Shown here: positions 1-64,000 of the stretch, piece by piece
How positions within the stretch are numbered: the first letter of the stretch is position 1
How the letters are laid out: each line of letters begins with the position of its first letter
Origin: Candidatus Doudnabacteria bacterium
GTDB taxonomy: Bacteria > Patescibacteriota > Doudnabacteria > UBA920
Direction of reading: 5' to 3'
NCBI GenBank assembly: GCA_963837465.1
Contig: CAWINB010000004.1
Location: 330,853 to 394,852 of the forward strand
Length of the DNA stretch: 64,000 bases
Made by a program: the position numbers and the translations under genes
The notes under the pieces: generated by a model
The model's input: the letters and a program-made list of their open reading frames with translations, nothing else
Database searches by the model: none
Told to the model about the DNA's origin: nothing

Positions 1-96
1 GCCGTAGCCAGGCAGTTTTATCGTTTCCGCGGCAATACAGAGTTATCTAAACAGCCAATCTTAGCCTTAAATTAATTTGTGGTAAAATAAAATTAT

Positions 97-507
97 ATGG
101 AAAACAACATAACAATCACCATTCAACGTTTTACTGAGTGGGCAAAACTAAAACTTAGTATTCACCTTAACCATGACCCTGGAGCTATTTATTTTAAAGA
201 GCGACAAATTTGGTGGGTGAGCTTAGGGCAGAACATTGGCAGCGAGCAAAACGGCAAGCACAAAAACTTTGAGCGTCCGGTGTTAGTCCTTAAAAAGTTT
301 AACGCTGAAATGTTTTTGGCCGTTCCTCTGTCTAGCCAGGTTAAGCCTGGCGACTACAGATTTGTCTTTGAGCGCAACCAAACAAAATTTACAGCTAACT
401 TATCTCAAATTAGAGTGTTAAGCAGTAAGCGTCTGCTCCGATTAGTGGACAAAATGGAAGAATCAGACTTTGAAAATCTGCAGCAAATATTCCGCAAGCT
501 GACTTAA
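97..507 (+). CDS. mazF: MazF/EndoA (PemK) family endoribonuclease toxin
   Basis: 136 aa. The motif GSEQNGKHKNFERPVLVLKKFN...FLAVPLSSQ matches the MazF/EndoA signature (GSEQ-G-RPVLV...V-PiTs). No antitoxin gene is visible; it would lie upstream of the window start. Confidence 0.75.
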   Translation: MENNITITIQRFTEWAKLKLSIHLNHDPGAIYFKERQIWWVSLGQNIGSEQNGKHKNFERPVLVLKKFNAEMFLAVPLSSQVKPGDYRFVFERNQTKFTANLSQIRVLSSKRLLRLVDKMEESDFENLQQIFRKLT

Positions 508-524
508 ACAAGTAAAAAGCCACT

Positions 525-592
525 GGCCTAATAACCGGTGGCTTTTAAAAAATAACGGCCTCCCTTTCGGGAGGCCTCGGAACTCCTTACGG
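525..592 (+). terminator. tandem rho-independent terminator hairpins
   Basis: First hairpin gccactgg...ccggtggc followed by an A/T run. Second hairpin ggcctccc-tttc-gggaggcc. Confidence 0.55.
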
Positions 593-689
593 AGTCAAAA
601 TGTATTTATACATTAGCAGGTGTATAAGTACCTTGTCAAGCAATTTTACAAAATTTTAAAAAGTGTTATAATCAAGGCACAATTTAATT

Positions 690-850
690 GCCTAAACCTA
701 TAGCAATATGGGCATGGCATAAAACCCTTGAGAGATACTGAACCCCGCGTTCAGCGTCCTCTCAAGGTCTTGCTCGGAAACGGGTATGTGGCCGCAAGGC
801 CTCGTTGACACGGGGCTTTGTGTAAGCAAAATTATTAAGAATTAAAAAAA
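690..850 (+). promoter_or_regulatory. structured 5' leader (candidate cis-regulatory RNA) upstream of the bPH-domain gene
   Basis: Possible promoter TTTACA-N16-TATAAT at ~645-672. Nested hairpins follow: cttgagag...ctctcaag enclosing ctgaac...gttcag, and a ggccgcaaggcc GNRA-type hairpin. No riboswitch class recognised. Confidence 0.25.
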
Positions 851-854
851 CCAA

Positions 855-2057
855 ATGGACCAACAATCTAGTTTCCAAATGCAGTATCCCTTAAGCCCTA
901 AAAAGTTCTGGAAAAAAATTTTTCCGAACCTGTTTACTTATTTTTTTCTTGCGATTATACCAGGTTTAGCTATTGGGTTTATAGTATTTCTTGCCCTCGG
1001 CGGCGGTAATGGCAGTAGTAATGGTTCAATATTGCCTTACTTAGGCTATGCTTTTGTTTGTACTCTAATTTCCTATGCGGCAATTATCTCTTTAAATGCC
1101 TGGTACATAAAAACCTATATCAAAAGATATTACTATGATTGTAGCGACCAGTTTGTAACAATCAAAAAAGGAGTTTTTACTCCTACAGAAATTCATGTGC
1201 AATATCCCAAAATCCAGGATGTATATGTTGACCAAGATTTTTTAGACAGACTAATGGGATTATATGATGTCCATATTGCTAGCGCTACCGTAACTTCCGG
1301 CATTGAAGCTCATATTGACGGTGTTGAAAAAGATGTAGCCGAAGCCATTAAAAATTTTTTGCTGGCAAAAATTCAAGGTGTTAGTATGTCATCTGGTGTT
1401 CCAACTCCTGGGCAACCTGCAGGCATGGCTCCGGCAGCTCCAATGCCTCCACGGGCAGCCAGCTTTCAGTCGACTACAAAAGTTTCCAGCGACACTTTTC
1501 CCATTAGCGGTGCATGGACATTTAGCGCAATAATAGGTGCCTTCTTTTATAGTCTGCTGCTAACGTTGATTTTTGGCAGCTGGATTGGCAGGCTTGCCGT
1601 GGATGTATTTTCCTCTTCATCAGTAAATTCTACTGATGCAGGAGCTATCTTAGGCTATGCATTTTTACTTTTTTTACTTATTTTCTTTGGAAGAATAATT
1701 TGGGTCTTGATTTGGAAAAGCAGTTATTATTTTGAGTTTTTACCTGATTATATTTTACTCCGCACAGGCGTAATTAGCAGATCAGAAAACCACTTGCCTT
1801 ATAAATCAATCCAGAATGTTACCAATAAACAAGGTATTATTGAAAGAATGTTAGGCATTGCTACTGTTAGTGTAGAAAATGCAGCCTTTGTTACCAGTAA
1901 CGCTCCGCGATCATTCTCTCTTGGAGGCCGCTCTAGCAGCAGGTCAGCCGGTATCGCGCTTATTGGCCAGCCAAAAGAAAGAGCCGAACAACTGAATCAA
2001 CTCTTGAACCAAATTACAAGCGCACAGGGTAACACAAGCGTCTTGATGGGGGTTTAA
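855..2057 (+). CDS. membrane protein with duplicated bacterial PH (bPH_2/DUF304, YdbT-like) domains
   Basis: 400 aa. Two repeats, each with a TM hairpin followed by a ...LRTGVISRSENHLPYKSIQNV...IATVSVENA-like segment typical of bPH_2. Confidence 0.5.
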   Translation: MDQQSSFQMQYPLSPKKFWKKIFPNLFTYFFLAIIPGLAIGFIVFLALGGGNGSSNGSILPYLGYAFVCTLISYAAIISLNAWYIKTYIKRYYYDCSDQFVTIKKGVFTPTEIHVQYPKIQDVYVDQDFLDRLMGLYDVHIASATVTSGIEAHIDGVEKDVAEAIKNFLLAKIQGVSMSSGVPTPGQPAGMAPAAPMPPRAASFQSTTKVSSDTFPISGAWTFSAIIGAFFYSLLLTLIFGSWIGRLAVDVFSSSSVNSTDAGAILGYAFLLFLLIFFGRIIWVLIWKSSYYFEFLPDYILLRTGVISRSENHLPYKSIQNVTNKQGIIERMLGIATVSVENAAFVTSNAPRSFSLGGRSSSRSAGIALIGQPKERAEQLNQLLNQITSAQGNTSVLMGV

Positions 2058-2098
2058 TTTTTTACCAATAAGGACAGGGTTAATACTAAATTGAGTCT

Positions 2099-2818
2099 AT
2101 GCTAAATCAAGAAGCCTTAGATTATATAAAACAAAACCGGAATGCTGGAATAAACGACCAAGTTATTAGGCAAAATTTGGTCAACGCGGGTTGGCCTGTG
2201 GCAGATATAGACAGTGCTTTTTCTAATAATGCGCACGTCGCCCAATTTCAGAGTCCAACACTGCCCCTTTCCTCTAATGCAAACAAAGTTCCGGTTTTTA
2301 AGATTTTAGTAGTCGGTTTTATTTTTCTTATTGTTTTAGCAGGAGTTGGTTGGCTATTGATAAGTCATACAAAAAAAATTACACCCACTTTGCTCAATCA
2401 AAATCTTGGGGATGTTAAACCAACAGACACCCAGCCACAAGATATTGATGTTTTGCCAATGTATGGCGGCTACCAAAAAACCGCGGCCGAGCAAAAAGCT
2501 GATACTGATTTTATAAATACGGCGAGCCAAGTGTCTGGGGGTCGCACAGCAGCTGCAGCCACTTTAGTTCAGACTGCTAACCAATCTTTAAATCAGGGAG
2601 ATTACGATACAGCAATAAAAAGTTTTAACCAGGCGTGGCTCTTGGATTGGAATAATTCCGATATCTATAAAGGGTATATTCAGGTAAGTGAAAAACAAAA
2701 CACACTCCTTGACTTACGTCAGTCTACTGAAAGAACCGTTGCTCAATACCCACAGCAAGCAACTATACAATGTTTTTTAGGGGTTATAGATACTATTGAC
2801 TTTCGCCAATTAGATTGA
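2099..2818 (+). CDS. hypothetical single-pass membrane protein; the last ~8 codons are IS-derived
   Basis: 239 aa with an N-terminal globular domain, one TM helix and a TPR-like C-terminal region. The 3' end overlaps the left inverted repeat of the IS630-family element. Confidence 0.5.
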   Translation: MLNQEALDYIKQNRNAGINDQVIRQNLVNAGWPVADIDSAFSNNAHVAQFQSPTLPLSSNANKVPVFKILVVGFIFLIVLAGVGWLLISHTKKITPTLLNQNLGDVKPTDTQPQDIDVLPMYGGYQKTAAEQKADTDFINTASQVSGGRTAAAATLVQTANQSLNQGDYDTAIKSFNQAWLLDWNNSDIYKGYIQVSEKQNTLLDLRQSTERTVAQYPQQATIQCFLGVIDTIDFRQLD

Positions 2819-2824
2819 ATAGTC

Positions 2825-3298
2825 TTAAACATAGAGTACCGAGGCTCTCAGAAATCCCCGTAACAGTTCCCGGTCATTCCTGATTTTACGATAACTCCTG
2901 CCAACCGCGGCCTTTAACAGCGGCAAGCCTTTGGGCCGCAGGTTGCATAAATGTTTGTTCTTCATAGCGGACCACAGGTATTCGGCCGGGTTGAGTTCCG
3001 GCGCGTAAGCCGGAAACCGCTCCACCTTCAGCCAATGCTTTTGAGTTTTGAGGTATTCTATCGTCGCTTTAGCCTTATGCGCCGATAGTCCGTCCCAAAA
3101 CAACAACAGCTTCTTACCCTTTAAGTGGCGTTTCAGTTCTTTTAAATAGTCAATAACATCGGGAAATTTGACGCTATGGGGCAGGCTTTTTAAAAACAAC
3201 CGGGGATTATTGCCTTTAGGGGTACAAACAATTGTCCCGGAAAGGCTCATTGTCGCCCAAGAGCCCGTGGATTGTATTATCGGCGTCCTGCCCACCAC
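2825..3298 (-). pseudogene. IS630-family transposase, C-terminal DDE part
   Basis: 157 aa ending ...FPAYAPELNPAEYLWSAMKNKHL, the DDE/DD(35)E C-terminal signature of IS630/Tc1. Confidence 0.8.
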
Positions 3299-3374
3299 AG
3301 ACCAGGTTCTTCTGACAGTAGGTTTTTCAGAAATTCCCGACTCATCGTGGAAGCCCAGTAAATACAGGTGTTTA

Positions 3375-3872
3375 TCAGCCCATTTTTTTTAAGGCCGGAA
3401 AGCTTTGAACTTTCCAGGCTTTGATGGCTGACTCATCGCGTTCTTTGGCTCTGGTTTCAGGCTTTTGGCAGGAAAAGCCCAAAGAGATGAGAATTTTCCA
3501 GACATGGCCCGGGTGGTAGTTAACCTTACTGATGCTTTTAATTACCTTGCCGATCCTTTGAAGTGTCCATAAGTCGGTGGAATAACCCAGGGCTTTGGGG
3601 CCCTTTAAGATAGCGGCTTTGAGCTTTCTCCGGTCTTCATTATCCAGTTGAGGCTTGGGGCCGGGCCTGCCCTTGCTTTTTAAGCCCTCTAAACCGCCAT
3701 CTTTATAGAGCTCCACCCAGTTACTGACCGCCTCAAAGCTGACTTTTAGCTTTTTGGCTATAAAATACTGGCTTTTGCCCTGGCTATGGAGCCTGATGGC
3801 TTGTCTGCGGCGCGACTCCAGCGCCTGTGGATCCCGTTTGCGAGACCCTGAAGATATATGTTTGTTTTTCAT
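3375..3872 (-). pseudogene. IS630-family transposase, N-terminal HTH part (frame-split from the DDE part)
   Basis: 165 aa with paired HTH motifs typical of IS630 Tpase N-terminus. The ORF ends in an A8 run (T8 on + strand at 3385-3392). The next ORF continues in another frame. Confidence 0.8.
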
Positions 3873-3914
3873 ATACCTTCATGGTAGCACAAAATTAATC
3901 CATATTCAAGCTAA

Positions 3915-4583
3915 TTGGCGAAGGTCAATAGTTTTGCTTCTGATTACCAAAATACACAAACAGATTTATCAAGCATAGAAAAAGCAGAGTTTGAAAAAGG
4001 ATTGGCTTTAGATAATAATAATCCATTTTGCCAGTTGAACTACGCGGCTTCACTTTATGTTAATGGAGACTATCAGGATGCTTGGACCCATCTTGTAGCT
4101 AACTCACTTTTACCAAACAGTCGTTATGATAACCAGCTAACTTTAAATATATACAATAAAGTTCAAACCTTAAATTCTGCCGACGAATATAGTTTGATTG
4201 AAACTACTTATCAACGCCTTGGCCAGACGGATAATGCCTTTGCTATTCTTCAAAAGGGAGTTGCTTTGTATCCCAATAACGTTCCTTTAATGTGTGATCT
4301 TGGGGGCGTGTATATAAACAAGTGGTATGCCGCCGAGCAGGCCAATCCTAATGTTTCAAATGATTTATTGAAACAGGCAGAAATGTATTTGCAAAAGGGC
4401 ATACAGTTAAATCCGCAATCAGCCTCCTGTCACGGCAATTATGCACTCGCAATATATAATGATAATAGCCAAAGTTTAAGTCTTGTGTGGCCAGAAGTAG
4501 AAAAAGCGGAAAGTCTTGGATGGGTTTTTGACCAAAAATTCCTTACTAACTTACAAGCAGTATCTCCTGAGCCCAAGCAATAA
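3915..4583 (+). CDS. TPR-like repeat protein (hypothetical)
   Basis: 222 aa with helical repeat pattern (…YQDAW…, …LGQTDNAFAILQKGVALYPNN…). The TTG start lies inside the right inverted repeat of the IS, so the true N-terminus is uncertain. Confidence 0.45.
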   Translation: MAKVNSFASDYQNTQTDLSSIEKAEFEKGLALDNNNPFCQLNYAASLYVNGDYQDAWTHLVANSLLPNSRYDNQLTLNIYNKVQTLNSADEYSLIETTYQRLGQTDNAFAILQKGVALYPNNVPLMCDLGGVYINKWYAAEQANPNVSNDLLKQAEMYLQKGIQLNPQSASCHGNYALAIYNDNSQSLSLVWPEVEKAESLGWVFDQKFLTNLQAVSPEPKQ

Positions 4584-4727
4584 GTTACAAGAAAAGTAGC
4601 CACATAAAAAAGGGCGTCGTGCGTTGGCCGATAGCCCTTTTTATATACTTTTTTGATAGAGTGGTTTTAGTATTTTTTACATGCTATAATATAAGTACAA
4701 TTTTTGTACAGGTTTTAGACCTTACAC

Positions 4728-5336
4728 TCAAATGAGTTTGAGGACATGCCACCAATTCTCAATGTAATCAGGCCTTTTGTTCTGGTACTTGAGGTAGTAG
4801 GCGTGTTCCCAAACGTCTAGGCCTATTAAGGGGATGTGGCCTTGCATTACCGGGGAGTTTTGGTTGGGTGTGGAATAGACCTGGAGCTTGCTGTCAATGT
4901 CGCGAACCAGCCAGGCCCAGCCGGAGCCAAAGCGGGTGGTAGCCGCTTCCGTAAATTTTTTCTTAAATTCATCAACAGAACCAAAAGCAGAGGTAATTTC
5001 TTCTACAAGTTTGGAATCCGGTTCTTTTTTGGGACCCATAATCTTCCAAAAAAAACTGTGGTTTAAATGGCCGCCGCCGTTGTTGCGCAGGGTGGTTTTA
5101 TCCTTTTCTTCCATTTCCAGGGACTCAAAATTTTCCAGCAGATTTTCCAGAGGCTGCTCGGCCAAATTTGGGTATTTTTCCAACACAGCGTTGAGCTTAT
5201 CTATATATGCCTGATGGTGTTTGGTGTAATGTATTTCCATTGTTTTGGCGTCAATATAAGGCTCCAAGGCATTATAGTCGTAGTTTAATTTGGGTAGTTC
5301 ATATTTTCCGCCGGAGGCGGACATATCAGTATTCAT
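4728..5336 (-). CDS. sodA: Fe/Mn superoxide dismutase
   Basis: 202 aa with HHQAYIDKLN...DVWEHAYYLKYQNKRPDYI metal-binding motifs. Confidence 0.95.
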   Translation of the reverse strand: MNTDMSASGGKYELPKLNYDYNALEPYIDAKTMEIHYTKHHQAYIDKLNAVLEKYPNLAEQPLENLLENFESLEMEEKDKTTLRNNGGGHLNHSFFWKIMGPKKEPDSKLVEEITSAFGSVDEFKKKFTEAATTRFGSGWAWLVRDIDSKLQVYSTPNQNSPVMQGHIPLIGLDVWEHAYYLKYQNKRPDYIENWWHVLKLI

Positions 5337-5726
5337 ATAATTTCCTTTCTTTAAGTTTTCTGTCTAAATTATATCACATACTGGGTTAAATTTTTATTAA
5401 GTCTCAAAAAAACGGGCTTTTGACACCACGGGGCATTTATGGTAGCATAATGTTACTTGGAATTTATTGATCCTCCTTCGCTAAAGCTTCGGAGGACAAG
5501 CTTCTAATATAGCATAGTAATTTGTAGCCATTAATTTCCGTGCGAAAGATTTTGCCGTAGTTTATATGCAATTTTTGTCTTCTTTTAGAGCGTTTATTGG
5601 GACCGTGCTAAATTTTGGTTCATCGGCCGTTTCTCAAATCTTATTTACTGCTTAAAGTTTGGCTAAAACTTTGGGTTTTTGCATATACGGGTAAAAATCC
5701 TTATCGCGCGGATATAGGGAATTTTT

Positions 5727-7268
5727 ATGATGACGATTTTCGCCGCGATTATAGCGGCAGCAGCCGGGTTGGCCGTGGGGTATTTTGTCCGCAACTCCAT
5801 TGCCGGCAAAAAAGTTGCAGGCGCGGAAACCAGGGCGGAAAAAATCCTGGAAGATGCCAAGGCCCGGGAAAAAGAACTGTTACTGGACGCCAAAACCAGA
5901 AGCCTGGAAATAATTGACCAGGCCAAAAAGCAGGAAGCCGAGTTCCGCGGCCAGATTGTAAGGTTTGAAGACCGCATAGACCGCAAAGAAAAAGAACTGG
6001 ACCAGAAATCCAATCTTTTAGATAGGCAAAAAAGCGATTTGGAGCAAAAAGGCGAACAGATTAAGCAAATCCAGGAAGAAATCAAGGAAGCGCGCCAGAA
6101 GCAGCTGGATAATCTGCAAAAGATTGCCGGTATGACGCGCGAGGAAGCCGCCAAAGTTTTGCTGGATAACGCTGAAAAGACCATAAAGGAAGAAATGGTC
6201 GGCCTGCATAAAAAACTGCTGGAACAAACGCGCGAAGACGCGGAGCGCGACGGCCGCAACATTGTGGCCCAGGCTATTGAACGCGTGGCCAGCGAAGTTA
6301 CGGCGGAAGTTACCACCACCACGGTACAAATCCCCAGTGAAGAAATGAAGGGCCGCATTATAGGAAAAGAGGGCCGCAACATCCGCGCTTTTGAACAGAT
6401 GATGGGCGTGGAAATTTTAATTGATGATAGTCCCGATACGGTAGTCATCAGCGGCTTTAATTCCATACGCCGCCACATTGCCAAACTGACTTTGGAAAAG
6501 CTGCTGGCCGATGGACGCATCCATCCTGCCAGAATTGAAGAAGCTTACGAAAAAAGCAAGGCGGAAATTAACGAACAAATCAAGCAGGCCGGCGAACAGG
6601 CGGTTTACGAACTTGGCATTGCCAATTTTCCGCCAAAACTGGTTCATCTTATAGGCCGGCTGCTGTTTAGAACATCTTATGGCCAGAATATTTTGCGCCA
6701 CAGCGTGGAAATGGCCAAAATTGGCGCGCTTATGGCGGAGGAATTGGGCGCGGATGTTTTAATCACCAAACAGGGCGCGCTGCTGCATGACATCGGCAAA
6801 GCCCTGGACCAGGATCTGGAAGGCAGCCACGTGGAGCTGGGTAAAAAAGTGGCGGAAAAATTCGGCCTGGATCCAAGAGTGGTGGAGGCCATTGCCAGCC
6901 ATCACCACGATACCGATGTTTCCGGCAAAAGCGTGGCCGCGCAAAGCGTGGAAGCTATTATAGTTGATGCCTGCGACAATATTTCCGGCGCGCGGCCGGG
7001 AGCGAGAAAAGATTCTTTGGAAAATTACATAAAACGTTTAACGGATTTGGAAAATATCGCCAACTCTTACGAGGGCGTGGAAAAAACCTACGCCATCCAG
7101 GGCGGCCGCGAAATCCGCGTGTTTGTTACCCCATCTAAATTAGATGACCTTGCCTGCCAAAAATTGGCGCGCGATATTGCCAATCGTCTGGAGCAAGAGT
7201 TGAAGTTCCCGGGGGAAATTAAGGTGCATGTTATCCGCGAGACGCGCGTCATAGAATACGCGAGGTAG
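5727..7268 (+). CDS. rny: ribonuclease Y
   Basis: 513 aa: N-terminal TM helix, coiled coil, KH domain (GRIIGKEGRNIRAFE), HD domain (LLHDIGKA...HH). Confidence 0.95.
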   Translation: MMTIFAAIIAAAAGLAVGYFVRNSIAGKKVAGAETRAEKILEDAKAREKELLLDAKTRSLEIIDQAKKQEAEFRGQIVRFEDRIDRKEKELDQKSNLLDRQKSDLEQKGEQIKQIQEEIKEARQKQLDNLQKIAGMTREEAAKVLLDNAEKTIKEEMVGLHKKLLEQTREDAERDGRNIVAQAIERVASEVTAEVTTTTVQIPSEEMKGRIIGKEGRNIRAFEQMMGVEILIDDSPDTVVISGFNSIRRHIAKLTLEKLLADGRIHPARIEEAYEKSKAEINEQIKQAGEQAVYELGIANFPPKLVHLIGRLLFRTSYGQNILRHSVEMAKIGALMAEELGADVLITKQGALLHDIGKALDQDLEGSHVELGKKVAEKFGLDPRVVEAIASHHHDTDVSGKSVAAQSVEAIIVDACDNISGARPGARKDSLENYIKRLTDLENIANSYEGVEKTYAIQGGREIRVFVTPSKLDDLACQKLARDIANRLEQELKFPGEIKVHVIRETRVIEYAR

Positions 7269-7422
7269 CATATAGACTCTCCATCCCGGAATTTTTTGCG
7301 CCGATGGTAATTCATAAGCCGCAAAAAATATCCGGGATCCAGAACAAAGCTTAATCCTGGACCCAGGATATTTTTCACCTGATGATAGGCGCTGAAGTGA
7401 AAAATTCGGGGGTGGAAACAGT

Positions 7423-8247
7423 TTGACTTTTTTATTAAAACGCAAGATGCCCAAAATTCTTTTCATCGGTGACGTCGTCGGAAAACCCGGGAGAAAAATT
7501 CTTTCCCAGGTTTTGCCTGTGTGGAAAGAAAAATATAAGCCGGATGCCACCATTGTCAACGTGGAAAACCTGGCGCACGGCAAAGGGGTGACGCCGACAA
7601 CTTTGGCGGAAGTGGAAGCCCTGGACGCGGATTGTTTTACTTCCGGCAACCACATTTTTAAAAAAAAGGATTTATCCAACGAATGCTTTGATATATATCC
7701 AAAACTTATCCGTCCGGCTAATTTTGGAGACTCCCCGGCCGGCCACGGGTATTACCGCTTTGCCAAAGACGGTCGGCAATATTTGATAATCAACCTAAAC
7801 GGCCAGGTGTTTATGGAAAACCAGTTTGACGGCGAGATCGGGAACCCCTTTTTGGCCGTGGACAAGCTTATTTCCGAGCAGGGGCAAAAAGGTGATATAA
7901 TAATTGTGGATTTCCACGCGGAAGCCACCAGCGAAAAAGTATCCATGGGTATACATTTAAACGGCCGGGTCGCCTCCGTGTTTGGCACCCACACCCATAT
8001 TCCCACGGCCGATGCCAGAGTGCTGTCCGGCGGCACCGCTTACATAACCGATGTCGGAATGGCAGGAACCAGAGATTCGGTTTTGGGAGTCATTCCCGCA
8101 AACGCCCTTAAAAAATTTTTGGATTCCAGCGCGAAATTTGTAAATGAGATTCAGGAAGACGGAGTGCTGATGATAAACGGGGTGTTGATAGAGATTGGCG
8201 AGAATCAGAAAGCGATAAAAATAGAAAAGCTTTATCAGGAAATATGA
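7423..8247 (+). CDS. ymdB: YmdB-like metallophosphoesterase (TIGR00282; 2',3'-cyclic nucleotide phosphodiesterase)
   Basis: 274 aa: ILFIGDVVGKPGR...VENLAHGKG...GNH. rny followed by ymdB is the conserved Firmicutes-type arrangement. TTG start at 7423; an alternative ATG at 7447. Confidence 0.85.
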   Translation: MTFLLKRKMPKILFIGDVVGKPGRKILSQVLPVWKEKYKPDATIVNVENLAHGKGVTPTTLAEVEALDADCFTSGNHIFKKKDLSNECFDIYPKLIRPANFGDSPAGHGYYRFAKDGRQYLIINLNGQVFMENQFDGEIGNPFLAVDKLISEQGQKGDIIIVDFHAEATSEKVSMGIHLNGRVASVFGTHTHIPTADARVLSGGTAYITDVGMAGTRDSVLGVIPANALKKFLDSSAKFVNEIQEDGVLMINGVLIEIGENQKAIKIEKLYQEI

Positions 8248-8480
8248 GTTTAAAAGTTATGAATGAAGGACTGCTTCCTGTTTCAAAAATAGGCGCGCTA
8301 TGCATAGCTATTTTTGGATTACTTCTGATGTATGTAAGTAAATATTTTGAACGGATGCCCATTTTTTTAGCCGCCAGTTTAATTATTGGATTCTTATTGT
8401 TTTTCCAGATATTTTTATCCTCTTTATATAAAACTCTCAAAATCAAAAACAGGTATTTAATTTGGTTTGAGATAAAGTAA
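8244..8480 (+). CDS. small two-TM membrane protein (hypothetical)
   Basis: 78 aa, hydrophobic; overlaps the ymdB stop. Confidence 0.3.
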   Translation: MSLKVMNEGLLPVSKIGALCIAIFGLLLMYVSKYFERMPIFLAASLIIGFLLFFQIFLSSLYKTLKIKNRYLIWFEIK

Positions 8481-8484
8481 CATT

Positions 8485-8853
8485 ATGGCTCCAAAATTCT
8501 TAAACGCATCTTTGTTCATCCTTTTTGGATCCCAAAACAAAGGCCATGCCGGCGCGGCTTCCGATTTTGATATCGGCATATTGGCGGATGAGCCTTTGAC
8601 CTTTGAACAAAAAAGCAAATTAAGCGAAGAAATTGCCAAGGAGTTTGGTTTTGCGGAAGATAAAATTGACCTTGTGGACTTAAATGAGGCTTCGCCTTTG
8701 CTGCAAATGGAGGCCGCTAAAAGCGGAAAGCTCCTTAAAGGAAAAGAATCGGATTTTTTTAAATTTAAACTTTTGGCGTGGAAACGTTACCAGCACACCG
8801 CGAAATTCAGAAGAATGAGAAAAGAGCACTTACAGCAAATATATGGGCAATGA
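8485..8853 (+). CDS. mntA: MntA-type minimal nucleotidyltransferase (type VII TA antitoxin)
   Basis: GSQNKGHAGAASDFDIGIL fits the GSx9-13DxD NTase motif. Overlaps the downstream HEPN gene. Confidence 0.7.
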   Translation: MAPKFLNASLFILFGSQNKGHAGAASDFDIGILADEPLTFEQKSKLSEEIAKEFGFAEDKIDLVDLNEASPLLQMEAAKSGKLLKGKESDFFKFKLLAWKRYQHTAKFRRMRKEHLQQIYGQ

Positions 8854-9265
8854 AATTGTGGAAAAAAAATCCGAACAAATCCATTCTCTTATTGAAGAGT
8901 TAAAAGAGTGGACAGCGGTGGATTTTGGGACTTTTGACGGGACCGTGACTTTAGTGCGGGCTTGTGAAAGGAATTTGGAATTGTTAGTTGAGCTGGCCAG
9001 CGATATAAATGCCAGTATCATTTTGGAAAAACAGGGCAAGACCCCCGATAGCTACAAAGATTCTTTCCAATGGCTTCAAAAATTGGGTATAATAGGTGAA
9101 GATCTTTGCAAAAAACTCATAGATTCGGTAAAATTACGCAACGGCTTGGTGCATGAATATGAATTTGAACTTAATAACAGAAAATTTTACGATTCCATAA
9201 AGAATGATTTTATTCCCGCTTACCAAGAGTATTTAAAGTCAGTAGTCAAAAGCACCGCAAAGTAA
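8843..9265 (+). CDS. hepT: HepT (DUF86) HEPN ribonuclease toxin
   Basis: 140 aa. LRNGLVHEY matches the Rx4HxY HEPN motif. Start overlaps the mntA stop. Confidence 0.75.
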   Translation: MGNEIVEKKSEQIHSLIEELKEWTAVDFGTFDGTVTLVRACERNLELLVELASDINASIILEKQGKTPDSYKDSFQWLQKLGIIGEDLCKKLIDSVKLRNGLVHEYEFELNNRKFYDSIKNDFIPAYQEYLKSVVKSTAK

Positions 9266-9294
9266 TTTACACTAATTTTCTCTCAGAAAATTAT

Positions 9295-9825
9295 ATGCCC
9301 TCAAGATTTTTAAATCCAAGCGAGGTGGTGGCGCAGACCGGCCTGATGCAGGGGCAGGTTGTGGCGGACATGGGTTGCGGCAACGGTTTTTATGTATTGC
9401 CGGCCGCGCAGATGGTTGGGCCCACGGGCACGATTATTGCCGTGGATGTTATGGAACAAAAATTGGCTGCTACCATTTCCATAGCCAACCAGTTCGGTTA
9501 CAAAAACGTGCGCGTTTTGCAGGCGGATTTGGCCAAACCGCTTTTGGATATTCCGGAAAATTATTGCGACCTGGTCATTATCGGCAATATCTTTCACGAA
9601 ATCAGCCAGAAGGACCAGCTGATAAGAAATATTTACCGGATTTTAAAATCCCAGGGCCGCGTGGTGATAGTGGAATGGAAAAAAACCGCCACGCCTTTTG
9701 GGCCACCGCTGGACAAGCGCGTGGATCAGGAGAAAATGGAAATAATGCTTATGGAGGCGGGACTGCGCAAGGACAAAGATTTGCAGGCCGACGGGTATCA
9801 TTACGCGGTGTTGTTTGAAAAATAA
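9295..9825 (+). CDS. class I SAM-dependent methyltransferase
   Basis: VVADMGCGNGFY (motif I) ... IAVDVMEQ ... VIIGNIFHEI ... VVIVEW. Confidence 0.7.
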   Translation: MPSRFLNPSEVVAQTGLMQGQVVADMGCGNGFYVLPAAQMVGPTGTIIAVDVMEQKLAATISIANQFGYKNVRVLQADLAKPLLDIPENYCDLVIIGNIFHEISQKDQLIRNIYRILKSQGRVVIVEWKKTATPFGPPLDKRVDQEKMEIMLMEAGLRKDKDLQADGYHYAVLFEK

Positions 9826-9916
9826 TCTACAGAGTTGGCGCATTAACCGCGCTACAGAAGCCTACAGAACCTGGTGGCCCTGATTGTTTCTGTAGTTTTC
9901 TGTAGATTAGTATAAT
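9826..9916 (+). promoter_or_regulatory. heptamer-repeat operator-like region with -10 box
   Basis: Three direct CTACAGA repeats and two inverted TCTGTAG copies (atctacaga...tctgtagat). TATAAT at 9911-9916 immediately follows. Confidence 0.3.
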
Positions 9917-9934
9917 GAGTAATTCTATAGTTTT

Positions 9935-10333
9935 ATGAATTTAAAATCATATTTTAACTCCCAATACCTTTTTCAGATTAATTCCGCCTTTATCAGCCCT
10001 GGCGAGAAGCTTTTTTTTCTGCTGGGCGTGATTTTGCTTTTGGTCGCCGTGGTCCTGAAAATATCAGCCAAGCTTGCGCCTACCCCCGTGGACTCCGGTT
10101 ACCGCAAAAAGTTTTACGTGCTGTTGCTGACCATCGGCCTGCTGGAAATTTTTTGGTACCTGCTGCGTTACGAGAACGTGGAGTTTTTTGGCAGCCGTTT
10201 TACGGCTTTCTTGTTCCTGTTCATCGGCCTGGTCTGGCTTCTGCGCGTTTTGCTGTCGATGTTAAAAAATTACCGACCGGCTAAAGTTGCCTGGGAAAAA
10301 GAACAGGTCAGGATGAAGTATTTGCCCAAATGA
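9935..10333 (+). CDS. hypothetical 3-TM membrane protein
   Basis: 132 aa with hydrophobic segments. Confidence 0.45.
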   Translation: MNLKSYFNSQYLFQINSAFISPGEKLFFLLGVILLLVAVVLKISAKLAPTPVDSGYRKKFYVLLLTIGLLEIFWYLLRYENVEFFGSRFTAFLFLFIGLVWLLRVLLSMLKNYRPAKVAWEKEQVRMKYLPK

Positions 10334-10360
10334 CAAAAATAAAAAGACAAATGTTTATCC

Positions 10361-10780
10361 ATGTTCAATCTTTTTAAACCAACAATCAGGAAACCAAAAT
10401 CTTTGGGTCAGCTGGGTGAACAGTTCGCCCAGGAAGAATATAAAAAGCTCGGTTATAAAATTATCGCGGCCAACGAGTACAATAAAAAAGGCAAACAACT
10501 TGGAGAGATAGATTTCATCGCCAAAAATAACGAATCCATAATATTTGTGGAGGTTAAGACCCGTAAAGATCGCCTGGGTAAATTTGGCACGGGCGCCGAA
10601 GCGGTTGATGTTTACAAACAGCGGAAACTGCTGGCAGCGGTAAAAATGTACTTTTTGCGCAATCCGGCAATGTCCGAACTTAAGCCCCGGATTGATGTTT
10701 GTCTTATGGAATTCGGCGAGCTTGACAAAAGCTTTAAACCTGCTAAAATAATAACGAATGCAGTAGAAGATTGGAACTGA
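10361..10780 (+). CDS. yraN: YraN family (UPF0102) endonuclease
   Basis: GQLGEQFAQEEYKKLGYKIIAANE...GEIDFIAKNNESIIFVEVKTRKD, the canonical UPF0102 pattern. Confidence 0.85.
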   Translation: MFNLFKPTIRKPKSLGQLGEQFAQEEYKKLGYKIIAANEYNKKGKQLGEIDFIAKNNESIIFVEVKTRKDRLGKFGTGAEAVDVYKQRKLLAAVKMYFLRNPAMSELKPRIDVCLMEFGELDKSFKPAKIITNAVEDWN

Positions 10781-10782
10781 CT

Positions 10783-10805
10783 GACGAGCGATGCTCGTCA
10801 TTTTA
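10783..10805 (+). terminator. rho-independent terminator
   Basis: gacgagc-gat-gctcgtc followed by ATTTT. Confidence 0.5.
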
Positions 10806-10827
10806 ATTAGTAAGCCGCTGAAAAGAC

Positions 10828-10892
10828 GCTGATAGGTACGCTGAATAAACGCTGAACCGGCGTTTCAGCGACAAATCAGCGTACCTATCAGC
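10828..10892 (+). promoter_or_regulatory. nested palindrome (CGCTGA repeat cluster) in the nusA leader
   Basis: Perfect 17-bp inverted repeat gctgataggtacgctga / tcagcgtacctatcagc enclosing an inner palindrome cgctgaa-ccggcg-ttcagcg. Further CGCTGA copies lie at 10815-10826. Confidence 0.35.
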
Positions 10893-10912
10893 GATAAATT
10901 AGCGCTTTAAAT

Positions 10913-12130
10913 ATGAATGAGCAACTAGAACAAGCTTTGGATCAGATTGCCGAAGAAAAAGGCATTAGCCGCGAGGATTTAATTTCTATGATAGAGGCGT
11001 CTTTGGCCGCGGCCTTCCGCAAGGATTACGGTGAAAAAGACCAGAATATCGTGGTGGAATTTAACCCCGAAACAATGGGCGCCAAGGTTTTTGACGTTAA
11101 AACCGTGGTGGAAACCCCAACCGAAGCCGAGGAAGACCCGCAAAAATTAATTGATTTGGAAGCGGCAAAACAAATCAAAAAATCCTATAAAGTGGGTGAC
11201 GAAATTAAAACCGAAATCACGCCAAAAACCGGCACCTCTTACGGCCGCATTGCGGCACAGACCGCCAAACAGGTAATCATTCAAAAGCTCCGCGAGGCTG
11301 AACGCAACGTCCAGTTTTCCGACTTTAAATCCAAAGAGCGCACTCTGCAAAACGGTATTGTGCAAAGAGTGGAAGGCGATACCGTGCTGGTGGATTTGGG
11401 CAAGGCCGCCGGAGTGCTGTTTCCCAGCGAGCAAATCCGCGGCGAGCGTTACGCCATTGGTCAGCGGGTAAAAGTTTTAATCCTCCATGTCGAACCGGCC
11501 ACCAAGGGCCCTAAAATTACCCTGTCCCGCTCGCATCCGGATATGGTCCGCAAGCTGTTTGAGCTGGAAGTGCCGGAAATTTATAACGGCAGCGTGGAAA
11601 TAAAAGCCATTGCCCGCGAGGCGGGATCCCGTTCCAAAGTGGCGGTAATTTCCACCCAGGACGGCATTGATCCCATAGGCAGTTGCGTAGGGCAAAAAGG
11701 CAGCCGCGTGCAAACCGTAATGGCCGAACTCGGCGGCGAGAAAATAGATATTATAGAATTTTCAGACGACACCGTAAAATTTATCGCCAACGCGCTTTCC
11801 CCGGCCAAAATTTTAAATGTTCAGCTGGATGAAGACAAAAAAGAAGCCAAAGTCGGCGTTTTGGAAGACCAGTTATCCCTTGCCATCGGCAAAGCCGGAC
11901 AAAACGTGCGGTTGGCCGCGCGGTTGACCGGATGGAAGATTGATATCAATGGGGAAAAATTGGCCGGAGATGCGGCATCAGAACCTGCTGCTGAAGGCGA
12001 AGAAGCAGAAACCGTTGCCCCCGAAACATCAGCCACGGAAGAAGCTCAAACCGACGCCGGCGGAGTAAGCGAAGGTACTTTGCAGGAAGCGGAGAACCCC
12101 GAAAAGCAGATGGAAGAAAAGGGAGAATAA
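10913..12130 (+). CDS. nusA: transcription termination/antitermination factor NusA
   Basis: N-terminal domain, S1 and two KH domains (GIDPIGSCVGQKGSRVQ; acidic C-terminal tail). Confidence 0.95.
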   Translation: MNEQLEQALDQIAEEKGISREDLISMIEASLAAAFRKDYGEKDQNIVVEFNPETMGAKVFDVKTVVETPTEAEEDPQKLIDLEAAKQIKKSYKVGDEIKTEITPKTGTSYGRIAAQTAKQVIIQKLREAERNVQFSDFKSKERTLQNGIVQRVEGDTVLVDLGKAAGVLFPSEQIRGERYAIGQRVKVLILHVEPATKGPKITLSRSHPDMVRKLFELEVPEIYNGSVEIKAIAREAGSRSKVAVISTQDGIDPIGSCVGQKGSRVQTVMAELGGEKIDIIEFSDDTVKFIANALSPAKILNVQLDEDKKEAKVGVLEDQLSLAIGKAGQNVRLAARLTGWKIDINGEKLAGDAASEPAAEGEEAETVAPETSATEEAQTDAGGVSEGTLQEAENPEKQMEEKGE

Positions 12131-12229
12131 TAATTAATTTCAAATTACAAATATCAATTTGCCGAGTCACGCAACTTGGTATTAAATCATTAGGATTTTA
12201 TTTGGAATTTGATATTTGGAATTTTACTT

Positions 12230-12805
12230 ATGCCTTTAATACCAATGGTCATTGAGAAATCCCCGCAGGGGGAGCGCGGCTATGATATTTACAGTCGACT
12301 TTTAAAAGATCGAATAATTTTTTTAGGCGAACCTATAGACGACGCGGTCGCCAATATTTTAATCGCCCAATTGCTTTTTTTGGACGCGGATAATTCCAAG
12401 CAGGATATCAAGCTTTACATTAATTCTCCCGGCGGCTCGGTAACCTCGGCTATGGCGCTTTATGATACTATGAACCACGTTAAATCCGATGTTTCCACTA
12501 TTTGCATCGGCCAGGCCGCCTCGGCTGCCGCGGTACTGCTTGCGGCCGGAGCCAAAGGCAAAAGAATCGCCCTGCCTAACGCGCGCGTGCTTATCCACCA
12601 GGTTATGGGCGGAGCCGAAGGCCAGCAAAAAGATATTGTCATAGCGGCCAACGAGATTACGCGCATAAAAAACCAGCTTAACCATATTCTTTCCAAACAC
12701 ACTGGTCAGCCGGTAAAGAAAATAGAATCGGACACCGATCGTGATTTCTGGATGACTTCGGACGAGGCCAAGAAATACGGGATTATAGATAAAATTATCC
12801 AGTAG
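12230..12805 (+). CDS. clpP: ATP-dependent Clp protease proteolytic subunit
   Basis: [20 protein letters not shown] ... [11 protein letters not shown] ... HQ. Start taken at [10 protein letters not shown]; the track ORF begins at 12209. Confidence 0.95.
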
Positions 12806-12841
12806 TGCTGTTTTCAGGGCGGTTTCCAATATGTATCAATA

Positions 12842-12872
12842 AAAATCCGGACCCAGGGTCCGGATTTTTATA
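12842..12872. terminator. bidirectional rho-independent terminator
   Basis: atccggaccc-a-gggtccggat flanked by A and T runs, between convergent clpP and the phosphoesterase gene. Confidence 0.6.
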
Positions 12873-12903
12873 TATATTATTTCGCCTGCCGACGGCAAAA
12901 TTA

Positions 12904-14016
12904 TTAACCCAAGCTCTGAAAAGTTATTTTAATTATTTCAGATTCGGTAAAAATTCTCAAAGCCGGGCCCCAGGTGCCCACGCCGCTGGAAGTTAAAACC
13001 TGTAAGTCCCCTAAAGCCTTAAGGCCGTAATCGTAACCTTTAAAAATTTTGCGGGTAACATAGCGACCCGGCCAAATTTGTCCCAGGTGGGTGTGGCCCG
13101 AAAGCTGCAGGCTTACTCCGCTTTGTTCCGCGACGGACAAATGACTGGGTACGTGTTTTAAAAGTATGGAGGGCTTGTTGTTTGCCAAACCGGTTTTCAG
13201 TAGCCGAGTTTTAACAGTTTCATCAGTTTCCTGTTTATAGGCCAGGCCTAAAACCTGCAAACCCTCTATCTCCACTTTCTGGTCTTCCAAAATTTTGATG
13301 CCGGCATTTCTTATGGCTTGTTCGCAAATACCGTAACCGGCGAACATTTCGTGGTTGCCGGAACAAAAGTAAATTCCCAATGGAGCTTTGATTTTTTTAA
13401 ATTCATTTGCCAATCCCTGGAAGTCGCTGCGCGCGCCGTCATAAAAATCTCCGGGAATAAAAACAATCTCGGGATTTAAAGAGTTGGTAATTTTGATTAT
13501 TTTTTTGGCGAAACCGTTTTTTAAAATCTGCCCCAGATGCAAATCGGAAACCATAACCGCGGTTTTGCCTTTCCAAAAATCCGGCAAATTGGGCAGATTG
13601 ACCGTTAGGTGCTTAATTCTTATTACGCGCGCGTTAACGGCGCCGTAAACAACCAGGGTCAATGAGACGATAATGCTAAGGTGCCCCGCGGTAGTTAGTG
13701 CCAGCAGGCCTAAAGCGCAAAGGACCAGGGTTAAAGCGGAAGCCATTAAAAAGTAGAGCCCCCATACTATCCAAATTCCGGCCAAGACGTTGCCCCAGTT
13801 TAAGAGGAAACTTTGGTAATTATGGGTAAGCAGTGTAAACAATAAAAAAGCAAAAGATAACAGCAGCATTATTACGGCCAGCAAAATGTGGTAAGGGTAA
13901 AGGGCGGGGAAAAACAACAGCAGGAGCTCGTATCCCAGCCAATGGCAAGCGGCAATAAACAATTGCGCGATTCCAATTACGTAAATTAAATTTTTAGGCA
14001 TGTTTACAGTATACAT
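12904..14016 (-). CDS. membrane-anchored calcineurin-like metallophosphoesterase
   Basis: 370 aa: N-terminal multi-TM region, then GDFYDG...GNHE...GHTH metallophosphatase motifs. Confidence 0.75.
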   Translation of the reverse strand: MYTVNMPKNLIYVIGIAQLFIAACHWLGYELLLLFFPALYPYHILLAVIMLLLSFAFLLFTLLTHNYQSFLLNWGNVLAGIWIVWGLYFLMASALTLVLCALGLLALTTAGHLSIIVSLTLVVYGAVNARVIRIKHLTVNLPNLPDFWKGKTAVMVSDLHLGQILKNGFAKKIIKITNSLNPEIVFIPGDFYDGARSDFQGLANEFKKIKAPLGIYFCSGNHEMFAGYGICEQAIRNAGIKILEDQKVEIEGLQVLGLAYKQETDETVKTRLLKTGLANNKPSILLKHVPSHLSVAEQSGVSLQLSGHTHLGQIWPGRYVTRKIFKGYDYGLKALGDLQVLTSSGVGTWGPALRIFTESEIIKITFQSLG

Positions 14017-14173
14017 TATAATTAAGTTGTTGTAATACGCATAGCCGAAACTTAAATTTTTACCGAGAAAATTAAATTGACGTCCGGGGAGGCGTTGTTA
14101 AAGTCGCCGTCCTATCCAAACGAGCATGGAAGCAGTTTTAAGTTTAATAAAACCGCAGTAGTTTCTAATCAAG

Positions 14174-15577
14174 ACATGGCCCCTATCCGCCAGCGGCCAT
14201 TTTTTGATGTTCCTTAAGTTTAATGTTTTTAAATACTGCTGACTTTGCTTCCTGCATAAGTTTTGCCCATCCGTTATGGCTGTGGCCGGTGCTGATGTCA
14301 TCCAGTTGTTTTTCCGTCCGTCCTGGGGCAAGGTAGCGTGTCCAATTATCCAGAGTCTTCAGTTTGGCATAGGGAGTTAAGTAAATATCATATTTTTTCT
14401 TTTCCTTGCCCTTATGGTCAACCGTGGTGGTGGCAAAGCCGCAGGGTCTGTGGAAGTTCAGGTAAGGGTTAAAAAACTTCTGGTAAAATTCGTTAATCTC
14501 CTGCGCGTAGGTTTTCGGGATATGAGTGTAGCCCATATACTTTCTGATGACACTGCCGTTCTTGCTTTCCACTAAGGCATTGTCATTGCAGTGCCTGCTT
14601 CGTGATTTTGTCTGTTTAATAACTAACCTTCTAAGAATATCAGCTACCGTGTAATTAATGTTCTCGCTACCGTTGTCAGAGTGGAAGTTAATTACTGTAA
14701 AGGGAAACATTTGCTGCAACTGTTCAAATATGGGTTTTAAATGCAGCTCGGAAATCGTTTCCACACAGAAGACCATTTCCCATTGGGTGACTTCATCCAC
14801 CAGGTTTAAGTGGTAAATACCTTTCTCATACTTGCCCAAAGCCAGCTTACGGTCGCCCTGATGCACGGTATCCACCCGCAGATAGCCCGGAATGCCCATA
14901 TTGTCGGGTCTTCTTCTAATACCAATCGGGGTGCTTACTGGATCGGTTATGGTAAAGGTGGTGGAGTGGCTGGTGTAAATTCTTTTAACTCGCAGATTGT
15001 AGATATGGGAAACGGAAATATCTTTTAGTCTTTTAAACCGTTCGTCACCGAATATTTCATATTCAGCCATTAGGATCTGTTTGGTGGCATGGGCATTCAT
15101 TCGTTGGTGCAGATTATCGGTTTCAGCCAGCAATAGTATTTCTGCCGGGCCATAAACAGTAACAAACCGGTTTTTCTTGCCCCAATTCGGGGACAAGGCC
15201 ACTAACCCACTTCCTCTCTTGTTGGTAATCAGTCGTTTTAGCTGTCTGCCCGACATGCCGGTCATCCGTTGGATATATTCCTTAATCTGCCCCTTGTCTT
15301 TTTTGCCTTTAAGCCGGACATAGCCAAACTTGTTTAAGACGTTGTTAATCCATTCATATTTCTCCTTTCTGGAAACTGAGGTAAAATTAATTGCTGTATT
15401 GACCTTTAGAAATTCCTTGATTTGAGCTATGCTCGTAACGCTTAAGTCTGTCATATCGATTGTCATCAAGTCAGTGTGGCAGGCTTATGCTCTTTGTACA
15501 GCTTCCGGGCAACCCTCCGGTTTCAGCAATTGGGGTACCGTCCTCCTTTAGAGGCTGTCTCAAAGATAGGGGCCATG
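14174..15577 (-). mobile_element. insertion sequence (~1.4 kb) with 14-bp terminal inverted repeats and an rve-type DDE transposase
   Basis: ACATGGCCCCTATC at 14174-14187 and its reverse complement GATAGGGGCCATGT at 15564-15577 bracket a single transposase ORF. Confidence 0.6.
14183..15469 (-). CDS. DDE transposase, integrase-core (rve) family (IS481/ISNCY-like; family uncertain)
   Basis: 428 aa: HTH N-terminus, ...HSDNGSENINYTV...HCNDNALVESKNGSV... catalytic core. Confidence 0.8.
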   Translation of the reverse strand: MMTIDMTDLSVTSIAQIKEFLKVNTAINFTSVSRKEKYEWINNVLNKFGYVRLKGKKDKGQIKEYIQRMTGMSGRQLKRLITNKRGSGLVALSPNWGKKNRFVTVYGPAEILLLAETDNLHQRMNAHATKQILMAEYEIFGDERFKRLKDISVSHIYNLRVKRIYTSHSTTFTITDPVSTPIGIRRRPDNMGIPGYLRVDTVHQGDRKLALGKYEKGIYHLNLVDEVTQWEMVFCVETISELHLKPIFEQLQQMFPFTVINFHSDNGSENINYTVADILRRLVIKQTKSRSRHCNDNALVESKNGSVIRKYMGYTHIPKTYAQEINEFYQKFFNPYLNFHRPCGFATTTVDHKGKEKKKYDIYLTPYAKLKTLDNWTRYLAPGRTEKQLDDISTGHSHNGWAKLMQEAKSAVFKNIKLKEHQKMAAGG

Positions 15578-15598
15578 TTCCATTGTATAAGACTGGCG

Positions 15599-15627
15599 CT
15601 TGACACCTTTTTCCAAAAGGTTTATAA
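15599..15627 (+). promoter_or_regulatory. consensus sigma70-type promoter (rRNA P1 candidate)
   Basis: TTGACA-N17-TATAAT exactly, starting 22 bp after the IS right end, ~660 bp upstream of the 16S gene. Confidence 0.55.
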
Positions 15628-16287
15628 TTGCTTGGCGGTTAGGAATTAAATCTTAACGTTTAAAACTTCAATAAACTTTTAGTTCAATTTTGCTCTTATG
15701 TAAGCGGGCATCGCTGATTATAGGAGATCCCTATTGGCACCTGGGAGACTGGACATTATCCACATTTAAGATGGATATGTTTTTTTTAGCCTCAATTTTA
15801 GACCCTTCAGGATCAAATTATAGAGGCTAATCCGCCGAAGCCTTGGCGAAGGCTGGATAACTAAGTTTGATCGCCGATAAATCGGCACGCTACGCCAATC
15901 ATCTTGGTCAAAGCAAAGTACCTCAAAATGAGATGCTCCGCTCCGCTCAGGATGCGTTCCTACGGAACTGTACCTTAACAGTTAAATAGTGATTAGAAAA
16001 CACTGAATACCGCCCGGTATTTAGTGTGTACAAAACCATCGCGTCTTGACCTATTTAAACCAGGTTGAGATGCAATGTTTGCGTCAATTCAATATGAGTT
16101 CAATGATATTCTGTGAATAACAGAAAAATGTTTTGTTAGGTTTACATTTTACAAAAATAAATCTAACGCCAACTTAACATCAATATTTATATTCGTGTTA
16201 AGAGGTTTGTCTTTTAGACAGATCAAACTTTCAATTTTATTTCCGTCCCGCCAAAGGCTGGGACAATTCAGGATTTATAATTGATTT

Positions 16288-17872
<1,585 letters not shown>

Positions 17873-18137
17873 AAGGAACTTTTCTTGACTACACTGGTTT
17901 TCGAACTGTGTGTCAAGACATTCTGTTGGTCGTCGTCAATTATTTCGATTTTTGACGCAATCCTTTCTCAATAAGAAACGACGTAAACGTAAGTGGTTTT
18001 GTATAGCGGTAATTCTACCCATATTTAGCAATAAATATGGGCCTGAGCGCCTTTAATGCTCGGGGTCACTATTTAGCCGTTAAAAAACGGAAATTGCAAT
18101 TAAAAAGCCTGACTTCTACTACTGAAGTGAGGCTTTT
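17873..18137 (+). repeat. element-arm repeat copy 1 (structured ~265-nt arm between the 16S-end core and integrase A1)
   Basis: Shares the blocks ggtcgtcgt, acgacgtaaac, ggtaattctacc, a hairpin ccatatttagcaataaatatgg, gcgcc.ttaatg.t.gggg.tcactatttagccgtta, gaaattgcaa and a terminal hairpin with the copies at 34676-34942 and 47733-47996. Confidence 0.65.
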
Positions 18138-19121
18138 ATGTTTTATAAGGAAAGTGTCGTAGAAACATCTACGAAAACCGACAGTAGGGTTTTGCCATCG
18201 TCCCCGGCTGTTTACAGCCCAAAGATGAGCGAGTTGGTTGATGGGTTTTTAAAGCACGGTCAGTTTGATTTAAGCTGGTCGGCTGGGACAGTCGCAAAAT
18301 ACGGTGAGTGTTTACGGATGACTATTCGGGACATCGGCGATTTGCCGGTAAATGAAATCCGTTTGGTTCACCTTACGGAATTAAAATCTAAAATAATAAT
18401 GCGCGGAGCCGGAGAGTCCAGAGTCGGCTCAATGGTTTTTGCGTTAAAAAGTTTTTTAAAATACTGCAAGGAAATTGTGGAGTTGGATGTGCTGGACTTT
18501 AACAAGATTACCCCGCCAAAACGCCATCGCCGGGAAGTGCTGTTTTTGACCAACGAAGAAATTCAGCGGTTTGTGGATGTTATAAAAATAAAAAATACCT
18601 GGGATGGGAAAAATAAAAAGAGTTGCGTCCGAATGGATGGTCTAAGGTTCAGGGCTTTGGTAGAAGTCTTGCTTGGCAGCGGTATGAGAATATCCGAGGC
18701 GTTATCGCTTAACCGGGGTAGTATAAATTTTGAAAAGAAAGAGGCAAAAATTATCGGTAAAGGTAGCAAGGAACGCACGGTATTTTTTAACGATCGTTCG
18801 TTGGAATGGGTTAGGTATTTATTGGAAGAAAGGAAGGACAGTCACGAACCTTTATTTCTTTCCCAAAAAGGCAACAGGTGGGATAAGGGAGAAGTTAATA
18901 AACTGTTTCAGCGTTATACTAAAAAAGCGGAAATCACCAAAAAATTAACGCCCCATATTCTGCGGCATACTATGGCCACAAACTTACTTTTTAACGGTTG
19001 CCCGATTTCCCACGTCAAAGAAATTTTAGGCCATGATAGGCTGGAAACCACGTGCCGCTACTATCTGGGTTTGGACAAGAGTAAGGCCAAGGAGGCTCAC
19101 GAAAAATTCTTGAATTATTAA
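18138..19121 (+). CDS. tyrosine recombinase/integrase, A-type paralog 1
   Basis: 327 aa: R...HxxR (HILRHTMATNLL)...Y (TTCRYYLG). ~60-70% similar to the recombinases at 34943-35929 and 47997-48968. Confidence 0.9.
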   Translation: MFYKESVVETSTKTDSRVLPSSPAVYSPKMSELVDGFLKHGQFDLSWSAGTVAKYGECLRMTIRDIGDLPVNEIRLVHLTELKSKIIMRGAGESRVGSMVFALKSFLKYCKEIVELDVLDFNKITPPKRHRREVLFLTNEEIQRFVDVIKIKNTWDGKNKKSCVRMDGLRFRALVEVLLGSGMRISEALSLNRGSINFEKKEAKIIGKGSKERTVFFNDRSLEWVRYLLEERKDSHEPLFLSQKGNRWDKGEVNKLFQRYTKKAEITKKLTPHILRHTMATNLLFNGCPISHVKEILGHDRLETTCRYYLGLDKSKAKEAHEKFLNY

Positions 19122-19169
19122 AAAAATTTATTGAATAAATAGCTCAATTTCGCTATAATTAGAATAATT

Positions 19170-19365
19170 GAATAGGTGCCTAACCCCATGGCTAAAACTA
19201 TGGGTATGGTAGAAGTAAAGAATCCTCAGCTACGTAAAGACGGTCTCTTAACCGCTCTCGTAGCTGAGGTGCGTGCGAAAGCATGCGGTGGTGTCGAAAG
19301 GCACTGCTGCGGTTGGGAGGCCCTTTTTGTATCCAACCGCAATTTAAAAACCTCAGCTACAACAA
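19170..19365 (+). promoter_or_regulatory. highly structured leader upstream of the Type III mod gene
   Basis: Series of hairpins: cccatgg...ctatggg; an 11-bp stem cctcagctacg...cgtagctgagg; GNRA-type loops gcgaaagc and tcgaaagg; gcggttgg...ccaaccgc. A second cctcagctac copy abuts the start codon. The 65-aa ORF here is probably spurious. Confidence 0.3.
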
Positions 19366-21255
19366 ATGAATAACAAATCACTGATTTTTGAATTGCCCAA
19401 AATTGTGGAAGAGGGCAAAAAAGAAGTTGAAAAAATATTGGAACGGCTTTCCAGTCAAAGTCGGTTAGGTTTGCAGACTAATGAGCTGGTTCTACCGGCA
19501 AAAGATAGTGGCGGGCTTTTTCGCGGGCATATAGCAGAACAGAAAAACAATGAGTGGCTGAATCGCTTAATATATGGCGATAATTTGTTAGCTATGCAGG
19601 CTTTGCTTTCCGGCGATGAGCAGAGCGGTCTTGCCAGTATGCGTGGGAAAATAGATTTAATTTACATTGATCCACCGTTTGATAGCAAAGCTGACTACCG
19701 CACAAAGGTTACCTTGCCTGGCGTGGATTTGGAGCAAAAGCCAACAGTTATAGAACAATTTGCATACGCCGATACTTGGAAAGATGGCACCGTAAGCTAT
19801 TTGAAAATGCTTTATCCTCGTCTTGCTTTAATGCGCGAGTTGCTCTCCGAACAAGGCAGTATTTATGTGCATATTGATTGGCACGTCGGGCATTATGTAA
19901 AAATTTTACTTGATGATATTTTTGGAAAAAATAATTTTAGGAACGAAATAATTTGGTGGTATCTTTGGGGAGGAAGAGGTAAGACACAATGGAATAGCAA
20001 ACATGATAATATTTTATTTTATTCCAAGGATAATAATTGGATTTTTAACTTTAAGGATGTATTAGATGATCACAATTTAATGACAGAAGGGTCAAAAAAT
20101 AGGTTGAATTACAAAGGTGCGATGGTAACTACCAAAAGCGAATCCTCAGAAATACCCGAAGATAAAGTGCTGCCTTCTGATACTTGGTATATAGCAACCA
20201 TTAATGCAATGGCAAAAGAAAAATTAAATTATGGTACTCAAAAACCAGAATCTTTGGTAGAAAAAATAATCAAAGCATCTTCAAATGAAAATTCCATTGT
20301 AGCAGATTTTTTTGCGGGGAGCGGGACAACTGGAGCGGTGGCGGAAAAACTTGGACGGAGGTGGATTATGTCGGATATTGGCAAGCCAGCGGCTTTGATA
20401 ATGCGCAAACGGTTAATTGACCAAAACGCCAAACCGTTTTTGTATCAATCCATCGGCGACTACCAAAAAGAAGCGTTTACCTCCTCAAAGTTATACCGCC
20501 GGGTTGGCGACCTGGCCCAGGTGGTATTGCAACTTTACGGCGCAATCCCTTTTACAGAAGACCAAAGCCAAATGCGAAATTTGGGGTATATAAAAGACAG
20601 TAAAACTTTGGTAATGGTGGATTCGCCGAATAAAATGACCGGCCTTGCCACGCTTAAAAAAGCGCAGGAGCTTAAAGCCAGTTTTATGGGCGGATTTAAC
20701 AAAGTGGTGGTCTTGGGCTGGAATTTTACTTTTGATATTACCGAAGCTATTCATTCGCTTAACGATAAAAGCGTGGAAGTTTTAGTTATACCCCCGGATC
20801 TGTTAGATAAGTTAAAGAGCAAAGCTGATTACAAAGACTTGATTGACAGCGGTAAAATTCGTTTTTCCTCTTTGCAATATCTGACTTTAAAACCAATTAC
20901 GGTAAAAATATTGCCGGATGATAAAGAACAGTTGCATGTTGAATTAGATAATTATGTTTTACTTTCCCCAGACAACATACCTTTGGACGAAAAGGACAAG
21001 GAAAAATTAAAAGAAGTCATTGCTAAAGATCCATTGTCTTTGGTTGAATATTGGAGCATTGATCCCGATTATGACGGAGTTACTTTTCGCAGCCTATGGC
21101 AGGATTATCGGGAAAATGAAGACAATGACGCAGAGCCTTACCATGTTGTAAAATCGGTAGATTTGACTGTCCCCAAAAAGAAAGAAAAAAGAATTGTATG
21201 CGTAAAGGTCGTGGATGTTTTTGGTTTTGAAAGTATTGCGACCGAGGAAGTTTAA
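19366..21255 (+). CDS. mod: Type III restriction-modification methyltransferase (Mod), beta-class N6A/N4C MTase
   Basis: 629 aa. [12 protein letters not shown] (motif IV, DPPF) precedes [23 protein letters not shown] (motif I, FxGxG); central variable TRD. Confidence 0.85.
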
Positions 21256-21258
21256 CAT

Positions 21259-24171
21259 ATGCCATCACCAATCAGCATAGGCACAAGGGACATTCCCTTA
21301 AAACTTGCCAAGACAATTAGTGAGAAAGTAAATTTAGCTTGGGACAGTGGAGAGTTTTTAGACAAGACCACGGCCGTTACTCAAGATTTGCTAAAATTTT
21401 GGTTTACCGAACCACACATAGAAAACCGATATATTAATTTTCACTCCGGCCAGCGCCAGGCTATTTTAAACACCATTTATTTGCACGAAATTTTAAGCAC
21501 GAAGTCCGTTAAAGATATTTACGAGAACATAGAATTTGAACTGTTGCCGGAAATAGACATAGCCGAGCTAAAAAAGCCAAAATACGAAATTCCCAAATAC
21601 GCTATTAAGATGGCAACCGGGACGGGCAAAACATGGGTGATGCACGCCTTGTTAATTTGGCAATATCTAAACGCCAAATATGAAGCCCAAAAATCAGGAA
21701 AGTTTTCCAAGAACTTTTTATTAGTCGCCCCCGGCATAATCGTCTACGAACGGCTGCTGGATGCTTATTTGGGTAAGGAAAATGAAAATCGGGAACGCCA
21801 ATTTGAGCAATCTGATTTTTACCAGTTTAAGGATTTGCTCTTGCCTCCGGCCTTTAGGGAAGAATTTTTTGGCTTTATCCAGTCGGCCGTAGCCAAGAAG
21901 CAGGACATCGGCAGCAAGGTGACTGGTGACGGCCTGATCGCCATTGCCAACTGGCATTTATTTATGGGGGAAGAAGAATCGGAAGACAAACCCGTTTCGC
22001 CATTAGACAGTCCACAACAAATCCTCAAAGACATCATGCCAATTCGGCCGGGAGTATCCGGCGGCAATTCTTTGGATGCTTTAGATAGTGCCTATTGGGG
22101 CGGCAAGGAATTGGATTATTTGGCCAATTTGCCGGATTTAGTTTGTATAAATGACGAGGCACACCACATCCACGAAAATAAAACCTACGGGGAAGTCAGC
22201 GAGGTGGAATGGCAAAAGAGCTTGAATAAAATTGCCGCCTCCAAAGGCCATAAATTCATGCAGATAGATTTTAGCGCCACCCCTTACGACGTAACCGGCA
22301 GCGGGCAAAATCGTATCAAGCATTACTTTCCCCACATCATTGTGGATTTTAAGCTAAAGACGGCCATAGACGGCGGCTTTGTAAAGACCATAGCCATAGA
22401 CAAGCGCAAGGAACTTGTGGATTTGCCTTTAGACTTTAAATCGGTACGGGACGAAAACAATACCGCTATTGCGCTCTCGGACGGGCAAAAGCTGATGATC
22501 CGTGCCGGATTAAATCGATTAAAAATTCTTGAAACGGAATTTGTTAAATTCACTAAAGATGCCGATGGGGTTTCCAATAAATATCCCAAAATGTTGATCA
22601 TGTGCGAGGATACTAAAGTTACGCCATTGGTTGAGGCTTTTTTTCTGGACGAAGGCTTAAGCGAGGACGAGGTGCTTCGGGTAGATTCCAATAAAAAAGG
22701 CGAGATACCGGAAACGGAATGGAGAGAACTTAAACAAAAATTATTTAATATTGATAAGCATGATAAGCCTAAAGTTATTATTTCCGTGCTCATGTTGCGT
22801 GAGGGTTTTGACGTAAATAATATCTGCGTTATTGTCCCGTTGCGTTCGTCCGCCGCCCCGATTTTGCTGGAACAGACTATTGGCCGTGGTTTGCGGCTGA
22901 TGTGGCGGGAGCCGGAATATCGTGAAGCCAAAATGGACAATATCCGGCAATTGATAAAAGAAAAACGGGAACCGCAAAACTTGCTGGACTTGCTGTTTAT
23001 TGTTGAGCATCCGGCGTTTTTGCAATTCTATGAGGATTTAGACAAAGAAAGCATCGTAGAAGTTGGTGACATACCAGAGGGAGGGGTGTTGGGGGAAATT
23101 ATTAAGGTTGGCTTAAAACCCGACTGGCAAAAATATGATATGTATTGGCCGATCATCTTGCGTGATGCGGAAGATGAAATGTCCGGCAGCCGTCCGCCGG
23201 TTGAAAAAATGGAAAAATTTACCGTTTATGCGTTGGAAGATTTAAAGAAGTTTTTTCATAAAGGCGGCGAAAAATTCGTGTCCGAGGAGTTAACCGTTAA
23301 AACCCGTTTTGGGGAGTACATGGTAGATGCCAGCCTGTTTACTTCCCAAAGCTATAATGAGTATTTGCAGAAAATAATCCACGCAGTAGTCAATAGGACG
23401 GCGAAGACAAGTGCACGTGGGCATAAAGTTTACCCGACGTTACAAATAAACCAACTGCAATTAGTTGAAGCTTTGGATTTTTATATCCGCAATCTGTTGT
23501 TTGGTAACTCATATGACCCGTTTGTTGATAATAATTGGAAAGTGCTTTTACTGAAGAATGGCGTTGTTACCCAGCATATCGTCAAAGAGGTGGGCAAACT
23601 AATTTTTGAAATGCAGAATAACACTACCACGAGCGAGGCATTGGTAGAAAAGCGCCATTTTGCCGAAGTGGACAGTTTGAGGATGAGGGAAAATTATTCC
23701 TTGCCGATTGTAAAAACTATTTACGAAAGATTGCGCTACCCTTCTAACAAAGGCGGTTTTGAAAAAGACTTTTTAAGCTATGCGGATGGCGACGGGCAGG
23801 TGGAGGCGATAATTAAAATCGAAGAATACCAGCACACCTTTGCCGTTATCAACTATATGCGTTCCGATGGTTTTCTCGCCCAATACCACCCGGACTTTTT
23901 AGTGCAGGCGGTCAATAAAATCTATGTTATTGAAACAAAAGCCGACAAAGACATTGACGATAAAAATGTCCGGCAAAAGCAGCTGGCTACGCTGGATTGG
24001 ATTAAGCGGATCAACGGGTTAAAAACCGAAGACAGATTAAAAAAAGAATGGGAATATGTTTTGCTAGGTCAAAGCAATTTTTACGGTTTAAGCAAAAACG
24101 GGGCTTCCATAACTGAAATTTGCGAATTAGCCAAGGTTAGCGAGGCTGCGGTGACCGGCAGGCTACTTTAG
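21259..24171 (+). CDS. res: Type III restriction enzyme Res subunit (SF2 helicase plus PD-(D/E)xK nuclease)
   Basis: 970 aa. Walker A MATGTGKT; DEAH box INDEAHHI; C-terminal HPDF...VIETKADKD. Start 4 bp after the mod stop. Confidence 0.85.
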   Translation: MPSPISIGTRDIPLKLAKTISEKVNLAWDSGEFLDKTTAVTQDLLKFWFTEPHIENRYINFHSGQRQAILNTIYLHEILSTKSVKDIYENIEFELLPEIDIAELKKPKYEIPKYAIKMATGTGKTWVMHALLIWQYLNAKYEAQKSGKFSKNFLLVAPGIIVYERLLDAYLGKENENRERQFEQSDFYQFKDLLLPPAFREEFFGFIQSAVAKKQDIGSKVTGDGLIAIANWHLFMGEEESEDKPVSPLDSPQQILKDIMPIRPGVSGGNSLDALDSAYWGGKELDYLANLPDLVCINDEAHHIHENKTYGEVSEVEWQKSLNKIAASKGHKFMQIDFSATPYDVTGSGQNRIKHYFPHIIVDFKLKTAIDGGFVKTIAIDKRKELVDLPLDFKSVRDENNTAIALSDGQKLMIRAGLNRLKILETEFVKFTKDADGVSNKYPKMLIMCEDTKVTPLVEAFFLDEGLSEDEVLRVDSNKKGEIPETEWRELKQKLFNIDKHDKPKVIISVLMLREGFDVNNICVIVPLRSSAAPILLEQTIGRGLRLMWREPEYREAKMDNIRQLIKEKREPQNLLDLLFIVEHPAFLQFYEDLDKESIVEVGDIPEGGVLGEIIKVGLKPDWQKYDMYWPIILRDAEDEMSGSRPPVEKMEKFTVYALEDLKKFFHKGGEKFVSEELTVKTRFGEYMVDASLFTSQSYNEYLQKIIHAVVNRTAKTSARGHKVYPTLQINQLQLVEALDFYIRNLLFGNSYDPFVDNNWKVLLLKNGVVTQHIVKEVGKLIFEMQNNTTTSEALVEKRHFAEVDSLRMRENYSLPIVKTIYERLRYPSNKGGFEKDFLSYADGDGQVEAIIKIEEYQHTFAVINYMRSDGFLAQYHPDFLVQAVNKIYVIETKADKDIDDKNVRQKQLATLDWIKRINGLKTEDRLKKEWEYVLLGQSNFYGLSKNGASITEICELAKVSEAAVTGRLL

Positions 24172-24192
24172 CATTATGGATTGTAAAAATTT

Positions 24193-24369
24193 ATGTCACA
24201 TGAAGATTTAGACATTGACGAGTTCAAAAGAATTTTTGGAAAGTATTATGACAAGCCGCTTTCCGACCAAGATGCATATGAAGGCGCTTATGATTTGCTT
24301 AACGCTTTTAAATGGTTAGTAGATCAGGACGAAAGCAACAATCTAAAAATTCAGCCAAAAACTAGATGA
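24193..24369 (+). CDS. small hypothetical protein, paralog family member 1 (58 aa)
   Basis: MSHEDLDIDEFKRIFGKYYDKPLSDQDAYEGAYDLLNAFKWL... Not in the ORF track (<60 aa). Related to the next two small ORFs. Confidence 0.35.
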   Translation: MSHEDLDIDEFKRIFGKYYDKPLSDQDAYEGAYDLLNAFKWLVDQDESNNLKIQPKTR

Positions 24370-24533
24370 TTTCTCAAGAAGCGTTAGAAAAATATAAGGC
24401 TATTTACAAGGAAGAGTATGGTGCGGATATTTCAGACGCAGAAGCCTTGGATTTGGCCGTCAATCTTTTAACAATGATGAACGCAGTATATCGGCCGATA
24501 AAAAAAGAATGGGCTGAAGATGCTGACCTTTGA
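24366..24533 (+). CDS. small hypothetical protein, paralog family member 2 (55 aa)
   Basis: MISQEALEKYKAIYKEEYGADISDAEALDLAVNLLTMMNAVYRPIKKEW. ATGA overlap with the preceding gene. Confidence 0.4.
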   Translation: MISQEALEKYKAIYKEEYGADISDAEALDLAVNLLTMMNAVYRPIKKEWAEDADL

Positions 24534-24560
24534 ATTTAACAATCAAATTTAGATAAATTT

Positions 24561-24698
24561 ATGAAGGTATTTATTAGGTTAGTGTTAGGCTTAGTGGCAT
24601 TATTGTTTATAACTTTTATGTCGGCTGCTTTTGGGATAGGCGGGTTTTTGTTCACGCTCGGTTTGTTTGCGGTTATAGTTTATGCTTTTGCTAGGTAG
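24561..24698 (+). CDS. small two-TM membrane peptide (45 aa)
   Basis: MKVFIRLVLGLVALLFITFMSAAFGIGGFLFTLGLFAVIVYAFAR. Confidence 0.3.
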   Translation: MKVFIRLVLGLVALLFITFMSAAFGIGGFLFTLGLFAVIVYAFAR

Positions 24699-24707
24699 CT
24701 ATTTTTT

Positions 24708-24893
24708 ATGATTTCAAAAGAGCATCTTGAAAAATATAAACAGATTTATAAAAACCGTTTTGGGAAAGAATTATCTAACCAAGAGGCTCTTGAGCAGGCC
24801 ACTAAGTTGCTTAGGTTAATAGAAATTATTTACCATCCCATGACCCAGGAAGAGCTGGATATGGTTAATAGGCGGAGACAGGAATTGGGTTAA
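24708..24893 (+). CDS. small hypothetical protein, paralog family member 3 (61 aa)
   Basis: MISKEHLEKYKQIYKNRFGKELSNQEALEQATKLLRLIEIIYHPMTQEE, clearly homologous to the protein at 24366-24533. Confidence 0.45.
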   Translation: MISKEHLEKYKQIYKNRFGKELSNQEALEQATKLLRLIEIIYHPMTQEELDMVNRRRQELG

Positions 24894-24899
24894 AAAGCT

Positions 24900-26114
24900 T
24901 TGACTAAAGTTTGCCATCACAAAGCTTGGAATTTTGCTATAATTAAGAGGCACAAAGCCTCTTTTAATTTAACCCCCTCTATGAACTATATCGAAGATTG
25001 GAAATTATATCTTTGGAAAAAACTGTTGCTGAAATCTGATTATTTCAGCCAGCAAAACCTTAACCTATTTCAGGCTATCCGTAATTTTGTATTTGGCCAG
25101 GACTGGGGCGGAACTGTAGGCAACGATTTGATAGCACAAGCATTAATTGAAATGAGCAATTTTCAGCCGCCCGCTGTTGAGATTACCAACGTTAGGATGT
25201 TAAAAGATTACCGAGATTACCATTACAAGAGATTGTCTGAAGAAGAAGCAAAAAAGGCGCTCGCGGCTGCCACAAGCTCAAGCTATACAAATCCAAATTC
25301 CAAAACCGTCCACGTTGTTTTGCAGCCCAACCACGGATTGCCTAAAGAAGTAGACCAGAAGCTGGAGAAACTTGAGAAGGACAAAAATCTGGCTGACTTA
25401 GATTTGGCGGACTTAAAAACGATGGCCTATAATGCCAAGCTCCCTCAATACTTATGGAATTACGTTAGCTTTGATGCGAAATTCCACAAAGAGCCTTTAG
25501 AAAAAAAGCTAAACGATTACATCGACTCTTTTATCCAAGGGGATTTGGTAGCGCCAAGGGGTTTTAGACTTTACGGCCCAAGACAGCAGATGGAGAGAAT
25601 GTGGCAAACTATACAGGTATTAGCGACTGGTCAGGGCTCGAAAAACCTCAAAGTTACTTTGCGGGACATTGTGCCGCCGGGACGTAGCCCAGTAAATGAG
25701 CATAATCTCTATAAATTTTATGAAATGATACTGGCTTTGGAGCGCAGTGGCGACATCACAGTTACTGATATAGTCGGCTCCGAGGCAGTTATTTCCATAG
25801 CCCCAAGGCATTTAAAAAATCTCGACCCGGACTTAAGGATACCCCCTGCTTTTGCTAAATTTGAAGGCAAGTTTGTCGAACATGAACTTCATTGGTATTG
25901 CCCTATATGCGGCAACAAGATTAAAGTCTTTGAGGACAAAGACACGCTGGCGGAAACCCTTACTATCCGCACCAAACGCTGTAAAAACGGCCACGAAAAC
26001 AAAATAATGATTATCGATGATAAGCTGTATTTGGAAAATACGCCCATTGCCGTTTCAGAAGCAATGGCACACTTTAAGCGCAGGAATAAAGTCCAAAAAC
26101 CAGATGGCGTTTGA
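24900..26114 (+). CDS. hypothetical protein with C-terminal zinc-ribbon (CPICGN...CKNGHEN)
   Basis: 404 aa, no recognisable catalytic motif; true start may be the internal MNYIEDWK. Confidence 0.5.
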   Translation: MTKVCHHKAWNFAIIKRHKASFNLTPSMNYIEDWKLYLWKKLLLKSDYFSQQNLNLFQAIRNFVFGQDWGGTVGNDLIAQALIEMSNFQPPAVEITNVRMLKDYRDYHYKRLSEEEAKKALAAATSSSYTNPNSKTVHVVLQPNHGLPKEVDQKLEKLEKDKNLADLDLADLKTMAYNAKLPQYLWNYVSFDAKFHKEPLEKKLNDYIDSFIQGDLVAPRGFRLYGPRQQMERMWQTIQVLATGQGSKNLKVTLRDIVPPGRSPVNEHNLYKFYEMILALERSGDITVTDIVGSEAVISIAPRHLKNLDPDLRIPPAFAKFEGKFVEHELHWYCPICGNKIKVFEDKDTLAETLTIRTKRCKNGHENKIMIIDDKLYLENTPIAVSEAMAHFKRRNKVQKPDGV

Positions 26115-26139
26115 CAGTAAGTTATTTTGGGTGTAAAAT

Positions 26140-26405
26140 GTAAGCAGTTAATCTTTTACAATTTAATTGTTTCGCCTTATCGGTCTTGCCAGGCGGCGAG
26201 AGGTAAGGAAGGAATGATTATCCAAAACTTTTTAGACGGTTATACCCAAAGCTATTTGGCTCTGCCAGGAGGCGGAGGAGTAAGCGAGTAAGTATAACGC
26301 CATTAAGCCAAGATAATAGAAAAATCGGACCGTTGATTCGGCCTGGTCTTCTTGTTATTTTGGCTTTTTTCGTTTGACCAGCGCTTTTAACGGCGCTGGT
26401 TTTTG
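26140..26405 (+). ncRNA. candidate small RNA or leader ending in a rho-independent terminator
   Basis: Gene-free 270 nt with direct repeats gccaggCggcgAgagGtaag / gccaggAggcgGaggAgtaag. Terminates at accagcgc-loop-gcgctggt followed by TTTTT (26377-26405). Confidence 0.25.
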
Positions 26406-26424
26406 CGTTTTACGCAAGAAAATG

Positions 26425-26502
26425 GGGCAATTAGGTTGCTGCCTTGGGATCTGGTTTGCTCATAGAGGGGTTATCCTGAAACCGGGCAGCACCCTAATTG
26501 CC
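26425..26502 (+). promoter_or_regulatory. long imperfect hairpin immediately 5' of the Rep-like gene (candidate origin or operator)
   Basis: gggcaattagg...cctaattgcc outer stem (10-11 bp) with inner stem tgctgcc...ggcagca. Confidence 0.3.
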
Positions 26503-26524
26503 TCTAAATAATCAAAATCCCTCT

Positions 26525-27703
26525 ATGATGATTGACAGTATACGTCTAAGAATTTCTATATTTAGTAGCGTGAAAAATAACTTCTTTTTTAGAGAAAAAA
26601 GAGGGAGCCTTGATTATGATAATAGTAATAGACAGAGGGTTAAACAATTTATACGAACCAATTTTAAGTGGAGCGAACAACAACGGTCTCAGGGTAAATA
26701 TATCCCAAAATATTGGACAGAAACCAACAGCTTTGAGGGCGGTAAACAGTATCTTATTTTTGAATTTTCAGTTCCAAAGTTCTTGCAGGGACATAATTTA
26801 GTCGAAATTGCAGAAACCATGCTGCCTGTCTTGGTGGATCGTCTCGAGGACTTCTGTAAAATAATTCAACTATCAGTTGCGGAGGTAGATATTTTGGGTG
26901 CGCAAGTCACGATGGTCGCATATTGTCATAATGTTCCGATAGCCCATCTGGCTCCTTCGCAAGAAGTTATGAAATTGTTATCTGGATATACCTATCGTTT
27001 TCGTTCTAAATTTCGGCCCGAGCAAAATGAATTGGGACAGATTACTCATTTACAACTCGGTAATAATACTTCCCATGTTACTGCTTATGATAAGTTGCCG
27101 GAGATTATAGTGCATGCCCGAACTACTGAGGAATTGGAAATTGCCAAAATAATTAAAAATAAACAGTTGCCAAATCCTTACGGAAAAATTATTCAAGACA
27201 CCATTAGGTTTGAGCTCACTTTACATAATACTGTGTCGGTAAGGCAAGCAATGAAAAAATTTTATGGTGACAAGCCTTTTTACACACTCAAGGATGTGTT
27301 CAAAGCCGATATTGCGGCGGCATTATTAAAGTTGGAAATGGAGGAAATTTATAATCACCCCCTTAAAAATATAGCTGCAAATTCTAATTATGACTTCCGA
27401 AAACTAAATGATGAGGTCGGTAAATTTATTCGAGACCGCCATCAGGACGGCAAACTGATTGGCTTGCTGGAACAGGCCACCCTTGTTCTACACGCCGGGG
27501 GCTGGGCGGCGGTCAGAACTTATTTAGCGAAAGGTTGTTGCCGCCGGACTTTGCAATACCGGATAGCTGAACTACGCGAAATAGAAAAAATTGGAATTAA
27601 TTTGGGAACGCCAAATGAAAAAATTATGGAATATATTTTAAACCAATTTGGCATTGGAAAAACTAATTTACTTCCTAAAGGCCAACAATTATTGTTTAGC
27701 TAA
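26525..27703 (+). CDS. candidate replication-initiation protein (Rep_trans/phage-CRI-like; low-confidence assignment)
   Basis: ~393 aa from MMIDSIRLRI... The N-terminal IDSIRLRIS resembles the conserved start of rolling-circle initiator families. The track start at 26498 is a TTG inside the hairpin. Confidence 0.4.
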   Translation: MMIDSIRLRISIFSSVKNNFFFREKRGSLDYDNSNRQRVKQFIRTNFKWSEQQRSQGKYIPKYWTETNSFEGGKQYLIFEFSVPKFLQGHNLVEIAETMLPVLVDRLEDFCKIIQLSVAEVDILGAQVTMVAYCHNVPIAHLAPSQEVMKLLSGYTYRFRSKFRPEQNELGQITHLQLGNNTSHVTAYDKLPEIIVHARTTEELEIAKIIKNKQLPNPYGKIIQDTIRFELTLHNTVSVRQAMKKFYGDKPFYTLKDVFKADIAAALLKLEMEEIYNHPLKNIAANSNYDFRKLNDEVGKFIRDRHQDGKLIGLLEQATLVLHAGGWAAVRTYLAKGCCRRTLQYRIAELREIEKIGINLGTPNEKIMEYILNQFGIGKTNLLPKGQQLLFS

Positions 27704-27789
27704 TTTATATGCAACTGCCATGTTTATCTATAGCCAACAAAAACCATACAGTCTATGCGTCTTTTGTCTCCCTAAGTATTACGTCAATA

Positions 27790-27870
27790 CACGTGCAATC
27801 TTTTGCACATTTTCACAGAGAATAATTGTGCAAGTTATAAAGCGCAGCTTAGGCAATATATGTGCAATCG
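27790..27870 (+). promoter_or_regulatory. TGTGCAA(T) repeat cluster upstream of B-type recombinase 1
   Basis: gtgcaat at 27793, inverted ttgcac at 27804, tgtgcaa at 27828, tgtgcaat at 27861. Confidence 0.35.
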
Positions 27871-27916
27871 CAAAAAGCCAAAATGTTACAAATCAATGAC
27901 TGAATAAAGTTGTCTC

Positions 27917-28885
27917 ATGAGCCAGTTTAACCAAAACCCAGATCCTAATTTTATACAGCAGCCATCTGCTCCGGTTTTAGGTTTGCCGGTCGTAAATACC
28001 CCACAGCTTTTGACCTTTGAACAGTTGATCCCGTTGTTTGGCGATTACGTCACTTACGATTTGAATCATAGTCCTAAGACATCCAAAAAGTATGTCGAGG
28101 GGTTAAGGCATATTTTGAAAGACCTACCCTTTATAGTTTACCCCCAAGACTTAACGTTGCCGCATATTACGGAACTGAAGAAAAAAGTGCAGTTGCGTGG
28201 CGCAAAAGAGTCCCGAGTTAATAGTCTACTATTCTCATTGCGAAAATTTTTAACCTATTGTAACGAAGTCTATAAACTGGTTACAATAAATCCAAAGGAA
28301 ATTAAAGTTATGCGATTACCAAAAAGGGAAGTGGTGTTTTTGGCTCCTGCCGAAATTGAGCAATTTTTAAGCGCAATGGATACAACAACTTTGCCGGGAT
28401 TACGAATACGGACGCTTGTAGAGGTGCTACTTTCCACTGCTATGCGAATTTCCGAAGCCCTGTCGGTCAGCCGTGGGGACATTGACTGGGAGGGCAAGGA
28501 AATTGTCATTATAGGGAAAGGCAATAAGCAGCGGACGGTATTTTTAAGCGATAGGGCAATCGGTTGGCTTCAAACCTATTTACTCCGGCGTAAGGATAAT
28601 GACCCTGCTTTGTTCGTAACCTTTGGCGAACCCAAACGCTTGTCGCCTTATGACTTGTCTAAGCAGTTTAAGCACTATGCTGAAAAAGCAGGATTAAAGA
28701 AAAAAGTAACACCCCATATTTTACGCCATACGGCCGCGACAACCATGTCCCATAACGGCGCGGACATTCGTAACATTCAGCTAATTTTAGGCCATAGCGA
28801 CATTAAAACAACCGCCAAATATTACTTAGGCGTGGACAAAGAGGCTTTAAAGGAAGCCCATAAAAAGTTTCTAAAATACGATTAG
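27917..28885 (+). CDS. tyrosine recombinase, B-type paralog 1
   Basis: 322 aa: ...IIGKGNKQRTVFL...FVTFG...HILRHTAATTM...TTAKYYLG. Distinct subfamily from the A-type copies. Confidence 0.9.
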   Translation: MSQFNQNPDPNFIQQPSAPVLGLPVVNTPQLLTFEQLIPLFGDYVTYDLNHSPKTSKKYVEGLRHILKDLPFIVYPQDLTLPHITELKKKVQLRGAKESRVNSLLFSLRKFLTYCNEVYKLVTINPKEIKVMRLPKREVVFLAPAEIEQFLSAMDTTTLPGLRIRTLVEVLLSTAMRISEALSVSRGDIDWEGKEIVIIGKGNKQRTVFLSDRAIGWLQTYLLRRKDNDPALFVTFGEPKRLSPYDLSKQFKHYAEKAGLKKKVTPHILRHTAATTMSHNGADIRNIQLILGHSDIKTTAKYYLGVDKEALKEAHKKFLKYD

Positions 28886-28962
28886 GCAGGCAAACTACCT
28901 ATGGATTGAGTGGTTTCTAAGATAGTTTACCCCTTATTTTATAGGGTTTTTATGATTTTGGC

Positions 28963-28991
28963 TTGACAGAAGCCATAAAATCAGGTATAAT
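28963..28991 (+). promoter_or_regulatory. consensus sigma70-type promoter upstream of the DGR target gene
   Basis: TTGACA-N17-TATAAT exactly. Confidence 0.55.
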
Positions 28992-29128
28992 TAAAAGTTA
29001 ATTTTGAGACTGGAAATTGAGCTATCAAAGTTTATTTAATGGCTGAATTGCCTGTCCCAACTGTTGGGATTTGGTGTGCCGTGGCTTTCACGGATGCAGT
29101 TAATGTTCCTATAAATCAATAAGGAGGG

Positions 29129-29806
29129 ATGACGCCAATGGAAACCCCGTTGACCGTATCCACTAACAATCCCCGAGAAGGCAAACAGGGCCGGAAGTTG
29201 TATTACCGGCTCAAAACCTCAATTAAGAAATCCGGATTATTAATTGTAGCGCTTCAACCCGCGCTTGAGTTCCCCGGCACAGCGATGGAAGACGACATCG
29301 CGGCTATCTTGGTAAAGTATTCCAAGATGGCTCGTGGCATCGTTACTCCCGTCCGCGCCGAGGACACCGGCCTCATGCCCCAGGGCTATTCGGTATACCT
29401 CACGCCGCAGGGCGTTCGCAAGGATCGTCTGGAAGGCGACGTCGAGCTGGCTAATGTCGACTACATCTGCCCGTTGCGGGATGATGATGGCGACTATATC
29501 GGCGGCGAGGTAATGCTCCAGCGGTCGGTCGAACTCAAGGCCATCGGTAGCCTCGGCTACGCTTTCGCGCTTCTCAAGGCGCAGGAGCAAGGGAAGGAAA
29601 TCTTTCCTGTCGAGTCGCGCGGCAAGCATTATTTCATTATGCCGCTCACCGAGCTGCTCGGTGACGACCGTGGCCGCCGCGTGGCTTGCTTCGGCTGGCA
29701 CGGCAAGTCGCTGCGTTGGGTGCTCTTCTTCCGTTGGGTCGGCGGCGTCTTCGCTCGCCGCGGTCGGTTTGTTGTTCCCCGCGAGAAGAAGCCCTCGGTC
29801 GCTTAG
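29129..29806 (+). CDS. DGR variable (target) protein with C-terminal CLec/FGE-type variable region
   Basis: 225 aa (possibly starting at internal MEDD, 29285). The C-terminus ...DDRGRRVACFGWHGKSLRWVLFFRWVGGVFARRGRFVVPR is the VR counterpart of the Asn-rich TR-encoded ...DDNRNRNVAYFNWNDKSQRWVLNFNWVDNNFNRNDRFVVPR. The gene is markedly GC-rich. Confidence 0.8.
   Translation: MTPMETPLTVSTNNPREGKQGRKLYYRLKTSIKKSGLLIVALQPALEFPGTAMEDDIAAILVKYSKMARGIVTPVRAEDTGLMPQGYSVYLTPQGVRKDRLEGDVELANVDYICPLRDDDGDYIGGEVMLQRSVELKAIGSLGYAFALLKAQEQGKEIFPVESRGKHYFIMPLTELLGDDRGRRVACFGWHGKSLRWVLFFRWVGGVFARRGRFVVPREKKPSVA
29654..29782 (+). repeat. DGR variable repeat (VR)
   Basis: 129 nt aligned gap-free to the TR with 26 mismatches, every one at a position where the TR has A. 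Confidence 0.85.
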
Positions 29807-29875
29807 TCCCTCGGCTCTGCCGCTGGGTTCTGGACTCTTGGCGCTTCGCATTGCCCCGCATTTTGACTTCGGTCA
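29783..29875 (+). promoter_or_regulatory. GC-rich hairpin downstream of the VR (candidate DGR target-recognition stem-loop)
   Basis: ccccgcat-tttgacttcggtcagg-atgcgggg at ~29853-29885; region continues GC-rich after the VR. Confidence 0.35.
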
Positions 29876-30147
29876 GGATGCGGGGTGTTTTTTTGTCCAA
29901 AATTTTGAAAGTTTGGTATAATTTAAGTAGATGGGATTTATGCCTGCGGTTAAGGCTTCAGGTGACCACATCTCGCATTGTTAAAAAACCAGAGTATCGG
30001 CGGCTACGGTTTCCGGTAGAGTGTTTTTTAACAAATCTTAAAAAGAAGATACTCGGTGCAAAGTATTGGCGGGCTTTAAGGCCCCAAATAAAATACAACC
30101 CCAAGAGTATTCAAGGGGTGGTGGCTTGGAATATACTTTGCATAATC

Positions 30148-30276
30148 CTGCTCGATGACAACCGTAACCGCAACGTGGCTTACTTCAACTGGAACGACAA
30201 GTCGCAGCGTTGGGTGCTCAACTTCAATTGGGTCGACAACAACTTCAATCGCAACGATCGGTTTGTTGTTCCCCGC
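30148..30276 (+). repeat. DGR template repeat (TR)
   Basis: A-rich, AAC-codon-rich 129-nt copy of the VR. Followed by hairpin ctcctccc-acaac-gggaggag. Confidence 0.85.
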
Positions 30277-30644
30277 TATTGTCTTCTTACTCCTCCCACA
30301 ACGGGAGGAGTTTCTTTTAATAACTGCCGCTGCCAGCCGCCAAACATTTTACCCGCGTCAACCAGAGGTGTTGAAATATCACTAAATTGTTTATTGTCTA
30401 AGGCTTTTAACTCCCAAGCCAATTGTAGGAAGTATTTAAGGGTATCAAGTTTAATGCTTGCCTTTTGAATTAAGATTGACTTGCTATCCCTTGAGGTAAA
30501 GCCCGCTGTCAGCGTTAGTTCAATAACATCGGTGAACAGGACATTGATTTTTTCAGCCAAGGAGTATTTTACCAGCTTGGGCAGGTGTGGCAGGTAGTTG
30601 TGCCAGAGTTTGTAAGCATCGGTAATTTTTTGTAATACCGGCAA
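30276..30644 (-). CDS. avd: Avd-like four-helix-bundle accessory protein of the DGR (opposite strand to the RT)
   Basis: 122 aa, basic. ...LQLAWELK...GKMFGGWQRQL resembles the conserved Avd/TIGR02436 C-terminus (...GKMLGGW...). Confidence 0.55.
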   Translation of the reverse strand: MPVLQKITDAYKLWHNYLPHLPKLVKYSLAEKINVLFTDVIELTLTAGFTSRDSKSILIQKASIKLDTLKYFLQLAWELKALDNKQFSDISTPLVDAGKMFGGWQRQLLKETPPVVGGVRRQ

Positions 30645-30662
30645 GTTGATAAAATTTCCGTT

Positions 30663-30673
30663 GGGGGGGGGGG
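30663..30673. repeat. homopolymeric G11 tract between the divergent avd and RT starts
   Basis: ttGGGGGGGGGGGttg, 1 bp upstream of the RT start codon (30674). Confidence 0.9.
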
Positions 30674-31717
30674 TTGTTAAAAGTCATTTTTATAAGTTTA
30701 ATTATGAAAACGCAATTAAAAATAAGTTACGAGGAAATCATTTCACTCGAAAATTTGTTTGCCGCCTGGCAGGAGTTTTTGCCGGGCAAGAGAAAAAAGA
30801 AAGACGTGCAGGAATTTGGCCTTAGGCTTGCTGATAACATTTTACAGCTTCAGGAGGAACTTGCCAATTTTAGCTATATCCACGGCCCATACAAGGCCTT
30901 TAACATTTCTGACCCCAAGCCGAGGAATATCCATAAGGCAAGCGTTCGGGACAGAGTTTTACATCACGCCATTTACCGCAAACTATATCCGTTTTTCGAC
31001 AAAACTTTTATCGGCAGTTCGTATTCCTGCCGTTTGGACAAAGGAGTTCACAAGGCTTTGAATAAGTTTAGGGCATTGGCGTTTAAAGCAAGTAAAAATC
31101 ATACGCAAACAGCTTGGGTGCTCAAGTGTGATATTAAAAAGTTTTTCGCCAGCATTGACCATGCAAAACTGCTGAAAATTTTATCAGCTTACGTTCCCGA
31201 TAAAAATATTCTTTGGGTTTTAGAGCGAATTATTTATAGCTTTGATTATAAGGTAGCAGGCCGCGGCCTCCCGCTTGGCAACCTGACCTCCCAATTATTT
31301 TGCAACGTATATATGAACGAATTTGACCAATTCATAAAACACAAACTCAAGGCCAAATATTATATCCGTTATGCTGATGATTTTGTTTTTTTATCGGGTA
31401 GCAAGGACGAGCTAATATCCTTAGTTCCTAAAGTAGCCGAGTTTTTAGGAGAGGACTTAAAACTGTCTTTGCATCCGGATAAAGTTTTTATAAAGACCTT
31501 GGCCTCGGGCGTGGACTTCCTGGGCTGGGTGCATTTCCCTCATTACCGGGTTCTAAGAAAAAATACCGGCAGAAGAATGTTCAAACGAATTTACGGCCAT
31601 CCAACAAATGAAACATTCCAGTCATATTTAGGGTTAATGAGCCACGGAAATACTTACGGGCTTAAACAAAAATTGTTGAATTGGTATGGGTTACTTAAAA
31701 CAGCACAGCAGGAATAG
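30674..31717 (+). CDS. DGR-type reverse transcriptase
   Basis: 347 aa. RT domains 1-7 with YADD (YIRYADDFVFL) and the DGR-specific LGNLTSQLFCNVY (I/LGxxxSQ) motif. Confidence 0.9.
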   Translation: MLKVIFISLIMKTQLKISYEEIISLENLFAAWQEFLPGKRKKKDVQEFGLRLADNILQLQEELANFSYIHGPYKAFNISDPKPRNIHKASVRDRVLHHAIYRKLYPFFDKTFIGSSYSCRLDKGVHKALNKFRALAFKASKNHTQTAWVLKCDIKKFFASIDHAKLLKILSAYVPDKNILWVLERIIYSFDYKVAGRGLPLGNLTSQLFCNVYMNEFDQFIKHKLKAKYYIRYADDFVFLSGSKDELISLVPKVAEFLGEDLKLSLHPDKVFIKTLASGVDFLGWVHFPHYRVLRKNTGRRMFKRIYGHPTNETFQSYLGLMSHGNTYGLKQKLLNWYGLLKTAQQE

Positions 31718-31786
31718 AAAAGGCCACGTTGCTGGAACGTGGCCCCCGTCTTAATGTGACGACGGATTGAGTGGCTGCTTGCGGGA

Positions 31787-32353
31787 TTACCGACTGACGT
31801 AGGCGAACTGGCCTTCCTGCACCGGCTTGCGTTCGGTAGCGCCGACCAGCGAAGCGACAGTCATGCGCATACCCACCGGCAGATTTTGGAGGAGTGTGGC
31901 ATGGCCGCCTTTGAAGCGGATTGCATCGCGGTAGTTGTTGACCCGCTCGCTGAGCTGATCGAACGTCGCTTCCTGCGGTTTTCCATTGCCTTTGTTGAGA
32001 TTCAACTTGGCTCCGGGTGGAACGCAGATGGCGCAGACAACGGGCGGGTTATTGCTGGTGACAGCTTGTTTGATTTTAGCCACCACACCCGTTTCATTAC
32101 GAACCGACTGCCACGCCTGAAAGGCGTTTAAGTCAGCTACGGAGGCCAGACCGATTGTGCCTGTGCCGAAGCGGTGAGTAACGAGTTCCTCACCCTCTTG
32201 AGCCAGACGGTTATTGACTCCCATCAAGGAGTAGTCGCACATAGGGTTAAACCCTCTTTCCAATTGGATTTTCAAGGTCATGACAGCACCATGAATTATC
32301 CAAATCATAAACGAACAGAGAGAGAGAGAGTCAATAGAGGATTTTTTATGCAA
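31787..32353 (-). CDS. hypothetical protein (GC-rich, probably horizontally acquired)
   Basis: 188 aa (likely start at MTLKIQ...). No recognised domain; local GC content clearly above the window background. Confidence 0.4.
   Translation of the reverse strand: MHKKSSIDSLSLCSFMIWIIHGAVMTLKIQLERGFNPMCDYSLMGVNNRLAQEGEELVTHRFGTGTIGLASVADLNAFQAWQSVRNETGVVAKIKQAVTSNNPPVVCAICVPPGAKLNLNKGNGKPQEATFDQLSERVNNYRDAIRFKGGHATLLQNLPVGMRMTVASLVGATERKPVQEGQFAYVSR
32317..32330. repeat. (AG)7 dinucleotide microsatellite
   Basis: agagagagagagag immediately upstream of the minus-strand gene start. Confidence 0.9.
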
Positions 32354-32549
32354 GGTCGCTAAAAAAATTGATTTTTGCTAAAATATAGTAAACACTACGG
32401 GTCGATTTATAAAAAATTTATGCCGGACTATAATCACCTGCTTGTAACAACCCAAGCTAAAAGCAAAAGGCCAAAATGGTGGTGGATAGTAATTGTTATT
32501 TTTGCAGTTTTGATAGTAATTGTGCTATTAAAAAAATAATTTTATAACT

Positions 32550-33200
32550 ATGGAAACTGAAACCCGTTCTACCCCCCCCCATACCTCTTCCGAGAACCCA
32601 GACACTTGGGTCAAAGACACCACCCAAGCTATGAGGAAGCCTGGCGGCAGGGACTTGGCCGACTACAAGGAATTTTTAGGATTTACCGAAAATGAGCTTG
32701 CAGGCAAGACAATTTTAGATTTGGGTTCGGGTTCAAAAGAAAAATTATCACGCCAGCTAAAGGAAGCCGGCGTTGTTGCTAATGTAGTTAGTCTGAACCC
32801 GGATTATACCATTCCTAAGTATAGGCGCATTATAAACAACGAGGAAGACTGGCAGAAAAAATCCGTAGCCGCCTTAGCCCAAAGCCTGCCTTTTAAGGAT
32901 GGCAGCTTTGACAGTGTTTTATCTTTGGAAGCCATAACGATGTATGAGGATGCTTTTGAAAAACCGGACAGTGCCAAAAAATGGGCGGCAGAAATAGCAA
33001 GGGTCTTAAAACCCGGCGGCGAAGCAAGGCTGGGAGAAATTTTGGGTTTCAAAGGTGAACTAAAGCAACAGGCTTGGCAGGAGCTGGTTAGGCTTTTTGC
33101 GGATTTAGGCGTAGAGGCAAGAATTGAGCAATTTAAAATCAGGGAAACAAACCCGATGCCGAGATTTAGGTTGGTTCTGAAAAAATCTTTAATCCAATAA
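32550..33200 (+). CDS. class I SAM-dependent methyltransferase with a C9 tract in codons 8-10
   Basis: ILDLGSGS (motif I) ... VLKPGGEARLG. Homopolymer C9 at 32572-32580 encodes TPP near the annotated N-terminus; an alternative start is MRKPGG at ~32625. Confidence 0.65.
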   Translation: METETRSTPPHTSSENPDTWVKDTTQAMRKPGGRDLADYKEFLGFTENELAGKTILDLGSGSKEKLSRQLKEAGVVANVVSLNPDYTIPKYRRIINNEEDWQKKSVAALAQSLPFKDGSFDSVLSLEAITMYEDAFEKPDSAKKWAAEIARVLKPGGEARLGEILGFKGELKQQAWQELVRLFADLGVEARIEQFKIRETNPMPRFRLVLKKSLIQ

Positions 33201-33222
33201 TTAACCATTAACCTTTTTATTT

Positions 33223-33657
33223 ATGACAGAAATCAAAAGAAATTTTGAGGATGAACCCACTCGCCAAGAGCGTGATCCTCAACATTTAGAAGTAAAGCGT
33301 TTGTTTGAATCCTTAGCAGCCCAACACGGCACTGGGATTATGCTTAAGTATATTGAAAGTGTTACCGATGTTGCTCCCAAAGTGGCGTCCGAATGGTTTG
33401 AAGGTCATCGTCATCCCAGCTCAGGTATTCGCAAGGCTATCCTTAACTGCTTGCGGAATTTTAAGCATGAAGATTTACCCAAGCAACCGGAACATATAAA
33501 AGCTCCGCTGGCTACCAGTCAGCCAAAAGAAAATAAACAAATTCCAACAAGACAGCCAAGGCCGCAGGAGCAGAAAAAACAGGAAACCATTGCAAAAAAT
33601 GAAGCTGAGCTTAAAGCCATAATGGATAGGGCAAGGGAAAAGGGGCAAATAACTTAG
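33223..33657 (+). CDS. hypothetical protein
   Basis: 144 aa with a charged, low-complexity C-terminal half. Confidence 0.4.
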   Translation: MTEIKRNFEDEPTRQERDPQHLEVKRLFESLAAQHGTGIMLKYIESVTDVAPKVASEWFEGHRHPSSGIRKAILNCLRNFKHEDLPKQPEHIKAPLATSQPKENKQIPTRQPRPQEQKKQETIAKNEAELKAIMDRAREKGQIT

Positions 33658-33725
33658 TTTTTTATAGATTTATTGGTCTTTATATAGGACTTGACAATGT
33701 GGTGTTTACCATATACAATTGAAGT

Positions 33726-34040
33726 ATGGATTTCATATTAAACAATTTTGAGGGTTTTGAGTGGGATGAGGGGAACGAACAAAAGAGCTTTTTGAAACAT
33801 GGCATTACGCCATTGGAAGCGGAAGAAGCATTTTTTAACCCCAATTTTATATCAGCTGATCCTGTCCATAGCCAGAGCGAAAAGCGTTACCGCTTATTGG
33901 GCAGAACTAACAGTAGTAAAGTTTTAATAATAGCTTTTACAATAAGAAGTAACAAAGCGAGAGTTATCTCTTCGCGATTAGCCAATAAAAAAGAAAGGAC
34001 ATTATATGACCAAGCAGTTAAAGCCAATTCCCAAATTTAA
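33726..34040 (+). CDS. brnT: BrnT (DUF497) ribonuclease toxin
   Basis: FEWDEGNEQKSFLKHGITPLEAEEAFFNP...RYRLLGRT...VLIIAFTIRSNKARVISSRLANKKERTLY matches the BrnT consensus. Confidence 0.8.
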   Translation: MDFILNNFEGFEWDEGNEQKSFLKHGITPLEAEEAFFNPNFISADPVHSQSEKRYRLLGRTNSSKVLIIAFTIRSNKARVISSRLANKKERTLYDQAVKANSQI

Positions 34041-34272
34041 GACTGAAGCCGAAGAAGCCAAGTTTTGGAATAGCCACGACTCTACCCAGTATATTGACTG
34101 GTTAAAAGCCCCGCGTGGCGTTTTTCCTAACCTAAAACCATCTTCTCAATCTGTTTCACTTCGCATTCCAGCCAACATATTAGCTCGCATTAAAGTGCAA
34201 GCCAATCAGTTAGACGTGCCTTATCAATCTTTGATGAAGCAGTATATTGCTAACGGTGTAATGAAGAATTAA
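34006..34272 (+). CDS. brnA: BrnA antitoxin
   Basis: EAEEAKFWNSHDSTQYIDW...VSLRIPANILARIKVQANQLDVPYQSLMKQYI; overlaps the brnT 3' end. Confidence 0.8.
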   Translation: MTKQLKPIPKFKTEAEEAKFWNSHDSTQYIDWLKAPRGVFPNLKPSSQSVSLRIPANILARIKVQANQLDVPYQSLMKQYIANGVMKN

Positions 34273-34277
34273 ATGCA

Positions 34278-34487
34278 ATGGGCAGTATAAGACATATTGA
34301 CGCAGGTCATCCGGATGAGTGGTATAAGGACAGGTTTATGGTCACATTTACCGAGGAAGGTATAATGGATCTGAGGTACCAAGATTGGGTTGGCGGCAGG
34401 ATGGAAGTGTATGTTGTGGGAGAGCAGTATGCAATAGATGAAATTCGGTTTTTTTACCCCAAACACATTAGAATGGATAAACTTTAG
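34278..34487 (+). CDS. small hypothetical protein
   Basis: 69 aa ORF only. Confidence 0.25.
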   Translation: MGSIRHIDAGHPDEWYKDRFMVTFTEEGIMDLRYQDWVGGRMEVYVVGEQYAIDEIRFFYPKHIRMDKL

Positions 34488-34587
34488 GGAGCAATATGAT
34501 GGCAAGTGGTTAGATAAAACTGCATTTGAAGACGTAGTGGAAACGGTAAAGAAAAGGTTTTACACCAAACCAGAAAGCAGAATTTAA

Positions 34588-34675
34588 CAATTAAATTGAT
34601 CTTTTAAATTTTTAATACAGTAGTAGTTTGTCAGGCAATTTCCGTTTACAACGGCTCAGAAACACCTCCTTTCTA
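34588..34675 (+). repeat. right-arm repeat X copy 1 with the 16S-end core (CACCTCCTTTCT at 34664-34675)
   Basis: aattgatcttttaaatttttaatacagtagtagtttgtcaggcaatttccgtttacaacggctcagaaacacctcc is near-identical to 51785-51865. Confidence 0.8.
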
Positions 34676-34942
34676 AGGAATAAATATGCAGCCTTAAACT
34701 TTTCGAAGTTTATGTTGTTGCACATTCCAGTGGTCGTCATCTTCTATTTCGATAGAAGGTGCACATACTCTAACGATTGAACGTAAACGAACGGTTTTGT
34801 AAAAGGTAATTCTACCCTTATTTTCGCAAGATTATAAGGAGTCTCAACGCCTTAAATGTTGGGAGTCACTATTTAGCCGTTAAGGGAACTTAACGAAATT
34901 GCAAATAAAAGCCTCGTCATCAGCAATGATAACGAGGTTTTT
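34676..34942 (+). repeat. element-arm repeat copy 2 (upstream of integrase A2)
   Basis: Same conserved blocks as 17873-18137. Hairpin variant ccttattttcgcaagattataagg. Confidence 0.65.
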
Positions 34943-35929
34943 ATGTATGAGGTTAATTCGGTAGAAAGAGTCGCAAAAGGTGGAATTGCGGCGACAGTCA
35001 GCCCCGCCGCTCCTATCGGCACAAAGATTAGCACTTTGGTGCCGCAATTCTTGGCTTATGGCCAGTATGACCTGTCCTTTGCCGCAGGCACCATAGAGAA
35101 ATACCGCGATAGCCTAAACGTCTTTATGCGGGACGTTGGGGATTTGCCCGTAGAGGAATTAAACTTTGGGCATTTTACTTTGCTGAAACAAAAAATTATG
35201 GAAAGGGGGTCGGGGGTCTCACGCATAGCGGGCGTGGTCTTTGCGATGAAAAGTATGTTAAAGTTTGCTACCGACGTATTGGAGATGCAGATTTTGGATT
35301 ATAAGAAAATCAGAGCGCCGAAGCGGCGCAGGCGGGACGTAGTTTATTTAACCAATGCCGAAATCCAGCAGTTCGTTGACAGCATAAAGTTTGAAAAATG
35401 CTGGACGGGCAATACCCGTAAAAAGGGCATCAGCGTCCACCGCCTGAGGTTTCGGACTTTGGTTGAAGTCTTGCTTGGCACGGGGATGCGTATAAGCGAA
35501 GCATTGTCGCTTACAAGGGATGTTATAAACTTTGAAAAAGGCGAGGCTAAGATAATCGGCAAAGGAAGCAAGGAGCGCACAGTGTTTTTTAACGAACGGG
35601 CTTTGTATTGGATTAAGTTTTATTTGGAACAGAGAAACGACGACAATCCCGTTATATTTTTAAACCGAAAAGGCAAGCCGCTGGACAGGGGCGATGCCGA
35701 TACTTTGTTTAAGCGTTACGCAGAAAGGTCAGGTATAACTAAAAAATTAACGCCGCACATTTTGCGGCACACGATGGCGACGAATCTGCTTTTTAACGGA
35801 TGCCCGATTGGCCATATTAAGGAAATCCTCGGACACGACCGATTAGAGACAACTTGTCGTTATTATTTGGGCTTAGACAAAGATAAAGCTAAAGAAGCCC
35901 ACGGCCAATTTTTAAATTACGAACAATAA
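34943..35929 (+). CDS. tyrosine recombinase/integrase, A-type paralog 2
   Basis: 328 aa: LRFRTLVEVLLGTGMRISEALSL...KIIGKGSKERTVFFNE...HILRHTMATNLLFNGCPI...TTCRYYLG. Confidence 0.9.
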   Translation: MYEVNSVERVAKGGIAATVSPAAPIGTKISTLVPQFLAYGQYDLSFAAGTIEKYRDSLNVFMRDVGDLPVEELNFGHFTLLKQKIMERGSGVSRIAGVVFAMKSMLKFATDVLEMQILDYKKIRAPKRRRRDVVYLTNAEIQQFVDSIKFEKCWTGNTRKKGISVHRLRFRTLVEVLLGTGMRISEALSLTRDVINFEKGEAKIIGKGSKERTVFFNERALYWIKFYLEQRNDDNPVIFLNRKGKPLDRGDADTLFKRYAERSGITKKLTPHILRHTMATNLLFNGCPIGHIKEILGHDRLETTCRYYLGLDKDKAKEAHGQFLNYEQ

Positions 35930-35934
35930 GGCCT

Positions 35935-36690
35935 CTAAACAAGCTGGTGATAAATCGTCGCTGTAATTGTTCCAGCATCAAGCATAACAATAATCTGCTC
36001 GCAAGCATTTTTGAAATCGCCGAAGAAGTCTTCTGCAACTAAAATTAAGTTACCTTTTTGGTCAGAAGATAGATTTTGTTTATTATAGATGCGCTCGGAG
36101 AGAATGATTGTCTGATGTGGCAGAGTATAGTGATTAACACCACACCTGAGTTCTTTATAAAGCCTGTCCTTGTAAGGCTGGTATGATGGCGGAAAGAGTT
36201 TGTCTATGGCATTTTTAAATCTGTTGCCGCTTTCCCTGTCCACAAAAAAAGAATTGCTGGTATCAAGGAATGTTCCCAATAATTCTACCCCAGCCATCAT
36301 CAAACTCCAAGAATAAAACGGGTGCTTCTGAACAATATCTTGGGTTTGGCTTATTAAGTCCTGCAATATTTGTTTTTGAGACATTGCATTCGCAGGCGCT
36401 GGTATGGAGCCTATGGAAAAGCTCTGCGTGCCAGCTGTAGAATGGGCGAGCGCAAAACCTACGGTGGTTCCAGAAGAAGATAGACCAGCCGCTACTGTTG
36501 TTCCGCTAAAACCGCCTATTGGCTGATTTAAAGCAGGTGCTGGTTTATTGGATGTTTGAGTTTCGGGTTCTGTTAAAAATTTGTTTTTTAGTTTGAAATA
36601 AAGAACTATAAGCAGAGCCGCTACCAAAATTGCAAAAACTGTCCATCCAAAAATTAGCACTATAAATTTTATCAGACCCCAGATAATCAT
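35935..36690 (-). CDS. hypothetical membrane-anchored protein
   Basis: 251 aa with an N-terminal TM helix, a Ser/Thr/Gly-rich linker, and a globular C-terminus. Confidence 0.5.
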   Translation of the reverse strand: MIIWGLIKFIVLIFGWTVFAILVAALLIVLYFKLKNKFLTEPETQTSNKPAPALNQPIGGFSGTTVAAGLSSSGTTVGFALAHSTAGTQSFSIGSIPAPANAMSQKQILQDLISQTQDIVQKHPFYSWSLMMAGVELLGTFLDTSNSFFVDRESGNRFKNAIDKLFPPSYQPYKDRLYKELRCGVNHYTLPHQTIILSERIYNKQNLSSDQKGNLILVAEDFFGDFKNACEQIIVMLDAGTITATIYHQLV

Positions 36691-36791
36691 ATAATTTAAT
36701 TTGTTTCTTTAATTATACTCGCTTTGCCTATTATTGCCATTGGTTGCGGATAACCCGATAGACATTTTATTTTGAATCCTTTAGAGTCGAG

Positions 36792-37004
36792 TTGAAATTA
36801 AACAACTTGGCTATGAAATTTAAAAATCGGGCAGAAAAAATGGAATGGCTAAAAGCCACAGGGCAGAAGATACAGCAAATGGCGCACGACCGCCGAATCG
36901 CCATTGTGCGGGGCGAGTTTGGCCGAGCCTATGACTTGCTACGTGGTATAAACTTCGCCCGCCGAGAATTTAAGAAAATTAGCGAATCGCTAAGGCCTCA
37001 CTAA
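36792..37004 (+). CDS. small hypothetical protein
   Basis: 70 aa, basic. Confidence 0.3.
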   Translation: MKLNNLAMKFKNRAEKMEWLKATGQKIQQMAHDRRIAIVRGEFGRAYDLLRGINFARREFKKISESLRPH

Positions 37005-37187
37005 TAATTATATTTTACCGTCCGTGAGATTAAGCGGGCTGTTCGTAATAGATATAAAAAATTGAGAGAAAAAAAATTGGAAAATTAGTGTCACACCTTT
37101 GATGACCGCAATCGAGTTGTGAGATAAAATTGTAGATACATAAAGAGTATCTATTTTTTTATGTAAATTTAGAAAATTATTTAGGCC

Positions 37188-38048
37188 GTGGAAACGGCCA
37201 GAAAGGTAAGTATGAAAGATTTTAAGATAGTCCCCGATGAATTACAAGACCGCCTTATCAGCGGCGAAATAAATATCAAAAATTGGATGGTGGCAATATG
37301 GATATATGTAAACACCAACCGATTTAATGGTTATTGCGTAACCAGCTATCAGGAAATCGCCAGCATCTTCAAAGGGTTGATAGAAGAAAGTAATGCCAGA
37401 ACCATTTTCCGCAAATTGCGCCACCTGAAAATAATAACATTTAAAAATCATAAGGGAGTGGCGGGCAAGTTTAAAGTTTGGCCGAATAAAATAATAATGT
37501 ATAACAAAAAAATTCAGTTGGTAGTTGGCGAGCAGGGAGAAGTTAAGCGTATAGGTAACGGCGACAAAAAAGATGACGACCTTGACCCACCTTCCGAGCT
37601 AGACCATTCACAGCTTACAGCCGAAATTCACAACCTAAATGATGGCAAAGCCCCTGAACTATTGCCAGAAAGCGACCCTATAAATAGTAGAATTCACAAC
37701 CACCAAGAGAGAGAGTCAGAGTCAGATGAAGATTCATATAACGATACGAACGATGCTTTGCCTGAAGGCAAAGCTCTCTCAATCTACATTGCTATGAAAT
37801 TAGGAGAACCCAATGTCGCCACTATAGAGGCATTAGAAAAACAGTATAGCCCTGAACAAATGCTAGAAGCTTTGGAGTCTACTTTAAGACGGGCAAAAAG
37901 AAAGGGCGGCGATGATGATAGCTATGTGGAAAATCCCGCCGCTTATTTTACCACCACATTAAAGCAGATGAAGAAATTAGAGGAGATGGATAAAACACGT
38001 GATGATTCTTGGATGCTTAATTTTCCTAAAGCCGACAGCAACCAATAA
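37188..38048 (+). CDS. hypothetical protein with possible wHTH N-terminus and DnaD-like C-terminus (replication organiser?)
   Basis: 286 aa with an acidic low-complexity centre. C-terminal ...NPAAYFTTTLKQ resembles DnaD-domain ends. Weak call. Confidence 0.35.
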   Translation: METARKVSMKDFKIVPDELQDRLISGEINIKNWMVAIWIYVNTNRFNGYCVTSYQEIASIFKGLIEESNARTIFRKLRHLKIITFKNHKGVAGKFKVWPNKIIMYNKKIQLVVGEQGEVKRIGNGDKKDDDLDPPSELDHSQLTAEIHNLNDGKAPELLPESDPINSRIHNHQERESESDEDSYNDTNDALPEGKALSIYIAMKLGEPNVATIEALEKQYSPEQMLEALESTLRRAKRKGGDDDSYVENPAAYFTTTLKQMKKLEEMDKTRDDSWMLNFPKADSNQ

Positions 38049-38258
38049 AGTTTAATTTAATTATTCATTTAGAAAGGAGTAATATGTAACATCCAACATT
38101 TATTAGGGGTTCCCGCCGCTGAAACCCGCACAAATAAAAAAGCCCACCCGTGGAAGGACTAGGCTTTTCAGTGGCAACACATTAACAACTAATTTTCGTT
38201 AACGGCTCTGCCTATTTATATTATAGGCGAGCTGGCGAAAAAAGCAAGAAAGGCCAAA

Positions 38259-38477
38259 ATGCCAAAAACAGCAATAAGTAAAGTATCACCCAACCATAAG
38301 GAACTTCTAAAAAATTATAACCAGCAAAAAGTGGAACTTCATCAAGCGTTGAAACTTTTAATCGTTTGCAGTGATTCCTTAGATTCTGCAATAGATGGGA
38401 TAATAGATGCAACGATGGATGTTCTGGCCAAAGCTGAAGAGGAATGTCGTATGGAGTTCCAAACAGTAAATAAGTAA
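38259..38477 (+). CDS. small hypothetical protein
   Basis: 72 aa, helical. Confidence 0.3.
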   Translation: MPKTAISKVSPNHKELLKNYNQQKVELHQALKLLIVCSDSLDSAIDGIIDATMDVLAKAEEECRMEFQTVNK

Positions 38478-38582
38478 GATTGGTAGTTTTATTCAGAAAT
38501 TTAATAAATAATTTTCGTTTCGCCTCCCGCCCGCATTTCTAATCGGGCGAGAGGCGGCGAAAAAGACTAAGGAAATTATAAA

Positions 38583-39614
38583 ATGCAAAATACAGCAGTA
38601 GCAACTATGAACCCGCCTATGCTGGCGGTTGCAGAAGACTTGTCGCCGATAGAAATTGTCTATTTGGCCACAAGCGAGATTCGGCCTGATAAAAATCAGC
38701 CCCGTAAATCTCTAGACAGTAAGAAAATTAAGGAAATGGCGGAAAGCATTAAGGCCGTTCGGGGGATTATAAATCCCATCGAAGTCGACCAAGACTATAT
38801 TATTGTTACGGGACAGCTCCGCTGGGAAGCCGCTAAGGTGGCGGGGTTAGAAAAAGTGCCGTGCAAAATAATAGAAATCAGCGATGAGGAGCGCTTCCGC
38901 AGGCAAGTAGTGGAAAACTTGCACCACAACGTGATGAGCGATATGGATATTGCTAAAGCATTTGCTAAGATGCTTAACATTCTACCTGGTAGCAGGTTGC
39001 AGGGAAAAGACGCTGGCCTTAGCCGCTTGGCTGAAGATATTGGTAAAAGCGTGGACTACATCAGCCAGCATTTAGACCGATTGGAAGACTCTGGGCGCAT
39101 TCAGGAAGCTTTGAGTTCGGGAAAAATTTCTTTTACCCACGCAAGAGAGACAAAGAAAGTTCCCGCTGGCTTCAGGGAAGCCGTAGAGAAAAAAATGCTG
39201 GCGGGCGAGTTTCCCCATAGCGGTTCCATAGCGGAATTGGCTAAAGGCTTAAAGAGGAATCCAGATAAAGCCGACCAAATTTTGGCATTTAATTTTACGG
39301 AGTTAAAGTCGCCTGAGGAAGTTAAACAGGCAGTATCCAAAATTGCATCTCCTGCGGCGGATGCTTCGGGGGCAGTAGAGGAATTCAATAGAATTATAAA
39401 TGGGCTTATGCACTGGCTTGAAAACACCCCGTCGTCCTATGCCGCTGAACACCCCGAATTGAAAATCAACCAAACGCTAACCAAGCTCGGCAAGGAGATT
39501 AAGAAATGGCTGAAAAATCTGAAAGAATTTCAGGCTCGAGCGGAAGTTAAGGGGCAGACGATGTTGGATATGGATATCCCCGAAATAACAGTAGATGATA
39601 TCCCCGAATTCTAA
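38583..39614 (+). CDS. ParB/Spo0J-like N-terminal domain protein (partition/nuclease-like)
   Basis: IEIVYLATSEIRPDKNQPRK...INPIEVDQDYIIVTGQLRWEAAKVAGLEKVPCKII matches the ParB N-terminal box. Confidence 0.65.
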   Translation: MQNTAVATMNPPMLAVAEDLSPIEIVYLATSEIRPDKNQPRKSLDSKKIKEMAESIKAVRGIINPIEVDQDYIIVTGQLRWEAAKVAGLEKVPCKIIEISDEERFRRQVVENLHHNVMSDMDIAKAFAKMLNILPGSRLQGKDAGLSRLAEDIGKSVDYISQHLDRLEDSGRIQEALSSGKISFTHARETKKVPAGFREAVEKKMLAGEFPHSGSIAELAKGLKRNPDKADQILAFNFTELKSPEEVKQAVSKIASPAADASGAVEEFNRIINGLMHWLENTPSSYAAEHPELKINQTLTKLGKEIKKWLKNLKEFQARAEVKGQTMLDMDIPEITVDDIPEF

Positions 39615-39632
39615 AATTAAAGACATAACCAT

Positions 39633-40682
39633 ATGAACAATATGACAACCTTCACTAAACAGTGGACTTCCAATAGGCCTAGAATTTTCGGGGTCTTTGG
39701 GAAAACCCAGCAGGATGACACATTTGAAATTTTAATTCCAAAATTTCTTGACTACGCCCAATTTGATTTGAAACTGGCCAAAGAGACCATCGGAAAATAC
39801 AAAGAATCTTTGGGTTGGGTGACAAGGTATCTGCCCGACGTGGAACGCCCCGCCCAAATGACGCTGGAAGATGTTACCCGAATTAAAAAGCAGGTGGCAA
39901 TGCGTGGCAATAGCGAGGCTCGGACTAACTCCATTATCTTCGCCTTGCGGAAGTTTTTGGACTATTGCGGCAAGCGGATGCAGATTGAAACCATTGACCC
40001 AAAGACCATAGAGCCGCTGAAAATCCCCAAGCGGGAAGTTATCTACCTTAACAAGGACGAGATAAAAAATCTGCGTGATGTATTTGACTTAGCCAACAAG
40101 CGGGAGTTCCGAATGCGGGTGCTGGTGGAATTTCTGCTCGGCACGGGAATGAGAATCTCTGAAGCGCTATCGGTCAATCGTGAGCAGATTAATTATGACA
40201 GCAAGGAAATAAAAATTGTCGGCAAGGGCAACAAGGAGCGCACAGTTTTTGTTTCCGATGATGCCTTAGGCTGGATAAAAAGGTATCTGGATACCCGCAC
40301 GGATGACAATCCTGCTGTCTTTATAACCTTTGGCGAGCAAGAAAGGTTAAGGCGGGGCGACTTGGCAGAATTATTAAGAGGTTATGGAATAAAAGCGGGG
40401 CTACAGAAGAAAGTTACGCCGCATATCTTGAGACACTCATCGGCAACCACGATGATGCGGAAAGGCTGTCCTCTGCCTTACATCCAGCAGTTGCTCGGCC
40501 ACGCCGACATTAAAACGACCGCCAAATATTATCTTGGCGTTGATAAACAATCCGTCAAAGATGCTCACGAAAAATATCTTAAGTTCGACCACCACCGTTT
40601 GGGAATGGCGGCACCTGTGCGTAAAGGTATTGACTTGGATAGCTACCTTGAGTATTTCTCGGCCTATCTTCCGAAAGAGTAG
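39633..40682 (+). CDS. tyrosine recombinase, B-type paralog 2
   Basis: 349 aa: ...KIVGKGNKERTVFV...FITFG...HILRHSSATTMM...TTAKYYLG. Confidence 0.9.
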   Translation: MNNMTTFTKQWTSNRPRIFGVFGKTQQDDTFEILIPKFLDYAQFDLKLAKETIGKYKESLGWVTRYLPDVERPAQMTLEDVTRIKKQVAMRGNSEARTNSIIFALRKFLDYCGKRMQIETIDPKTIEPLKIPKREVIYLNKDEIKNLRDVFDLANKREFRMRVLVEFLLGTGMRISEALSVNREQINYDSKEIKIVGKGNKERTVFVSDDALGWIKRYLDTRTDDNPAVFITFGEQERLRRGDLAELLRGYGIKAGLQKKVTPHILRHSSATTMMRKGCPLPYIQQLLGHADIKTTAKYYLGVDKQSVKDAHEKYLKFDHHRLGMAAPVRKGIDLDSYLEYFSAYLPKE

Positions 40683-40690
40683 AACAACAG

Positions 40691-40727
40691 CACCCGCCTG
40701 ATATTTATCAGGCGGGTGTTTGTTTTT
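40691..40727 (+). terminator. rho-independent terminator
   Basis: cacccgcctgata-ttt-atcaggcgggtg followed by a T-rich run. Confidence 0.6.
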
Positions 40728-40823
40728 AATTTTGAACCCGTCAAAAATAATGTTATAATTTAGGTAGTTTATGCACGCTGAAATATGAGCGTCATAGTAT
40801 ATAAAACAGTATAGGGAGCGGAT

Positions 40824-41861
40824 ATGGATACAAATTACCCCAATAAAATAAACAAAATTTTAAAGCCTAAGGCCGATAAGCGGTTGCCTTTGGTTATTGA
40901 CCTTTTTGCTGGCTGTGGAGGCTTGGCTTTGGGTTTTGAAGCGCAGGGTTTTGAAACTTTAGGCTATGAAATGGATAAAGACTGTTGCGAAACCTATAAT
41001 AAAAATTTAACTGGTAAATGTATACAGCAGTTTTTGGATGTTAATAGTGATTTTCCCAAAGCGGAAATTGTGATTGGCGGTCCACCTTGCCAGCCATTCA
41101 GCGTTAGGGGAAAACAAAAAGGTTTGGCCGACGAGCGGAACGGTTTTCCAGCTTTTATTGCCGCCGTTGAAAAAGCCAAGCCCCGCTTTTGGATGTTTGA
41201 AAATGTGAGAGGGTTATTTTACAAAAATAAAGAATATTTAAACGAAGTAATAGAAACGCTAAAAAATCTTGGTTATTTTGTTGAGTCTCATTTAGTTAAT
41301 GCTTCCAATTATGAAGTTCCCCAAAACAGGGAGAGGGTTATAGTAATAGGCTATAAAAATGGAAGTTTTAAATTTCCCCAAAAGCTCGGCACTAAAGTGA
41401 CGGCTGGGGAAGCTTTGGGCGAAATGGCCTTATCTGCTCCTAAGGGTTCAAGGTATTTGACCCCAAGTATGGACACTTATGTTGCTAAATATGAAGCGGC
41501 TTCTAAATGTGTTGTCCCAAGAGATTTGCATATGCACCTACCAGCAAGGACTTTGACGTGCAGGAATTTGTCGGGTTCTACAAGCGATATGCACAGAATT
41601 AAATTACCAAACGGCAAGCGTAGACAATTACTCGTTAGAGAGGCCGCTCGCTTGCAGAGCTTTCCTGATAAGTTTGAGTTTTGCGGGAGCGAGAGCAGTG
41701 CTTTTAAACAAATAGGCAATGCTGTGCCGCCTATGCTTTCCTACCACATTGCTGGTGCTGTAAAAGAATATTTGGAATCCGTAAATAAAACCCCGACCAA
41801 ACATATCAGAAATAATTCATTTGCTTACCAATATCAGCAAGCTATAAAATTCAATGTATAA
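40824..41861 (+). CDS. DNA (cytosine-5)-methyltransferase (Type II R-M)
   Basis: LVIDLFAGCGGLALGF (I), GGPPCQPFS (IV), ENVRGL (VI), QIGNAVPP (X). Confidence 0.9.
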   Translation: MDTNYPNKINKILKPKADKRLPLVIDLFAGCGGLALGFEAQGFETLGYEMDKDCCETYNKNLTGKCIQQFLDVNSDFPKAEIVIGGPPCQPFSVRGKQKGLADERNGFPAFIAAVEKAKPRFWMFENVRGLFYKNKEYLNEVIETLKNLGYFVESHLVNASNYEVPQNRERVIVIGYKNGSFKFPQKLGTKVTAGEALGEMALSAPKGSRYLTPSMDTYVAKYEAASKCVVPRDLHMHLPARTLTCRNLSGSTSDMHRIKLPNGKRRQLLVREAARLQSFPDKFEFCGSESSAFKQIGNAVPPMLSYHIAGAVKEYLESVNKTPTKHIRNNSFAYQYQQAIKFNV

Positions 41862-42873
41862 AATCTTAGATAAGTTCGCTCCCTCGGCGGAATTTAAAAC
41901 GAAGTCAAAGCAAAATAAAATTTTAGTTGACCAAGCCGCTTACGCCTTGATGAAGTTTGGTGTGCCTTTTGACGGCCTGTCTTTTAGGAGAATAGAGCGG
42001 ATGGCATTGTCCTTTATGGCGGTTTGCCAAGTTAGCGCAAAAAGCCACTGGCCAAAAACTAAGGATTTTACGGACAAGGTTGCTATGAAAACTAGGGACA
42101 TTATCAATTACGTTAATAAAAATTTTCAGGAAAATATATCGTCTGGTTCCTATGACGACATCCGCAGAAAAGATTTAAAATTGCTGGTGCTTGGAGATAT
42201 TGTCATTAGGACTAACCCCGAAGCGGCAAGGAACGACTCTACCAGAGGCTATGCGCTGAATCCAGCTTACAAAACAATAGTTAAGGAAATTGGCAAACCT
42301 AACTGGGATACCACAGTCAAAAAGTTTTTAAAAGGTAAAAAGACGGTTGCGGAATTACTTTCTTCCAAACGCAATGTGGCGACTATTCCCGTCGTGCTTC
42401 CCTCGGGAGCCGAGCTTCAATTTTCGCTTGGAGAACATAACGTATTACAAAAAGCCATTATAGAAGAATTTTTGCCTCGCTATGGCTATGGCTCCGAAGT
42501 TTTGTATGTTGGCGATACAGCCGACAAGTTCTTATATTTGAACAAAGAGAAGCTGGAAGCTTTAAAGTTCTTTGAGCTATCCCACGGCGAATTGCCCGAT
42601 GTTGTCGCTTATTCAAAAAGCAAAAATTGGTTATACCTTATAGAAGCCGTTCACAGTTCGGGACCGATATCGTCCATTAGGCTTGCGGAGCTAAAAAAGC
42701 TCACACAAAAATGCACCGCCGACATTGTATACATAACAGCATTTTTGGACAGGGAAACTTTTAGGAAATTTATAAAAGACATTGCCTGGGAAACCGAAGT
42801 TTGGATTGCTACCAACCCTGACCATTTGGTGCATTTTAACGGCGACAAATTTTTAGGACCCTACAAACAGTAG
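41854..42873 (+). CDS. putative Type II restriction endonuclease cognate to the C5-MTase (possibly BsuBI/PstI-like; unverified)
   Basis: 339 aa. Start overlaps the MTase stop (translational coupling). C-terminal ...PDVVAYSKSKNWLYLIEAVHSSGPIS...EVWIATNPDHLVHFNGDKFLGP resembles that family from memory only. Confidence 0.4.
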   Translation: MYKILDKFAPSAEFKTKSKQNKILVDQAAYALMKFGVPFDGLSFRRIERMALSFMAVCQVSAKSHWPKTKDFTDKVAMKTRDIINYVNKNFQENISSGSYDDIRRKDLKLLVLGDIVIRTNPEAARNDSTRGYALNPAYKTIVKEIGKPNWDTTVKKFLKGKKTVAELLSSKRNVATIPVVLPSGAELQFSLGEHNVLQKAIIEEFLPRYGYGSEVLYVGDTADKFLYLNKEKLEALKFFELSHGELPDVVAYSKSKNWLYLIEAVHSSGPISSIRLAELKKLTQKCTADIVYITAFLDRETFRKFIKDIAWETEVWIATNPDHLVHFNGDKFLGPYKQ

Positions 42874-43047
42874 GGTTAGCAGGAGAGCCTATGAAAATCG
42901 CTTAAAAGGCGATTTTTTGCTATTATTTAGATATAAAATTGTTGGATAACAGTCGGGGAAAAAACTATATATAGTTAAACAAGATTTTAAAATTTTATAT
43001 AGTTTCAGCTAACCTTAAACCAAAAAAATACTGAAGTAGATTGGCTT

Positions 43048-43614
43048 ATGATAAATAGAAAAATGATTTTTGAAGAAGTAAAAAATTGCTCCAAAAAATT
43101 AGGTTTGGGTAAGGCGAAAGTTAGTTTGTTAATTGTAAACAAGTCAGCGAAAAACAGGTTGGGCAATTTGGAATTAGAAGGAGACATCTATGCGAATCTT
43201 TTGCCCCTAAAAAGTGGTTATAAAATTAGATTTAATATAACGACCATAAATGATAATAAGTTAAACCGTAAGCAGTTGCGTGGATTGGTTTTTCACGAGT
43301 TAACCCACATATTGCGTCACGAATACACAAAATTTATCAGAGGCAAAGACAAAATTTCCTACGCCGAATTTGTAAAAGCCAATAAAAATTATAGTTATTG
43401 GCACGGCAGTTCCATAATTTCTGATATTAACGAATTAGAGGAGCTTTTGATTGATATTTTTGTAACTAGGCTGTGTATATTAGAAGGGTTTTCTTGGGGT
43501 TTGCCAATAGAGGATGAAAGTGGCGAAGCTGTGAATGATAGGAATTATTTGTCCAAAAGAGCCGAAGACTTTTATAGTTCCCTAAAAGAAAAAATCAGTA
43601 ATTTAAATGTTTAG
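43048..43614 (+). CDS. HExxH-motif protein (putative zinc metallopeptidase; DUF45/SprT/WLM-like)
   Basis: ...LVFHELTHILRHEY... Confidence 0.35.
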   Translation: MINRKMIFEEVKNCSKKLGLGKAKVSLLIVNKSAKNRLGNLELEGDIYANLLPLKSGYKIRFNITTINDNKLNRKQLRGLVFHELTHILRHEYTKFIRGKDKISYAEFVKANKNYSYWHGSSIISDINELEELLIDIFVTRLCILEGFSWGLPIEDESGEAVNDRNYLSKRAEDFYSSLKEKISNLNV

Positions 43615-43623
43615 AAAATCTTT

Positions 43624-43806
43624 GTGTATATGGCACTCAAAGAAAAGCAGGCTTACTATAAATGCAAAAAGTGCGGCGATGAGATTTATTGGAATACCCA
43701 CAAAAGGTATACCAAGTGCAGTTGCGGAGCTTTGGCGGTAGACGGGTGCGAAGAATATGTAAGGGTAATAGGCAACGCTAAGGACTGGGGGGAGATAAAA
43801 AAATAA
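43624..43806 (+). CDS. small zinc-ribbon protein
   Basis: 60 aa with CKKCG...CSCG...C pairs. Confidence 0.35.
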   Translation: MYMALKEKQAYYKCKKCGDEIYWNTHKRYTKCSCGALAVDGCEEYVRVIGNAKDWGEIKK

Positions 43807-43817
43807 TTCTAGAAATT

Positions 43818-44237
43818 ATGTCAAACCAAGACAGGTTAAAAATGTCCGATGTATACAGAGATTTTGTTCCAATTTTTGGCAAGAAAGTTCCGTTTGCAGA
43901 AGCTTACCCGCAAATTGAGAATATTAAAGTTGAGGTTGAACAACGAGGACAAGGAGTAAGAGAGTGGAATAAAAATTGGGTCTTGAACGGTATAAATGAC
44001 TTTAGACAATATATAGATTGCAGTAATCCTTTATGCGCCAAAGGCGGTTTTGCGTTGGGTGAAATGGTGCGAGATATGGTGCGCAACAAAGACGAATCCT
44101 TTGAGCAGAGTAAAATTTGTATTGGCAACGAGGGGTCGCCAAAAGGTAAAAGAATTTACCGAAAGTGTATGAATTATTTTACTGTTAAGGTAGCTATTCA
44201 ATACAAAAAGGAAGTAGACAAAGAAAATAAAGAATAA
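43818..44237 (+). CDS. hypothetical protein (Cys-containing)
   Basis: 139 aa; CSNPLCAKGG...CIGNEG...C. Confidence 0.4.
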   Translation: MSNQDRLKMSDVYRDFVPIFGKKVPFAEAYPQIENIKVEVEQRGQGVREWNKNWVLNGINDFRQYIDCSNPLCAKGGFALGEMVRDMVRNKDESFEQSKICIGNEGSPKGKRIYRKCMNYFTVKVAIQYKKEVDKENKE

Positions 44238-44241
44238 ATTT

Positions 44242-44856
44242 ATGCCTGAAAGACCAGCCCCCGAAGAGTTTAATAGGCCAATAGAAAGTCGGCAAGACCA
44301 AACTACGCCGATAGAGTTTCCGCACGCCGAAGCTGGCTTGGAGGCTTACCTTAAAGAGTATCCAAACGAAGCGTCCAGAGCGGAAAAGTTACGAGCCGTG
44401 TTCCAAGAGTTTTTACAGCGGGAAATAAAAAACATAAAAATATTCAAATCAGAACAGCTTGGTGCCGAATTGCCGTATACTTCTATTAAGATTGGGGAAT
44501 TAGCAAGAAGCATTTACAAAAAATACGCTGAGGCAGACAGTTTACCTGTTGAAGCCCCCGATGTCGCACCAGTGGCTCAAGAATTTGTATTTAATTCAGC
44601 CTTGTCCACGGATGAGGGTAATGAGTTTAACTTTGTAGAGGAGGCTATGCACGAAGCCGTTAAACATTTGCCCGCCGCTCTTAAAGCACTTAGAGAGGGC
44701 AAAGCTCCCGAAGAACGGGAAGTTTTTACTCTTGGTATGCCAACTAATGTATTAGGCAGGGTGTCGCCCGAACTGGCGGACAGAATAAACAAAGAACCTT
44801 TTGAGGAATTGGGCAAAGTCTTTGCTGAATTGGTAAAAGCAGAGAATGCGAGCTAA
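44242..44856 (+). CDS. hypothetical protein
   Basis: 204 aa, acidic, helical. Confidence 0.4.
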   Translation: MPERPAPEEFNRPIESRQDQTTPIEFPHAEAGLEAYLKEYPNEASRAEKLRAVFQEFLQREIKNIKIFKSEQLGAELPYTSIKIGELARSIYKKYAEADSLPVEAPDVAPVAQEFVFNSALSTDEGNEFNFVEEAMHEAVKHLPAALKALREGKAPEEREVFTLGMPTNVLGRVSPELADRINKEPFEELGKVFAELVKAENAS

Positions 44857-45817
44857 AGCAATAAAATTTCAAGGCGTATCTTTGAGTAGCAATATAGCAA
44901 TTAGAACGGCAGAAAATTTAGTTGAAAAAGGCTTGGTTACTCAAGACTTTGCCGTAGCCGAAAAAGACCATTTGCCGTATTTGCAAATTGAAGCCGAGGT
45001 TCCCGTTTCCCTTAGCCCGTCTAAAATAAAAGCCCTGCAAGTGCCAGTTGGTTTTTTTGCCGATGCTTTAAAAGAAAGAAAGTTGCCAGAAGTCAAAAGG
45101 ATAGAAGCTGGTAAGCCGCAGTTTGGAAAAGATGTAAATGAGGTGTTAGCCCAAAGGGGTATACACGAGCAAATGGCTGATGACCAAAAGAAGACTAAGC
45201 GTGGGGTCATACTTGATATACTCAAAAAGGTTGGCAACACTTTTAAGCCAAAACCTGAAACAAAAATTACCACCCTTTATGGTTTAAATGATTTAACCAC
45301 CAAGTCGCCGTCTATGGTTAAAGCGGCAAAAGTCCGCAAGCAGGAATTTGGCGGCACGCTTGGCCAAAACCTTTTGGAAAGGGCTAAGCCCAACGAAAGA
45401 GTGTTTACTGCCGAAATGATGCACCTTAGTCCTCGGTTTAGAAAAACTCAGCTAAGAAGAATGCGGGTGCTTGCTATAACTTTAGAAGATTTGGAACAGG
45501 GTAAAAATTTATTAGAGGTAGCACCAGAGCATATACCAACCCCCGAAGAAGTAAATTTGGTTTTTAGGGAACTAATAGGCAAGGAATACAGGGAAGTGCG
45601 TAAACGAGAAGACGAGCAAGGTCTTTACTTGTTAGAGGTGGAAGTTGCTGGAGAAGCGGAAGGTGAAATTACCGAATACGCTTATATGCGAAAAGGCCGT
45701 TATGCGGAAGGTCAAATTTCGGCAACCGAAATTCACGTTACTTATTACAAGGACGGCAAACCCGTAAGCGGAACATCGGCGGCAAGGTATGTTGATGGGG
45801 AATGGAGAATTCTTTAG
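44846..45817 (+). CDS. hypothetical protein
   Basis: 323 aa; overlaps the previous gene. Confidence 0.4.
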   Translation: MRAKAIKFQGVSLSSNIAIRTAENLVEKGLVTQDFAVAEKDHLPYLQIEAEVPVSLSPSKIKALQVPVGFFADALKERKLPEVKRIEAGKPQFGKDVNEVLAQRGIHEQMADDQKKTKRGVILDILKKVGNTFKPKPETKITTLYGLNDLTTKSPSMVKAAKVRKQEFGGTLGQNLLERAKPNERVFTAEMMHLSPRFRKTQLRRMRVLAITLEDLEQGKNLLEVAPEHIPTPEEVNLVFRELIGKEYREVRKREDEQGLYLLEVEVAGEAEGEITEYAYMRKGRYAEGQISATEIHVTYYKDGKPVSGTSAARYVDGEWRIL

Positions 45818-45849
45818 TAATAGCATAAAAATGCCAATTTAGTTTTCCT

Positions 45850-46056
45850 ACAAAAAGCTATTAAAACTCAATCGGCTAATTTAGGCTCTTAAACAATAGT
45901 GGGTAGCACAGAGGGTAAACTTTGGGAGGGGATAACTGTGTTGCTACAACTTTTTGTAATCGCTAACATCTGTGTAAGACTTTAAAAATTAAATATCTTT
46001 GCTGACCGAAGCGTAGTGCAGGAATTATTTTTTTACACCTCGGATTAAACACCTCC
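45850..46056 (+). repeat. right-arm repeat Y copy 1 ending in CACCTCC (46050-46056)
   Basis: ctattaaaact.aatcggct...aaacaatagtggg...ggtaaactttggaggggataact.tgttgcta...cgctaacatc...tttaaaaattaaatatc...ttacacctcggattaaacacctcc is shared with 47510-47727. Confidence 0.75.
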
Positions 46057-46124
46057 ATACGGCTACAACTTCCTCACTTAGCAAAAATCGCCCAAAAGGC
46101 GGTTTTTTTTGTTATAATTTAACT

Positions 46125-47486
46125 ATGCACGAACCAACTGAACCTAATAATCAACCCTGTCCAGGTTGTGGCTATCCAGCTCAAGCTGGCCACGCTCCTA
46201 ATTGCCCTACTGTCAGCAAAGGCGAAAAGGAAAAAAACCTTGAAGGAGTAGAAGCAAGGAAGTATACGGCCGAGGATATACAAAATTTTCAGGGTGAATT
46301 ATCACAATTTGAAAAAATGCGTAAGGCTGATAATGCCAACTACGTCTTTGATTTTACCGAGTATTACCAATTTTTAACCCAGCACAAAAAATCTCAAGAA
46401 CGACCTTTTACACAAAGAGATGTTTCGACACCTGGCTATCAAGATTTGGAAGTTGGCATATTCAAAGGCTGGAAACAAAATTTGTTAGCCAAAAAAGACA
46501 AACTCATCCAGTCACGACCAAAATTAGCACCGATTATCGGAATGCTAGAGAGCGAGCCTACGCCAAAAACCTTAGATGAACTTCGGGATTTGTTTAGAAA
46601 ACATCCCGACTTAAATGAATTTGGCGCAGTCCAATACCAAGACGGCGTGGGAGAACAGGGAGAAAAGAAAAGCGGATTTTTGCATATCAATATGTCCCGC
46701 TATAACGGCTATGAATACGAACTACCCAAGACGGATACCAGAGTTTACTTAAACCCGCCACCCGAAGCTATACCGCAAATATCTATGGAGCTTTGTAATA
46801 TAGCACAGGCTAAAAGATTTCCGTTATATTTTAAAACCATAGATTATTCTTTTCAAAAACCCAATCCCGACAACACCAACAGGCTGGATAAGTTTATTGT
46901 TTATACAGACAAGGCGCACGTGACCGCTCTCTCCCAAGAATTAAAAACTTTGCAAAGCAAACATCCCGAATGGTTTAACGGCAGAGAATTGCCAACTATG
47001 GTTGCCAAAATGGGCGAGGGCGTGGGAGTAGCGGAAGACCCTAACGAACAACAAATGCAAAAGTTTGGCGAGCGTGGCAAGTCATTTAACGGTATGAGGG
47101 CTTTATTTTTAAAGGATGTTTGGACGGGTGTGACAAAAGACATTATCTTAGCGCAACGGACTTGGCGGCCAAGAGGCGGTAGGACTATGGAAGAAATTTT
47201 TAATGATAATCTAAAAGCTGGGCTAACTCGTAGGCAGTTACAGCCTAATGTGATAGCCGATGTTATCGGCAAGGCTTGGGCGGCACAATTAGATAGTTCA
47301 AGAATGGGAAGTCTTCCCGACAGCAGAATAGCAGATGAAGTTGATAATGCCGTGGCAAGAACTATGGCTGATGTAATTCCTAACATTACCCCTGATTCCT
47401 TGCAACCAGCCGTGCAAAACCAAATCAACAAAAAAGCAAAGGATTATTTTATTAACCCTAATAATTTAGCTTTTAATCAAATTTAA
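46125..47486 (+). CDS. hypothetical protein with N-terminal Cys-rich (CPGCGYPAQAGHAPNCP) zinc-ribbon
   Basis: 453 aa; the only gene in a 1.7-kb segment bounded by two copies of repeat Y. Confidence 0.5.
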   Translation: MHEPTEPNNQPCPGCGYPAQAGHAPNCPTVSKGEKEKNLEGVEARKYTAEDIQNFQGELSQFEKMRKADNANYVFDFTEYYQFLTQHKKSQERPFTQRDVSTPGYQDLEVGIFKGWKQNLLAKKDKLIQSRPKLAPIIGMLESEPTPKTLDELRDLFRKHPDLNEFGAVQYQDGVGEQGEKKSGFLHINMSRYNGYEYELPKTDTRVYLNPPPEAIPQISMELCNIAQAKRFPLYFKTIDYSFQKPNPDNTNRLDKFIVYTDKAHVTALSQELKTLQSKHPEWFNGRELPTMVAKMGEGVGVAEDPNEQQMQKFGERGKSFNGMRALFLKDVWTGVTKDIILAQRTWRPRGGRTMEEIFNDNLKAGLTRRQLQPNVIADVIGKAWAAQLDSSRMGSLPDSRIADEVDNAVARTMADVIPNITPDSLQPAVQNQINKKAKDYFINPNNLAFNQI

Positions 47487-47509
47487 GGGATTATGGCCAG
47501 TTTAGTTTT

Positions 47510-47732
47510 TGTATAAGAATCTATTAAAACTAAATCGGCTTTAAACAATAGTGGGCGGTAGTGGGGGTAAACTTTGGAGGGGATAACTTTGTTGCTAAAA
47601 AATTTTACTGCCGCTAACATCCGAGTAGCAATTTAAAAATTAAATATCATCGCTGTAAGCGAGCTTGAAAATAAATAGTGGGAGCGAGTGGGGGTGAACA
47701 ACTTTACACCTCGGATTAAACACCTCCTTTCT
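47510..47732 (+). repeat. right-arm repeat Y copy 2 with full core CACCTCCTTTCT (47721-47732)
   Basis: See 45850-46056. Contains tandem ACACCTC half-sites (ttACACCTCgg and aaACACCTCct). Confidence 0.75.
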
Positions 47733-47996
47733 AAGGAACAATATGCACCCTTTTCCCTTTTCGAAGGGGAATGTTGGTTCACATTCCGTAGGTCGTCGTT
47801 AATTTTTTCGAAAATTAGCGCACTTCTTGAAACTTCAAAGAACGACGTAAACTGGTGGTTTTGTAACGGTAATTCTACCGTATTTAGCAATAAATACGGC
47901 CTAAGCGCCATTAATGCTTGGGATCACTATTTAGCCGTTAAAGGTTAAACACGAAATTGCAAAGAAAGTCTCGGCCGTTATGGTGCGAGGCTTTTT
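47733..47996 (+). repeat. element-arm repeat copy 3 (upstream of integrase A3)
   Basis: Same conserved blocks. Hairpin ccgtatttagcaataaatacgg (compensatory change versus copy 1 ccatattt...aaatatgg). Confidence 0.65.
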
Positions 47997-48968
47997 ATGT
48001 TCTATGCAAAAACGTCACTTGAATCAACCGCTAAAGTAGGAACTTTAGCGCCAATCTCCAATGATTTGACAATGAGCCAGCTCATTCCAATGTTTTTAAA
48101 GTACGGTCAGTTTGAATTAATGTTCTCACAGAACACGCTCACCAAATACGACGAGTGTTTAAAATGGGTTGTTAGGGACATCGGCGATTTGAAGGTCACG
48201 GAGTTAAGCCTGTTCCATTTTACCGAGTTAAAACAGATAATAACTAACCGTGGTTGCGGCACCAGCCGCGTTGCTTCCATGGTGTTCTCCATGAAGAGTT
48301 TCCTTAAGTATTGCAAGGACTATCTAGAGCTGCCGGTCATGGATTACAAAAAGATAAGGTCGCCGCGGTTTAAGCGCCGTGAAGTGATTTATTTAACTAA
48401 CGAAGAGATTGAGCAGTTTGTCAGCGCCATTAAAATAGAGAATGGCCCTCGTGCCATAAATTCGGTACGTATGGATGGCCTAAGGTTTCGGGTACTGGTG
48501 GAAGTCTTGCTCGGCACCGGCATGCGCATTTCTGAAGCCTTGTCGCTTAACAGGGATATGGTTGATTTTGAAAAGGCCGAAGCCAAGATTATAGGCAAAG
48601 GCAGCAAAGAACGTACAGTATTTTTCAGCGAGCGGTCGCTTGATTGGGTCAAGCGTTATCTATCCCTGCGTACAGACAATGAACCCGCTTTGTTTCTCAC
48701 CCAGCAGAATACGCGCCTGTCCAAGATAGATGTGCCCGGCTTCTTTAAACGGTACAGCAAGAAGGCCGGTATAACGAAGAAACTGACACCGCACGTGCTC
48801 AGGCATACCTGTGCTACGAACCTCTTGTTTAACGGCTGTCCCATAAACAATGTTCAAGTAATTTTAGGGCATGACCGGCTGGAAACCACCTGTCGCTATT
48901 ATCTCGGTGTTGACAAAACAAAAGCCAAAGAGGCACATGGCAACTTTTTAAATTATCAATTGTCGTAA
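47997..48968 (+). CDS. tyrosine recombinase/integrase, A-type paralog 3
   Basis: 323 aa: LRFRVLVEVLLGTGMRISEALSLNRDMVDFEKAEAKIIGKGSKERTVFFSE...HVLRHTCATNLLFNGCPI...TTCRYYLG. Confidence 0.9.
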   Translation: MFYAKTSLESTAKVGTLAPISNDLTMSQLIPMFLKYGQFELMFSQNTLTKYDECLKWVVRDIGDLKVTELSLFHFTELKQIITNRGCGTSRVASMVFSMKSFLKYCKDYLELPVMDYKKIRSPRFKRREVIYLTNEEIEQFVSAIKIENGPRAINSVRMDGLRFRVLVEVLLGTGMRISEALSLNRDMVDFEKAEAKIIGKGSKERTVFFSERSLDWVKRYLSLRTDNEPALFLTQQNTRLSKIDVPGFFKRYSKKAGITKKLTPHVLRHTCATNLLFNGCPINNVQVILGHDRLETTCRYYLGVDKTKAKEAHGNFLNYQLS

Positions 48969-49357
48969 TTTAGATACTTTGCGTGCGCGGCTTTCAGCGC
49001 GCGTTTATCGGTGCCCAGATAATACTGGGCCGTGGTGCGAATGTCCGAGTGCCCCAAGAGTTCCTGGATATAGCGGATGTCGCAACCGTTTTCCAGCATG
49101 ATCGTCGCGGCCGTGTGCCGCAGCGTATGCGGCGTGACTTTTTTCTTGATCCCGGACTTGGCCGCATACCTGCGGAATTCCTTGCCCAGGTCATAGCGGG
49201 CAAGCCGCTTGGCTTTGCCGAACGTCACGAAAAGGGCCAGGTTGTCATCGGTTCGGCTTTGCAGATACTTATTTATCCATTCCAAAGCGCGATCGCTTAT
49301 GAAAATTACCCGTTCCTTGTTGCCTTTGCCGATTATGGTAGCTTCTTTGGTTTGCAA
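48956..49357 (-). pseudogene. B-type tyrosine recombinase, C-terminal fragment (N-terminally truncated)
   Basis: 133 aa: ...IIGKGNKERVIFIS...FVTFG...HTLRHTAATIM...TTAQYYLG. Lacks the N-terminal two-thirds. Abuts the IS256-type transposase fragment. Confidence 0.8.
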
Positions 49358-49399
49358 GTTTATGCTGTCGCGGTTAAGGCTTAAAATTTCCGAAATACG

Positions 49400-50210
49400 G
49401 CCGCCGGTGTCGGAAACTTATGGTGTTGAGATTTCGCAGTCAGCGATTTCCGGCATCACGGATAAAGTTTTTCCACAAATGAAGGAATGGCAATCCAAAC
49501 CGCTGTCGTCATTATATCCGTTGCTTTATTTGGACGGTCTGTGGTTTAAAGTTAGGGATAGCGGCAAAATTGTAACCAAGTGTGCCTATATTGCTTTGGG
49601 TATTTGGATTTGCGAGAGCGAGGGCGCAAAATTTTGGTTACAGGTTTTGAGCGAGATAAAAAATCGGGGCGTGGAGTCTGTGCTTATTGCTTGCGTGGAC
49701 GGCTTGAAAAGTTTTCCCGAAGCTATTAAAACTGTGTTCCCGGAAGCCGAGGTGCAAGCCTGCATAGTTCACCAAATTCGTCACACCATAAAGTTCGTGT
49801 CCCACAAAGACCGAAAAACTTTATGCGAAGATTTAAAGAGCGTTTATGCTGCACCATCTGAGGTGGTTGGGTTACAGGCTTTGGAGGAGGTTAAGCAAAA
49901 GTGGCCCCAATACAGTTTCTGCTTAAACAAGTGGGAACAGAGATGGACTGACCTTGCGCCATTCTTTGGCTATCCCGAGCAGATTCGGCGGATAATGTAT
50001 ACCACTAACGCCATAGAAAACCTAAACCGCCAGTTTCGCAAAGTCACCAAGACCACGCAGGTCTTTCCGCACGATGACTCTCTGCTTAAATTGCTCTGGC
50101 TGGCGCAGGACGAGTTGGCAAGGAACTGGGTTATGCCCATGCATAACTGGGGTCAAATTATCACCCAGTTTGCTATCCTGTTTCCAGATAAAATAAATAC
50201 AGAAAATTAA
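49400..50210 (+). pseudogene. IS256-family (Mutator-like) transposase, C-terminal fragment
   Basis: ...LYLDGLWFKVRDSGKIVTKCAYIALGI...ACVDGLKSFPEAIKTVFPEAEVQACIVHQIRHT...YTTNAIENLNRQFRKVTK. The N-terminal ~130 aa are missing. The track ORF start at 49209 is read-through. Confidence 0.8.
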
Positions 50211-50382
50211 TTATTAACTGAACTTTCCCAAATTTGCCCGGCGGTAGAATAGCTCAAAAACCTTAAAGAATTTGGGCAAAATGGGCTATTTACAGCCTAT
50301 GTGGGTATCTCACTTGCAACAGTTTCGATTATATGTTAATATGGTTCTGAAAGATACGGTTAATCGTATCTAATGGAAACAT

Positions 50383-51003
50383 ATGCAGTTTTACGAACTT
50401 AAGGAACAATTAAAGGATTTTATGGTTTTTTCCTTAGCCGATATTCGGAAGGTAGAGCCGAAGTTTTACAGGCCACGCTTGAGTGAGTGGCAGGATAAGG
50501 GTTTGCTGAAGAACTTGCGCCGGGGCTTTTATATGTTCGCCGATACAAAGCTAAATGAAGAAACGTTTTTTTTAATCGCCAATAAGCTCTATGCGCCGTC
50601 CTACGTTTCCTTTGAAATGGCCTTGTCTTATTACAACTTAATTCCTGAAGGCGTATATTCCATAACTTCTGCTACGAGCAAGAAGACAGAAAAGTTTAAG
50701 ACGCCGGTTGGGGAATTTTCCTACCGCAGCTTAAAGCCGCAGCTGTTGTTTGGTTACAATTTGCAGGGCAACGGCAAGCAGCAATACAAGTTGGCGGAAA
50801 TTGAAAAGGCAGTTTTAGATTATCTTTACTTAAATCCAAAGTCTACCAGCAAGGCGGATTTGCAGGAGTGGAGATTTAATGCCCGGGAATTTTTAGCCCG
50901 AGCGGATATGGACAAGTTTAATAGGTATGTTAAAGTTTTTAATAGCCCAAGTTTGGAAAGACGGGCAAAGCAATTTATAAAGTTTATTAAGCAAGCACAA
51001 TAA
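50383..51003 (+). CDS. abiEi: AbiEi-like antitoxin/transcriptional regulator (type IV TA)
   Basis: 206 aa with a wHTH-like N-terminus. Immediately upstream of and overlapping (TAATG) the AbiEii gene. Confidence 0.5.
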   Translation: MQFYELKEQLKDFMVFSLADIRKVEPKFYRPRLSEWQDKGLLKNLRRGFYMFADTKLNEETFFLIANKLYAPSYVSFEMALSYYNLIPEGVYSITSATSKKTEKFKTPVGEFSYRSLKPQLLFGYNLQGNGKQQYKLAEIEKAVLDYLYLNPKSTSKADLQEWRFNAREFLARADMDKFNRYVKVFNSPSLERRAKQFIKFIKQAQ

Positions 51004-51779
51004 TGCTGACTTTAGAACAAATTGAACAGCAGTATCCGGAAAACTTACGAGGCTTTAAGCGTTCGCTGCTTCGGGAGTATTTGCAGTATAAGATTTTAGA
51101 AATTATTTTTGCCTCTGAGTATGCCACCAAGTTAGTTTTTATCGGCGGCACGGCTTTAAGGATAGTTCACGACAACAGTCGTTTTTCGGAAGATGTGGAC
51201 TTTGATAATTTCGGATTAACGGCAGCCGAGTTTGAGGAGACATCGCAAAAGGTTAAGGCAGGACTTACAGCGGAAGGGTTTAATGTTGAAATAGGCTTTA
51301 GGGGTAAGGAATCCTACCGCTGTGATGTAAAGTTTCCCGGCTTACTCTTTGGGAGCGGACTTTCGCAGCACGAAGGCGAAAAGATACTGGTGCAAATAGA
51401 TAGTTTATCCCAAGGCTTTAGCTATAAGCCTGAACGTAAGATATTAAACAAGTTTGATGTTTTTACGGAAATTTTTACCCCTTCGCCCGAGTTATTACTA
51501 TCTCAAAAGATTAACGCTATTTTTACACGGAAGCGGGCAAAGGGCAGGGACTTTTATGATGTTGTGTTTTTACTATCCTTTACAAAGCCAAACTATCAGT
51601 TTTTGACGCAAAAGTGGGGAATTGAGAATGGTGAGGGATTAAGAGCAAAGCTAATGGAAATGGCTTCCAAGCTCGATTTTAAGGATTTGGCACGGGATGT
51701 AGAGCCGTTTCTATTCAATCCGAGTGACAGTAAGAAGGTTGAGTTATTCGCGGATTTTATTAAGCAAGCTAAGTTGTAA
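51003..51779 (+). CDS. abiEii: AbiEii/AbiGii family nucleotidyltransferase toxin (DUF1814)
   Basis: ...VFIGGTALRIVHDNSRFSEDVDFD... matches the AbiEii NTase motif. Confidence 0.8.
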   Translation: MLTLEQIEQQYPENLRGFKRSLLREYLQYKILEIIFASEYATKLVFIGGTALRIVHDNSRFSEDVDFDNFGLTAAEFEETSQKVKAGLTAEGFNVEIGFRGKESYRCDVKFPGLLFGSGLSQHEGEKILVQIDSLSQGFSYKPERKILNKFDVFTEIFTPSPELLLSQKINAIFTRKRAKGRDFYDVVFLLSFTKPNYQFLTQKWGIENGEGLRAKLMEMASKLDFKDLARDVEPFLFNPSDSKKVELFADFIKQAKL

Positions 51780-51784
51780 GTTAG

Positions 51785-51865
51785 CAATTAATTGATCTTT
51801 TAAATTTTTAATACAGTAGTAGTTTGTCAGGCAATTTCCGTTTACAACGGCTCAGAAACACCTCC
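51785..51865 (+). repeat. right-arm repeat X copy 2 ending in CACCTCC (51859-51865)
   Basis: Near-identical to 34588-34670. Followed by ctccggctacag, similar to atacggctacaac after 46056. Confidence 0.8.
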
Positions 51866-52033
51866 CTCCGGCTACAGAAAATGCAAATACAGAAACTGTC
51901 CAAGAATGAAATCGCCCGCTCGTAATTGAGAGGGTTTTTGATTATAAGAGACCGATGGGTTGTGGTTCATGTTACCTCTGGACAGTTTTCGGCCGTAGGT
52001 TATAATTAAGGCAAGATATTAACTAATTATTAT

Positions 52034-52399
52034 ATGGGGACTTATGCAGGAGGCAGGCCAGGTGGAGAAGTTGACCCGGGGCTTATTGCCGGTCAAATTT
52101 TGGACAAATCAAAAAAAGGCGAAAGCAAACAGAAACAGCCTTTAGCCGAGGCTCTTGCTGATAAGGCATTATCGCGAGACCAGATGTTTCAAAAGCTGTA
52201 TAGTATGGTGCCAGCAATGGAACGCTATGCCGAATCACGGCTCGGCAGCCATAAAGCCAATGCGGCCGACATTGTGAGCAAGGCCATGGCCTACGTGATT
52301 CAGAGTGCAAGCGTTACCTTTTGGGTGCTTATTTCCGGAAATTTTTTTACGAAAAAACTTAATCAAAATCGCAATGTTCAAGAAATACGCGTGTTTTGA
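52034..52399 (+). CDS. hypothetical protein
   Basis: 121 aa ORF only. Confidence 0.3.
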   Translation: MGTYAGGRPGGEVDPGLIAGQILDKSKKGESKQKQPLAEALADKALSRDQMFQKLYSMVPAMERYAESRLGSHKANAADIVSKAMAYVIQSASVTFWVLISGNFFTKKLNQNRNVQEIRVF

Positions 52400-52558
52400 A
52401 ATTTTCATTTCAACACACACATATCCCTTGAAGCAACTTAACTAGTTAAACCACGATTTTTTGTCTTAATTGTGTTTTAAAAATACAATCTCACGCACCC
52501 AAAAGGTAACGCTCTCATTCAGAGTATAGATAACGGGGTTTTTCGGTTTAATGCGCCG

Positions 52559-52891
52559 TTGAGCAGTTGGTTTAAAATCTCGGTAAATGGGCGCATCCAG
52601 GATCGTTTTCGGTCGGCAACTAACGACCCCTTGGATCGAGCGGAAAGCATGGATGCGCCTATGGAGTCGGCAAAAGGGGATGAAAGCTATCGCCAGTATG
52701 CTGATTCTACTCCAAATATCGAGGAAAAGTTGGTGGCACAATCCAACGAACAGGCGCTTAAAAGAGGTATCGCCGTGCTCCTAAAACAGAACCAAAAACT
52801 TGGCGACGTTATGAGTTTGGTTGCCGACGGTTTAACCAACCAAGAAATCGCTGAGCGGCTAGGCGTTAATAGCAACCAAGTCAAAGTATAA
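52559..52891 (+). CDS. LuxR/GerE-type HTH domain protein
   Basis: C-terminal ...LVADGLTNQEIAERLGVNSNQVKV is a typical LuxR-family HTH. Confidence 0.5.
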   Translation: MSSWFKISVNGRIQDRFRSATNDPLDRAESMDAPMESAKGDESYRQYADSTPNIEEKLVAQSNEQALKRGIAVLLKQNQKLGDVMSLVADGLTNQEIAERLGVNSNQVKV

Positions 52892-52965
52892 TGGACTGGG
52901 AATCCTGTACAGGTATATTAGATAGAAAATCGGGGGTATAATACTGTCAGGAAGGAATAACAAAA

Positions 52966-53256
52966 ATGAAAAAGGTGTTTACCCCGCAGCAGAAAGCTGC
53001 GGTAGCCCTGGAGGCCATTAAGGGCGAATTAACAATTGCACAGATTGCCAGTCAATACGAAGTTCATCCCACTCAGATCGCAGTCTGGAAGAAACAGGCC
53101 ATAGAGATTTTAAAGGCCGGCTTTACCGATAAGCGTAAAAAGGAAAATTTTGACCAGCAGAGGATAACTGATGACCTCTACAAGACCATCGGCCAGCGCG
53201 ACATGGAGCTGGCCTGGCTTAAAAAAAAGTTGCAGCCATTTGGACTTTCAGACTAA
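52966..53256 (+). CDS. IS3-family transposase OrfA (HTH)
   Basis: MKKVFTPQQKAAVALEAIKGELTIAQIASQYEVHPTQIAVWKKQ...LKKKL; ends in an A8 run (53221-53228). Confidence 0.8.
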   Translation: MKKVFTPQQKAAVALEAIKGELTIAQIASQYEVHPTQIAVWKKQAIEILKAGFTDKRKKENFDQQRITDDLYKTIGQRDMELAWLKKKLQPFGLSD

Positions 53257-53705
53257 ACAGAATTTAATTATTCCCGGTCTCCAAGGCCTTTCCATTGCCA
53301 GGCAAGCAAAGCTCCTTAATATTTCCCGCTCCGGTTTTTACTACAAGCCCGCGTCCCTAAGCCCTGAAGAAATTCGCATCATGGGCTGTATAGATAAAAT
53401 CTTTACCGATTGCCCATTCTACGGCTCCCGCAGGATCAAGCACGAGCTGGAAAGTCAGCCGTACAAAATTTTCATCTGTCGAGAGCATGTGCAACATCTT
53501 ATGCGCCAGATGGGACTGGAAGCTATATATCCAAAAAAAATTACTACCATACCTAACCTGCAGCACCTTAAATACCCCTACTTGTTAAAAAATTTGCCTA
53601 TTGTGAGGCCTAACCAGGTCTGGGGCACGGATATTACCTACATTAAGCTACTCGGCGGCTTCTGTTATTTAGTCGCCTTACTGGACTGGTTTTCCCGATA
53701 CGGGG
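53222..53705 (+). pseudogene. IS3-family transposase OrfB, 3'-truncated (only the start of the DDE core retained)
   Basis: ...YGSRRIKHELE...RPNQVWGTDITYIKLLGGFCYLVALLDWFSRY, then unrelated sequence. OrfB lies in the +1 frame relative to OrfA across the A8 run (canonical IS3 uses -1). Confidence 0.65.
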
Positions 53706-54229
53706 AATATAGGGATACAAAAAATCAACCGTACATAGAACTGCAAAAATCCGGGTGGAAAGGTGAATTAGGTCAAGAGCTAAAAAATAGATTTAGCTCT
53801 GCCTCTGAACAATCGCATGCAAACTTGTTTAAAATGATGTTTTGGAGAGGCTCAAGAACAGAAAAAGAAAATGGTCAATTTAAGATAGTAGATCGTTTTG
53901 AATTTTTTGACAATCCAAACCCGCCAGATTGGATGATAACTAACCTCCACTGGCTGATAGACACCTCTTTTACCATACTGATTTTGTTGTCAGAAACTTT
54001 TCAGGAACCTCAAAAAAACAGTGATTTTAAAAAAGCAGTACAGACTAAATATTCAAAGTATAAAAAATACATACTTGAGAACCAGGACAAAATATTGATT
54101 AGACATAAGCTCACATATATTCCAGAAGAAGAAGTTTAATTTTTTGGTCAAACTCCACTGTCGATATTTTATAATTGATTTGTTATGACCGTTGGTTGTT
54201 TTTTAAAATTTTTGTTATAGTTTTATCGG

Positions 54230-54480
54230 AGTAGTGAGAGTTGGTGTTTTTAGCCCTTTTGGCTAAAACACTGCCGTGTAATAAGTCCGCCATCCGCCTT
54301 GTGCGGTGGATTTGCCCGAGTAGGGTGAAAGGTGCGGTTAAAAGCGGCAGTGGCTTACGGGTCCACCAAGAGTTCAGCCGAGCAATAACTGGAGCAAAAC
54401 CGAGGGCTGGAAAGCGAAATAGGATTTTCCTCTCGCTTGCTACTCCCGCAAAGAACTTCCAATTTTGGGAGTTTTTTGTT
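54230..54480 (+). ncRNA. candidate structured small RNA (unclassified)
   Basis: Hairpins gtgtttttagcc-cttt-tggctaaaacac; 8-bp stem cactgccg...cggcagtg enclosing GNRA-like loops; ends ctccc...gggag followed by TTTTTT. The 83-aa ORF here has an implausible composition. Confidence 0.2.
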
Positions 54481-54525
54481 TTTAAACAATAGGGAATATG
54501 GAGGTATTGTTATAAACACCTCATT

Positions 54526-55152
54526 TTGTGGTATAGTATAGGTATGAAAATGTTGCTTGAATTTGACTACAAAAAAGCCACCCAAGCGATAAACTACCTC
54601 ACAAAAAAAGAGGGCGGACAGATTGATAAACTGAAACTCATTAAGCTTGTCTACCTCGCAGATAGGTATCACTTGCGGCGATATGGTCGGCCGATGGTCA
54701 ACGATGCCTATTTTGCCATGCCTCTCGGCCCAGTTGGTTCATCCGTAAAAGACATTGCGGAGTTTTCTGGTTTTCTTGATGGGTCAGAACTAACCTATGC
54801 TGTAACATATTTGGGACGCGGGGGCGTTGAAAATACAGTGGTGTCCATAGCAGATGTTGATACGGGAGTTTTTTCAAAGAGCGAAATCGAAGCTCTTGAT
54901 TTTGCCTATAATGAGTTTGGCGGACAATCAGCCCCGTCTTTAGTAAATATTACACATCGCTATCCGGAATGGGATAAATTTAAGAGTGCGCTCCAATCAA
55001 AAGAAACAACCCGTGAGCCGATGTCTTATACTGATTTTTTTAAAAACCCCATCAATGGGACAGAAGATAAATTTGTCCTCTCAAGTGACATACTTGCGGC
55101 TTCCAAAGAACTTTTTGATGAAGACTACAAGATTGCCGAATACTGGAGATAA
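54526..55152 (+). CDS. Panacea-domain (DUF4065, SocA/PanA-like) putative antitoxin
   Basis: ...LKLIKLVYLADRYHLRRYGRPMVNDAYFAMPLGPVGSSV... matches the DUF4065 core. Confidence 0.6.
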   Translation: MWYSIGMKMLLEFDYKKATQAINYLTKKEGGQIDKLKLIKLVYLADRYHLRRYGRPMVNDAYFAMPLGPVGSSVKDIAEFSGFLDGSELTYAVTYLGRGGVENTVVSIADVDTGVFSKSEIEALDFAYNEFGGQSAPSLVNITHRYPEWDKFKSALQSKETTREPMSYTDFFKNPINGTEDKFVLSSDILAASKELFDEDYKIAEYWR

Positions 55153-55173
55153 ACGGGATAACCGATATACGGA

Positions 55174-55627
55174 TATGAAAATCCCAGCGCACATTCGCAT
55201 TTTAGCGACAATACAACCTGGCTCGATTTATTATTTTGAAGAAGAGCAACTCTCTTCACCAGAGCCGCACTACTTCATAGTTTTGAATAAAGACCCGCTC
55301 ACAGAGGAATTTCTTATTCTTGTTTGCGCTTCTTCCCAAGTTGAGAAGCGTCGGCAGATAGCAATAAAGCTGGGCTTTCCAAAAGAAACTTTGGTATTTG
55401 TATCACCATCCGAATGCTCGCTTTTCACAAAGGATACCGTTATAGATTGCAACAGGGTTTTTGAAAAAACTTCGCAGTCTCTCATTGAAAAACTTGAGCA
55501 AGAGAATCTCAAAGTATGCGCAGAAGTAATTGCCACAGAGATTATCGCCAAACTGATACAGGGAGTGTTGGCAAGCTCGCAAGTATCCGAAAAGATACAG
55601 CAATTACTCTTAAATCATACCAACTAA
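55174..55627 (+). CDS. candidate toxin partner of the Panacea protein (MazF/PemK-like SH3-barrel pattern; tentative)
   Basis: ~151 aa from MKIPAHIRIL... (the track ORF starts earlier at 54986). ...GSIYYFEEEQLSSPEPHYFIVLN...LILVCASSQ...CSLFTKDTVIDCNRVFE loosely follows the MazF pattern. Confidence 0.35.
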
Positions 55628-55655
55628 GCCCCGGGCTTAAAAATCCTATGCATAG

Positions 55656-55982
55656 TCAGCCAGCGTAAACTTTAGCAAACCTTGTTCGAACCTCTCTGCA
55701 GGTGGCGAGCCACATGGGACGAACAACCTCGAAAGAGGGGGTTCGTCCTTTGTTTATCGATGGATTCTTTTGTTCGAACCTTGCAGATGCCTTTGGTTCT
55801 TGCTTGATGCCATTTTTTATTATTTCCAGCTCTTCAGGCAAGCAAACATTGAGGATTTTGTTGATTAGGGTTGTGTTCGAACCTAATTCCGAAAGTATCT
55901 CTCGTTTCTTTTTAATATCGCCGTGCTTCAACAAATATTTGGCTTGGAACACAAAATCACCGTACGGCAGTGGCGACACCAA
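55656..55982 (-). CDS. hypothetical protein
   Basis: 108 aa ORF; a competing + strand ORF overlaps; uncertain. Confidence 0.25.
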   Translation of the reverse strand: MVSPLPYGDFVFQAKYLLKHGDIKKKREILSELGSNTTLINKILNVCLPEELEIIKNGIKQEPKASARFEQKNPSINKGRTPSFEVVRPMWLATCREVRTRFAKVYAG

Positions 55983-56587
55983 ATTGTAGTAGAACCTAAA
56001 TTAACAAAATAAATCTCTCTTGCCTGAAGAGAGATTATTGGTGTTAGTTTTGGTTTTGGTAGATTTTTTGGTTTAGCCATTGGCTTGGACAATTTTTTGC
56101 AGATCGAGAGGTTCGTCTTTTTTTGCGTTTTTCATTGGCGCGGTATCGTATACATATTTAAGCAACGAATCCAAGGTAAACGAACCAAACTGTTTTATTA
56201 TGGTATCAACGATGTCTTTTTTTACCGGTGCTATATTCAACTCTACTGGCTTGCCGGTATATTGGAAAAGAAAATAGACTTCATCGGGATGGGATACTTT
56301 ATTTTGTTGTTTGACCTCAATAAATTTATGGGCTTCAAGTGGGCACAGTCATAGTTGAAAGTCAGGGATGAAAAGCAATTCCGAAGCACCAAGTTTTTGC
56401 CAGCCGGGGCCGACATAAAAACTTCACAGTTCATTTATGGTAATACCCTGGCTATTATTTCCCTCAATAAGCGCAAGCCCGTAGCCATAATCATGGAAGA
56501 CCCGGATAGTGGATGTTACCAATCTGCCGCGAGGAACCTTTATTGAATCGTGTTATAATAAAGGAAATTAACCCATTAGAAATAAAT

Positions 56588-57043
56588 ATGAAAATCCATA
56601 CCCAGACTGATAAAGAGAGGCAGCAGCAGTTAAAGCTGTTTTATGATTTCATAAGATCGCACAAGCTGGCGGTTATGGCTACGGTAACCGGAAGCGCTTT
56701 GCCTGAAGCTGCGGTGGTAGGCATTGGGGTGGAGGAAAACTTGCAATTGCTTTGCAGCACTTTCAGCACCTCCAGGAAATATGAAAATATTAAACTGAAT
56801 CCGAAAGTCGCGTTGGTCATTGGCTGGGAACACGGTAAAACGGTGCAGTACGAGGGGACGGCCGAGGAGTTAAGTATTGAGCAGGCCGAAGAAAATCCGC
56901 TGCGGGACGGATTGGAAAAAATACCGGCCATTGCCAAGTATGTACAAAGGGAATACGGCGTGTTCTATAAAATTAAGCCAGAGTGGGTTAGAATGAGCGA
57001 TTTATCGGTAGACCCATGGGAACGGTTTGAAATTAAGTTTTAA
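56588..57043 (+). CDS. pyridoxamine 5'-phosphate oxidase-like FMN-binding split-barrel protein
   Basis: ...LAVMATVTGSALPEAAVVGIGVEENLQLLCSTFSTSRKYENIKLNPKVALVIGWE... Start set at ATG 56588; the track ORF begins at 56513 upstream of a TATAAT. Confidence 0.65.
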   Translation: MKIHTQTDKERQQQLKLFYDFIRSHKLAVMATVTGSALPEAAVVGIGVEENLQLLCSTFSTSRKYENIKLNPKVALVIGWEHGKTVQYEGTAEELSIEQAEENPLRDGLEKIPAIAKYVQREYGVFYKIKPEWVRMSDLSVDPWERFEIKF

Positions 57044-57080
57044 CTAAAAATAATTAAGAACCTGTTTTAAAACAAAACAT

Positions 57081-57638
57081 ATGAACGAAACACAAAATGT
57101 TGTGCAAATCCCCGAGCCGGCCTTGTCGCGGTTTTTATTCGCCGACAGCCGCTTTGCCTGGTTCTGGCTTATCGTCAGGTTGTATGTCGGCTGGCAGTGG
57201 CTTTCGGCAGCTTGGGAAAAATTCAACAGCCCCATGTGGGTGGGTAGTCAGGCTGGTGTTGCCATTAAAGGCTTTCTTATGGGTGCCGTGCAAAAAGCTG
57301 CCGGAGCTCATCCTGACGTTTCCGGATGGTATGCTGCTTTTTTGCAGAACTTTGCCATTCCCCACGCCGCGGCTTTTTCTTATGTGGTAACTTATGGCGA
57401 ATTGTTGGTAGGAATTGCCTTGATTTTGGGCGTGCTTACGGGTATAGCGGCTTTCTTTGGCACGTTTATGAACTTGAATTATTTGTTTGCCGGAACCGTC
57501 AGCATCAATCCTTTATTGGCCGTATTAGGATTGTTCTTGATTTTGGCTTGGCGCACAGCAGGCTGGTACGGGCTGGACCGCTGGTTGTTGCCAACCTTGG
57601 GCACGCCTTGGCAAGCAGGCAAAATATTTAAAGGTTAA
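57081..57638 (+). CDS. DoxX-family membrane protein
   Basis: 185 aa, four TM segments, ...RLYVGWQWLSAAWEKF... DoxX pattern. Confidence 0.65.
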   Translation: MNETQNVVQIPEPALSRFLFADSRFAWFWLIVRLYVGWQWLSAAWEKFNSPMWVGSQAGVAIKGFLMGAVQKAAGAHPDVSGWYAAFLQNFAIPHAAAFSYVVTYGELLVGIALILGVLTGIAAFFGTFMNLNYLFAGTVSINPLLAVLGLFLILAWRTAGWYGLDRWLLPTLGTPWQAGKIFKG

Positions 57639-57678
57639 TAGGTTCTAGAAAAAATTAATCTTTACTATAATATGCAAT

Positions 57679-58470
57679 ATGCAACCATCCTTACAACAGC
57701 TTATAAACCTTAAAGACAAAACTGCCGTTGTTACCGGCGGCGCTATGGGCATTGGCTTTGGTATCGCGTATCGGCTTGCAGAAGCCGGAGCCAATGTAGT
57801 TGTCGCGGATATGAATGAGAAAGTTGGCAAGGCTTCAGCAAAGCAATTGGCTGATAAAGGCTGGAAAGCCGGCTTTGTCAAGGTTGATGTCTCTGATGAT
57901 TTGCAGGTAGGGGCGGCAGTGGAATTTGCCCGCAAAACCTACGGCGGCATTGATATTTTAGTCAATGACGCCGGCATTTATCCCATAGCTCCGATCATGC
58001 AAATGGCTGTGAAGGATTTTGAGAAAGTCCTTGCCGTAAATTTAAAGAGTGTTTTTCTTTTTACCAAAGCCGTGGCGCAAGTTATGATAGAGGACGGCAA
58101 GGGCGGTAAAATTATAAACATCACTTCCGTGGACGCTCTCCATCCTTCTTCGGTGGGTTTGGCTGTTTATGACGCTTCAAAGCATGGGCTGTGGGGTTTT
58201 ACCAAAAATACCGCCTTAGAACTGGCGCCGCATAACATTCAGGTTAATGCCATAGCCCCGGGCGGTATCGCTACACCCGGCACAGGAGCGGGCCAAGCGC
58301 AAACTCCGCAAATAGAGGCAGTCACCAAAGAATTTTTGAAAAAAATTCCCATGAAGCGCATGGGTGATCCCGACGACATCGGCAAAGTCGCCCTGTTCCT
58401 TGCTTCCGACCTTTCCAGCTACATGACCGGGTCACAGGTAGTGGTTGACGGAGGAGTTTTGCTGGCCTGA
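57679..58470 (+). CDS. SDR-family oxidoreductase (FabG-like)
   Basis: TGGAMGIGFGIA (TGxxxGxG), NDAG, YDASKHG (YxxxK), PG. Confidence 0.9.
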   Translation: MQPSLQQLINLKDKTAVVTGGAMGIGFGIAYRLAEAGANVVVADMNEKVGKASAKQLADKGWKAGFVKVDVSDDLQVGAAVEFARKTYGGIDILVNDAGIYPIAPIMQMAVKDFEKVLAVNLKSVFLFTKAVAQVMIEDGKGGKIINITSVDALHPSSVGLAVYDASKHGLWGFTKNTALELAPHNIQVNAIAPGGIATPGTGAGQAQTPQIEAVTKEFLKKIPMKRMGDPDDIGKVALFLASDLSSYMTGSQVVVDGGVLLA

Positions 58471-58489
58471 TAAATTATTATATAATCGC

Positions 58490-59072
58490 ATGACCGGCTA
58501 CAAAGATGTTTTGGGTATTGTTACTTTATTAATCGCAGTAGTCAGCTACAGTTTTTATTTTAAAGATGTCTTTTTGGGCCATACCAGGCCGCAGCCTTTT
58601 TCTTGGTTTGTTTGGTCAGTCCTTTCTGCCGTAGCCTTTGCCGGCCAAATTGCCTCAACTGCCGGGCCGGGCGCTTGGATTACGGGATTTACTGCCAGTG
58701 GTGTGCCTTATCATTTCCGTAATAGCTTCCTTTAAAGGAGCAACGCAATTTAAAATTTTAGACTGGATTTCGCTGTTTGCGGCTTTAGCGGCGCTCCTGC
58801 TTTGGTATTGTACAAGGCAGCCGGTTTTGGCAGAGATGTTGGTAAGCGCGGCTTATGCGCTAGGTTTTATCCCAACCATTGTAAAAAGCTACAACAAGCC
58901 CCAAGAAGAAACGGCTACCACCTTTGGGCTAAATTCCATTAAGTTTGGCATTTCCATTTTTTCCTTAACCGTTTTTTCCGTTGCCACCTGGCTGTATCCG
59001 CTGACACTTTTTGTCTTAAATGGTTTATTTGCCATTATGCTGTTAGCGCGCCGTCAGCAAACGGCTGGTTGA
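58490..59072 (+). pseudogene. membrane protein split across two frames (possible frameshifted gene)
   Basis: ORFs 58445-58735 and 58638-59072 overlap in different frames. Both are multi-TM and together resemble one ~200-aa membrane protein. Confidence 0.3.
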
Positions 59073-59168
59073 ATTAAAAGCAGGTTCTAGCTTAAAATCT
59101 GCCCGGCTATACGGAATATTGTGCCAAAGCGCATTGGTCCCTCATGTCGGCGATTTTCTAAATTAGTC

Positions 59169-59612
59169 ATGAATCCCATAATTTTCCTTATCCTCAATCT
59201 GGCTTTAGCCTTTTATAACGTCGGTACCATCTGGGCCATGGAAGTGGATATTTTCCGCTCCTGGAAACTTGCGGGCGCTGATTTTCCCAAAGTCCAGGAA
59301 GTTCACTGGCGAAAACTTCCTTATTGGGTTTTTGCTCCGGTAGTTTCGGCCCTTTTAGGCGGCATCGTGCTGGTTTGGCATCACCCGGCCAACTCGCCAG
59401 CTTGGGGATACTTCGGAGCTTTGCTGTGCCAAGCCGCCTCTTTAATTTTAACCGCCATCTTTTGGGGGCAGTGGCAGGCAAAGCTGTCCAAAGATCCGCT
59501 CGGTCCTAACTGTTTGTACTTGCAGAAAATTTTAGCCACCCACTGGATCAGAACCTTGCTTGTCAATGCCTATGCTTTTATCTTGCTGGCATGGATGGTA
59601 AAAATCATATAA
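59169..59612 (+). CDS. hypothetical 4-TM membrane protein
   Basis: Start taken at MNPIIFLILNL; the track ORF starts at 59121. Confidence 0.4.
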   Translation: MNPIIFLILNLALAFYNVGTIWAMEVDIFRSWKLAGADFPKVQEVHWRKLPYWVFAPVVSALLGGIVLVWHHPANSPAWGYFGALLCQAASLILTAIFWGQWQAKLSKDPLGPNCLYLQKILATHWIRTLLVNAYAFILLAWMVKII

Positions 59613-59889
59613 CCCGCGAAGGCTATTTAATGAAACAATAAAATCTAAATTACTAATCCAGAAAAGAAATTGCAGGCTTTAGGGACAAAGCGATCCACGA
59701 CTATGCCGGCCTTCATGCCGGGATAGTTTGGGAAACCATCCAAACGGATTTAAAACCACTACAAACAGCCTTGTTAAAAGTATCATAAGAGCTAAAAGTT
59801 GATATTTTTGACAGGCTGTTTTGTTTTCTCAAAAATGCTATAATGTAATTACTAATTGTTATCTCAACTGGAGATAAAAGCCTCTTTTC

Positions 59890-59947
59890 AAACTAAATAG
59901 TGACTCCTGCAACACAGTTCCTACGTCGGGGTGAACACCTCCTTTCT
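59890..59947 (+). repeat. distal junction of the array: inverted aaatagtgac box plus core CACCTCCTTTCT (59936-59947)
   Basis: cggggtgaaCACCTCCTTTCTttcgc. ggggtgaaca also occurs in repeat Y. aaatagtgac is the reverse complement of the gtcactattt box of the integrase-proximal arms. Confidence 0.6.
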
Positions 59948-60017
59948 TTCGCACATTTTTATATTTGTTCAGACCCTAAGTTTATTGGGAAACTAAGGGT
60001 TATTCAAAAGGTCTATT

Positions 60018-61226
60018 ATGAAAGTCTATGAAGTCTCCGATTCCCAGCAGCCAAATGCCGCTCCAAAAATAAATTACACCAGCGAGCCTACTCCAAAAGC
60101 AACCGGCAAACGGCAGGTTTCCCTTGTCGGCCCCAAAATAATTATCGGGACTATTGTTTTTGTGTTTTTATTGCTGGTCGGCAGCGCCTATGCTTTTCTT
60201 TCGCATTCCCTGTCGCGTACCAGCAAGAGTTTTAAAAATGGCCAGGCCATCAGTTTGGCTTCTTTCGCGGCGGCGGCAAATACCAAGCTTATGGGGGAAG
60301 ACCAGGATCGCACCAATGTTATGATTTACGGGCTAACCGCGGACGGGCTTCGCACCGACACAATAATTTTGGCCTCGTACTACTGGAATGAACGCAAGTT
60401 GGTCATGCTTAACATCCCCAGGGATTTGTACGCCAACTACGACAACCATGATACAAAGATTGTTTCCCTGTACGCCATTGCCAAAGACGCGGATCCGGGG
60501 GACGAGAGCTATCCCCCCCAGTACGTCAGCGACTTTATTTCCAAGGAATACGGCATCCCCGTAGATTACTGGGTCGTTGCCAATATGAATGCCTTTAAAC
60601 AGCTGGTAGATTCCGTTGGCGGCGTAACCATAAATGTGCCAGACTCTTTTACCGATTATGAGTACCCAACTGACGATTACAGCGGCTACATCCGTCCCGC
60701 TCCCCATTTTAGCGCCGGCGTTCAGACCATGGACGGCGCCACGGCGCTTATTTACGCCCGCAGCCGCCATGCCGCCGGGCCGGAAGGCACGGACTTTGCC
60801 AGGAGCAGGCGCCAGCAGGTTATTATAGAGGCGATTTTAAGCAAACTTAAGCAGCAGGGAGCGTTAACCGATGCGACCAAGCTTGATTCCTATCTGCAAA
60901 TTTTTGGCAGCAATGTTTTTACCGATATGACGCCGGCCGAACTGATTAAATCCGGCCAGCTGGCCGGCCAGCTGAATTTATCGCAGGACGTTATTACTGC
61001 CAACTGGAGCAATGATATTGGTTTTTTGTGTGATTCCACGGACGCGGGAGGTTCTTACGTGCTTCGTTACGGCGTTTTGGGCAACTGCACAGGAGCGGCC
61101 GGCGACAACGACAGCTCCCCATACAGGCAACAGGCCGTTAATTATGTACAGAACCTTTTACAGAGCGCGGAACCTCCGGTTTCAACCAGCACGGCCACCA
61201 GCGCCACAACTACCTCGCCTGACTGA
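60018..61226 (+). CDS. LytR-CpsA-Psr (LCP) family protein
   Basis: N-terminal TM, then ...DTIILASYYWNERKLVMLNIPRDL...YARSRH... LCP core; Ser/Thr-rich tail. Confidence 0.8.
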   Translation: MKVYEVSDSQQPNAAPKINYTSEPTPKATGKRQVSLVGPKIIIGTIVFVFLLLVGSAYAFLSHSLSRTSKSFKNGQAISLASFAAAANTKLMGEDQDRTNVMIYGLTADGLRTDTIILASYYWNERKLVMLNIPRDLYANYDNHDTKIVSLYAIAKDADPGDESYPPQYVSDFISKEYGIPVDYWVVANMNAFKQLVDSVGGVTINVPDSFTDYEYPTDDYSGYIRPAPHFSAGVQTMDGATALIYARSRHAAGPEGTDFARSRRQQVIIEAILSKLKQQGALTDATKLDSYLQIFGSNVFTDMTPAELIKSGQLAGQLNLSQDVITANWSNDIGFLCDSTDAGGSYVLRYGVLGNCTGAAGDNDSSPYRQQAVNYVQNLLQSAEPPVSTSTATSATTTSPD

Positions 61227-61445
61227 CTTTTAAGACATAGCTTAATAATCAAATATGTCGCAAACCCCGTAAAATCAATATCTCCATTAATTTAAGTCTT
61301 AAAGGCCAGTAAGCCTTGGCCAATCCATCATCTTCCATGTCCACGCGGGACTGCCCCGGGCCATAGGCTTCCGGCGGCGCGAGTATTGGATTTGTCCCTT
61401 AATAACCCGGTTTTAAACCAGGCTCCGTTGTGATATTATAGAGTC

Positions 61446-62165
61446 ATGTTGAAAATACAGCAGCTTACCAAAAAATTTGGAAACAAAATTGCCTTAAATA
61501 ACGCGGATTTGGAAATAAAATCCGGGGAAGTTTTTTGTCTTATTGGACCCAACGGCGCCGGTAAATCCACACTGGTTAAAATTGTGGCCGGGTTGCTGCA
61601 ACCCAGTTCCGGACAGGTTAGCGTGGAAGGGTTTGACTCGGTTAAAGATCCGGAAAAAACCAAAGCCCGGCTTGGCTATATTCCGGACGAACCCACGGTC
61701 TGGAGCGCTGTTACCGGAGGTGAATTTTTGCGGATTGTGGGCGCGCTATACGGTATAAGCGCCCAAAGGCTTGGGGAAAAAATTCCCGCGCTCCTTTCCG
61801 TGTTCGGCTTAGAAAATATAGAGCAGGATTACTTTGAAGATTACTCACGTGGCAACAAGCAAAAATTTTCTATTTTGGCGGCACTGCTGCACAGCCCAAA
61901 TTTTTTACTGGTAGATGAGCCCATAGTCGGCCTGGATCCCACGAGCGCCGAAATCGCCAAAGTCCAATTTTCGGAATTCGCGAAAAACGGCGGCGGTGTT
62001 TTGATGGTCACCCATACCTTGAGTGTAGCCCAGGCTATTGCCGACCGCATAGGTTTTTTGGAAGACGGCCGGCTGAAAGCCGTAGGCAGTATGGCGGAAC
62101 TGCGTTTAAAAGCCGGCTTGCCGGAAACCTCCTCCTTAGAAGAAGTTTATAAAAAGCTGGTTTAA
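61446..62165 (+). CDS. ABC transporter ATP-binding protein
   Basis: Walker A GPNGAGKST, signature YSRGNKQKFSILAAL, Walker B LLVDEP, H-loop. Confidence 0.9.
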   Translation: MLKIQQLTKKFGNKIALNNADLEIKSGEVFCLIGPNGAGKSTLVKIVAGLLQPSSGQVSVEGFDSVKDPEKTKARLGYIPDEPTVWSAVTGGEFLRIVGALYGISAQRLGEKIPALLSVFGLENIEQDYFEDYSRGNKQKFSILAALLHSPNFLLVDEPIVGLDPTSAEIAKVQFSEFAKNGGGVLMVTHTLSVAQAIADRIGFLEDGRLKAVGSMAELRLKAGLPETSSLEEVYKKLV

Positions 62166-62430
62166 TTTTCGGTCAGAACTTACGCAATCAGTCCAAGGCC
62201 AGGGGTAGCCGGAAAATTTTTTTGCCTTCGTCTTGCCCAGAAGCTAGCTTAAAAATAGTTTGCAGCCCAAAAGATTTATAAGACAGGTTCTAGTTAAATC
62301 CTTGCAGGGCAAGACGTGAGGCAAAACAAATTTATCCGCCAACCCCTGGCTCACGGTCGGGCGCGGAAGCCATGCGCCAACCTTAATTTCAATAACTAAG
62401 CTCGTCCAAAACGGGCAAATCGGCAGGCAA

Positions 62431-64000
62431 ATGCTAAAATTTTTGTGGCAGATAAATTTAAGGCGCTTGCGCCGCTATTTCCGGAAAAATTTTCTGGCCA
62501 AAGCCGTTACCACGGCTATGTTCGCGCTCGTCTTTTGCGGCGTGGCAGGGGGTATTTACGAGTTTTTTTACCGCGGGTTTTTATACTTAAAAACTTTTCC
62601 TTATTTTAGGTCGGCGCTGATGCTGTATTCGTTTGAGATCTTTTTTTTGCTGACTTGTTTTTTAATCTGGCTGGGCTCGGTCATCTCTTTGTTGTTCGGC
62701 TTGTTTAAAAACGGGCGCTCCAATTTTATTATGGCCACGCCAAAATTCGGGACGCTGCGGATTTATACTCTCTGTTCAAGTTTGCTGTCATCAGTCTGGA
62801 TTTTATTGTTTGTTCTGGCTCCGGCGCTGTGGGCCGGGGAGGTGGTTTTTCATAGCGGTTTTTGGGCTTTTATTTTGGAGATGCTGGCCTGCCTGCTGAT
62901 AATTATTTTCTCGGTTTTACTGGCTTACGTCATGATTTTAGGCACGGCTTATATTTGGAGGTTTTTGCTTAAATCCGGCCCTGGGTTTTTGGGATTGGCG
63001 CTGTGCCTGGCCATTTTGACTTTTATGATATTCGGTGTAGTGGCAGCTAAAATTTCCCATAACGATATTGTCGCGATTTTGAGCACGGAAGATTTAAAAT
63101 TAAGCCAGGCTCCGCTTGGTCCTGTGCTGCAAAGTTTTAAATTATTGCCCACCAGCATGGCGGCCCAGATTGTGACTTTCGGCCAGTTGGGAGAGCTGGG
63201 AAAAACTTCCAGTTGTTTTGCCGTCCTGGCGCTTTTGATAATTATTGAGTTGCTGCTGACCTGGCTTTTGGGAAAAGCTTTTTTGCCGCTGTGGCAAAGC
63301 CTGGCGGAGAGCGGCGGGGCGGCCCGCGGGCGGCCCGGGAATAAAATCCCAAAATCAAACTTGCTGAATTCCCCGTTTGGCGCTGTGCTGTATAAAGAAA
63401 AAATACAACTGTTCCGTAATCCCAAAAACGCTTTTTGGCTGATGTTTTTGCTGCTGCTGTGGCTGAGCTATATTGGTTTTACCCTGACTTTTCAGCTGCG
63501 CTTGCGCAAAGACAGTGACCAGATAAGCCAGCTGCCCAATATTATTTTGGCTGTCCAACTGCTGGTTTTGGTTTATTTTGTCAGCGCGCTGTGTTTGCGT
63601 TTCGTGTTTCCTTCGTTTTCTTCCGAGCGTAATACCGCCTGGATTTTTGCCTGTTCGCCTCTGCGTTTGGGTCGGCTGTTGTGGGCCAAGTTTTGGTTTT
63701 TTGCCCTGACGTTTGGAGGATTCGCATTGTTGGCGGAAGCTGTCAATGTTTTATTGCTCAAGCTGCCAGGCGGCCAGGCCGGACTATTTTTAACATTGGG
63801 ACTGACAACAGTTTTTACGCTCTGCGCTTTGGGTCTGTATTTTGGGGTCAAATTTGCCAATTTTGAAACTGACGATCCCCAGGCTTTGGGCACCTCCGTT
63901 CCCGGCCTGATCTTTATGCTTTGCGCCGTAATCTATGGAGCCTTGTCCGCCTACGTTTATTATGTTTTTTTATCCGCCGCTTTGCCGGCGCTGCCCGTGA
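62431..64000 (+). CDS. large polytopic membrane protein (probable ABC-2 type permease), 3' end beyond the window
   Basis: Uninterrupted reading frame from ATG 62431 to the window end (>520 codons, absent from the ORF track because no stop is reached). Hydrophobic multi-TM composition; adjacent to the ABC ATPase. Confidence 0.65.
   Translation, partial: MLKFLWQINLRRLRRYFRKNFLAKAVTTAMFALVFCGVAGGIYEFFYRGFLYLKTFPYFRSALMLYSFEIFFLLTCFLIWLGSVISLLFGLFKNGRSNFIMATPKFGTLRIYTLCSSLLSSVWILLFVLAPALWAGEVVFHSGFWAFILEMLACLLIIIFSVLLAYVMILGTAYIWRFLLKSGPGFLGLALCLAILTFMIFGVVAAKISHNDIVAILSTEDLKLSQAPLGPVLQSFKLLPTSMAAQIVTFGQLGELGKTSSCFAVLALLIIIELLLTWLLGKAFLPLWQSLAESGGAARGRPGNKIPKSNLLNSPFGAVLYKEKIQLFRNPKNAFWLMFLLLLWLSYIGFTLTFQLRLRKDSDQISQLPNIILAVQLLVLVYFVSALCLRFVFPSFSSERNTAWIFACSPLRLGRLLWAKFWFFALTFGGFALLAEAVNVLLLKLPGGQAGLFLTLGLTTVFTLCALGLYFGVKFANFETDDPQALGTSVPGLIFMLCAVIYGALSAYVYYVFLSAALPALPV

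Follow-up and report, generated by a model that had tools for sequence, protein, structure and literature searches.

Tandem arrays of integrative elements at a single site are known from several systems, such as the ssrA-linked islands of Dehalococcoides and the accretion of ICE, IME and CIME at one tRNA gene. In these elements a tyrosine recombinase adjoins one end, the core matches the 3' end of a gene for a structural RNA, defence and addiction genes abound in the cargo, and head-to-tail arrays are split by repeats of the core. Since the att core has the same sequence as the end of the RNA gene, this end is regenerated by the element's own copy. The elements that use dif (IMEX, such as the CTX phage and the gonococcal island) are likewise known to stack in tandem at a single site of the chromosome. 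To our knowledge, the recognised classes of bacterial attB are tRNA genes, tmRNA genes and a few protein genes, and do not include rRNA genes. A full-text search of the literature available without subscription returned no report of elements that integrate at the 16S 3' end.

Here we analyze a 64-kb stretch of a Doudnabacteria genome (the window), in which 42 kb of DNA follow the 16S rRNA gene. We consider it highly probable that these 42 kb are an array built by accretion of integrative elements, which insert site-specifically and use the 3' terminus of the CPR 16S gene as their attachment site. The array has all the features listed above for tRNA and tmRNA elements. It differs from them in its target, which is the end of the 16S gene with no tRNA or tmRNA, in its short Xer-like recombinase, which has no recognised arm-binding domain and comes as two paralogs per element, and in the presence of a conserved structured RNA of ~265 nt between core and integrase. 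As for the Xer/dif elements, the sequence models closest to the recombinases are XerA, XerC and XerD, the core is short and partly palindromic, and paired recombinases may take part; unlike them, the array encodes its own recombinases, which score far below the Xer equivalog cut-offs, and its site is the 16S end instead of dif. Integrons resemble it in having units split by a short conserved core, some of them devoid of a recombinase, and a hairpin sequence before each core, whereas most units of the array are multi-gene and plasmid-like, with an integrase of their own that is co-oriented with the site and downstream of it. Finally, the elements of rDNA (eukaryotic R1/R2 retrotransposons, and the group I/II introns and homing endonucleases of CPR) also exploit the most conserved gene as a safe and universal target, but the array would do so by conservative site-specific recombination at the extreme 3' end, where no splicing is needed.

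Layout of the array and its core repeats

The 16S rRNA gene of the window (16287..17872, + strand) is full-length (Rfam RF00177, 16287-17870, model positions 1-1533, 1274.6 bits) and lies downstream of the core genes SodA, RNase Y, YmdB and NusA. Its 3' end would constitute attB, i.e., the left half-site and the core. The last 12 nt of the gene, CACCTCCTTTCT, have four exact copies in the window, all on the + strand, when 0.02 are expected by chance; none of 100 shuffles reached this number. The copy at the end of the gene (17861..17872) makes a junction of type B-O-P' (attL-like), the second (34663..34674) and third (47721..47732) are of type P-O-P', and the fourth (59936..59947) is of type P-O-B' (attR-like). 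The original prediction had located these cores exactly except for the second, which begins at 34663 and not at 34664. By inspection, the core sequence forms an imperfect palindrome, CTCCTT-TCT-AAGGAG. An alignment of the junctions shows that copies 1 to 3 each continue with AAGGAA and a homologous arm of ~265 nt (the P' arm), after which comes an integrase gene. The array is made of three to five mobile elements, each with its own copy of the 12 terminal bases of the 16S gene.

The right ends of the elements, or P arms, end in ...AA immediately before the next core, and sequence inspection reveals hairpins in them just before it. P arm X, the right end of element A (34594..34662, + strand), is a 100% repeat of 51790-51858, and the identity spans 76 nt when the comparison is taken to 34669 and 51865; X contains GCAATTTC, which is complementary to the P' motif GAAATTGC. 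P arm Y' (45833..46056, + strand) matches 47496-47727 at 77-84%, and P arm Z (~59890-59935, + strand), which contains TAAATAGTGAC, is the right end of unit D. Two arms do not lead to a full core: Y' stops at the partial core CACCTCC (46050-46056), after which comes ATACGGCTACA, and X' (51790..51865, + strand), identical to X, ends in the same CACCTCC (51859-51865), followed by CTCCGGCTACA. Both truncated cores represent one recurrent type of junction, CACCTCC joined to nTnCGGCTACA, which bounds the units lacking an integrase; no further example was found in any of the loci retrieved beyond the window. Some P arms have a TCGAATC-like motif, and we considered that they could be tRNA-like, yet ARAGORN identifies neither tRNA nor tmRNA genes in the window or adjoining the cores of 30 loci.

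After the last core comes the presumed native 3' flank of the 16S gene (B', 59948..60017, + strand), which starts with TTCGCACATTTTT and is followed by the LCP gene at 60018 and by ABC genes. This flank (TTCGCAC) is unlike the right half of the sites in the elements (AAGGA), which means that either attB is asymmetric or the flank is not the original one. The truncated cores, the three modules of core, arm and paralogous integrase, the two kinds of right-arm repeats and the return of housekeeping-like genes after 59947 had all been predicted, and all are found.

Because the repeated sequence is the end of a 16S gene, the region could be thought to be what is left of duplicated rRNA operons or of ITS sequence, or to be an assembly chimera produced through 16S-like repeats. 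Native spacers commonly begin with AAGGA, and the 76 nt shared by X and X' could mislead short-read assemblers. We nevertheless regard this reading as barely credible. The window has no 23S, 5S or tRNA gene anywhere along its 64 kb (Rfam, ARAGORN) and no second 16S; no homology to 16S precedes the internal cores, so that the ITS alternative envisaged in the original prediction fails as well. The three arms are only ~60-75% identical to each other, hence too divergent for mis-joins, and independent assemblies, with contigs of up to 949 kb, display the same architecture.

Recombinases, cargo and the structured arm

Integrases 1, 2 and 3 (18138-19121, 34943-35929 and 47997-48968, all on the + strand) belong to elements A, B and C, and are Xer-like tyrosine recombinases matching PF00589 with E-values of 9.6e-40, 1.2e-39 and 2.3e-40. 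Every element examined also has a second recombinase paralog, which the original prediction did not include. In element A this is a Xer-like gene at 27917..28885 (+ strand; PF00589, 1.3e-40), with neither arm nor core upstream, where the covariance model of the arm (R1) has no match; in element B it lies at 39633-40682 (+ strand), and in element C it is truncated and inverted (48956-49357, - strand). The columns R184, K208/K211, H273, R276, H299 and Y308/Y309 are invariant in the integrases and all fall within the PF00589 domain, their assignment to the R-K-HxxR-H-Y motif being made by eye. The nearest models of the five window recombinases are XerA, XerC and XerD, although their scores fall below the equivalog cut-offs (177-197 bits for XerA, with a cut-off of 220, and 145-180 bits for XerC and XerD, with cut-offs of 330-335). 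The integrase family has more than 1,498 homologues, and those that are named belong to Patescibacteria.

The DNA between these modules is accessory, as had been predicted, and profile matches identified restriction-modification, toxin-antitoxin and plasmid-like genes, a DGR and debris of IS. All the following genes of elements A and B are on the + strand. Element A encodes a Type III restriction-modification system (Mod 19366-21255, Res 21259-24171), preceded by a LOOT RNA at 19177-19305, a rolling-circle Rep-like protein (Phage_CRI/G2P, 26498..27703; PF05144, 1.4e-6), the DGR (29129..31717) and a BrnT/CopG toxin-antitoxin (33726..34272). The DGR has its variable repeat at 29654-29782, within the target ORF, its template repeat at 30148-30276 and its reverse transcriptase at 30674-31717; all 26 mismatches between repeats fall at adenines of the template. 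Element B encodes ParB (38583-39614), a Dcm methylase (40824-41861) and a BsuBI/PstI-type restriction enzyme (41854-42873). The short unit b' (46057..47720, + strand), without integrase, has a HopA1-like gene (46125-47486) and P arm Y (47496-47720). The remainder of element C (48956..51779) includes an IS256/Mutator-family transposase (49209-50210) and an AbiE-type toxin-antitoxin (50383-51779), and unit D (51866..59935, + strand), again without integrase, contains a truncated IS3 transposase, SocA, PNPOx, DoxX, SDR and other genes. IS insertions and truncated genes are confined to the distal units, and this gradient of decay is consistent with newcomers entering beside the 16S gene.

The two units lacking an integrase raise the question of an integron-like platform, in which a single resident recombinase adjacent to the 16S gene takes up units at the core, while the arms and integrases farther inside came as cargo or by duplication and are not autonomous elements. 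Units 46057-47732 and 51866-59947 are indeed cassette-like, with a P arm and CACCTCC on their left and a P arm and full core on their right, and the hairpins preceding the cores, as well as weak scores of the recombinases against integron-integrase models, point in the same direction. These scores (82-99 bits for TIGR02249) are however below the cut-off of 265, and the recombinases lack the IntI signature. Moreover, the full cores are each followed by their own arm and an intact integrase, and the same arm and integrase can be next to the 16S gene in one genome and internal in another, which fits autonomous elements. The units, of 4-17 kb and with replication and partition genes, are not promoterless single-gene cassettes. 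We therefore deem such a platform unlikely, and favor the accretion of autonomous integrative elements.

P' arms 1 (17873..18137, starting with AAGGAAC), 2 (34675..34942) and 3 (47733..47996), all on the + strand, match covariance model R1 with 256, 221.5 and 222 bits, respectively. From its pattern of substitutions, the arm is a conserved structured RNA of the sense strand: in the alignment 93.4% of the cells are paired, whereas shuffles give 78.5% and slid controls 35-50%; compensatory changes affect 26 of 41 pairs, and many G-U pairs occur on the + strand. None of 4,227 Rfam covariance models matches it, either at the gathering threshold or at E<=1, and this RNA linked to recombinases had so far gone uncatalogued. 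The arm ends in a terminator-like hairpin, followed in arm 1 by a T-run, that abuts the ATG of the integrase. Our best guess is that the arm may act as a substitute trailer and terminator of the 16S gene while also limiting the expression of the integrase. A role as substitute processing stem, by pairing with the 5' leader of the 16S, was discarded, since the duplex energies are no better than those of shuffles (z of -0.5 to +1.4).

Related loci within and outside the CPR

In about 20 independent CPR assemblies a homologous integrase lies 200-330 nt beyond the end of a 16S gene, or else the contig is broken inside the last ~50 nt of that gene. Several of these loci vary in a manner expected of the integration at the 16S end that had been predicted. 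An element encoding an identical integrase (P0014) is 99.9% identical over 9,840 nt among three metagenome loci: it adjoins the 16S gene in L252 and lies behind the right arm of another element in L251 and L253. The homology between L252 and L251 starts at the first base of the core (CACCTCC); this member of the family is thus polymorphic, with the breakpoint at the core. In CAWBGV010000028, from a Doudnabacteria MAG, the element next to the 16S gene (L009) has 89% identity with arm 3 of the window and its integrase, and the second one of that array (L018) has 85% identity with arm 1, so that arms 1 and 3 swap positions between arrays whose 16S genes are only ~81-89% identical. The same L018 carries a hybrid of integrase 1 and of the gene at 27917. 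Relatives in which an integrase 92% identical to integrase 1 adjoins the 16S gene have a different cargo beyond position 19209, and on further contigs the integrase beside the 16S gene is followed, 17-33 kb downstream, by another that has a core before it. Group I/II introns are also present in the 16S genes that adjoin such elements in relatives.

The empty site of the window genome would read 16S joined to CACCTCCTTTCT and TTCGCACATT, and the circular attP would join arm X to the core and AAGGAACTTTTCTTGAC, arm Y' or Y to the core and AAGGAATAAATATGC, or arm X' or Z to the core and AAGGAACAATATGC; neither an empty site nor a circular junction was found for this genome. The closest relatives by the LCP gene (73-75%; L080, L081 and L083) share only that gene, their upstream DNA being unrelated and devoid of 16S and core. 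We identified no free form of the element in IMG/VR (best identity 39%, with no association with the core), and the integrase family has no match among PLSDB plasmids at E<1e-30; a phage or plasmid origin was rejected on these grounds.

The module of core, arm and integrase also occurs in Acidobacteria, Deltaproteobacteria and other clades outside the CPR; long-read chromosomes of the first two with P-core-P' sites include OZ242007.1, OY762209.1, OY820932.1 and CAWFHD010000003.1. It is adjacent to a 16S gene in none of 62 metagenome loci; no 16S was found in 80 metagenome loci checked, nor any rRNA in 16 genome loci (Rfam). In all 62 metagenome loci the site has a recombinase gene on either side. 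There, it could primarily be a resolution-type site. The window recombinases at 27917 and 39633 are not clearly orthologues of the upstream gene of such pairs and are nearer to the downstream type.

These loci suggest another reading, namely that the core is mainly a dif- or cer-like site for resolution or inversion, used by a Xer-like pair of a plasmid or ICE, that its identity with the 16S end is secondary, and that the copies in CPR stem from rare illegitimate events and were then inherited. Besides its constant position between two recombinase genes, such a site would account for the palindromic core and for the finding that, in 52% of cases, a P arm and the P' arm of the same junction have complementary 8-13-mers in common, against 19% for permuted partners, as expected of an intact unit. 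It is difficult to explain in this way, without recombination with 16S ends, why the exact 12-nt terminus is kept across hundreds of divergent elements. In CPR, furthermore, the adjacency to 16S recurs in many lineages and with different elements, the polymorphism falls precisely on the core, and PLSDB plasmids lack the family. This makes the resolution-site reading very unlikely in our view, and we retain integration at the 16S terminus, in line with the marks of integrative elements found in the array: a tyrosine recombinase, direct repeats of the core that reproduce the target's 3' end exactly, and a 16S gene left intact.

Proposed mechanism and implications

An element would begin with the core CACCTCCTTTCT, AAGGA, the structured arm and the Xer-like recombinase, would continue with defence, addiction, replication and partition genes together with the second recombinase paralog, and would end with the P arm. 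The recombinase, perhaps as a XerC/XerD-like pair with its paralog, would exchange strands between the P-core-P' site and the end of the 16S gene, presumably at or just 3' of CACCTCC. A target for this exchange would carry GTCGATGGATCACCTCCTTTCT, with AAGGAG or TTCGCAC on its right; the 16S gene of Bacillus ends in the same 12 nt as the core. The original prediction had assumed that every insertion must rebuild the anti-Shine-Dalgarno. This does not hold for a crossover at this position, as CCTCC would remain that of the chromosome, with only the last ~5 nt of the 16S, the new trailer and the terminator-like hairpin being supplied by the element. Since an occupied site retains the 16S-side half-site and the core, more elements can enter, and the resulting order would be 16S, A, B, b', C, D and native flank. 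We infer the cleavage points, the chemistry of strand exchange, excision, and the roles of the second recombinase and of the RNA arm. The junctions at 46050 and 51859, where only CACCTCC is kept, are not explained by a simple exchange between attP and attB.

A broader proposal, to which we give somewhat less than an even chance, is that of a large and previously unrecognised family of Xer-like elements with the nearly universal 16S terminus as att. These elements would pile up beside the sole 16S gene of CPR, whose genomes usually have a single rRNA locus, creating islands of defence and accessory genes and separating 16S from 23S, with a contribution to the unlinked rRNA genes typical of these lineages; the arm would be both trailer and gate of integrase expression, and the module of Acidobacteria and Deltaproteobacteria would be its free or accreted state. 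As att copies such a conserved terminus, almost any bacterium would offer a ready-made attB, and a recombinase with a nearly invariant target may be an attractive basis for broad-host-range integration tools.

The site would define a new class of attB, overlapping the mature 3' tail of the 16S rRNA that bears the anti-Shine-Dalgarno. It explains why many MAG contigs begin about 50 nt before such integrases. The array also offers a candidate mechanism for the unlinking of rRNA operons in Patescibacteria; unlinked rRNA genes have been documented in a study that names no integrases or mobile elements (bioRxiv 10.1101/705046). In CPR genomes, finally, the end of the 16S gene emerges as a hot spot of horizontal transfer and of defence genes.

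Layout and cargo of the array

A single complete bacterial 16S rRNA gene was found in the 64 kb window by Rfam search (16287-17870, + strand), together with no 23S, 5S, or tRNA gene. The 16S is preceded by core genes (SodA, RNase Y, YmdB, and NusA). On the opposite strand, ~800 nt before the 16S, there is an rve-family transposase gene (14183-15469), and a MazF/PemK-like toxin gene occupies the window's left edge (97-507). The 12-mer that forms the 16S terminus, CACCTCCTTTCT (hereafter the core), has exactly four copies on the + strand of the window, at 17861, 34663, 47721, and 59936, against 0.02 expected by chance. The original prediction had listed three copies beyond the 16S; those at 47721 and 59936 are exact, and the only correction concerns the one placed at 34664, which starts at 34663.

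The first three cores are followed by AAGGAA and by an arm of ~265 nt (the P' arm) that can be aligned across copies, 3' of which lies an intact PF00589 ORF (18138-19121, 34943-35929, and 47997-48968), as had been proposed. The fourth core leads into unrelated sequence (TTCGCACATTTTT...), with an LCP gene 70 nt on. The predicted repeats at the right ends of elements, 5' of the next core (P arms), were also recovered: X (34594-34669) and X' (51790-51865) are 100% identical over 76 nt, and Y' (45833-46056) and Y (47496-47727) share 77-84% identity. We read the sequence as the 16S gene, elements A, B, b', C, and D, and the native flank, in that order. Elements A (17873-34662), B (34675-46056), and C (47733-51865) each open with an arm followed by an integrase, and each carry a second recombinase (at 27917, at 39633, and inverted at 48956-49357, respectively), while the units b' (46057-47720) and D (51866-59935) are without integrase.

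The left boundaries of b' and D are the two truncated cores, CACCTCC at 46050 and 51859, which indeed both end a P arm. They have the same form, a P arm, CACCTCC, and (A/C)T(A/C)CGGCTACA, with the motif appearing as ACCTCCATACGGCTACA and ACCTCCCTCCGGCTACA (46050-46067 and 51859-51876). Its sequence is similar to that of the 16S helix-45/1492R region in reverse complement (CACCTTCCGATACGGCTACC). No further example of such a junction was present in any locus fetched from other genomes or metagenomes. The form of the truncated cores and the homology breakpoints suggest that strands are exchanged at CACCTCC or immediately 3' of it. The anti-Shine-Dalgarno CCTCC would then be left out of the exchange altogether, with just the final ~5 nt and the trailer supplied by the element.

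The intervals hold accessory genes, as anticipated: Type III restriction-modification (R-M), a rolling-circle Rep-like protein, BrnT/CopG, ParB, Dcm with a BsuBI/PstI-type restriction enzyme, a HopA1-like gene, AbiE, SocA, and fragments of IS256 and IS3. Element A also has a complete DGR (29129-31717), with the VR (29654-29782) at the 3' end of an ORF (29129-29806), the TR at 30148-30276, and the RT at 30674-31717; all 26 TR/VR mismatches fall at TR adenines. IS insertions and truncated genes are confined to C and D, which fits a process where new elements would enter next to the 16S and older ones would be pushed distally and decay. The window has two copies of the LOOT RNA (Rfam RF03000). 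One (19177-19305) is preceded by a promoter-like TTGAAT-17-TATAAT (19131-19159) and followed by the Type III methylase; the other (689-802) is not part of the array and precedes a bPH_2-domain gene. [quoted passage not shown]

The 16S terminus in other CPR genomes

A scan for integrase loci, with one genome per species, returned 79 loci. In ~20 CPR loci, the 3' end of a complete 16S lies 200-330 nt 5' of the integrase, or the contig starts within the last ~50 nt of the 16S. The 16S tail is the usual breakpoint of metagenome assemblies. A second core-preceded integrase is found 17-33 kb downstream of the 16S-adjacent one in JARLHZ010000016, CAWBGV010000028, JBAZXV010000002, and CAYODY010000011. 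Three assemblies (L251, L252, and L253) encode one and the same integrase protein, P0014. In L252 it has 1,012 nt of 16S directly 5' of the core (a blastn match of 1-1024 spans the core), whereas L251 and L253 have an unrelated P-type arm and other ORFs there. Between L252 and L251, identity is 99.9% over 9,840 nt and begins at the first base of CACCTCC; sequence comparison thus identifies a polymorphic insertion whose breakpoint falls at the core. Another pair, L246 and L245, shares a 16S-adjacent element (100% over 9,963 nt) and diverges abruptly after ...GATAAGCTATTA (~9963 and ~10378); there is no core at this breakpoint, which is either another kind of polymorphism or an assembly join.

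The element next to the 16S in a Doudnabacteria MAG (L009) shares 89% identity with the third arm and integrase of the window (47721-49411); the window's first arm (17873-18793) has its counterpart, at 85% identity, in the second element of the MAG's array (L018). Since these positions are swapped and the two 16S genes share only ~81-89% identity, the elements move between positions and lineages. In relatives with a 92%-identical first integrase (int1, at 18138) beside the 16S, the cargo differs past position 19209. Hence 16S adjacency, tandem arrays, core-breakpoint polymorphism, and position swaps in relatives support the predicted independent site-specific integrations at the 16S end, and we consider it highly probable that the 42-kb array arose by site-specific accretion there.

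Integrase-bearing CPR relatives also have group I or group II introns near 3' parts of the 16S (L009 2071-2566, L012 2921-3013, and L026 3418-3496), so that several kinds of mobile elements share one rRNA gene. In L254, which shares YmdB-NusA-ClpP-16S synteny with the window, a copy of CACCTCCTTTCT and, after it, its near-complement (ACGGTGTAGAAAGAGAGGT) lie just 5' of the 16S start (8299-8345). Together they form a leader hairpin, which could also base-pair with the 3' tail of the 16S. No such hairpin is present in the 16S leader of the window.

Recombinases and the conserved arm

The five recombinases of the array (at 18138, 34943, 47997, 27917-28885, and 39633-40682) are all Xer-like. Their best NCBIfam models are XerA, XerC, and XerD, with scores all under the curated cut-offs, and they are far from meeting integron-integrase models. 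More than 1,498 proteins are homologous to the integrase at E<1e-20, the named ones being from Patescibacteria and Doudnabacteria MAGs. The LCP protein of the window has a 100%-identical match on an 868-kb contig, which also bears two of these integrase hits; the window thus probably comes from a near-complete CPR genome. Second paralogs are present in each of A, B, and C, the one in C being cut off where an IS256-family transposase starts (48956-49357), and other family members also have two recombinases. The integrase of L018 (4001-5167) is a hybrid of int1 in its N-terminal part (window 18138-18793) and the 27917 paralog in its C-terminal part (28508-29064), and is followed by the DGR. The paralogs thus also act as substrates of homologous rearrangement, and recombination between them removes or adds ~9.7 kb of cargo (R-M and Rep).

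RNAalifold predicted a multi-helix fold for nine arms, and a covariance model built from it recovered full-length arms at the three window sites and in ~20 loci, including Acidobacteria MAGs. Pairing cells amounted to 93.4%, against 78.5% in column shuffles and 35-50% with slid partners, in an alignment fitted to the model, a procedure that somewhat favours structure; compensatory changes occur in 26 of the 41 pairs of this alignment. On the + strand, many pairs switch G-U with A-U or G-C, which suggests an RNA in the same sense as the 16S and the integrase. Several hairpins are capped by TTCG or GCAA loops, and the last helix is a GC-rich hairpin with a T-run directly against the integrase ATG, without a Shine-Dalgarno sequence. 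No Rfam family matches the arm, even at E<=1. The modelling indicates that the arm is a structured RNA, and our best guess is that it would serve as a replacement 16S trailer and terminator, also holding integrase expression low. Pairing of the arm with the 16S leader was tested, with a negative result.

The P arms bear segments of 8-13 nt complementary to conserved P' segments (e.g. TAAATAGTG with CACTATTTA); in the window these P arms are at 34594-34662, 47496-47720, and ~59890-59935. The P' targets are the conserved TCACTATTTAG and GAAATTGCAA, ~+195 to +235 from each core. Of 90 P-core-P' junctions, 52% have a complementary segment of at least 8 nt; the figure is 18-21% in three controls (shuffled, permuted, and direct-repeat), and none of the 16 junctions with the 16S as left flank has one. 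Such segments are either inverted sites for protein binding or partners in a long-range pairing that spans the core.

The family outside CPR and known islands

In MAGs of Acidobacteria, Deltaproteobacteria, Arenicellales, and Methylobacillus, some of them with multi-megabase contigs, homologous integrases are preceded at 150-340 nt by the same core, of the form CACCTCCTTTCTA[AG]GGA. We found no rRNA in 16 non-CPR genome loci. Among the non-CPR metagenome loci, none of the 62 that bear a core has a 16S beside it, and a 16S is absent from all 80 loci with flanks of up to 10 kb. A second recombinase gene ends 100-160 nt 5' of the core, so the non-CPR site lies between two recombinases. In Acidobacteria and Deltaproteobacteria (L164-L243, L014-L076; e.g. 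L188 8357-10942), the core and arm sit between two co-oriented Xer-like genes, with defence-like cargo flanking both sides. Some loci have cores 2.4-2.5 kb apart (L025, L029, L183-L185), a spacing that suggests minimal two-recombinase units in tandem. The non-CPR loci may represent junctions inside long arrays, or intact sites of elements that integrated in some other way, or else the core-bearing site may have a different primary role in them; that the 16S terminus is so strictly conserved argues for recombination of these elements with 16S ends too.

The recombinase family is absent from IMG/VR and PLSDB. Full-text searches of the openly accessible literature returned no description of elements integrating at the 16S 3' end. 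The rRNA genes of Patescibacteria are commonly unlinked, in a report that does not mention integrases (Brewer et al., bioRxiv 10.1101/705046). Like tRNA and tmRNA islands, the array has a core that is the 3' end of an RNA gene, regenerates this end, and grows by tandem accretion. Unlike them, its elements target the 16S 3' terminus by means of short Xer-like recombinases and carry a new RNA module. What is new here is this target and this RNA module, while the logic is that of the tRNA/tmRNA-island paradigm.

Follow-up and report, generated by a model that had tools for sequence, protein, structure and literature searches.

The three arms of about 265 nt that precede related integrase genes in the window (the whole 64,000-nt stretch of DNA analysed here) are probably element-borne copies of the external transcribed spacer that trails the 16S rRNA gene (its 3′ trailer), each followed by an intrinsic terminator of the element's own, a reading to which we give a probability of roughly three in four. 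Leader-trailer pairing that encloses 16S is an established architecture of bacterial rRNA precursors. In the scheme we propose, the islands would recombine at the last 12 nt of a stand-alone Patescibacteria 16S gene, integration would sever the gene from its native trailer, and the arm would take the trailer's place. Within the pre-rRNA, the arm boxes TGGT, GACGTAAAC, GGTTTTGTA, TTCTA, and GTCACTATTTAGCCGTTAA would base-pair with boxes of the 5′ leader and rebuild the long leader-trailer stalk around 16S, which the variable, co-varying UUCG- and GNRA-capped hairpins (including the hairpin called P4 below) would expand locally. The final hairpin and its U-tract would then stop the rRNA transcript right before the integrase gene (int) and bury the int ribosome-binding site.

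An island array in the 3′ end of a 16S rRNA gene

In the window, islands with tyrosine integrases stand in tandem, inserted in the 3′ end of a full-length bacterial 16S rRNA gene of a Patescibacteria (candidate phyla radiation, CPR) genome (Table 1). This 16S gene is stand-alone, with no 23S and no tRNA genes found anywhere in the 64,000 nt. Its leader consists of invariant boxes with variable hairpins between them and lies downstream of a consensus promoter, the sole plus-strand promoter-like site within 15450–16300. The last 12 nt of the gene (CACCTCCTTTCT, which includes the anti-Shine-Dalgarno) form the left junction of the array and recur as cores at 34663, 47721, and 59936, where the sequence to the left of each repeat is unrelated to 16S. 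Each unit has one Xer-like integrase; the three are about 325 aa long, share 59–63% pairwise identity, and match Pfam in the catalytic domain and, weakly, in the central domain. The island cargo includes restriction-modification genes of types III and II, AbiEii, a reverse transcriptase, transposases, and further integrases. The genes right of 59947, one of the LytR family and one for an ABC transporter, are chromosomal in appearance. The displaced native trailer would be expected just past the distal core and is missing in the window, 59948–60017 having neither trailer features nor complementarity to the leader. A search for an empty site among homologues of the LytR flank (73–75% identity) found none beside a 16S gene and no shared synteny upstream.

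Every arm runs into the ATG of its integrase gene (18138, 34943, and 47997). A preliminary description of this DNA, made from the letters alone, had delimited the same three arms and described them as 70–80% identical with a preserved order of boxes. Both points hold, as the three-way alignment has a mean column identity of 79% and the boxes GGTCGTCGT, ACGACGTAAAC, GGTAATTCTACC, the GCGCC..TCACTATTTAGCCGTTA block, and GAAATTGCAA follow one another in that order. What had been missed is that each arm begins at the 16S rRNA 3′ terminus or at a repeat of it, and arm 1 (from 17873) is the direct same-strand continuation of the mature 16S 3′ end.

Table 1 Features of the 16S gene, its leader, and the island array, in window coordinates.
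Feature	Position	Strand	Remarks
Predicted sigma-70-type promoter, TTGACA-17-TATAAT	15600–15628	+	12/12 match; upstream of the 16S leader; predicted function
Leader box H-c (..TTAACAGTTAAATAGTGAT..)	15972–15996	+	Pairs with arm box GTCACTATTTAGCCGTTAA; 17–22 bp helix with each of the three arms
Leader box H-b (GTACAAAACCATC)	16028–16040	+	Pairs with arm box GGTGGTTTTGTA; 9–12 bp helices
Leader box H-a (ATGTTTGCGTCAATT)	16075–16089	+	Pairs with arm box (GATT)GACGTAAAC; 9–14 bp helices
16S rRNA gene, bacterial, full-length	16287–17870	+	Rfam RF00177, 1274.6 bits, model positions 1–1533
Core 1, last 12 nt of 16S	17861–17872	+	Left junction of the array
Arm 1, trailer part	17873–18102	+	Alignment, folding, covariation
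P1 hairpin, arm 1	17883–17918	+	UUCG loop
Leader-pairing segment, arm 1	17925–17930		Pairs with leader 16168–16173
GGTCGTCGT box, arm 1	17928–17936	+	
P2 hairpin, arm 1	about 17934–17957	+	UUCG loop
H-a box, arm 1	17980–17990	+	Pairs with leader 16075–16085
H-b box, arm 1	17993–18004	+	Pairs with leader 16028–16039
AATTCTA, arm 1	18011–18017	+	
P4 hairpin, arm 1	18018–18041	+	GCAA loop; hairpin of the preliminary description
P5, arm 1	18042–18064	+	
H-c box, arm 1	18065–18082	+	Pairs with leader 15976–15993
GAAATTGCAA box, arm 1	18090–18099	+	
Terminator-shaped hairpin, arm 1	18103–18137	+	A-tract, 13-bp stem, U-tract; GAGG in 3′ strand; dG −17.8 kcal/mol, z −5.3
Tyrosine integrase, island 1	18138–19121	+	PF00589, E 9.6e-40
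Core 2, 16S-terminus repeat	34663–34674	+	
Arm 2	34675–34942	+	Trailer copy and terminator hairpin
Tyrosine integrase, island 2	34943–35929	+	PF00589, E about 1e-40
Core 3	47721–47732	+	
Arm 3	47733–47996	+	Trailer copy and terminator hairpin
Tyrosine integrase, island 3	47997–48968	+	PF00589, E about 1e-40
Right-end box CTAAATAGTGACTCC	59893–59907	+	Same sense as leader box H-c; complementary to arm box TCACTATTTAG
Distal core	59936–59947	+	Right junction of the array; then non-trailer sequence, then a LytR-family gene at 60018

Arms that move with int, match native trailers, and complement the leader

Scans with an alignment of the integrases returned a large family (1234 proteins at E ≤ 1e-60), in which close relatives were found solely in Patescibacteria (CPR) assemblies, namely Saccharibacteria, Doudnabacteria, Colwellbacteria, and Moraniibacteriota. 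The arm is kept in every member of this close family, at integrase identities of 45–92%. It follows a true 16S end (GGATCACCTCCTTTCT) in 11 further loci (L001, L002, L004, L005, L008, L009, L081, L082, L166, L167, and L168), and an element right end plus core in others (L003, L007, L083, L084, L086, L097–L099, L115–L117, and L165). No tRNA genes were found beside relatives, the target being 16S rRNA and not tRNA or tmRNA; next to the distant integrase relatives that have no core, we likewise found neither a tRNA nor an Rfam RNA. The arm is part of the element and moves with int, and one island type can be met at different array positions in different genomes. The homology between L005 and the window starts at exactly the core and runs through arm, int, and a further 400 nt at 89% identity, and the island concerned, homologous to the third island of the window (arm 3 and int), is 16S-adjacent in L005. 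In L007, homology again begins at exactly the core and covers arm and int, this time for the type of arm 1 plus int 1 in an internal position. Finally, an identical int with an identical arm lies behind an element right end in L165 and behind a 16S end in L166.

The origin of the arm is most visible in L167 and L168, which each hold one complete island with both junctions present, and where the displaced native trailer is retained. In L167, a perfect 187-nt direct repeat (187/187) stands at both junctions and comprises the CACCTCCTTTCT terminus of 16S and the trailer in full. The identity stops exactly at the onset of two different terminator hairpins, one being the element's, followed by int, and the other the host's, followed by host genes. 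In L168, the junction repeat is about 130 nt long with one mismatch. The island therefore carries the last 12 nt of 16S and a copy of the trailer, followed by its own terminator and int.

The boxes of the arm complement the 16S 5′ leader, about 300 nt upstream of the gene, in colinear antiparallel order. All three arms of the window form the same set of helices with the window leader (17–22, 9–12, and 9–14 bp), as do the arms of L005 and L009 with their own leaders, and leader box H-b is invariant across the leader alignment while box H-c is conserved in the leaders of L005 and L009. Where the box sequences differ, arm and leader have changed to match each other, and the helices measure 25–26 and 15 bp in L008, 22 nt in L014, 23 and 14 bp in L167, and 29 and 12 bp in L168. 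Across the seven genomes for which both leader and arm are available (the window and six others, a small number for a covariation argument), the boxes come in four versions, each matching its own leader, i.e., the type shared by the window, L005, and L009, that of L167, that of L168, and that shared by L008 and L014. We compared the true leader with decoys made of all other segments of the same locus under strict scoring, and it was top-scoring in eight of nine cases (z 4–17); the ninth was arm 1, for which 3 of 1212 decoys tie. A whole-length RNAduplex calculation of a 390-nt leader against the arms (−107 for arm 1, −92 for shuffled sequence) was uninformative, as the model permits huge loops. 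Since the boxes pair with the leader and the arm is identical or nearly so to the native trailer in L167 and L168, the structure is taken to be that of a pre-rRNA 3′ trailer. It would accordingly be co-transcribed with 16S, and a leader-trailer stalk would probably form here and be processed by nuclease cleavage. RNAalifold alone proposes a pairing of GGTTTTGTA with TATTTAGCC inside the arm, which we set aside, as both boxes pair much more strongly, and in Watson-Crick fashion, with the leader.

An arm that matches a host trailer might also be passive baggage, i.e., host sequence picked up by imprecise excision or gene conversion that has no selected role on the element. The perfect 187-nt identity of arm and trailer in L167 does suggest recent copying or conversion, and the covariation among arms described below may date from a stage when these sequences were host trailers and not yet element-borne. 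However, tyrosine recombinases require identity only in a short overlap, and the 175 nt of extra identity are unneeded for recombination. The arm is retained across the whole divergence of the close family, and internal arms, which do not now serve as trailers, are as complementary to the leader as arm 1. We therefore hold mere carry-over to be improbable. A maintained trailer copy would instead be expected to bring a selective benefit to both element and host.

Local hairpins and the recombination-site readings

Between the leader-pairing boxes, the arms fold into local hairpins. The claim that the hairpin at 18018–18041 (P4) co-varies is borne out by relatives, since it is compensated in every further arm that has it (L001, L003, L005, two in L007, and L009), and no additional arm was found in which its positions vary without compensation. 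The same is true of P5 in every additional arm that has it. In an alignment of nine arms, five local helices had 92.3% of their cells paired compared with 33–52% for slid partners, 18 of 39 pairs were changed on both sides, and the covariation score was 0.451 against 0.229 for shuffled alignments, with 0 of 500 shuffles reaching the observed value; as the structure was derived from the same nine arm sequences, these pairing and covariation figures are somewhat inflated. In a MAFFT alignment of the 5′ domain of 12 arms, P2 had seven of eight pairs compensatory, while P1 varies in stem length and was not alignable by MAFFT. The helices contain about 55 G-U cells and only about seven A-C cells, the loops are UUCG (P1, P2) and GCAA (P4), and the plus strand, with a minimum free energy of −80.2 kcal/mol (z −5.3) against −67.5 for the minus strand, is the more stable by 12.7 kcal/mol, which together indicate an RNA of the same sense as 16S and int. 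The selection on structure that had been proposed is thus supported for a single-stranded structure on the sense strand common to 16S and int.

The short-form arms of L117 and L127 (and similarly L083 and L097) place these hairpins in relation to the stalk. Here P4 and P5 are absent together and GGTTTTGTAC-TTTCTA-GTCACTATTT is contiguous, matching the continuous leader stretch AAATAGTGA-TTAGAA ... GTACAAAACC, and P4 is thus an optional expansion inserted in the leader-trailer stalk.

Co-varying hairpins beside a tyrosine recombinase gene are also what integron attC sites and the attP(+) of CTX phage have in common with the arms, and the preliminary description had likened them to attC, a site that would act as folded single-stranded DNA. 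A rolling-circle Rep-like gene (Phage_CRI, E 1.4e-06) within island 1 is in keeping with such a pathway. The comparison fails on the position of the crossover, as homology between units and between genomes starts at the 12-nt core and all unit junctions lie there, outside every hairpin. Moreover, no integron context (intI, attI, or cassette array) was seen, some arms that look functional have neither P4 nor P5, and the pairing of the conserved parts with a distant leader, like the identity with the native trailer, has no place in such a model, which we consider hardly credible.

The other DNA-level reading has more in its favour and is nevertheless unlikely. It equates the arm with the P′ arm of a lambda-type attP, in which the boxes would be bound as double-stranded DNA by the integrase, by a directionality factor, or by a bending protein, and the palindromes would be dimer sites. 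The arm does sit where an attP arm usually does, between the crossover core and int, and a TCACTAT box of the arm recurs inverted in right ends, so that inverted repeats flank the core as in lambda-type arms. A further point for the attP reading is the resemblance of AGTCACTAT in arm 2 to the arm-type consensus of lambda, (C/A)AGTCACTAT. The arm-type integrase sites that had been suggested were, however, not recovered, in that no box is repeated within an arm and Pfam detects no arm-binding N-terminal domain in the integrases (a missing Pfam match being no proof). The tolerance of the helices for G-U but not A-C pairs makes them strand-specific, and their UUCG and GNRA loops are likewise RNA-like. 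Moreover, the leader that the boxes match is 1.9 kb distant and would have no role in a DNA synapse, and in L167 the arm is identical to the native trailer.

The inverted recurrence itself deserves a more careful description. The copy of gtcactattt that had been reported in inverted orientation at 59896–59905 is real and extends over 59893–59907 (15/15 with arm 2), whereas, taken by itself, the match is close to what chance would give, since 72 of 1217 decoys do equally well. It is one instance of a wider pattern, as right ends of the close family bear the motif TAGTG[AG], which is the same box as in the leader and the complement of the arm's TCACTAT. Of 22 element right ends, five have this motif, compared with a background of 1.9%. 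General complementarity between a right end and the arm that follows was not above chance in most loci. Right ends that bear a leader-like box might allow attP and attR transcripts to fold as a pre-rRNA stalk without 16S, and the arms may also have a secondary, DNA-level role in recombination, given that right ends bear the inverted copy of one box.

The terminal hairpin, int expression, and known systems

As had been reported for the three arms, a second hairpin abuts the integrase start. Each of the 19 arms examined ends in an A-tract and a strong hairpin (dG −16 to −35 kcal/mol), homologous final hairpins occur in 18 further arms with stem sequences that are unrelated between families, and in 18 of the 19 arms the stem-loop (z −1.8 to −10.4) is followed by TTTT(T), as in intrinsic terminators. 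The U-tract runs into the int ATG, 0–8 nt away, and in the close family a Shine-Dalgarno-like GAGG lies in the 3′ strand of the hairpin, 5–6 nt ahead of the ATG. No strong terminator was found ahead of the end of the arm. The sole match of a simple terminator scanner was the minus-strand reading of arm 2. From its shape and position, the final hairpin would end the rRNA transcript and keep int silent in read-through RNA, so that int would be insulated from rRNA transcription. With int just beyond an rRNA terminator, its expression could also be tied to rRNA transcription.

These features equally invite the reading that the whole arm is a cis-regulatory 5′ UTR of the int mRNA, a structured switch of transcription or translation, and the structure does lie on the int sense strand. 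We judge this improbable for the arm as a whole. A search for sigma-70-like promoters within the arms and upstream of them yielded that of 16S and no other; the TTGCAA in the GAAATTGCAA box, considered as a −35 element, had no scanner support. Within the arm, no Rfam family was matched with the threshold relaxed to E 10. Pairing with the leader explains the conserved parts, and in L167 and L168 the same sequence, there without int, forms the native trailer of the far junction. Of the RNA element controlling int that had been envisaged, what survives is the final hairpin, which could affect int expression through its terminator shape and the GAGG, whereas the boxes are accounted for by the leader; an int 5′ UTR switch may be limited to the last 35 nt.

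Read as a trailer copy with its own terminator, the arm follows a logic known from islands and prophages that target tRNA and tmRNA genes. These also have a tyrosine integrase beside attP, a crossover in the 3′ end of a stable-RNA gene, flanking direct repeats of that 3′ end, restoration of the gene by the element, and tandem arrays at one site. In contrast, the islands here target the 12 nt that end 16S, anti-Shine-Dalgarno included. Their restoring segment reaches about 175–230 nt past the gene, re-creates a long-range RNA pairing with the leader, which lies some 1.9 kb upstream, and adds its own terminator. The 16S terminus as target and the restoration of a long leader-pairing trailer plus terminator are what is new. 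Our full-text literature search, with its incomplete journal coverage, found no description of integrative elements at the 16S 3′ end. The complementary 16S flanks, the boxA-like element in the leader (TGCTCTTTAACAG in L005), and the intrinsic terminator at the end are shared with the RNase III stalk of pre-16S RNA and with rrn terminators, although here a mobile element supplies the trailer half, of which a genome has several diverged copies, many hairpin expansions break up the stalk, and its cleavage is a prediction. Eukaryotic R1 and R2 elements in 28S genes are likewise specialised for an rRNA gene and have a terminal RNA structure shaped by co-transcription with rRNA. R2, however, moves by target-primed reverse transcription, disrupts the 28S copy in which it lands, and is freed by a ribozyme, whereas the islands rely on a tyrosine recombinase, do no damage to 16S, and seem to mimic the spacer that flanks it.

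CPR bacteria usually have a single set of rRNA genes. As the window has no native trailer past the distal core, the 16S leader would lose its pairing partner if all islands were precisely lost, and the surrogate trailer could thereby make the host's only 16S gene dependent on the island. We regard such dependence as doubtful; if true, it would be an rRNA-processing form of addiction that stabilises defence islands at the most conserved site of the genome. More broadly, the extreme 3′ end of 16S, with its anti-Shine-Dalgarno, would be a new integration site for islands in CPR bacteria, and islands that carry a copy of the rRNA processing and termination flank would extend the logic of restoring the 3′ end to a long-range RNA interaction. 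The 16S 3′ end would also be a predictable hotspot for defence islands (restriction-modification, an Abi gene, and a reverse transcriptase in the present case), and the diverged arms would offer natural variants of the pre-16S stalk with which to study how rRNA matures in organisms that resist cultivation. The same location would explain why CPR contigs often break just ahead of an integrase gene, because the 16S gene is immediately upstream. Several of the contigs recovered here start a few dozen bases ahead of the core, as assemblies are expected to break at rRNA genes.

Leader-type boxes at the element right ends

In the close family of elements, the right ends (the sequence that precedes the next core) carry the box AATAGTG(A/G), which lies at 59893-59907 and 47665-47690 in the window and was also found at L003, L165 and L167, three of the related loci from other Patescibacteria assemblies. 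Of 22 right ends, 5 have the box; the background is 1.9%. It is the same box as that of the leader 5' of the 16S rRNA gene, and it is complementary to the TCACTAT of the arm, the structured segment between the core and the integrase start codon. Thus, attP or attR transcripts could fold like the pre-rRNA stalk, minus the 16S.

A boxA-like sequence overlaps the arm-pairing box of the leader, both in the related locus L005 (about 1305-1317, TGCTCTTTAACAG) and, in a more diverged form, in the window (about 15966-15983, TGTACCTTAACAG); the L005 version resembles the antiterminator boxA of E. coli rrn operons. Every arm begins with AAGGAA or AAGGAG, bases that can pair with the anti-Shine-Dalgarno sequence just 5' of them (17861-17890 in the window). 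This UCCUU/AAGGA pairing is invariant (9/9 arms), and may mask the anti-Shine-Dalgarno in the precursor or be the dyad within the core site of the recombinase. Other bacteria commonly have the same CCTCCTTTCTAAGGA junction where their native 16S ends.

Distal and alternative junctions

The displaced native trailer that is present at the far junction of the single complete islands in L167 and L168 is absent from the distal junction of the window (59936-60017), where the sequence beyond the core starts with ttcgcac.. and continues through a small hairpin to a LytR gene. No complementarity to the leader was found in the sequence after this core. Such a trailer-less junction could reflect a deletion, or a host that now relies on the island-borne trailers.

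A second junction type involves copies of element right ends in the window (see table). These copies end at AACACCTCC and continue as nnnCGGCTACA..AAATCGCCC.., a hairpin with a T-run and a TATAAT-like sequence, and this continuation takes the place of the usual TTTCTAAGGAA plus arm, which suggests that the same 16S-derived site is used either by a further family of elements or with the crossover at a different point. L101 (1205-2700) has a related integrase 5' of a core; duplicated consensus promoters precede this integrase, which has a separate hairpin at its ATG. Beyond the core comes a trailer without int, with homology to the arm that adjoins 16S in L082. The arrangement represents either an island with another layout or a native trailer that has been displaced. 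At L127 (about 545-600), a full arm and terminator precede a decayed integrase N-terminus that closes in a stop, and this sequence (..CTCCGCAGGAACA) recurs as the right end ahead of a core at L116 (about 260-282), which hints at recombination or decay within the start of int.

Island cargo and the 16S flank

Defence functions make up most of the island cargo, and the islands in the window hold additional, nested mobile-element genes.

Features of the islands and of the 16S locus
Feature	Locus	Coordinates	Remark
ORF with weak rve (DDE integrase core) match	window	14183-15469	- strand
Type III methylase and Res helicase	window	19366-24171	
Phage_CRI-type rolling-circle replication protein	window	within 26498-28885	adjoins second tyrosine integrase
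Second tyrosine integrase	window	27917-28885	beside Phage_CRI-type gene
Reverse transcriptase	window	30674-31717	
Third kind of integrase	window	39633-40682	next to ParB-like gene
C5 methylase and PstI/BsuBI-family endonuclease	window	40824-42873	
AbiEii toxin gene	window	50383-51779	partner ORF upstream
Second junction type	window	46039-46058, 51849-51867	right-end copies
LOOT RNA (Rfam RF03000)	window	19177-19305, 689-802	
LOOT RNA	L167	13494-13611	
LOOT RNA	L008	7404-7518	
Group I intron (Rfam RF00028)	L005	2071-2566	in 16S
LAGLIDADG homing-endonuclease ORF	L168	9173-9637	in 16S

Copies of the LOOT RNA, which score 61-80 bits, are located within islands of the window, L167 and L008. One window copy (19177-19305) lies 56 nt 3' of the first integrase gene, ahead of the type III methylase gene; the other (689-802) is upstream of a bPH_2 protein gene.

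The rve-matching ORF stands immediately upstream of the 16S promoter, so that mobile-element genes occur on both sides of the 16S locus. The 16S gene itself is interrupted in the relatives L005 and L168, and that of the window exceeds the Rfam model length by about 50 nt.

Follow-up and report, generated by a model that had tools for sequence, protein, structure and literature searches.

Paired Xer-like tyrosine recombinases as a candidate module of elements integrated at the 3′ end of a 16S rRNA gene

A 64,000-nt stretch of a Candidatus Doudnabacteria contig (the window) carries five core-bounded units in tandem behind its 16S rRNA gene, three of which contain tyrosine recombinases of two types, A and B (Table 1). 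The comparisons tip the balance, modestly, towards A and B being a co-inherited Xer-like pair that would form the recombination module of elements integrating at the 16S 3′ end, with both enzymes acting on the 16S-end core as either an XerC/XerD-like hetero-complex or a FimB/FimE-like direction-specific pair. A site-specific element typically relies on a single integrase, as a rule assisted by a small directionality factor, and inserts at a tRNA or protein gene; in the present case a conserved Xer-like pair would serve elements directed at the part of the 16S rRNA gene that is most conserved. No description of a two-enzyme design for the 16S end was found in the literature searched. A hetero-complex or direction-specific duo would be a compact system without accessory arm sites, and the 16S-end target is present in essentially every bacterium, making it of interest for genome engineering. 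If correct, this reading would also account for the large islands that accumulate beside the rRNA gene in tiny genomes of the candidate phyla radiation (CPR), and the same accretion may account for 16S and 23S genes becoming unlinked.

A Pfam search of the window finds six PF00589 (Phage_integrase) tyrosine recombinase genes in 31 kb, five intact and one reduced to a 3′ remnant. All six reading frames score above the Pfam cut-off (E 1e-30 to 1e-40), bearing out the number and positions of recombinase genes given in an earlier note on this DNA, and the GKGNK, FVTFG and TTAKYYLG signatures that it attributed to the B-type are indeed found in the B sequences. Each element holds two recombinases, 3.7-8.8 kb apart or convergent. 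The window A-types share 59-63% identity among themselves, while A and B share 41-46% (41-42% for window pairs aligned over their full length). The A, B12 and b9 clades all keep the residues R, K, H, R, H and Y, and judging by these sequences both A and B clades look catalytically active; truncation has removed the first Arg region from the third B.

Table 1. Coordinates of the 16S rRNA gene, target cores, recombinase genes and associated features in the window
Feature	Coordinates	Strand	Evidence or remarks
16S rRNA gene	16287..17870	+	Rfam RF00177, 1274.6 bits, model positions 1-1533
Core copy 1 (CACCTCCTTTCTAAGGAA)	17861..17878	+	Junction of 16S 3′ end and left end of element 1
Leader of element 1	17871..18137	+	Hairpin with TTCGAA loop; TCACTATTTAG at 18066
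A-type tyrosine recombinase, element 1 (A1)	18138..19121	+	327 aa; PF00589 E 9.6e-40; R-K-H-R-H-Y; clade A15
Conserved structured hairpin opening the gene block that ends in B	26424..26508	+	Fold -47.2 kcal/mol, z -6.25
Rolling-circle Rep-like gene (Phage_CRI)	26498..27703	+	PF05144 E 1.4e-06; directly upstream of B1
Four (T)GTGCAA/TTGCAC repeats	27793..27869	+	Between Rep-like gene and B1; about 0.03 7-mer copies expected by chance in 213 nt
B-type tyrosine recombinase, element 1 (B1)	27917..28885	+	322 aa; PF00589 E 1.3e-40; clade B12; catalytic residues intact
Core copy 2	34663..34680	+	Boundary between elements 1 (right end) and 2 (left end)
A-type tyrosine recombinase, element 2	34943..35929	+	328 aa; PF00589 match
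ParB-like gene	38583..39614	+	PF02195 E 4e-18 and PF17762; ends 19 nt before B2
B-type tyrosine recombinase, element 2 (B2)	39633..40682	+	349 aa; PF00589 match
Short core, CACCTCC only	46050..46056	+	Right end of element 2; 1.67-kb recombinase-free unit begins
Core copy	47721..47738	+	Left end of element 3
A-type tyrosine recombinase, element 3 (A3)	47997..48968	+	323 aa; 96.6% identical to L200 A gene
B-type remnant, element 3 (B3), 3′ part only	48956..49411	-	ORF 48956-49357, 133-aa C-terminal part; PF00589 E 1.4e-30; 92.5% identity to L200 B
5′-truncated IS256-family transposase ORF	49209..50210	+	At B3 break; PF00872 (Transposase_mut) E 1.7e-66, profile positions 119-377 of 379
Short core	51859..51865	+	Right end of element 3
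Last core (CACCTCCTTTCT)	59936..59947	+	Native flank next, then LytR/CpsA/Psr (LCP) family gene at 60018

That there are two recombinase types, as the earlier note proposed, holds; its assignment of them to different subfamilies was overstated. A neighbour-joining tree of 192 relatives joins the CPR B clade to a partner clade from soil, and the two together are sister to the A clade, which makes the pairing an old one. On sequence grounds, A and B form sister clades within a single Xer-like family instead of belonging to distant families such as Xer and phage integrase. Family models agree with the tree that both are Xer-like: A and B match best to the models for XerA, XerC and XerD and to XerD structure 1a0p. 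Identity to annotated XerC/XerD is about 32%, and XerA/XerC/XerD model scores reach about 146-190 bits against equivalog cut-offs of 220-335 (for TIGR02224/TIGR02225, 158/145 bits in A1 and 169/169 bits in B1, short of the cut-offs of 335/330). Their length and domain hits suggest simple Xer-like enzymes that have no arm-binding domain. The integron integrase IntI, another family named for comparison in the earlier note, was rejected, as the TIGR02249 matches cover only parts of the model and score 84.5 and 95.3 bits where the cut-off is 265, and the units are multi-gene, three with their own integrase. A single-copy chromosomal Xer acting at dif was likewise rejected, given three A and three B genes within 31 kb in core-bounded elements beside 16S; the host group has a separate Xer-like clade (cluster 1).

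The sequence that had been described as the att core proves to be the 16S rRNA gene's own 3′ end (CACCTCCTTTCT, the anti-Shine-Dalgarno end); the core targeted by the elements consists of its last bases, CACCTCCTT(TCT). CACCTCC(TTTCT) repeats recur at the five downstream core positions in Table 1; the 19-mer class of CACCTCCTTTCTAAGGAA has 3 matches against 0.03 expected, and the 9-mer AACACCTCC has 5 against 0.35. Each A gene begins 277-280 nt after a CACCTCCTTTCTAAGGAA copy, or about 280 nt inside the left end, in agreement with the claim that A-types adjoin the core. An integrase thus adjoins the 3′ end of a stable-RNA gene, a repeat of which lies at the distal boundary, and the same arrangement of integrase and 16S-end repeat is found in ten related loci (L001-L003, L006, L009, L010, L084, L089, L199 and L200). 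The units without a recombinase span 46057-47727 and 51866-59942. Right ends are homologous (45833-46056 matches 47496-47727), and the 76 nt preceding the core at 51859 are identical to the right end of element 1. L198 has the same LCP flank past its last core. No circular relatives of the elements were found in the viral collection, and the 10 kb on either side of the cores at soil loci contain no 16S gene.

The array resembles islands at tRNA and tmRNA 3′ ends, in which an integrase sits beside a stable-RNA 3′ end, the gene end is restored, a partial copy marks the far boundary and repeated insertion builds tandem arrays. Unlike those islands, the window elements target 16S, including the anti-Shine-Dalgarno sequence, and have two Xer-like recombinases each. 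A window element also carries a surrogate 16S trailer: TCACTATTTAG in the leader of element 1 is complementary to the 16S 5′ leader at 15982.

At least seven more elements, found in other Patescibacteria (CPR) genomes and carrying unrelated cargo, repeat the A-then-B layout. A and B lie on the same strand in L001, L002, L010/L201, L084 and L199 and are convergent in L200 and L083; B is found in the same unit as A, either co-directional and kilobases downstream or directly against A in convergent orientation. Both types are present in 7/10 integrase-bearing units with cores at both ends, a co-occurrence count subject to ascertainment bias since related loci were partly found via B-derived patterns. 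Distances among A and among B proteins co-vary (r=0.95, Mantel p=2e-4, 12 paired elements), also within CPR alone (r=0.93) and even between two elements of one genome. The recurrence with differing cargo and the co-divergence support the two-recombinase module suggested in the earlier note. In soil relatives the partner is convergent with A and abuts it, or lies 0.1-0.4 kb before the next core and reads into it. The two-enzyme design is thus shared by relatives in distant bacterial groups. A-only units (L003, 36-5958; L012, 9705-16806) and a 2.4-kb B-like-only unit bounded by the same 16S-type cores (L106) also occur, and thus neither enzyme is strictly indispensable in cis; if the hetero-complex is obligate, the missing partner would have to come in trans from neighbouring units.

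The surroundings of B differ among elements, as had been noted for the TGTGCAA repeats at B1 and the ParB gene at B2. The repeats at B1 might serve as Rep iterons or as an operator. In four contexts the gene immediately before B is a replication or partition gene: the rolling-circle Rep-like gene, ParB, a PrimPol-helicase (PrimPol-AAA_25, L011) and a DnaG-like primase (L196). Xer-like enzymes are classical dimer resolvases, and B could accordingly be a plasmid-type multimer-resolution and maintenance recombinase, with A excising the element, the circle replicating and B resolving dimers at an internal site with no part in integration. The existence of A-only units, in which A may suffice for integration, is in line with this idea. 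In CPR elements B lies kilobases from both ends, a placement that fits a maintenance role and counts against the module. However, soil units hold the pair with no recognisable replication gene, the B-like gene of soil relatives adjoins the 16S-type core, and the L106 unit has a B-like gene alone. In other elements the genes upstream of B are not replication genes (an HTH_17 protein with a third integrase, or a TerL-like ATPase). No conserved non-coding site was found beside B, and intergenic space on each side of B is just 3-36 nt in L002, L196 and L199. A multimer-resolution or partition role for B, raised in the earlier note, is possible but not the best fit, and rates as rather unlikely.

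Another possibility is that B belongs, as its integrase, to a second element that is nested within the A element or fused with it, making each unit a composite of two independent ones. Units with A only or a B-like gene only fit a composite origin, the B half of element 1 includes a replication gene and opens with a conserved hairpin (homologous copies with compensatory changes occur in L001, L002, L198 and L199), and in those same four loci a further integrase and an excisionase-like HTH_17 protein adjoin B. Yet a search of six elements for the core, allowing up to 4 mismatches in 17, found no copy between A and B, a repeat search around B found no flanking direct repeats, A and B co-diverge tightly, and a 13-nt overlap between the genes in the convergent form leaves no room for an att site. 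B is thus part of the element rather than a nested one, since neither a 16S-type core nor private direct repeats flank it. The second nested integration system envisaged in the earlier note is accordingly disfavoured and looks very unlikely; the B-specific att duplications that it named as evidence against a module were sought and not found, leaving the module standing.

The differing orientations of B could alternatively reflect a DNA invertase function, B flipping an internal segment of the element. Convergent and co-directional layouts do differ by inversion of a segment beginning with B, and A and B show weak similarity to tyrosine-type invertase models, but these scores (29-47 bits) are far below the cut-offs of 221-222, the segment is not bracketed by inverted repeats that could form a credible site, and the layouts belong to different element lineages rather than being variants of one. 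Such a role is likewise very unlikely. In element 3, the B remnant does abut a truncated IS256 transposase, as the earlier note described, and DNA homology to the intact relative L200 runs to 49411. The opposite strand of this B predates the insertion sequence: L200 keeps the same convergent pair with the same 13-nt overlap, and the orientation by this comparison is ancestral, not an IS by-product.

Under the favoured reading of A and B as one recombination module, B would act on the same 16S-end core as A. A would be read outward from the core, placing it behind the rRNA promoter after integration, while B would usually be last in an operon with replication, partition or other DNA-processing genes and would therefore be made when the element is active. 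In the XerC/XerD hetero-complex each enzyme exchanges one strand pair, and B might be the second subunit of a complex of this kind. XerC/XerD are the best sequence and structure match of A and B and are likewise simple enzymes and two similarly diverged paralogues; they differ in that A and B reside on mobile elements, in several copies per genome, and use the 16S end rather than dif or cer. Alternatively, B might be a paralogue with a different directional bias, A and B dividing integration and excision between them. FimB and FimE of Escherichia coli, two paralogous tyrosine recombinases with different directional bias at one invertible site, offer a model for this division, although they invert a promoter segment and integrate no element, and the invertase-model match is weak here. 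The core shows no half-site structure that could be attributed to two separate proteins, the one evident symmetry being a 6-bp dyad, CTCCTT/AAGGAG.

Two different tyrosine recombinases are also core genes of Tn554 (TnpA/TnpB), where these genes sit together at one end, accompanied by extra core genes. The intA/intB genes of strand-biased circularizing integrative elements of Vibrio are arranged similarly (PMC9345347). Compared by gene layout, the window elements differ from both in that A/B spacing and orientation vary and no extra conserved protein gene is shared. Recombinase-in-trio (RIT) elements share with the window elements the inheritance of several tyrosine recombinases as one unit, and in L001, L002, L198 and L199 a third integrase abuts B. 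A RIT assignment was rejected for the window, which has two recombinases per element, not three, and not in one tandem block; no RIT-type terminal inverted repeats were seen in the window elements.

A bolder form of the module can be put forward tentatively. A and B might constitute an obligate element-encoded hetero-recombinase, a mobile counterpart of XerC/XerD for the anti-Shine-Dalgarno end, in a cross-phylum family (CPR and, probably, Acidobacteriota and others) for which the literature searched likewise gave no prior description. Insertion at the rRNA locus would be harmless in this scenario because each element supplies a 16S trailer of its own, with the strand needed to close the pre-16S processing stem as part of it, and tandem accretion would be one cause of 16S/23S separation in these lineages. 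Among the cargo of the window's islands are restriction-modification systems, toxin-antitoxin pairs and a diversity-generating retroelement (DGR).

The att core is the final stretch of the 16S rRNA gene, CACCTCCTTTCT, with the anti-Shine-Dalgarno sequence included. A complete bacterial 16S rRNA gene (Rfam) lies at 16287-17870 of the window, and CACCTCC preceded by AA recurs downstream at 34661, 46048, 47719, 51857 and 59934 (five matches against 0.35 expected). Integration is targeted to the gene's 3' end, anti-Shine-Dalgarno sequence included. The cores divide the DNA downstream of the gene into five tandem units, of which those bearing recombinases are termed elements 1-3 (see table). Past the last core, a different sequence (TTCGCAC...) precedes a LytR/CpsA/Psr (LCP) family gene, which we take, together with that sequence, to be the apparent native flank; the same LCP gene follows the last core of L198, a related locus from another contig. 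Mobile DNA amounting to 42 kb separates this flank from the 16S gene, and the empty site, with the 16S end joined directly to the flank, would read GGATCACCTCCTTTCTTTCGCAC. No 23S gene is found in the window.

Coordinates of the cores, units, recombinase genes, complementary stretches and diversity-generating retroelement (DGR) in the window
Feature	Position	Strand	Remarks
Cores	17861, 34663, 46050, 47721, 51859, 59936		
Element 1	17871-34669		A and B
Element 2	34670-46056		A and B
Unnamed 1.67-kb unit	46057-47727		no recombinase; single HopA1-like gene
Element 3	47728-51865		A and B remnant
Unnamed 8-kb unit	51866-59942		no recombinase; IS3 remnants, SocA/Panacea pair, metabolic genes
Type A genes	starts 18138, 34943, 47997		323-328 aa; 59-63% mutual identity
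Type B genes, full-length	starts 27917, 39633		322 and 349 aa
B-type C-terminal piece, element 3	48956-49357	minus	133 aa
Complementary stretches, host leader vs element leaders	15972-15992 vs 18063-18083, 34863-34883, 47921-47941		L006, 6999/9913; L009, 7824/9871
DGR target gene	29129-29806		variable repeat 29654-29782
DGR template repeat	30148-30276		
DGR Avd gene	30276-30644	minus	
DGR reverse transcriptase	30674-31717		

The two recombinase-free units could be satellites or decayed units. Both begin with a CACCTCC-NTNCGGCTACA junction (46050, 51859), which was considered as a B-type site and rejected. The junction is absent elsewhere among about 200 loci and has the look of a second, degenerate right end, the right end being the part of a unit before the next core. 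The right ends of elements 1 and 3 are identical over 76 nt (34594-34669 and 51790-51865) despite a mere 63% identity of their A genes, and element 2 resembles the small unit after it over about 225 nt (45833-46056 and 47496-47727). This sharing points to an exchange of right ends by recombination or conversion. An origin of element 3 as a chimera with an L199-like tail was discarded, as the DNA similarity is limited to the right end of 76-89 nt.

Six open reading frames with a Phage_integrase domain bear out the six recombinase genes that the earlier note had placed in the window, at the coordinates listed in the table. They fall into two types, A and B (A1-A3 and B1-B3 in elements 1-3), which are 41-42% identical over their full length and have a C-terminal KEAHxKFLxY tail in common; all catalytic residues are kept in both clades. 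The contexts that the earlier note ascribed to these genes are likewise found. Each A gene adjoins the att core, starting 277-280 nt past a full copy, CACCTCCTTTCTAAGGAA. Four (T)GTGCAA/TTGCAC copies lie upstream of B1, a ParB gene ends 19 nt from the start of B2, and the B remnant of element 3 ends at a 5'-truncated IS256-family transposase frame.

The placement of A recurs in other genomes. In two Doudnabacteria assemblies (L006, L009), an A-type gene lies about 280 nt past a complete 16S gene; the flank of L006 is syntenic with 7000-14000 of the window, which marks the host of the window as a relative of that group. Contigs labelled Saccharibacteria (L001, L002, L003, L010) each open with the last 1-45 nt of 16S, followed by the A gene, and A is placed likewise relative to the 16S end in L084, L086, L089, L199 and L200. 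Soil relatives, on contigs labelled Acidobacteria, Solibacteraceae and Syntrophorhabdaceae, carry an identical core of 17-18 nt 200-280 nt ahead of an A-like gene. No Rfam family, rRNA included, occurs within 10 kb in seven of the soil loci, so the link to 16S is documented only for loci of the candidate phyla radiation (CPR) and for L086. A phage origin was rejected, no relative in the viral collection exceeding 37% identity, and so were plasmid relatives, where the best matches, annotated as XerC/XerD, share about 32% identity.

When element 1 is compared with its closest relatives, only A and B prove conserved (plus the retroelement genes in one case), and the cargo differs. B follows A on the same strand, 3.7-8.8 kb away, in elements 1 and 2, L001, L002, L010 (the same type as L201 and L202), L084 and L199. 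The pair of element 3 is convergent, as it is in L200, where it lies directly behind the 16S gene with the same 13-nt overlap and 96.6% (A) and 92.5% (B) identity to element 3; L083 is similar. The same pair and overlap in L200 rule out that the convergent layout of element 3 is an accident of the insertion sequence. Among ten integrase-bearing units with cores on both sides, seven have both types, two A only and one a B-like gene only, frequencies biased by the gathering of loci with patterns derived from A and B. The A-only and B-like-only units show that neither gene is needed in cis.

The earlier note had offered for B a multimer-resolution or partition-associated recombinase of a plasmid-like progenitor or, alternatively, a second nested integration system, and had named att duplications flanking B as evidence against a module. 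Searches with the 17-mer core, allowing up to 4 mismatches, gave 0 hits in six elements, whether in the interval from A to B or in that from B to the right end (0-0.35 expected), and a search of both elements for direct and inverted repeats found nothing credible around B and no direct repeats bracketing it. Since B has neither core nor repeats of its own, the module survives this test. That B is the integrase of an independent nested element is very improbable, and so is an invertase role. An alignment of eleven regions downstream of B gave only promoter-like TTGACA/TATAAT as a conserved site. In four close relatives of element 1 (L001 7239-8800, L002 6376-7946, L198 8437-9998, L199 6670-8231), B is abutted by a third tyrosine recombinase, divergent and 368 aa long, accompanied by an HTH_17 gene that is excisionase-like; element 1 has its Rep-like gene there instead.

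A neighbour-joining tree, based on distances and lacking support values, was built from 192 non-identical members of the family (about 160 loci). In it, the sister of the CPR B clade (10 sequences) is a soil clade with 23 members. These 23 are partners of A-like genes: they either converge on A and abut it or lie 0.1-0.4 kb ahead of the next core and point into it. The two clades are jointly sister to the A clade (84 sequences), which makes the pairing older than the split of CPR and soil lineages; the Xer-like clade of the host group itself (61 sequences) falls outside. The assignment of A and B to different subfamilies in the earlier note thus stands insofar as they form two distinct clades, but tree and model scores make both old sister lineages within one Xer-like family. 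Both proteins score highest against XerA/XerC/XerD models, far below the cut-offs, and the nearest solved structure is XerD. Length and domain hits suggest that an arm-binding domain is missing from both. Pairwise identities of A and B are correlated across 12 elements with both genes, two lineages within one genome included (r=0.95, Mantel p=2e-4), and within CPR alone (r=0.93).

Soil metagenome contigs (L007, L090, L094, L097-L099, L103, L105, L107, L117, L118, L120, L122, L123, L129, L134, L145) carry another kind of pair, in tandem or convergent order, whose members come from two sub-clades (14 and 16) within the A clade. Given its spread over many soil loci, pairs look like a general habit of the family. 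The CACCTCCTT core is absent from these loci, which presumably have another target.

The best-supported reading, which we favour with moderate confidence, is that both enzymes would act on the 16S-end core. They might do so as an XerC/XerD-like hetero-complex or as a FimB/FimE-like pair differing in directional bias; an obligate A/B complex would need supply in trans inside the array. Several observations, the other kind of pair in soil loci included, point to a role at the core. The soil partner of A immediately adjoins the core, and in L106 these cores enclose a unit that has the partner only. Beside B lies no further conserved non-coding site, and B co-diverges with A. Soil units also retain the pair, with a recognisable replication gene absent and only a Dam-like methylase and unknown genes present. 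CPR elements end an operon with B, behind a rolling-circle Rep-like gene (element 1), ParB (element 2), a PrimPol-helicase (L011) or a DnaG-like primase (L196), company that would suit a plasmid-type resolution recombinase serving maintenance. Such a role is rather unlikely. In other elements, HTH_17 and the third integrase lie upstream of B (L001, L002, L198 and L199), or a TerL-like ATPase does so (L081). All functions are read from sequence, and excision, circular forms and replication are all predicted only.

Every A leader, the element DNA between core and A gene, carries TCACTATTTAG about 205 nt past the core (18066, 34866 and 47924 in the window), as do the leaders of L001, L002, L006, L009, L010, L012 and L196. 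The complement lies in the host leader, about 300-360 nt upstream of 16S (window 15982, L006 7006, L009 7834). The resulting helix has 20 (L006) and 23 (L009) perfect pairs, reached by 0 of 200 shuffles in a longest-helix test, which was used because folding long pieces of leader and trailer as duplexes gave too high a background. The helix of the window contains one mismatch, and its 14-bp perfect run, reached by 22 of 200 shuffles, is not significant alone. A second complementary block, GTACAAAACCA / TGGTTTTGTA, joins the window's leader to the leaders of elements 1 and 3, and the native flank past the last core has no such complement to the 16S 5' leader. From this complementarity, it seems very probable that the element leader provides the pre-16S processing stem with its 3' strand, comparable to the restoration of the tRNA end by tRNA-targeting islands.

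Directly past the core, all leaders have TAAGGAG and then a hairpin (17880-17930, 34690-34730 and 47745-47790 in the window, and all relatives). Its stem varies between elements yet stays complementary, and its loop reads TTCGAA or ATTTCGAT; TTGACA...TGTCAA frames the hairpin in many elements. It might serve as a signal in RNA processing or as a DNA site.

Elements that integrate at the 3' ends of stable-RNA genes and accrete in tandem are already known, as is Xer-like catalysis, and two recombinases per element occur in Tn554 and in the Vibrio intA/intB elements (PMC9345347). The present design joins all three. Membership in XerC/XerD, IntI or RIT was rejected on their defining features. The literature searched, which left out most subscription journals, yielded no account of this pair or of integration at the 16S end, so the missing description is absence of evidence only.

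The cargo of element 1 includes a complete DGR (29129-31717), in which all mismatches between the repeats fall at template adenines. The order of B and then a DGR is also seen in L002/L012, L081, L198 and one JGI contig. A LOOT RNA (RF03000), a family not known from outside metagenomes, lies directly past the first A gene (19177-19305), with another at 689-802 and further copies in related elements (L003 4399-4512, L011 3083-3202, L012 13342-13459(-)); it appears to be cargo of this 16S-targeting family. An 85-nt hairpin upstream of the operon ending in B (26424-26508; z -6.25, with compensatory changes) has copies in L001 (~7143-7230), L002 (~6276-6365), L198 (~8340) and L199 (~6570) and no Rfam entry. 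Its loop, CAUAGAGGGG, is complementary to CCCCUCUAUG in the start regions of the 24979 gene and the Rep-like gene (26525), an arrangement reminiscent of the way plasmids control rep translation through antisense pairing or a pseudoknot.

Most of the cargo consists of defence and addiction genes (19366-24171, 40824-42873, 33726-34040, 50383-51779, 54526-55627), among them type III restriction-modification, a Dcm methylase with a PstI-like enzyme, a BrnT toxin, AbiEi/AbiEii and the SocA/Panacea pair. Two more transposase-like genes lie upstream of 16S (2825-3872(-) and 14183-15469(-)), one split over two frames and the other encoding a 428-aa protein with an rve domain.

Follow-up and report, generated by a model that had tools for sequence, protein, structure and literature searches.

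The locus described here raises two questions: whether it is an intact diversity-generating retroelement (DGR), as the initial annotation proposed, and how an RNA carrying its TR might be primed where an inverted gene separates TR from the reverse transcriptase (RT). It lies in a 64-kb stretch of DNA, referred to below as the window, and is almost certainly an intact DGR. Considered as a whole, it is very probably best explained as an intact DGR of CPR-typical B3 layout on a Patescibacteria chromosome, for which we infer the RNA mechanism. DGRs are already known as common in ultra-small (Patescibacteria/CPR) bacteria, and this locus is another example of the established B3 class. Its presence in a CPR bacterium was to be expected, as hundreds have been catalogued there and an inverted avd is the norm. 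Work by Paul et al. in 2017 is reportedly among the accounts of CPR/Patescibacteria DGRs.

Repeat pair, enzymes and gene order

The genes, repeats and their flanking signals are as follows, in window coordinates:

28963-28991, + strand: target promoter, consensus sigma-70 TTGACA-17-TATAAT
29129-29806, + strand: target (variable-protein) gene, 225 aa
29654-29782, + strand: VR, in gapless alignment to TR
29764-29782, + strand: A-free, IMH-like block, the last 19 nt of VR, identical in VR and TR
29852-29887, + strand: predicted target-gene terminator, intrinsic type, 16-bp stem then T7, kept in related loci
30148-30276, + strand: TR, in gapless alignment to VR
30276-30644, − strand: avd (accessory variability determinant), 122 aa, PF22296, on the opposite strand to TR and RT
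30663-30673, unstranded: poly-G tract G11, with G10-G12 at the same place in L001, L003, L005, L008, L168 and L173
30704-31717, + strand: DGR reverse transcriptase, 337 aa from ATG 30704, in an ORF open from TTG 30674

VR and TR align over 129 nt without gaps, and each of the 26 mismatches is an A in TR. VR has G (17 cases), C (5) or T (4) opposite the substituted adenines, while 5 of the 31 TR adenines are unchanged and the 98 non-A positions show no difference. With mismatches placed at random, 26 of 26 on adenines would have a probability of 1.4e-22. The adenine-only pattern reported initially thus survived recounting, with 0/98 mismatches at non-A positions. The TR adenines fall at codon positions 1 (12) and 2 (19), with none at position 3. 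AAC makes up 9 of the 43 TR codons, in agreement with the AAC-rich frame noted earlier, which translates as LLDDNRNRNVAYFNWNDKSQRWVLNFNWVDNNFNRNDRFVVPR. VR encodes residues 176-218 of the 225-aa target protein and so occupies its C-terminus, as first described. No second VR was found in the 64-kb window.

The RT ORF (30674-31717) matches RVT_1 with an E-value of 1.9e-26, and ATG 30704 seems a more likely start than TTG 30674. Its best PDB match is the Bordetella phage bRT (8ub7; E 4.1e-43), which aligns over residues 10-327, effectively full length. The LGNLTSQ and YADD motifs singled out by the initial annotation are both present in the translation and both align to bRT, LGNLTSQLFCNVY with IGSLTSQLFANVY and YADD with YMDD, leaving the catalytic residues intact. 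The Avd protein, which contains the GKMFGGW motif, exceeds the gathering cut-off of Pfam bAvd (PF22296; 44.8 bits against 40), scores 64 bits against NCBIfam DivGenRetAVD (NF033474), below the cut-off of 80, and matches the PHROG ‘Avd protein of DGR’. Among its 87 homologues, all those with a named source are from Patescibacteria; a search against PDB sequences gave no match. These profile scores uphold the earlier assignment of both RT and the Avd-like protein, which had left the minus strand of avd unstated. The avd and RT genes diverge from a 59-nt gap that contains the conserved G-tract.

Substitution is limited to adenines, RT belongs to the DGR clade, an Avd is encoded, VR sits at the C-terminal end of an ORF, and the 3′ homology block is free of A. 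Since every testable sequence hallmark of a DGR is found, the DGR interpretation is supported, and the completeness claimed initially holds; five related Patescibacteria loci have the same cassette, gene order and A-only pattern. The order is target(VR)-TR-(avd)-RT, with TR and RT on the plus strand and avd on the minus strand. Architecture B3 is given as TR-(avd)-RT, and as 90% of the CPR set, in the available part of Wu et al. 2018 (NAR 46:11, PMC5758913), and its core with avd reversed is the arrangement listed above. Because avd is inverted, the label ‘textbook’ fits the substitution pattern and not the layout.

Promoter and terminator motifs suggest four transcription units: the target mRNA, a stand-alone DGR RNA, avd and RT. 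The first runs from consensus promoter to terminator. The perfect promoter noted initially is at 28963-28991 (12/12 matches), 138 nt 5′ of the target ATG, giving a 5′ UTR of approximately 130 nt; a consensus promoter also lies 100-140 nt 5′ of the target in L001 and L002. GC-rich hairpins had been described 3′ of both VR and TR. They are indeed present (29852-29887 and 30289-30311), with the refinement that each has a T-run after it and is scored as an intrinsic terminator. The first begins 70 nt past VR, compared with approximately 4 nt for the Bordetella-type element. From their sequence, both look like terminators rather than a Bordetella-type target-recognition cruciform.

The target protein begins with a region of three helices, and its C-terminal domain, of alpha/beta type, bears VR. 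Its family has approximately 63 members and no recognisable domain; these variable proteins are small and apparently cytoplasmic, and the structure model is confident. The closest homologue, P0002, is 85% identical, with differences also outside VR. The initial remark that the TR frame resembles ‘CLec/FGE-type’ targets is weakly supported: C-type-lectin-fold DGR variable proteins available for comparison include Mtd, TvpA (2y3c) and archaeal AvpA, and Foldseek of the target model against the PDB gave no significant match. The target gene is GC-rich at synonymous sites.

The DGR RNA and its structured leader

The second unit is predicted to be an RNA of approximately 390 nt (29930 to ~30320) made up of a ~220-nt leader, TR and a terminator hairpin, expressed from an extended −10 promoter. 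Its elements are:

29893-29922, + strand: DGR RNA promoter, extended −10 (TGGTATAAT), with TGnTAnAAT at the same position in 11 related loci
29929-30147, + strand: conserved structured leader, from covariation and single-sequence folding
29929-33 / 29969-73, + strand: leader helix H0
29942-29963, + strand: leader helix H1
29978-89 / 30023-34, + strand: leader helix H3, which encloses H2
29995-30018, + strand: leader helix H2, with a UACG loop
30043-30051, + strand: putative primer strand AAGAAGAUA, inside the invariant GAAGAUACUCGGUGC block
30056-30066, + strand: 5′ strand of P4, an 11-bp long-range helix and candidate cPRT-Stop duplex
30071-30084, + strand: leader helix HA
30086-30095, + strand: A-rich stretch of the leader
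30096-30121, + strand: leader helix HB
30133-30143, + strand: 3′ strand of P4, ending 4 nt before the TR start
30280-30288, + strand: primer-strand complement UGUCUUCUU, starting 4 nt after the TR end (3 nt between)
30289-30319, + strand: predicted DGR RNA terminator, a 9-bp stem-loop (30289-30311) then a U-tract, with covarying hairpins in related loci

Six helices are backed by covariation across 10-15 loci, counted on MAFFT alignments with hand-named structures. Over the whole leader, 92% of cells are paired, against 42-49% in slid controls, and 31 of the 56 pairs show compensatory change; for the 3′ domain the figures are 95.9% and 16 of 21. P4 is paired in 97.6% of cells, with compensatory change in nine of its 11 pairs and ten sequence versions. 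When the 391-nt RNA was folded on its own, the MFE and the centroid structure each contained every helix, the long-range duplex included. Conservation of the leader, extended −10 and terminator extends to loci with 45-60% protein identity and with TRs that differ in the sequence they encode. Judged from these alignments, the leader is a structured RNA that is conserved, has the support of covariation and stays in physical linkage with TRs belonging to different types of target.

Further pairings were considered and rejected. RNAalifold paired GAGUGUUUUUU with AAAGAAGAUACUC, which competes with H3; we prefer H3 because 10 of its 12 pairs are compensatory. Pairing of the invariant GAUACUC with GAGUAUC in the 5′ domain, or with GAGUAU in the HB loop, is lost in divergent loci on reading the alignment. 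A metagenome scan with the invariant 15-mer GAAGATACTCGGTGC, a pattern too short for this purpose, recovered the leader in six of the 120 loci returned (L029, L034, L038, L073, L080 and L123), and none of 30 viral matches was real.

The putative primer duplex between AAGAAGAUA and UGUCUUCUU is 91% paired, with its terminal A-U pair in 10/10 loci, although these pair counts lean towards the model because the register was chosen by a best-duplex search. Compensatory variants include AACGAAGA/UCUUCGUU, AAUGAAGA/UCUUCAUU and AUAGAAA/UUUCUAU. The strands are compositionally biased, being purine or pyrimidine runs, and per-locus shuffling gave p values of 0.002-0.14. In the most divergent loci, L171 and L173, the leader is pyrimidine-rich at the primer-strand site and the duplex is ambiguous; L010, an independent Saccharibacteria DGR, has a P4-like helix and no clear primer duplex.

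A model for priming and its alternatives

In the phage RNA, the primer strand Sp53-56 ends in the priming nucleotide A56 and is followed, after 2 nt, by Sp59-70, which forms an 11-bp duplex with the segment just 5′ of TR and has a short stem-loop and then A-minor adenosines after it; the cDNA ends immediately ahead of this duplex (bioRxiv 10.1101/2023.10.23.563531). By analogy, RT-Avd would bind the DGR RNA, and the leader strand at 30043-30051 would pair with 30280-30288, just past TR. The invariant terminal A30051, which is followed by invariant CUCGG and is the priming nucleotide predicted here, would then prime cDNA synthesis in cis. RT would copy TR, misincorporating opposite adenines, and would halt at P4, which ends 4 nt before TR; beyond its 5′ strand, P4 resembles the phage cPRT Stop in having a short stem-loop and then adenosine-rich sequence. 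The cDNA would finally replace VR by homology, possibly anchored by the 19-nt A-free block. We lean slightly towards this model, in which priming would occur from the leader. We also considered whether homing is guided by the 3′ flank of VR (GAGAAGAAGCCCTCGGTCGC) acting as a mimic of the leader (AAGAAGAUACUCGGUGC), and rejected this: the GAAGAAG part is present only in the window and L001, and L171 and L173 keep a CTCGG-like flank though their leaders lack CUCGG.

A less probable but serious alternative is that the DGR is genuine and the leader is not a primer/stop module. The leader might instead be a scaffold for protein binding, act in stability or processing, or regulate how TR is transcribed. 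In that case priming would come from RNA downstream of TR (antisense avd), as in phage, from the 3′-OH of a nicked RNA or from the target. The shortness and compositional bias of the primer duplex, and its lack of clarity in L171, L173 and L010, point this way, as does the preprint's statement that DGRs of several phyla, CPR included, fit an upstream/downstream pairing model (bioRxiv 10.1101/2023.10.23.563531). The 9-bp hairpin just past TR also fits the position described for an Avd-binding stem-loop, and 30289-30319 is a candidate for that role by analogy. However, this hairpin has a U-tract behind it in all the loci and therefore looks like a terminator, and the sequence downstream of TR is under constraint from the avd reading frame on the opposite strand, the terminator stem-loop overlapping the last 15 codons of avd. 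In addition, the strand upstream of TR pairs with the leader through P4, with strong covariation, and not with downstream sequence, and the leader elements, from primer strand through linker, stop strand and stem-loop to adenosines, follow the phage Sp order.

The two other readings bear on the element itself. Its relatives are often decayed: target homologues occur without avd or RT in L002, L007, L009 and L161, only a fragment of RT is left in L004, where TR is missing, and L038 and L080 retain the leader with an eroded TR. The present DGR could likewise be recently inactivated or decaying, its VR-TR differences historical and present diversification absent; we consider this unlikely, as all ORFs and motifs, both the promoters and terminators, and all RNA helices are intact, and, although 26 of 31 adenines are substituted, not one of the 98 non-A positions is mismatched, which suggests little drift after the most recent homing. 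According to the last reading the locus is no DGR at all: the RT would belong to a retron, to a fragment of a group II intron or to a defence system, and the repeat beside it would be coincidental. In its favour, RT has weaker matches to the reverse transcriptases of group II introns, retrons and DRTs. These are far below family cut-offs, however; bRT is by far the best structural relative, Avd is present and Rfam finds no intron or retron RNA. The A-only repeat, its P value (~1e-22) and the bRT match effectively refute this reading, to which we attach almost no probability.

Returning to priming from the leader, the primer strand, stop strand and stem-loops lie 5′ of TR and not 3′, so the RNA looks circularly permuted relative to the phage DGR RNA. 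We give an even chance to the broader proposal that this lineage, and possibly B3-type CPR DGRs generally, use as DGR RNA a stand-alone, non-coding molecule of ~390 nt, circularly permuted relative to that of the Bordetella phage, with the priming strand, 11-bp cPRT-Stop duplex and stem-loops 5′ of TR and a 3′ terminator or Avd-binding hairpin overlapping the inverted avd, and that the G10-12 tract may make the mutagenic machinery phase-variable in its expression. For the DGR architecture that is most abundant yet least studied, the locus offers an RNA model specific enough to test. Should the priming and stop elements truly be upstream of TR, the phage RNP mechanism would be conserved through a circularly permuted RNA; the permutation would explain how an inverted gene can separate TR from RT, and a minimal RNA for reconstituting or engineering CPR-type DGRs would be defined.

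Relation to known DGRs and RT-associated RNAs

With the CPR B3 DGRs, as covered in the available part of Wu et al. 2018 (PMC5758913), the locus shares gene order, strand pattern, host group and Avd. In having no recognisable domain, its target is like their ‘UVR’ or ungrouped classes. That part of the survey describes no conserved leader RNA upstream of TR and no poly-G tract.

Structured RNAs beside RT genes, RT-16 (RF03019) and RT-7 (RF03028), have been reported with a speculated DGR or retron role (Weinberg et al. 2017, PMC5737381), with no mechanism or TR link assigned to them. The leader has a P4-like enclosing helix and a AUAAAAUACA...GGUG hairpin in common with RT-16, and a CCAGAGU...AGAGUG hairpin in common with RT-7, at scores well below Rfam gathering (31.5 against 50 bits and 24.9 against 116.8 bits, respectively). 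A search of the related loci with Rfam gave no RT-motif match.

The closest mechanistic comparison is with the Bordetella phage BPP-1 DGR (mtd-avd-TR-Sp-brt; PDB 8ub7). The RTs are homologous over their full length (E 4e-43), and both systems have Avd, adenine-specific mutagenesis and a C-terminal VR. In BPP-1 avd is co-directional, whereas here it is inverted and overlaps the 3′ hairpin of the RNA. The Rfam model RT-10, which represents the phage Sp, has no match in the locus at E-values up to 5, and the RNA is not of Bordetella type: a terminator and antisense avd lie downstream of TR, and the covarying partner of the TR-upstream strand is in the leader. A stem-loop lies just 3′ of TR in both RNAs, and their remaining elements correspond one to one in order: the primer strand, whose last nucleotide is A, is followed by a short linker, then by an 11-bp duplex next to the 5′ end of TR, and lastly by a short stem-loop with adenosines after it. 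In BPP-1 the RNA for priming, stopping and RT binding lies downstream of TR, whereas its apparent counterpart here lies upstream, separately promoted and terminated.

Composition of the cassette and its repeat pair

The initial annotation described a complete diversity-generating retroelement (DGR) at 29129-31717. The finding is real and its interpretation as a DGR is supported. The cassette comprises the following features:

28963-28991: target-gene promoter, a perfect TTGACA-17-TATAAT
29654-29782 (+): variable repeat (VR), from the repeat alignment
29852-29887: hairpin 3' of the VR, followed by a T-run
29893-29922: extended -10 promoter, between the target terminator and the TR (TGGTATAAT)
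30148-30276 (+): template repeat (TR), from the repeat alignment
30276-30644 (-): avd, accessory variability determinant (Pfam bAvd above the gathering score; PHROG 'Avd protein of DGR')
30289-30311: hairpin 3' of the TR, followed by a T-run
30674 (TTG) or 30704 (ATG) onwards (+): open reading frame of the reverse transcriptase (RT; RVT_1, E 1.9e-26)

The consensus promoter, Avd-like protein and hairpins after both repeats were all present as annotated, and the T-runs cause both hairpins to score as intrinsic terminators. On a re-read of 28800-32100, the VR and TR aligned without gaps over 129 nt with 26 mismatches, in agreement with the earlier count; the TR base is A in all 26, replaced in the VR by G (17), C (5) or T (4) (P = 1.4e-22, were positions random). 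All 98 non-adenine TR positions are identical in the VR, while five of the 31 adenines are unchanged, and the homology ends sharply at both edges. Codon positions 1 and 2 hold all TR adenines, and the frame is AAC-rich as described (9 of 43 codons). A search of both strands of the window, using non-A TR positions only, found no further VR.

A yCTCGG/yCTTGG motif lies at 29792-29802, 9-15 nt past the end of the homology, and at the same position in seven related loci (L001, L003, L005, L006, L008, L171 and L173). It is kept both where it is coding (…PSVA*) and where it falls past the stop codon, which suggests a role at the DNA or RNA level, possibly in target recognition.

The closest solved structure to the RT is the Bordetella phage DGR RT (PDB 8ub7; E 4.1e-43, residues 10-327). 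The catalytic YADD and DGR motif noted initially both align with their counterparts there (LGNLTSQLFCNVY opposite IGSLTSQLFANVY, YADD opposite YMDD), and no group II intron, retron or DRT model scores anywhere near its cut-off. Avd falls short of the NCBIfam cut-off; its final 15 codons overlap the post-TR hairpin on the opposite strand, and among its 87 homologues, those with a named source all come from Patescibacteria (CPR) lineages.

The 59-nt divergent gap between avd and the RT contains a G11 tract (30663-30673). A G10-12 tract is kept at this position in six relatives (L001, L003, L005, L008, L168 and L173), usually with CCGTT on its 5' side (L168 and L173 being the exceptions), although their Avd proteins are only ~50-85% identical. 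Possible roles are a phase-variation switch working by slipped-strand mispairing, or an element in the promoter or UTR of the mutagenic machinery. Directly 3' of the RT, a 188-aa ORF (31787-32353, -; 55-58% GC, GC3 0.61) has no Pfam, NCBIfam or PHROG match and no counterpart in related DGR loci.

Target family, relatives and genomic setting

The 225-aa target protein yielded no match in Pfam, NCBIfam or PHROG, and no Pfam domain was found in its 63 homologues (~200-230 aa). The family alignment has a conserved body (GKEIFPVESRGKHYFIMPLTE) and then a C-terminus made up of alternating near-invariant F/W/R positions and positions whose entropy exceeds 3 bits. AlphaFold2, run with this alignment, predicted three N-terminal helices and then an alpha/beta domain (pLDDT 90.8). 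The model is confident but has no significant Foldseek match in the PDB, so a CLec-like fold is plausible, not established.

A ~130-nt 5' UTR (28992-29128) separates the consensus promoter from a strong Shine-Dalgarno sequence; related loci likewise have a consensus promoter 100-140 nt 5' of the target, and it is possible that this UTR holds cis-regulatory structure. Outside the VR (29129-29650 here; L001-L010), GC content in the target gene is consistently high at 51-58%, with a GC3 of 0.56-0.75 in every locus. The GC3 of the RT is 0.38-0.61 and that of neighbouring genes 0.35-0.53, and this holds for all host genomes analysed. One possible cause is codon bias linked to expression from the consensus promoter.

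Target homologues were found in Patescibacteria MAGs (Doudnabacteria, Parcubacteria and Saccharibacteria). The order target(+), TR(+), avd(-), RT(+) is repeated in L001, L003, L005, L006 (whose contig stops within avd) and L008, with 17-20 VR/TR mismatches, all at adenines save one in L006; the more distant L168, L171 and L173 share the gene order with other targets. This order is the B3 layout, TR-(avd)-RT, of Wu et al. 2018 (PMC5758913), so the locus belongs to a known class, as an ordinary CPR B3 DGR. Its interest lies in the RNA model, with a leader upstream of the TR, and in a target family that has yet to be characterised.

Decayed relatives occur among L002/L163 (4480-4545), L004, L038, L080, L161 and L164-L167. 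They include targets without avd/RT, target genes that keep just ~60 nt from the leader's 5' end, leaders beside a TR that has eroded, Avd without an RT gene called nearby and, in L004, avd and an RT fragment without a TR. So many decayed loci suggest that the mutagenic module is often lost while the target gene stays. In the Saccharibacteria locus L010, which has a distant target homologue, a separate DGR-like VR/TR pair (11812-12353; 16 of 17 mismatches at A) is laid out as in the window (VR, terminator, extended -10, ~200-nt leader, TR, hairpin), and its leader has no sequence similarity to the window leader.

The window holds a bacterial 16S rRNA gene (16287-17870), and the cassette lies in an adjoining mobile/defence-rich region (18138-36000). 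Features of this region, and LOOT RNA copies in the window, are:

689-802 and 19177-19305: LOOT RNA (RF03000), two copies above the gathering threshold
18138-19121, 27917-28885 and 34943-35929: three tyrosine recombinases
19366-24171: type III R-M system
26498-27703: Phage_CRI-like replication protein
32550-33200: SAM methyltransferase
33726-34040: BrnT toxin

The second LOOT RNA is directly 3' of the integrase gene at 18138-19121. An integrase also lies 5' of the target at the locus of the homologue P0012, and the DGR may be carried on an integrative element.

A structured leader 5' of the TR

The ~220 nt past the extended -10 (29929-30147), here termed the leader, are better conserved than the proteins encoded on either side: their mean column identity is 84% in loci where the targets share 50-60% identity. 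Beside TRs encoding unrelated sequences (L123, L034, L073, L168, L171 and L173), the same leader recurs together with the promoter element and the post-TR terminator. Helices were named from the window sequence and scored on MAFFT alignments. Across the whole leader (13 sequences), 92% of cells were paired, versus 42-49% with partners slid, with compensatory change in 31 of 56 pairs; the 3' domain (15 sequences) was 95.9% paired, with 16 of 21 pairs compensatory and a covariation score of 0.66 versus 0.09-0.18. The strongest element, the 11-bp helix P4 (30056-66/30133-43), is seen in ten sequence versions and stops 4 nt short of the TR 5' end.

Comparing the 22 nt before P4 with the 22 nt before the terminal hairpin revealed a long-range duplex in ten loci in one common register: AAGAAGAUA/UGUCUUCUU in the window (30043-51/30280-88), AACGAAGA/UCUUCGUU in L123, AAUGAAGA/UCUUCAUU in L034 and L073, and AUAGAAA/UUUCUAU in L168. 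Overall it is 91% paired, with four compensatory pairs and a terminal A-U pair in 10/10 loci. Its register came out of the search itself and the composition of both strands is skewed, which makes it a less secure element than P4. All helices, the long-range duplex included, were nevertheless recovered when 29930-30320 was folded without constraints (MFE and centroid).

Comparison with known RNA motifs and the phage DGR RNA

No Rfam family matched the DGR locus at gathering thresholds. A permissive scan aligned the leader with RT-16 (31.5 bits, threshold 50; 30016-30150, ending at the TR start) and RT-7 (24.9 bits, threshold 116.8), and no RT-motif matches were found in related loci. Both come from the set of motifs RT-1 to RT-19, of which RT-10 was shown to be the phage spacer and others were speculated to act in DGRs (Weinberg et al. 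2017, PMC5737381). With sub-threshold scores and relatives lacking a match, the leader resembles these motifs but is outside both by Rfam's criterion.

In the Bordetella phage RNP, Sp53-56 of the spacer RNA pairs with the TR 3' end and the 2'-OH of A56 primes synthesis; two nucleotides on, Sp59-70 and the segment immediately 5' of the TR pair as a duplex of 11 bp, followed by a short stem-loop and A-minor adenosines. Synthesis of cDNA halts just before this duplex, and an Avd-binding stem-loop lies directly 3' of the TR (bioRxiv 10.1101/2023.10.23.563531). By analogy, the leader strand 30043-51, ending at the predicted priming nucleotide A30051, would be the primer strand and P4 the stop duplex. 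The chief alternative is a leader with a scaffolding or regulatory role only, priming taking place elsewhere. In its favour, pairing between upstream and downstream segments (40 nt 5' and 100 nt 3' of the TR) has been reported for DGRs of several phyla, CPR members included (bioRxiv 10.1101/2023.10.23.563531), and no clear primer duplex was seen in L171, L173 or L010.

For priming from the leader speaks the order of elements in the window, which follows that of the phage RNA: primer strand to the invariant A30051, CUCG, the 11-bp P4, a stem-loop (HA, 30071-30084) and AAAUAAAAUACAA, with a 9-bp stem-loop directly 3' of the TR. Unlike in the phage, the primer/stop block precedes the TR here, and the terminator forms the end of the RNA. 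As the phage order is kept with this block moved, we propose, leaning somewhat towards this reading, that the window RNA is a circular permutation of the phage DGR RNA.
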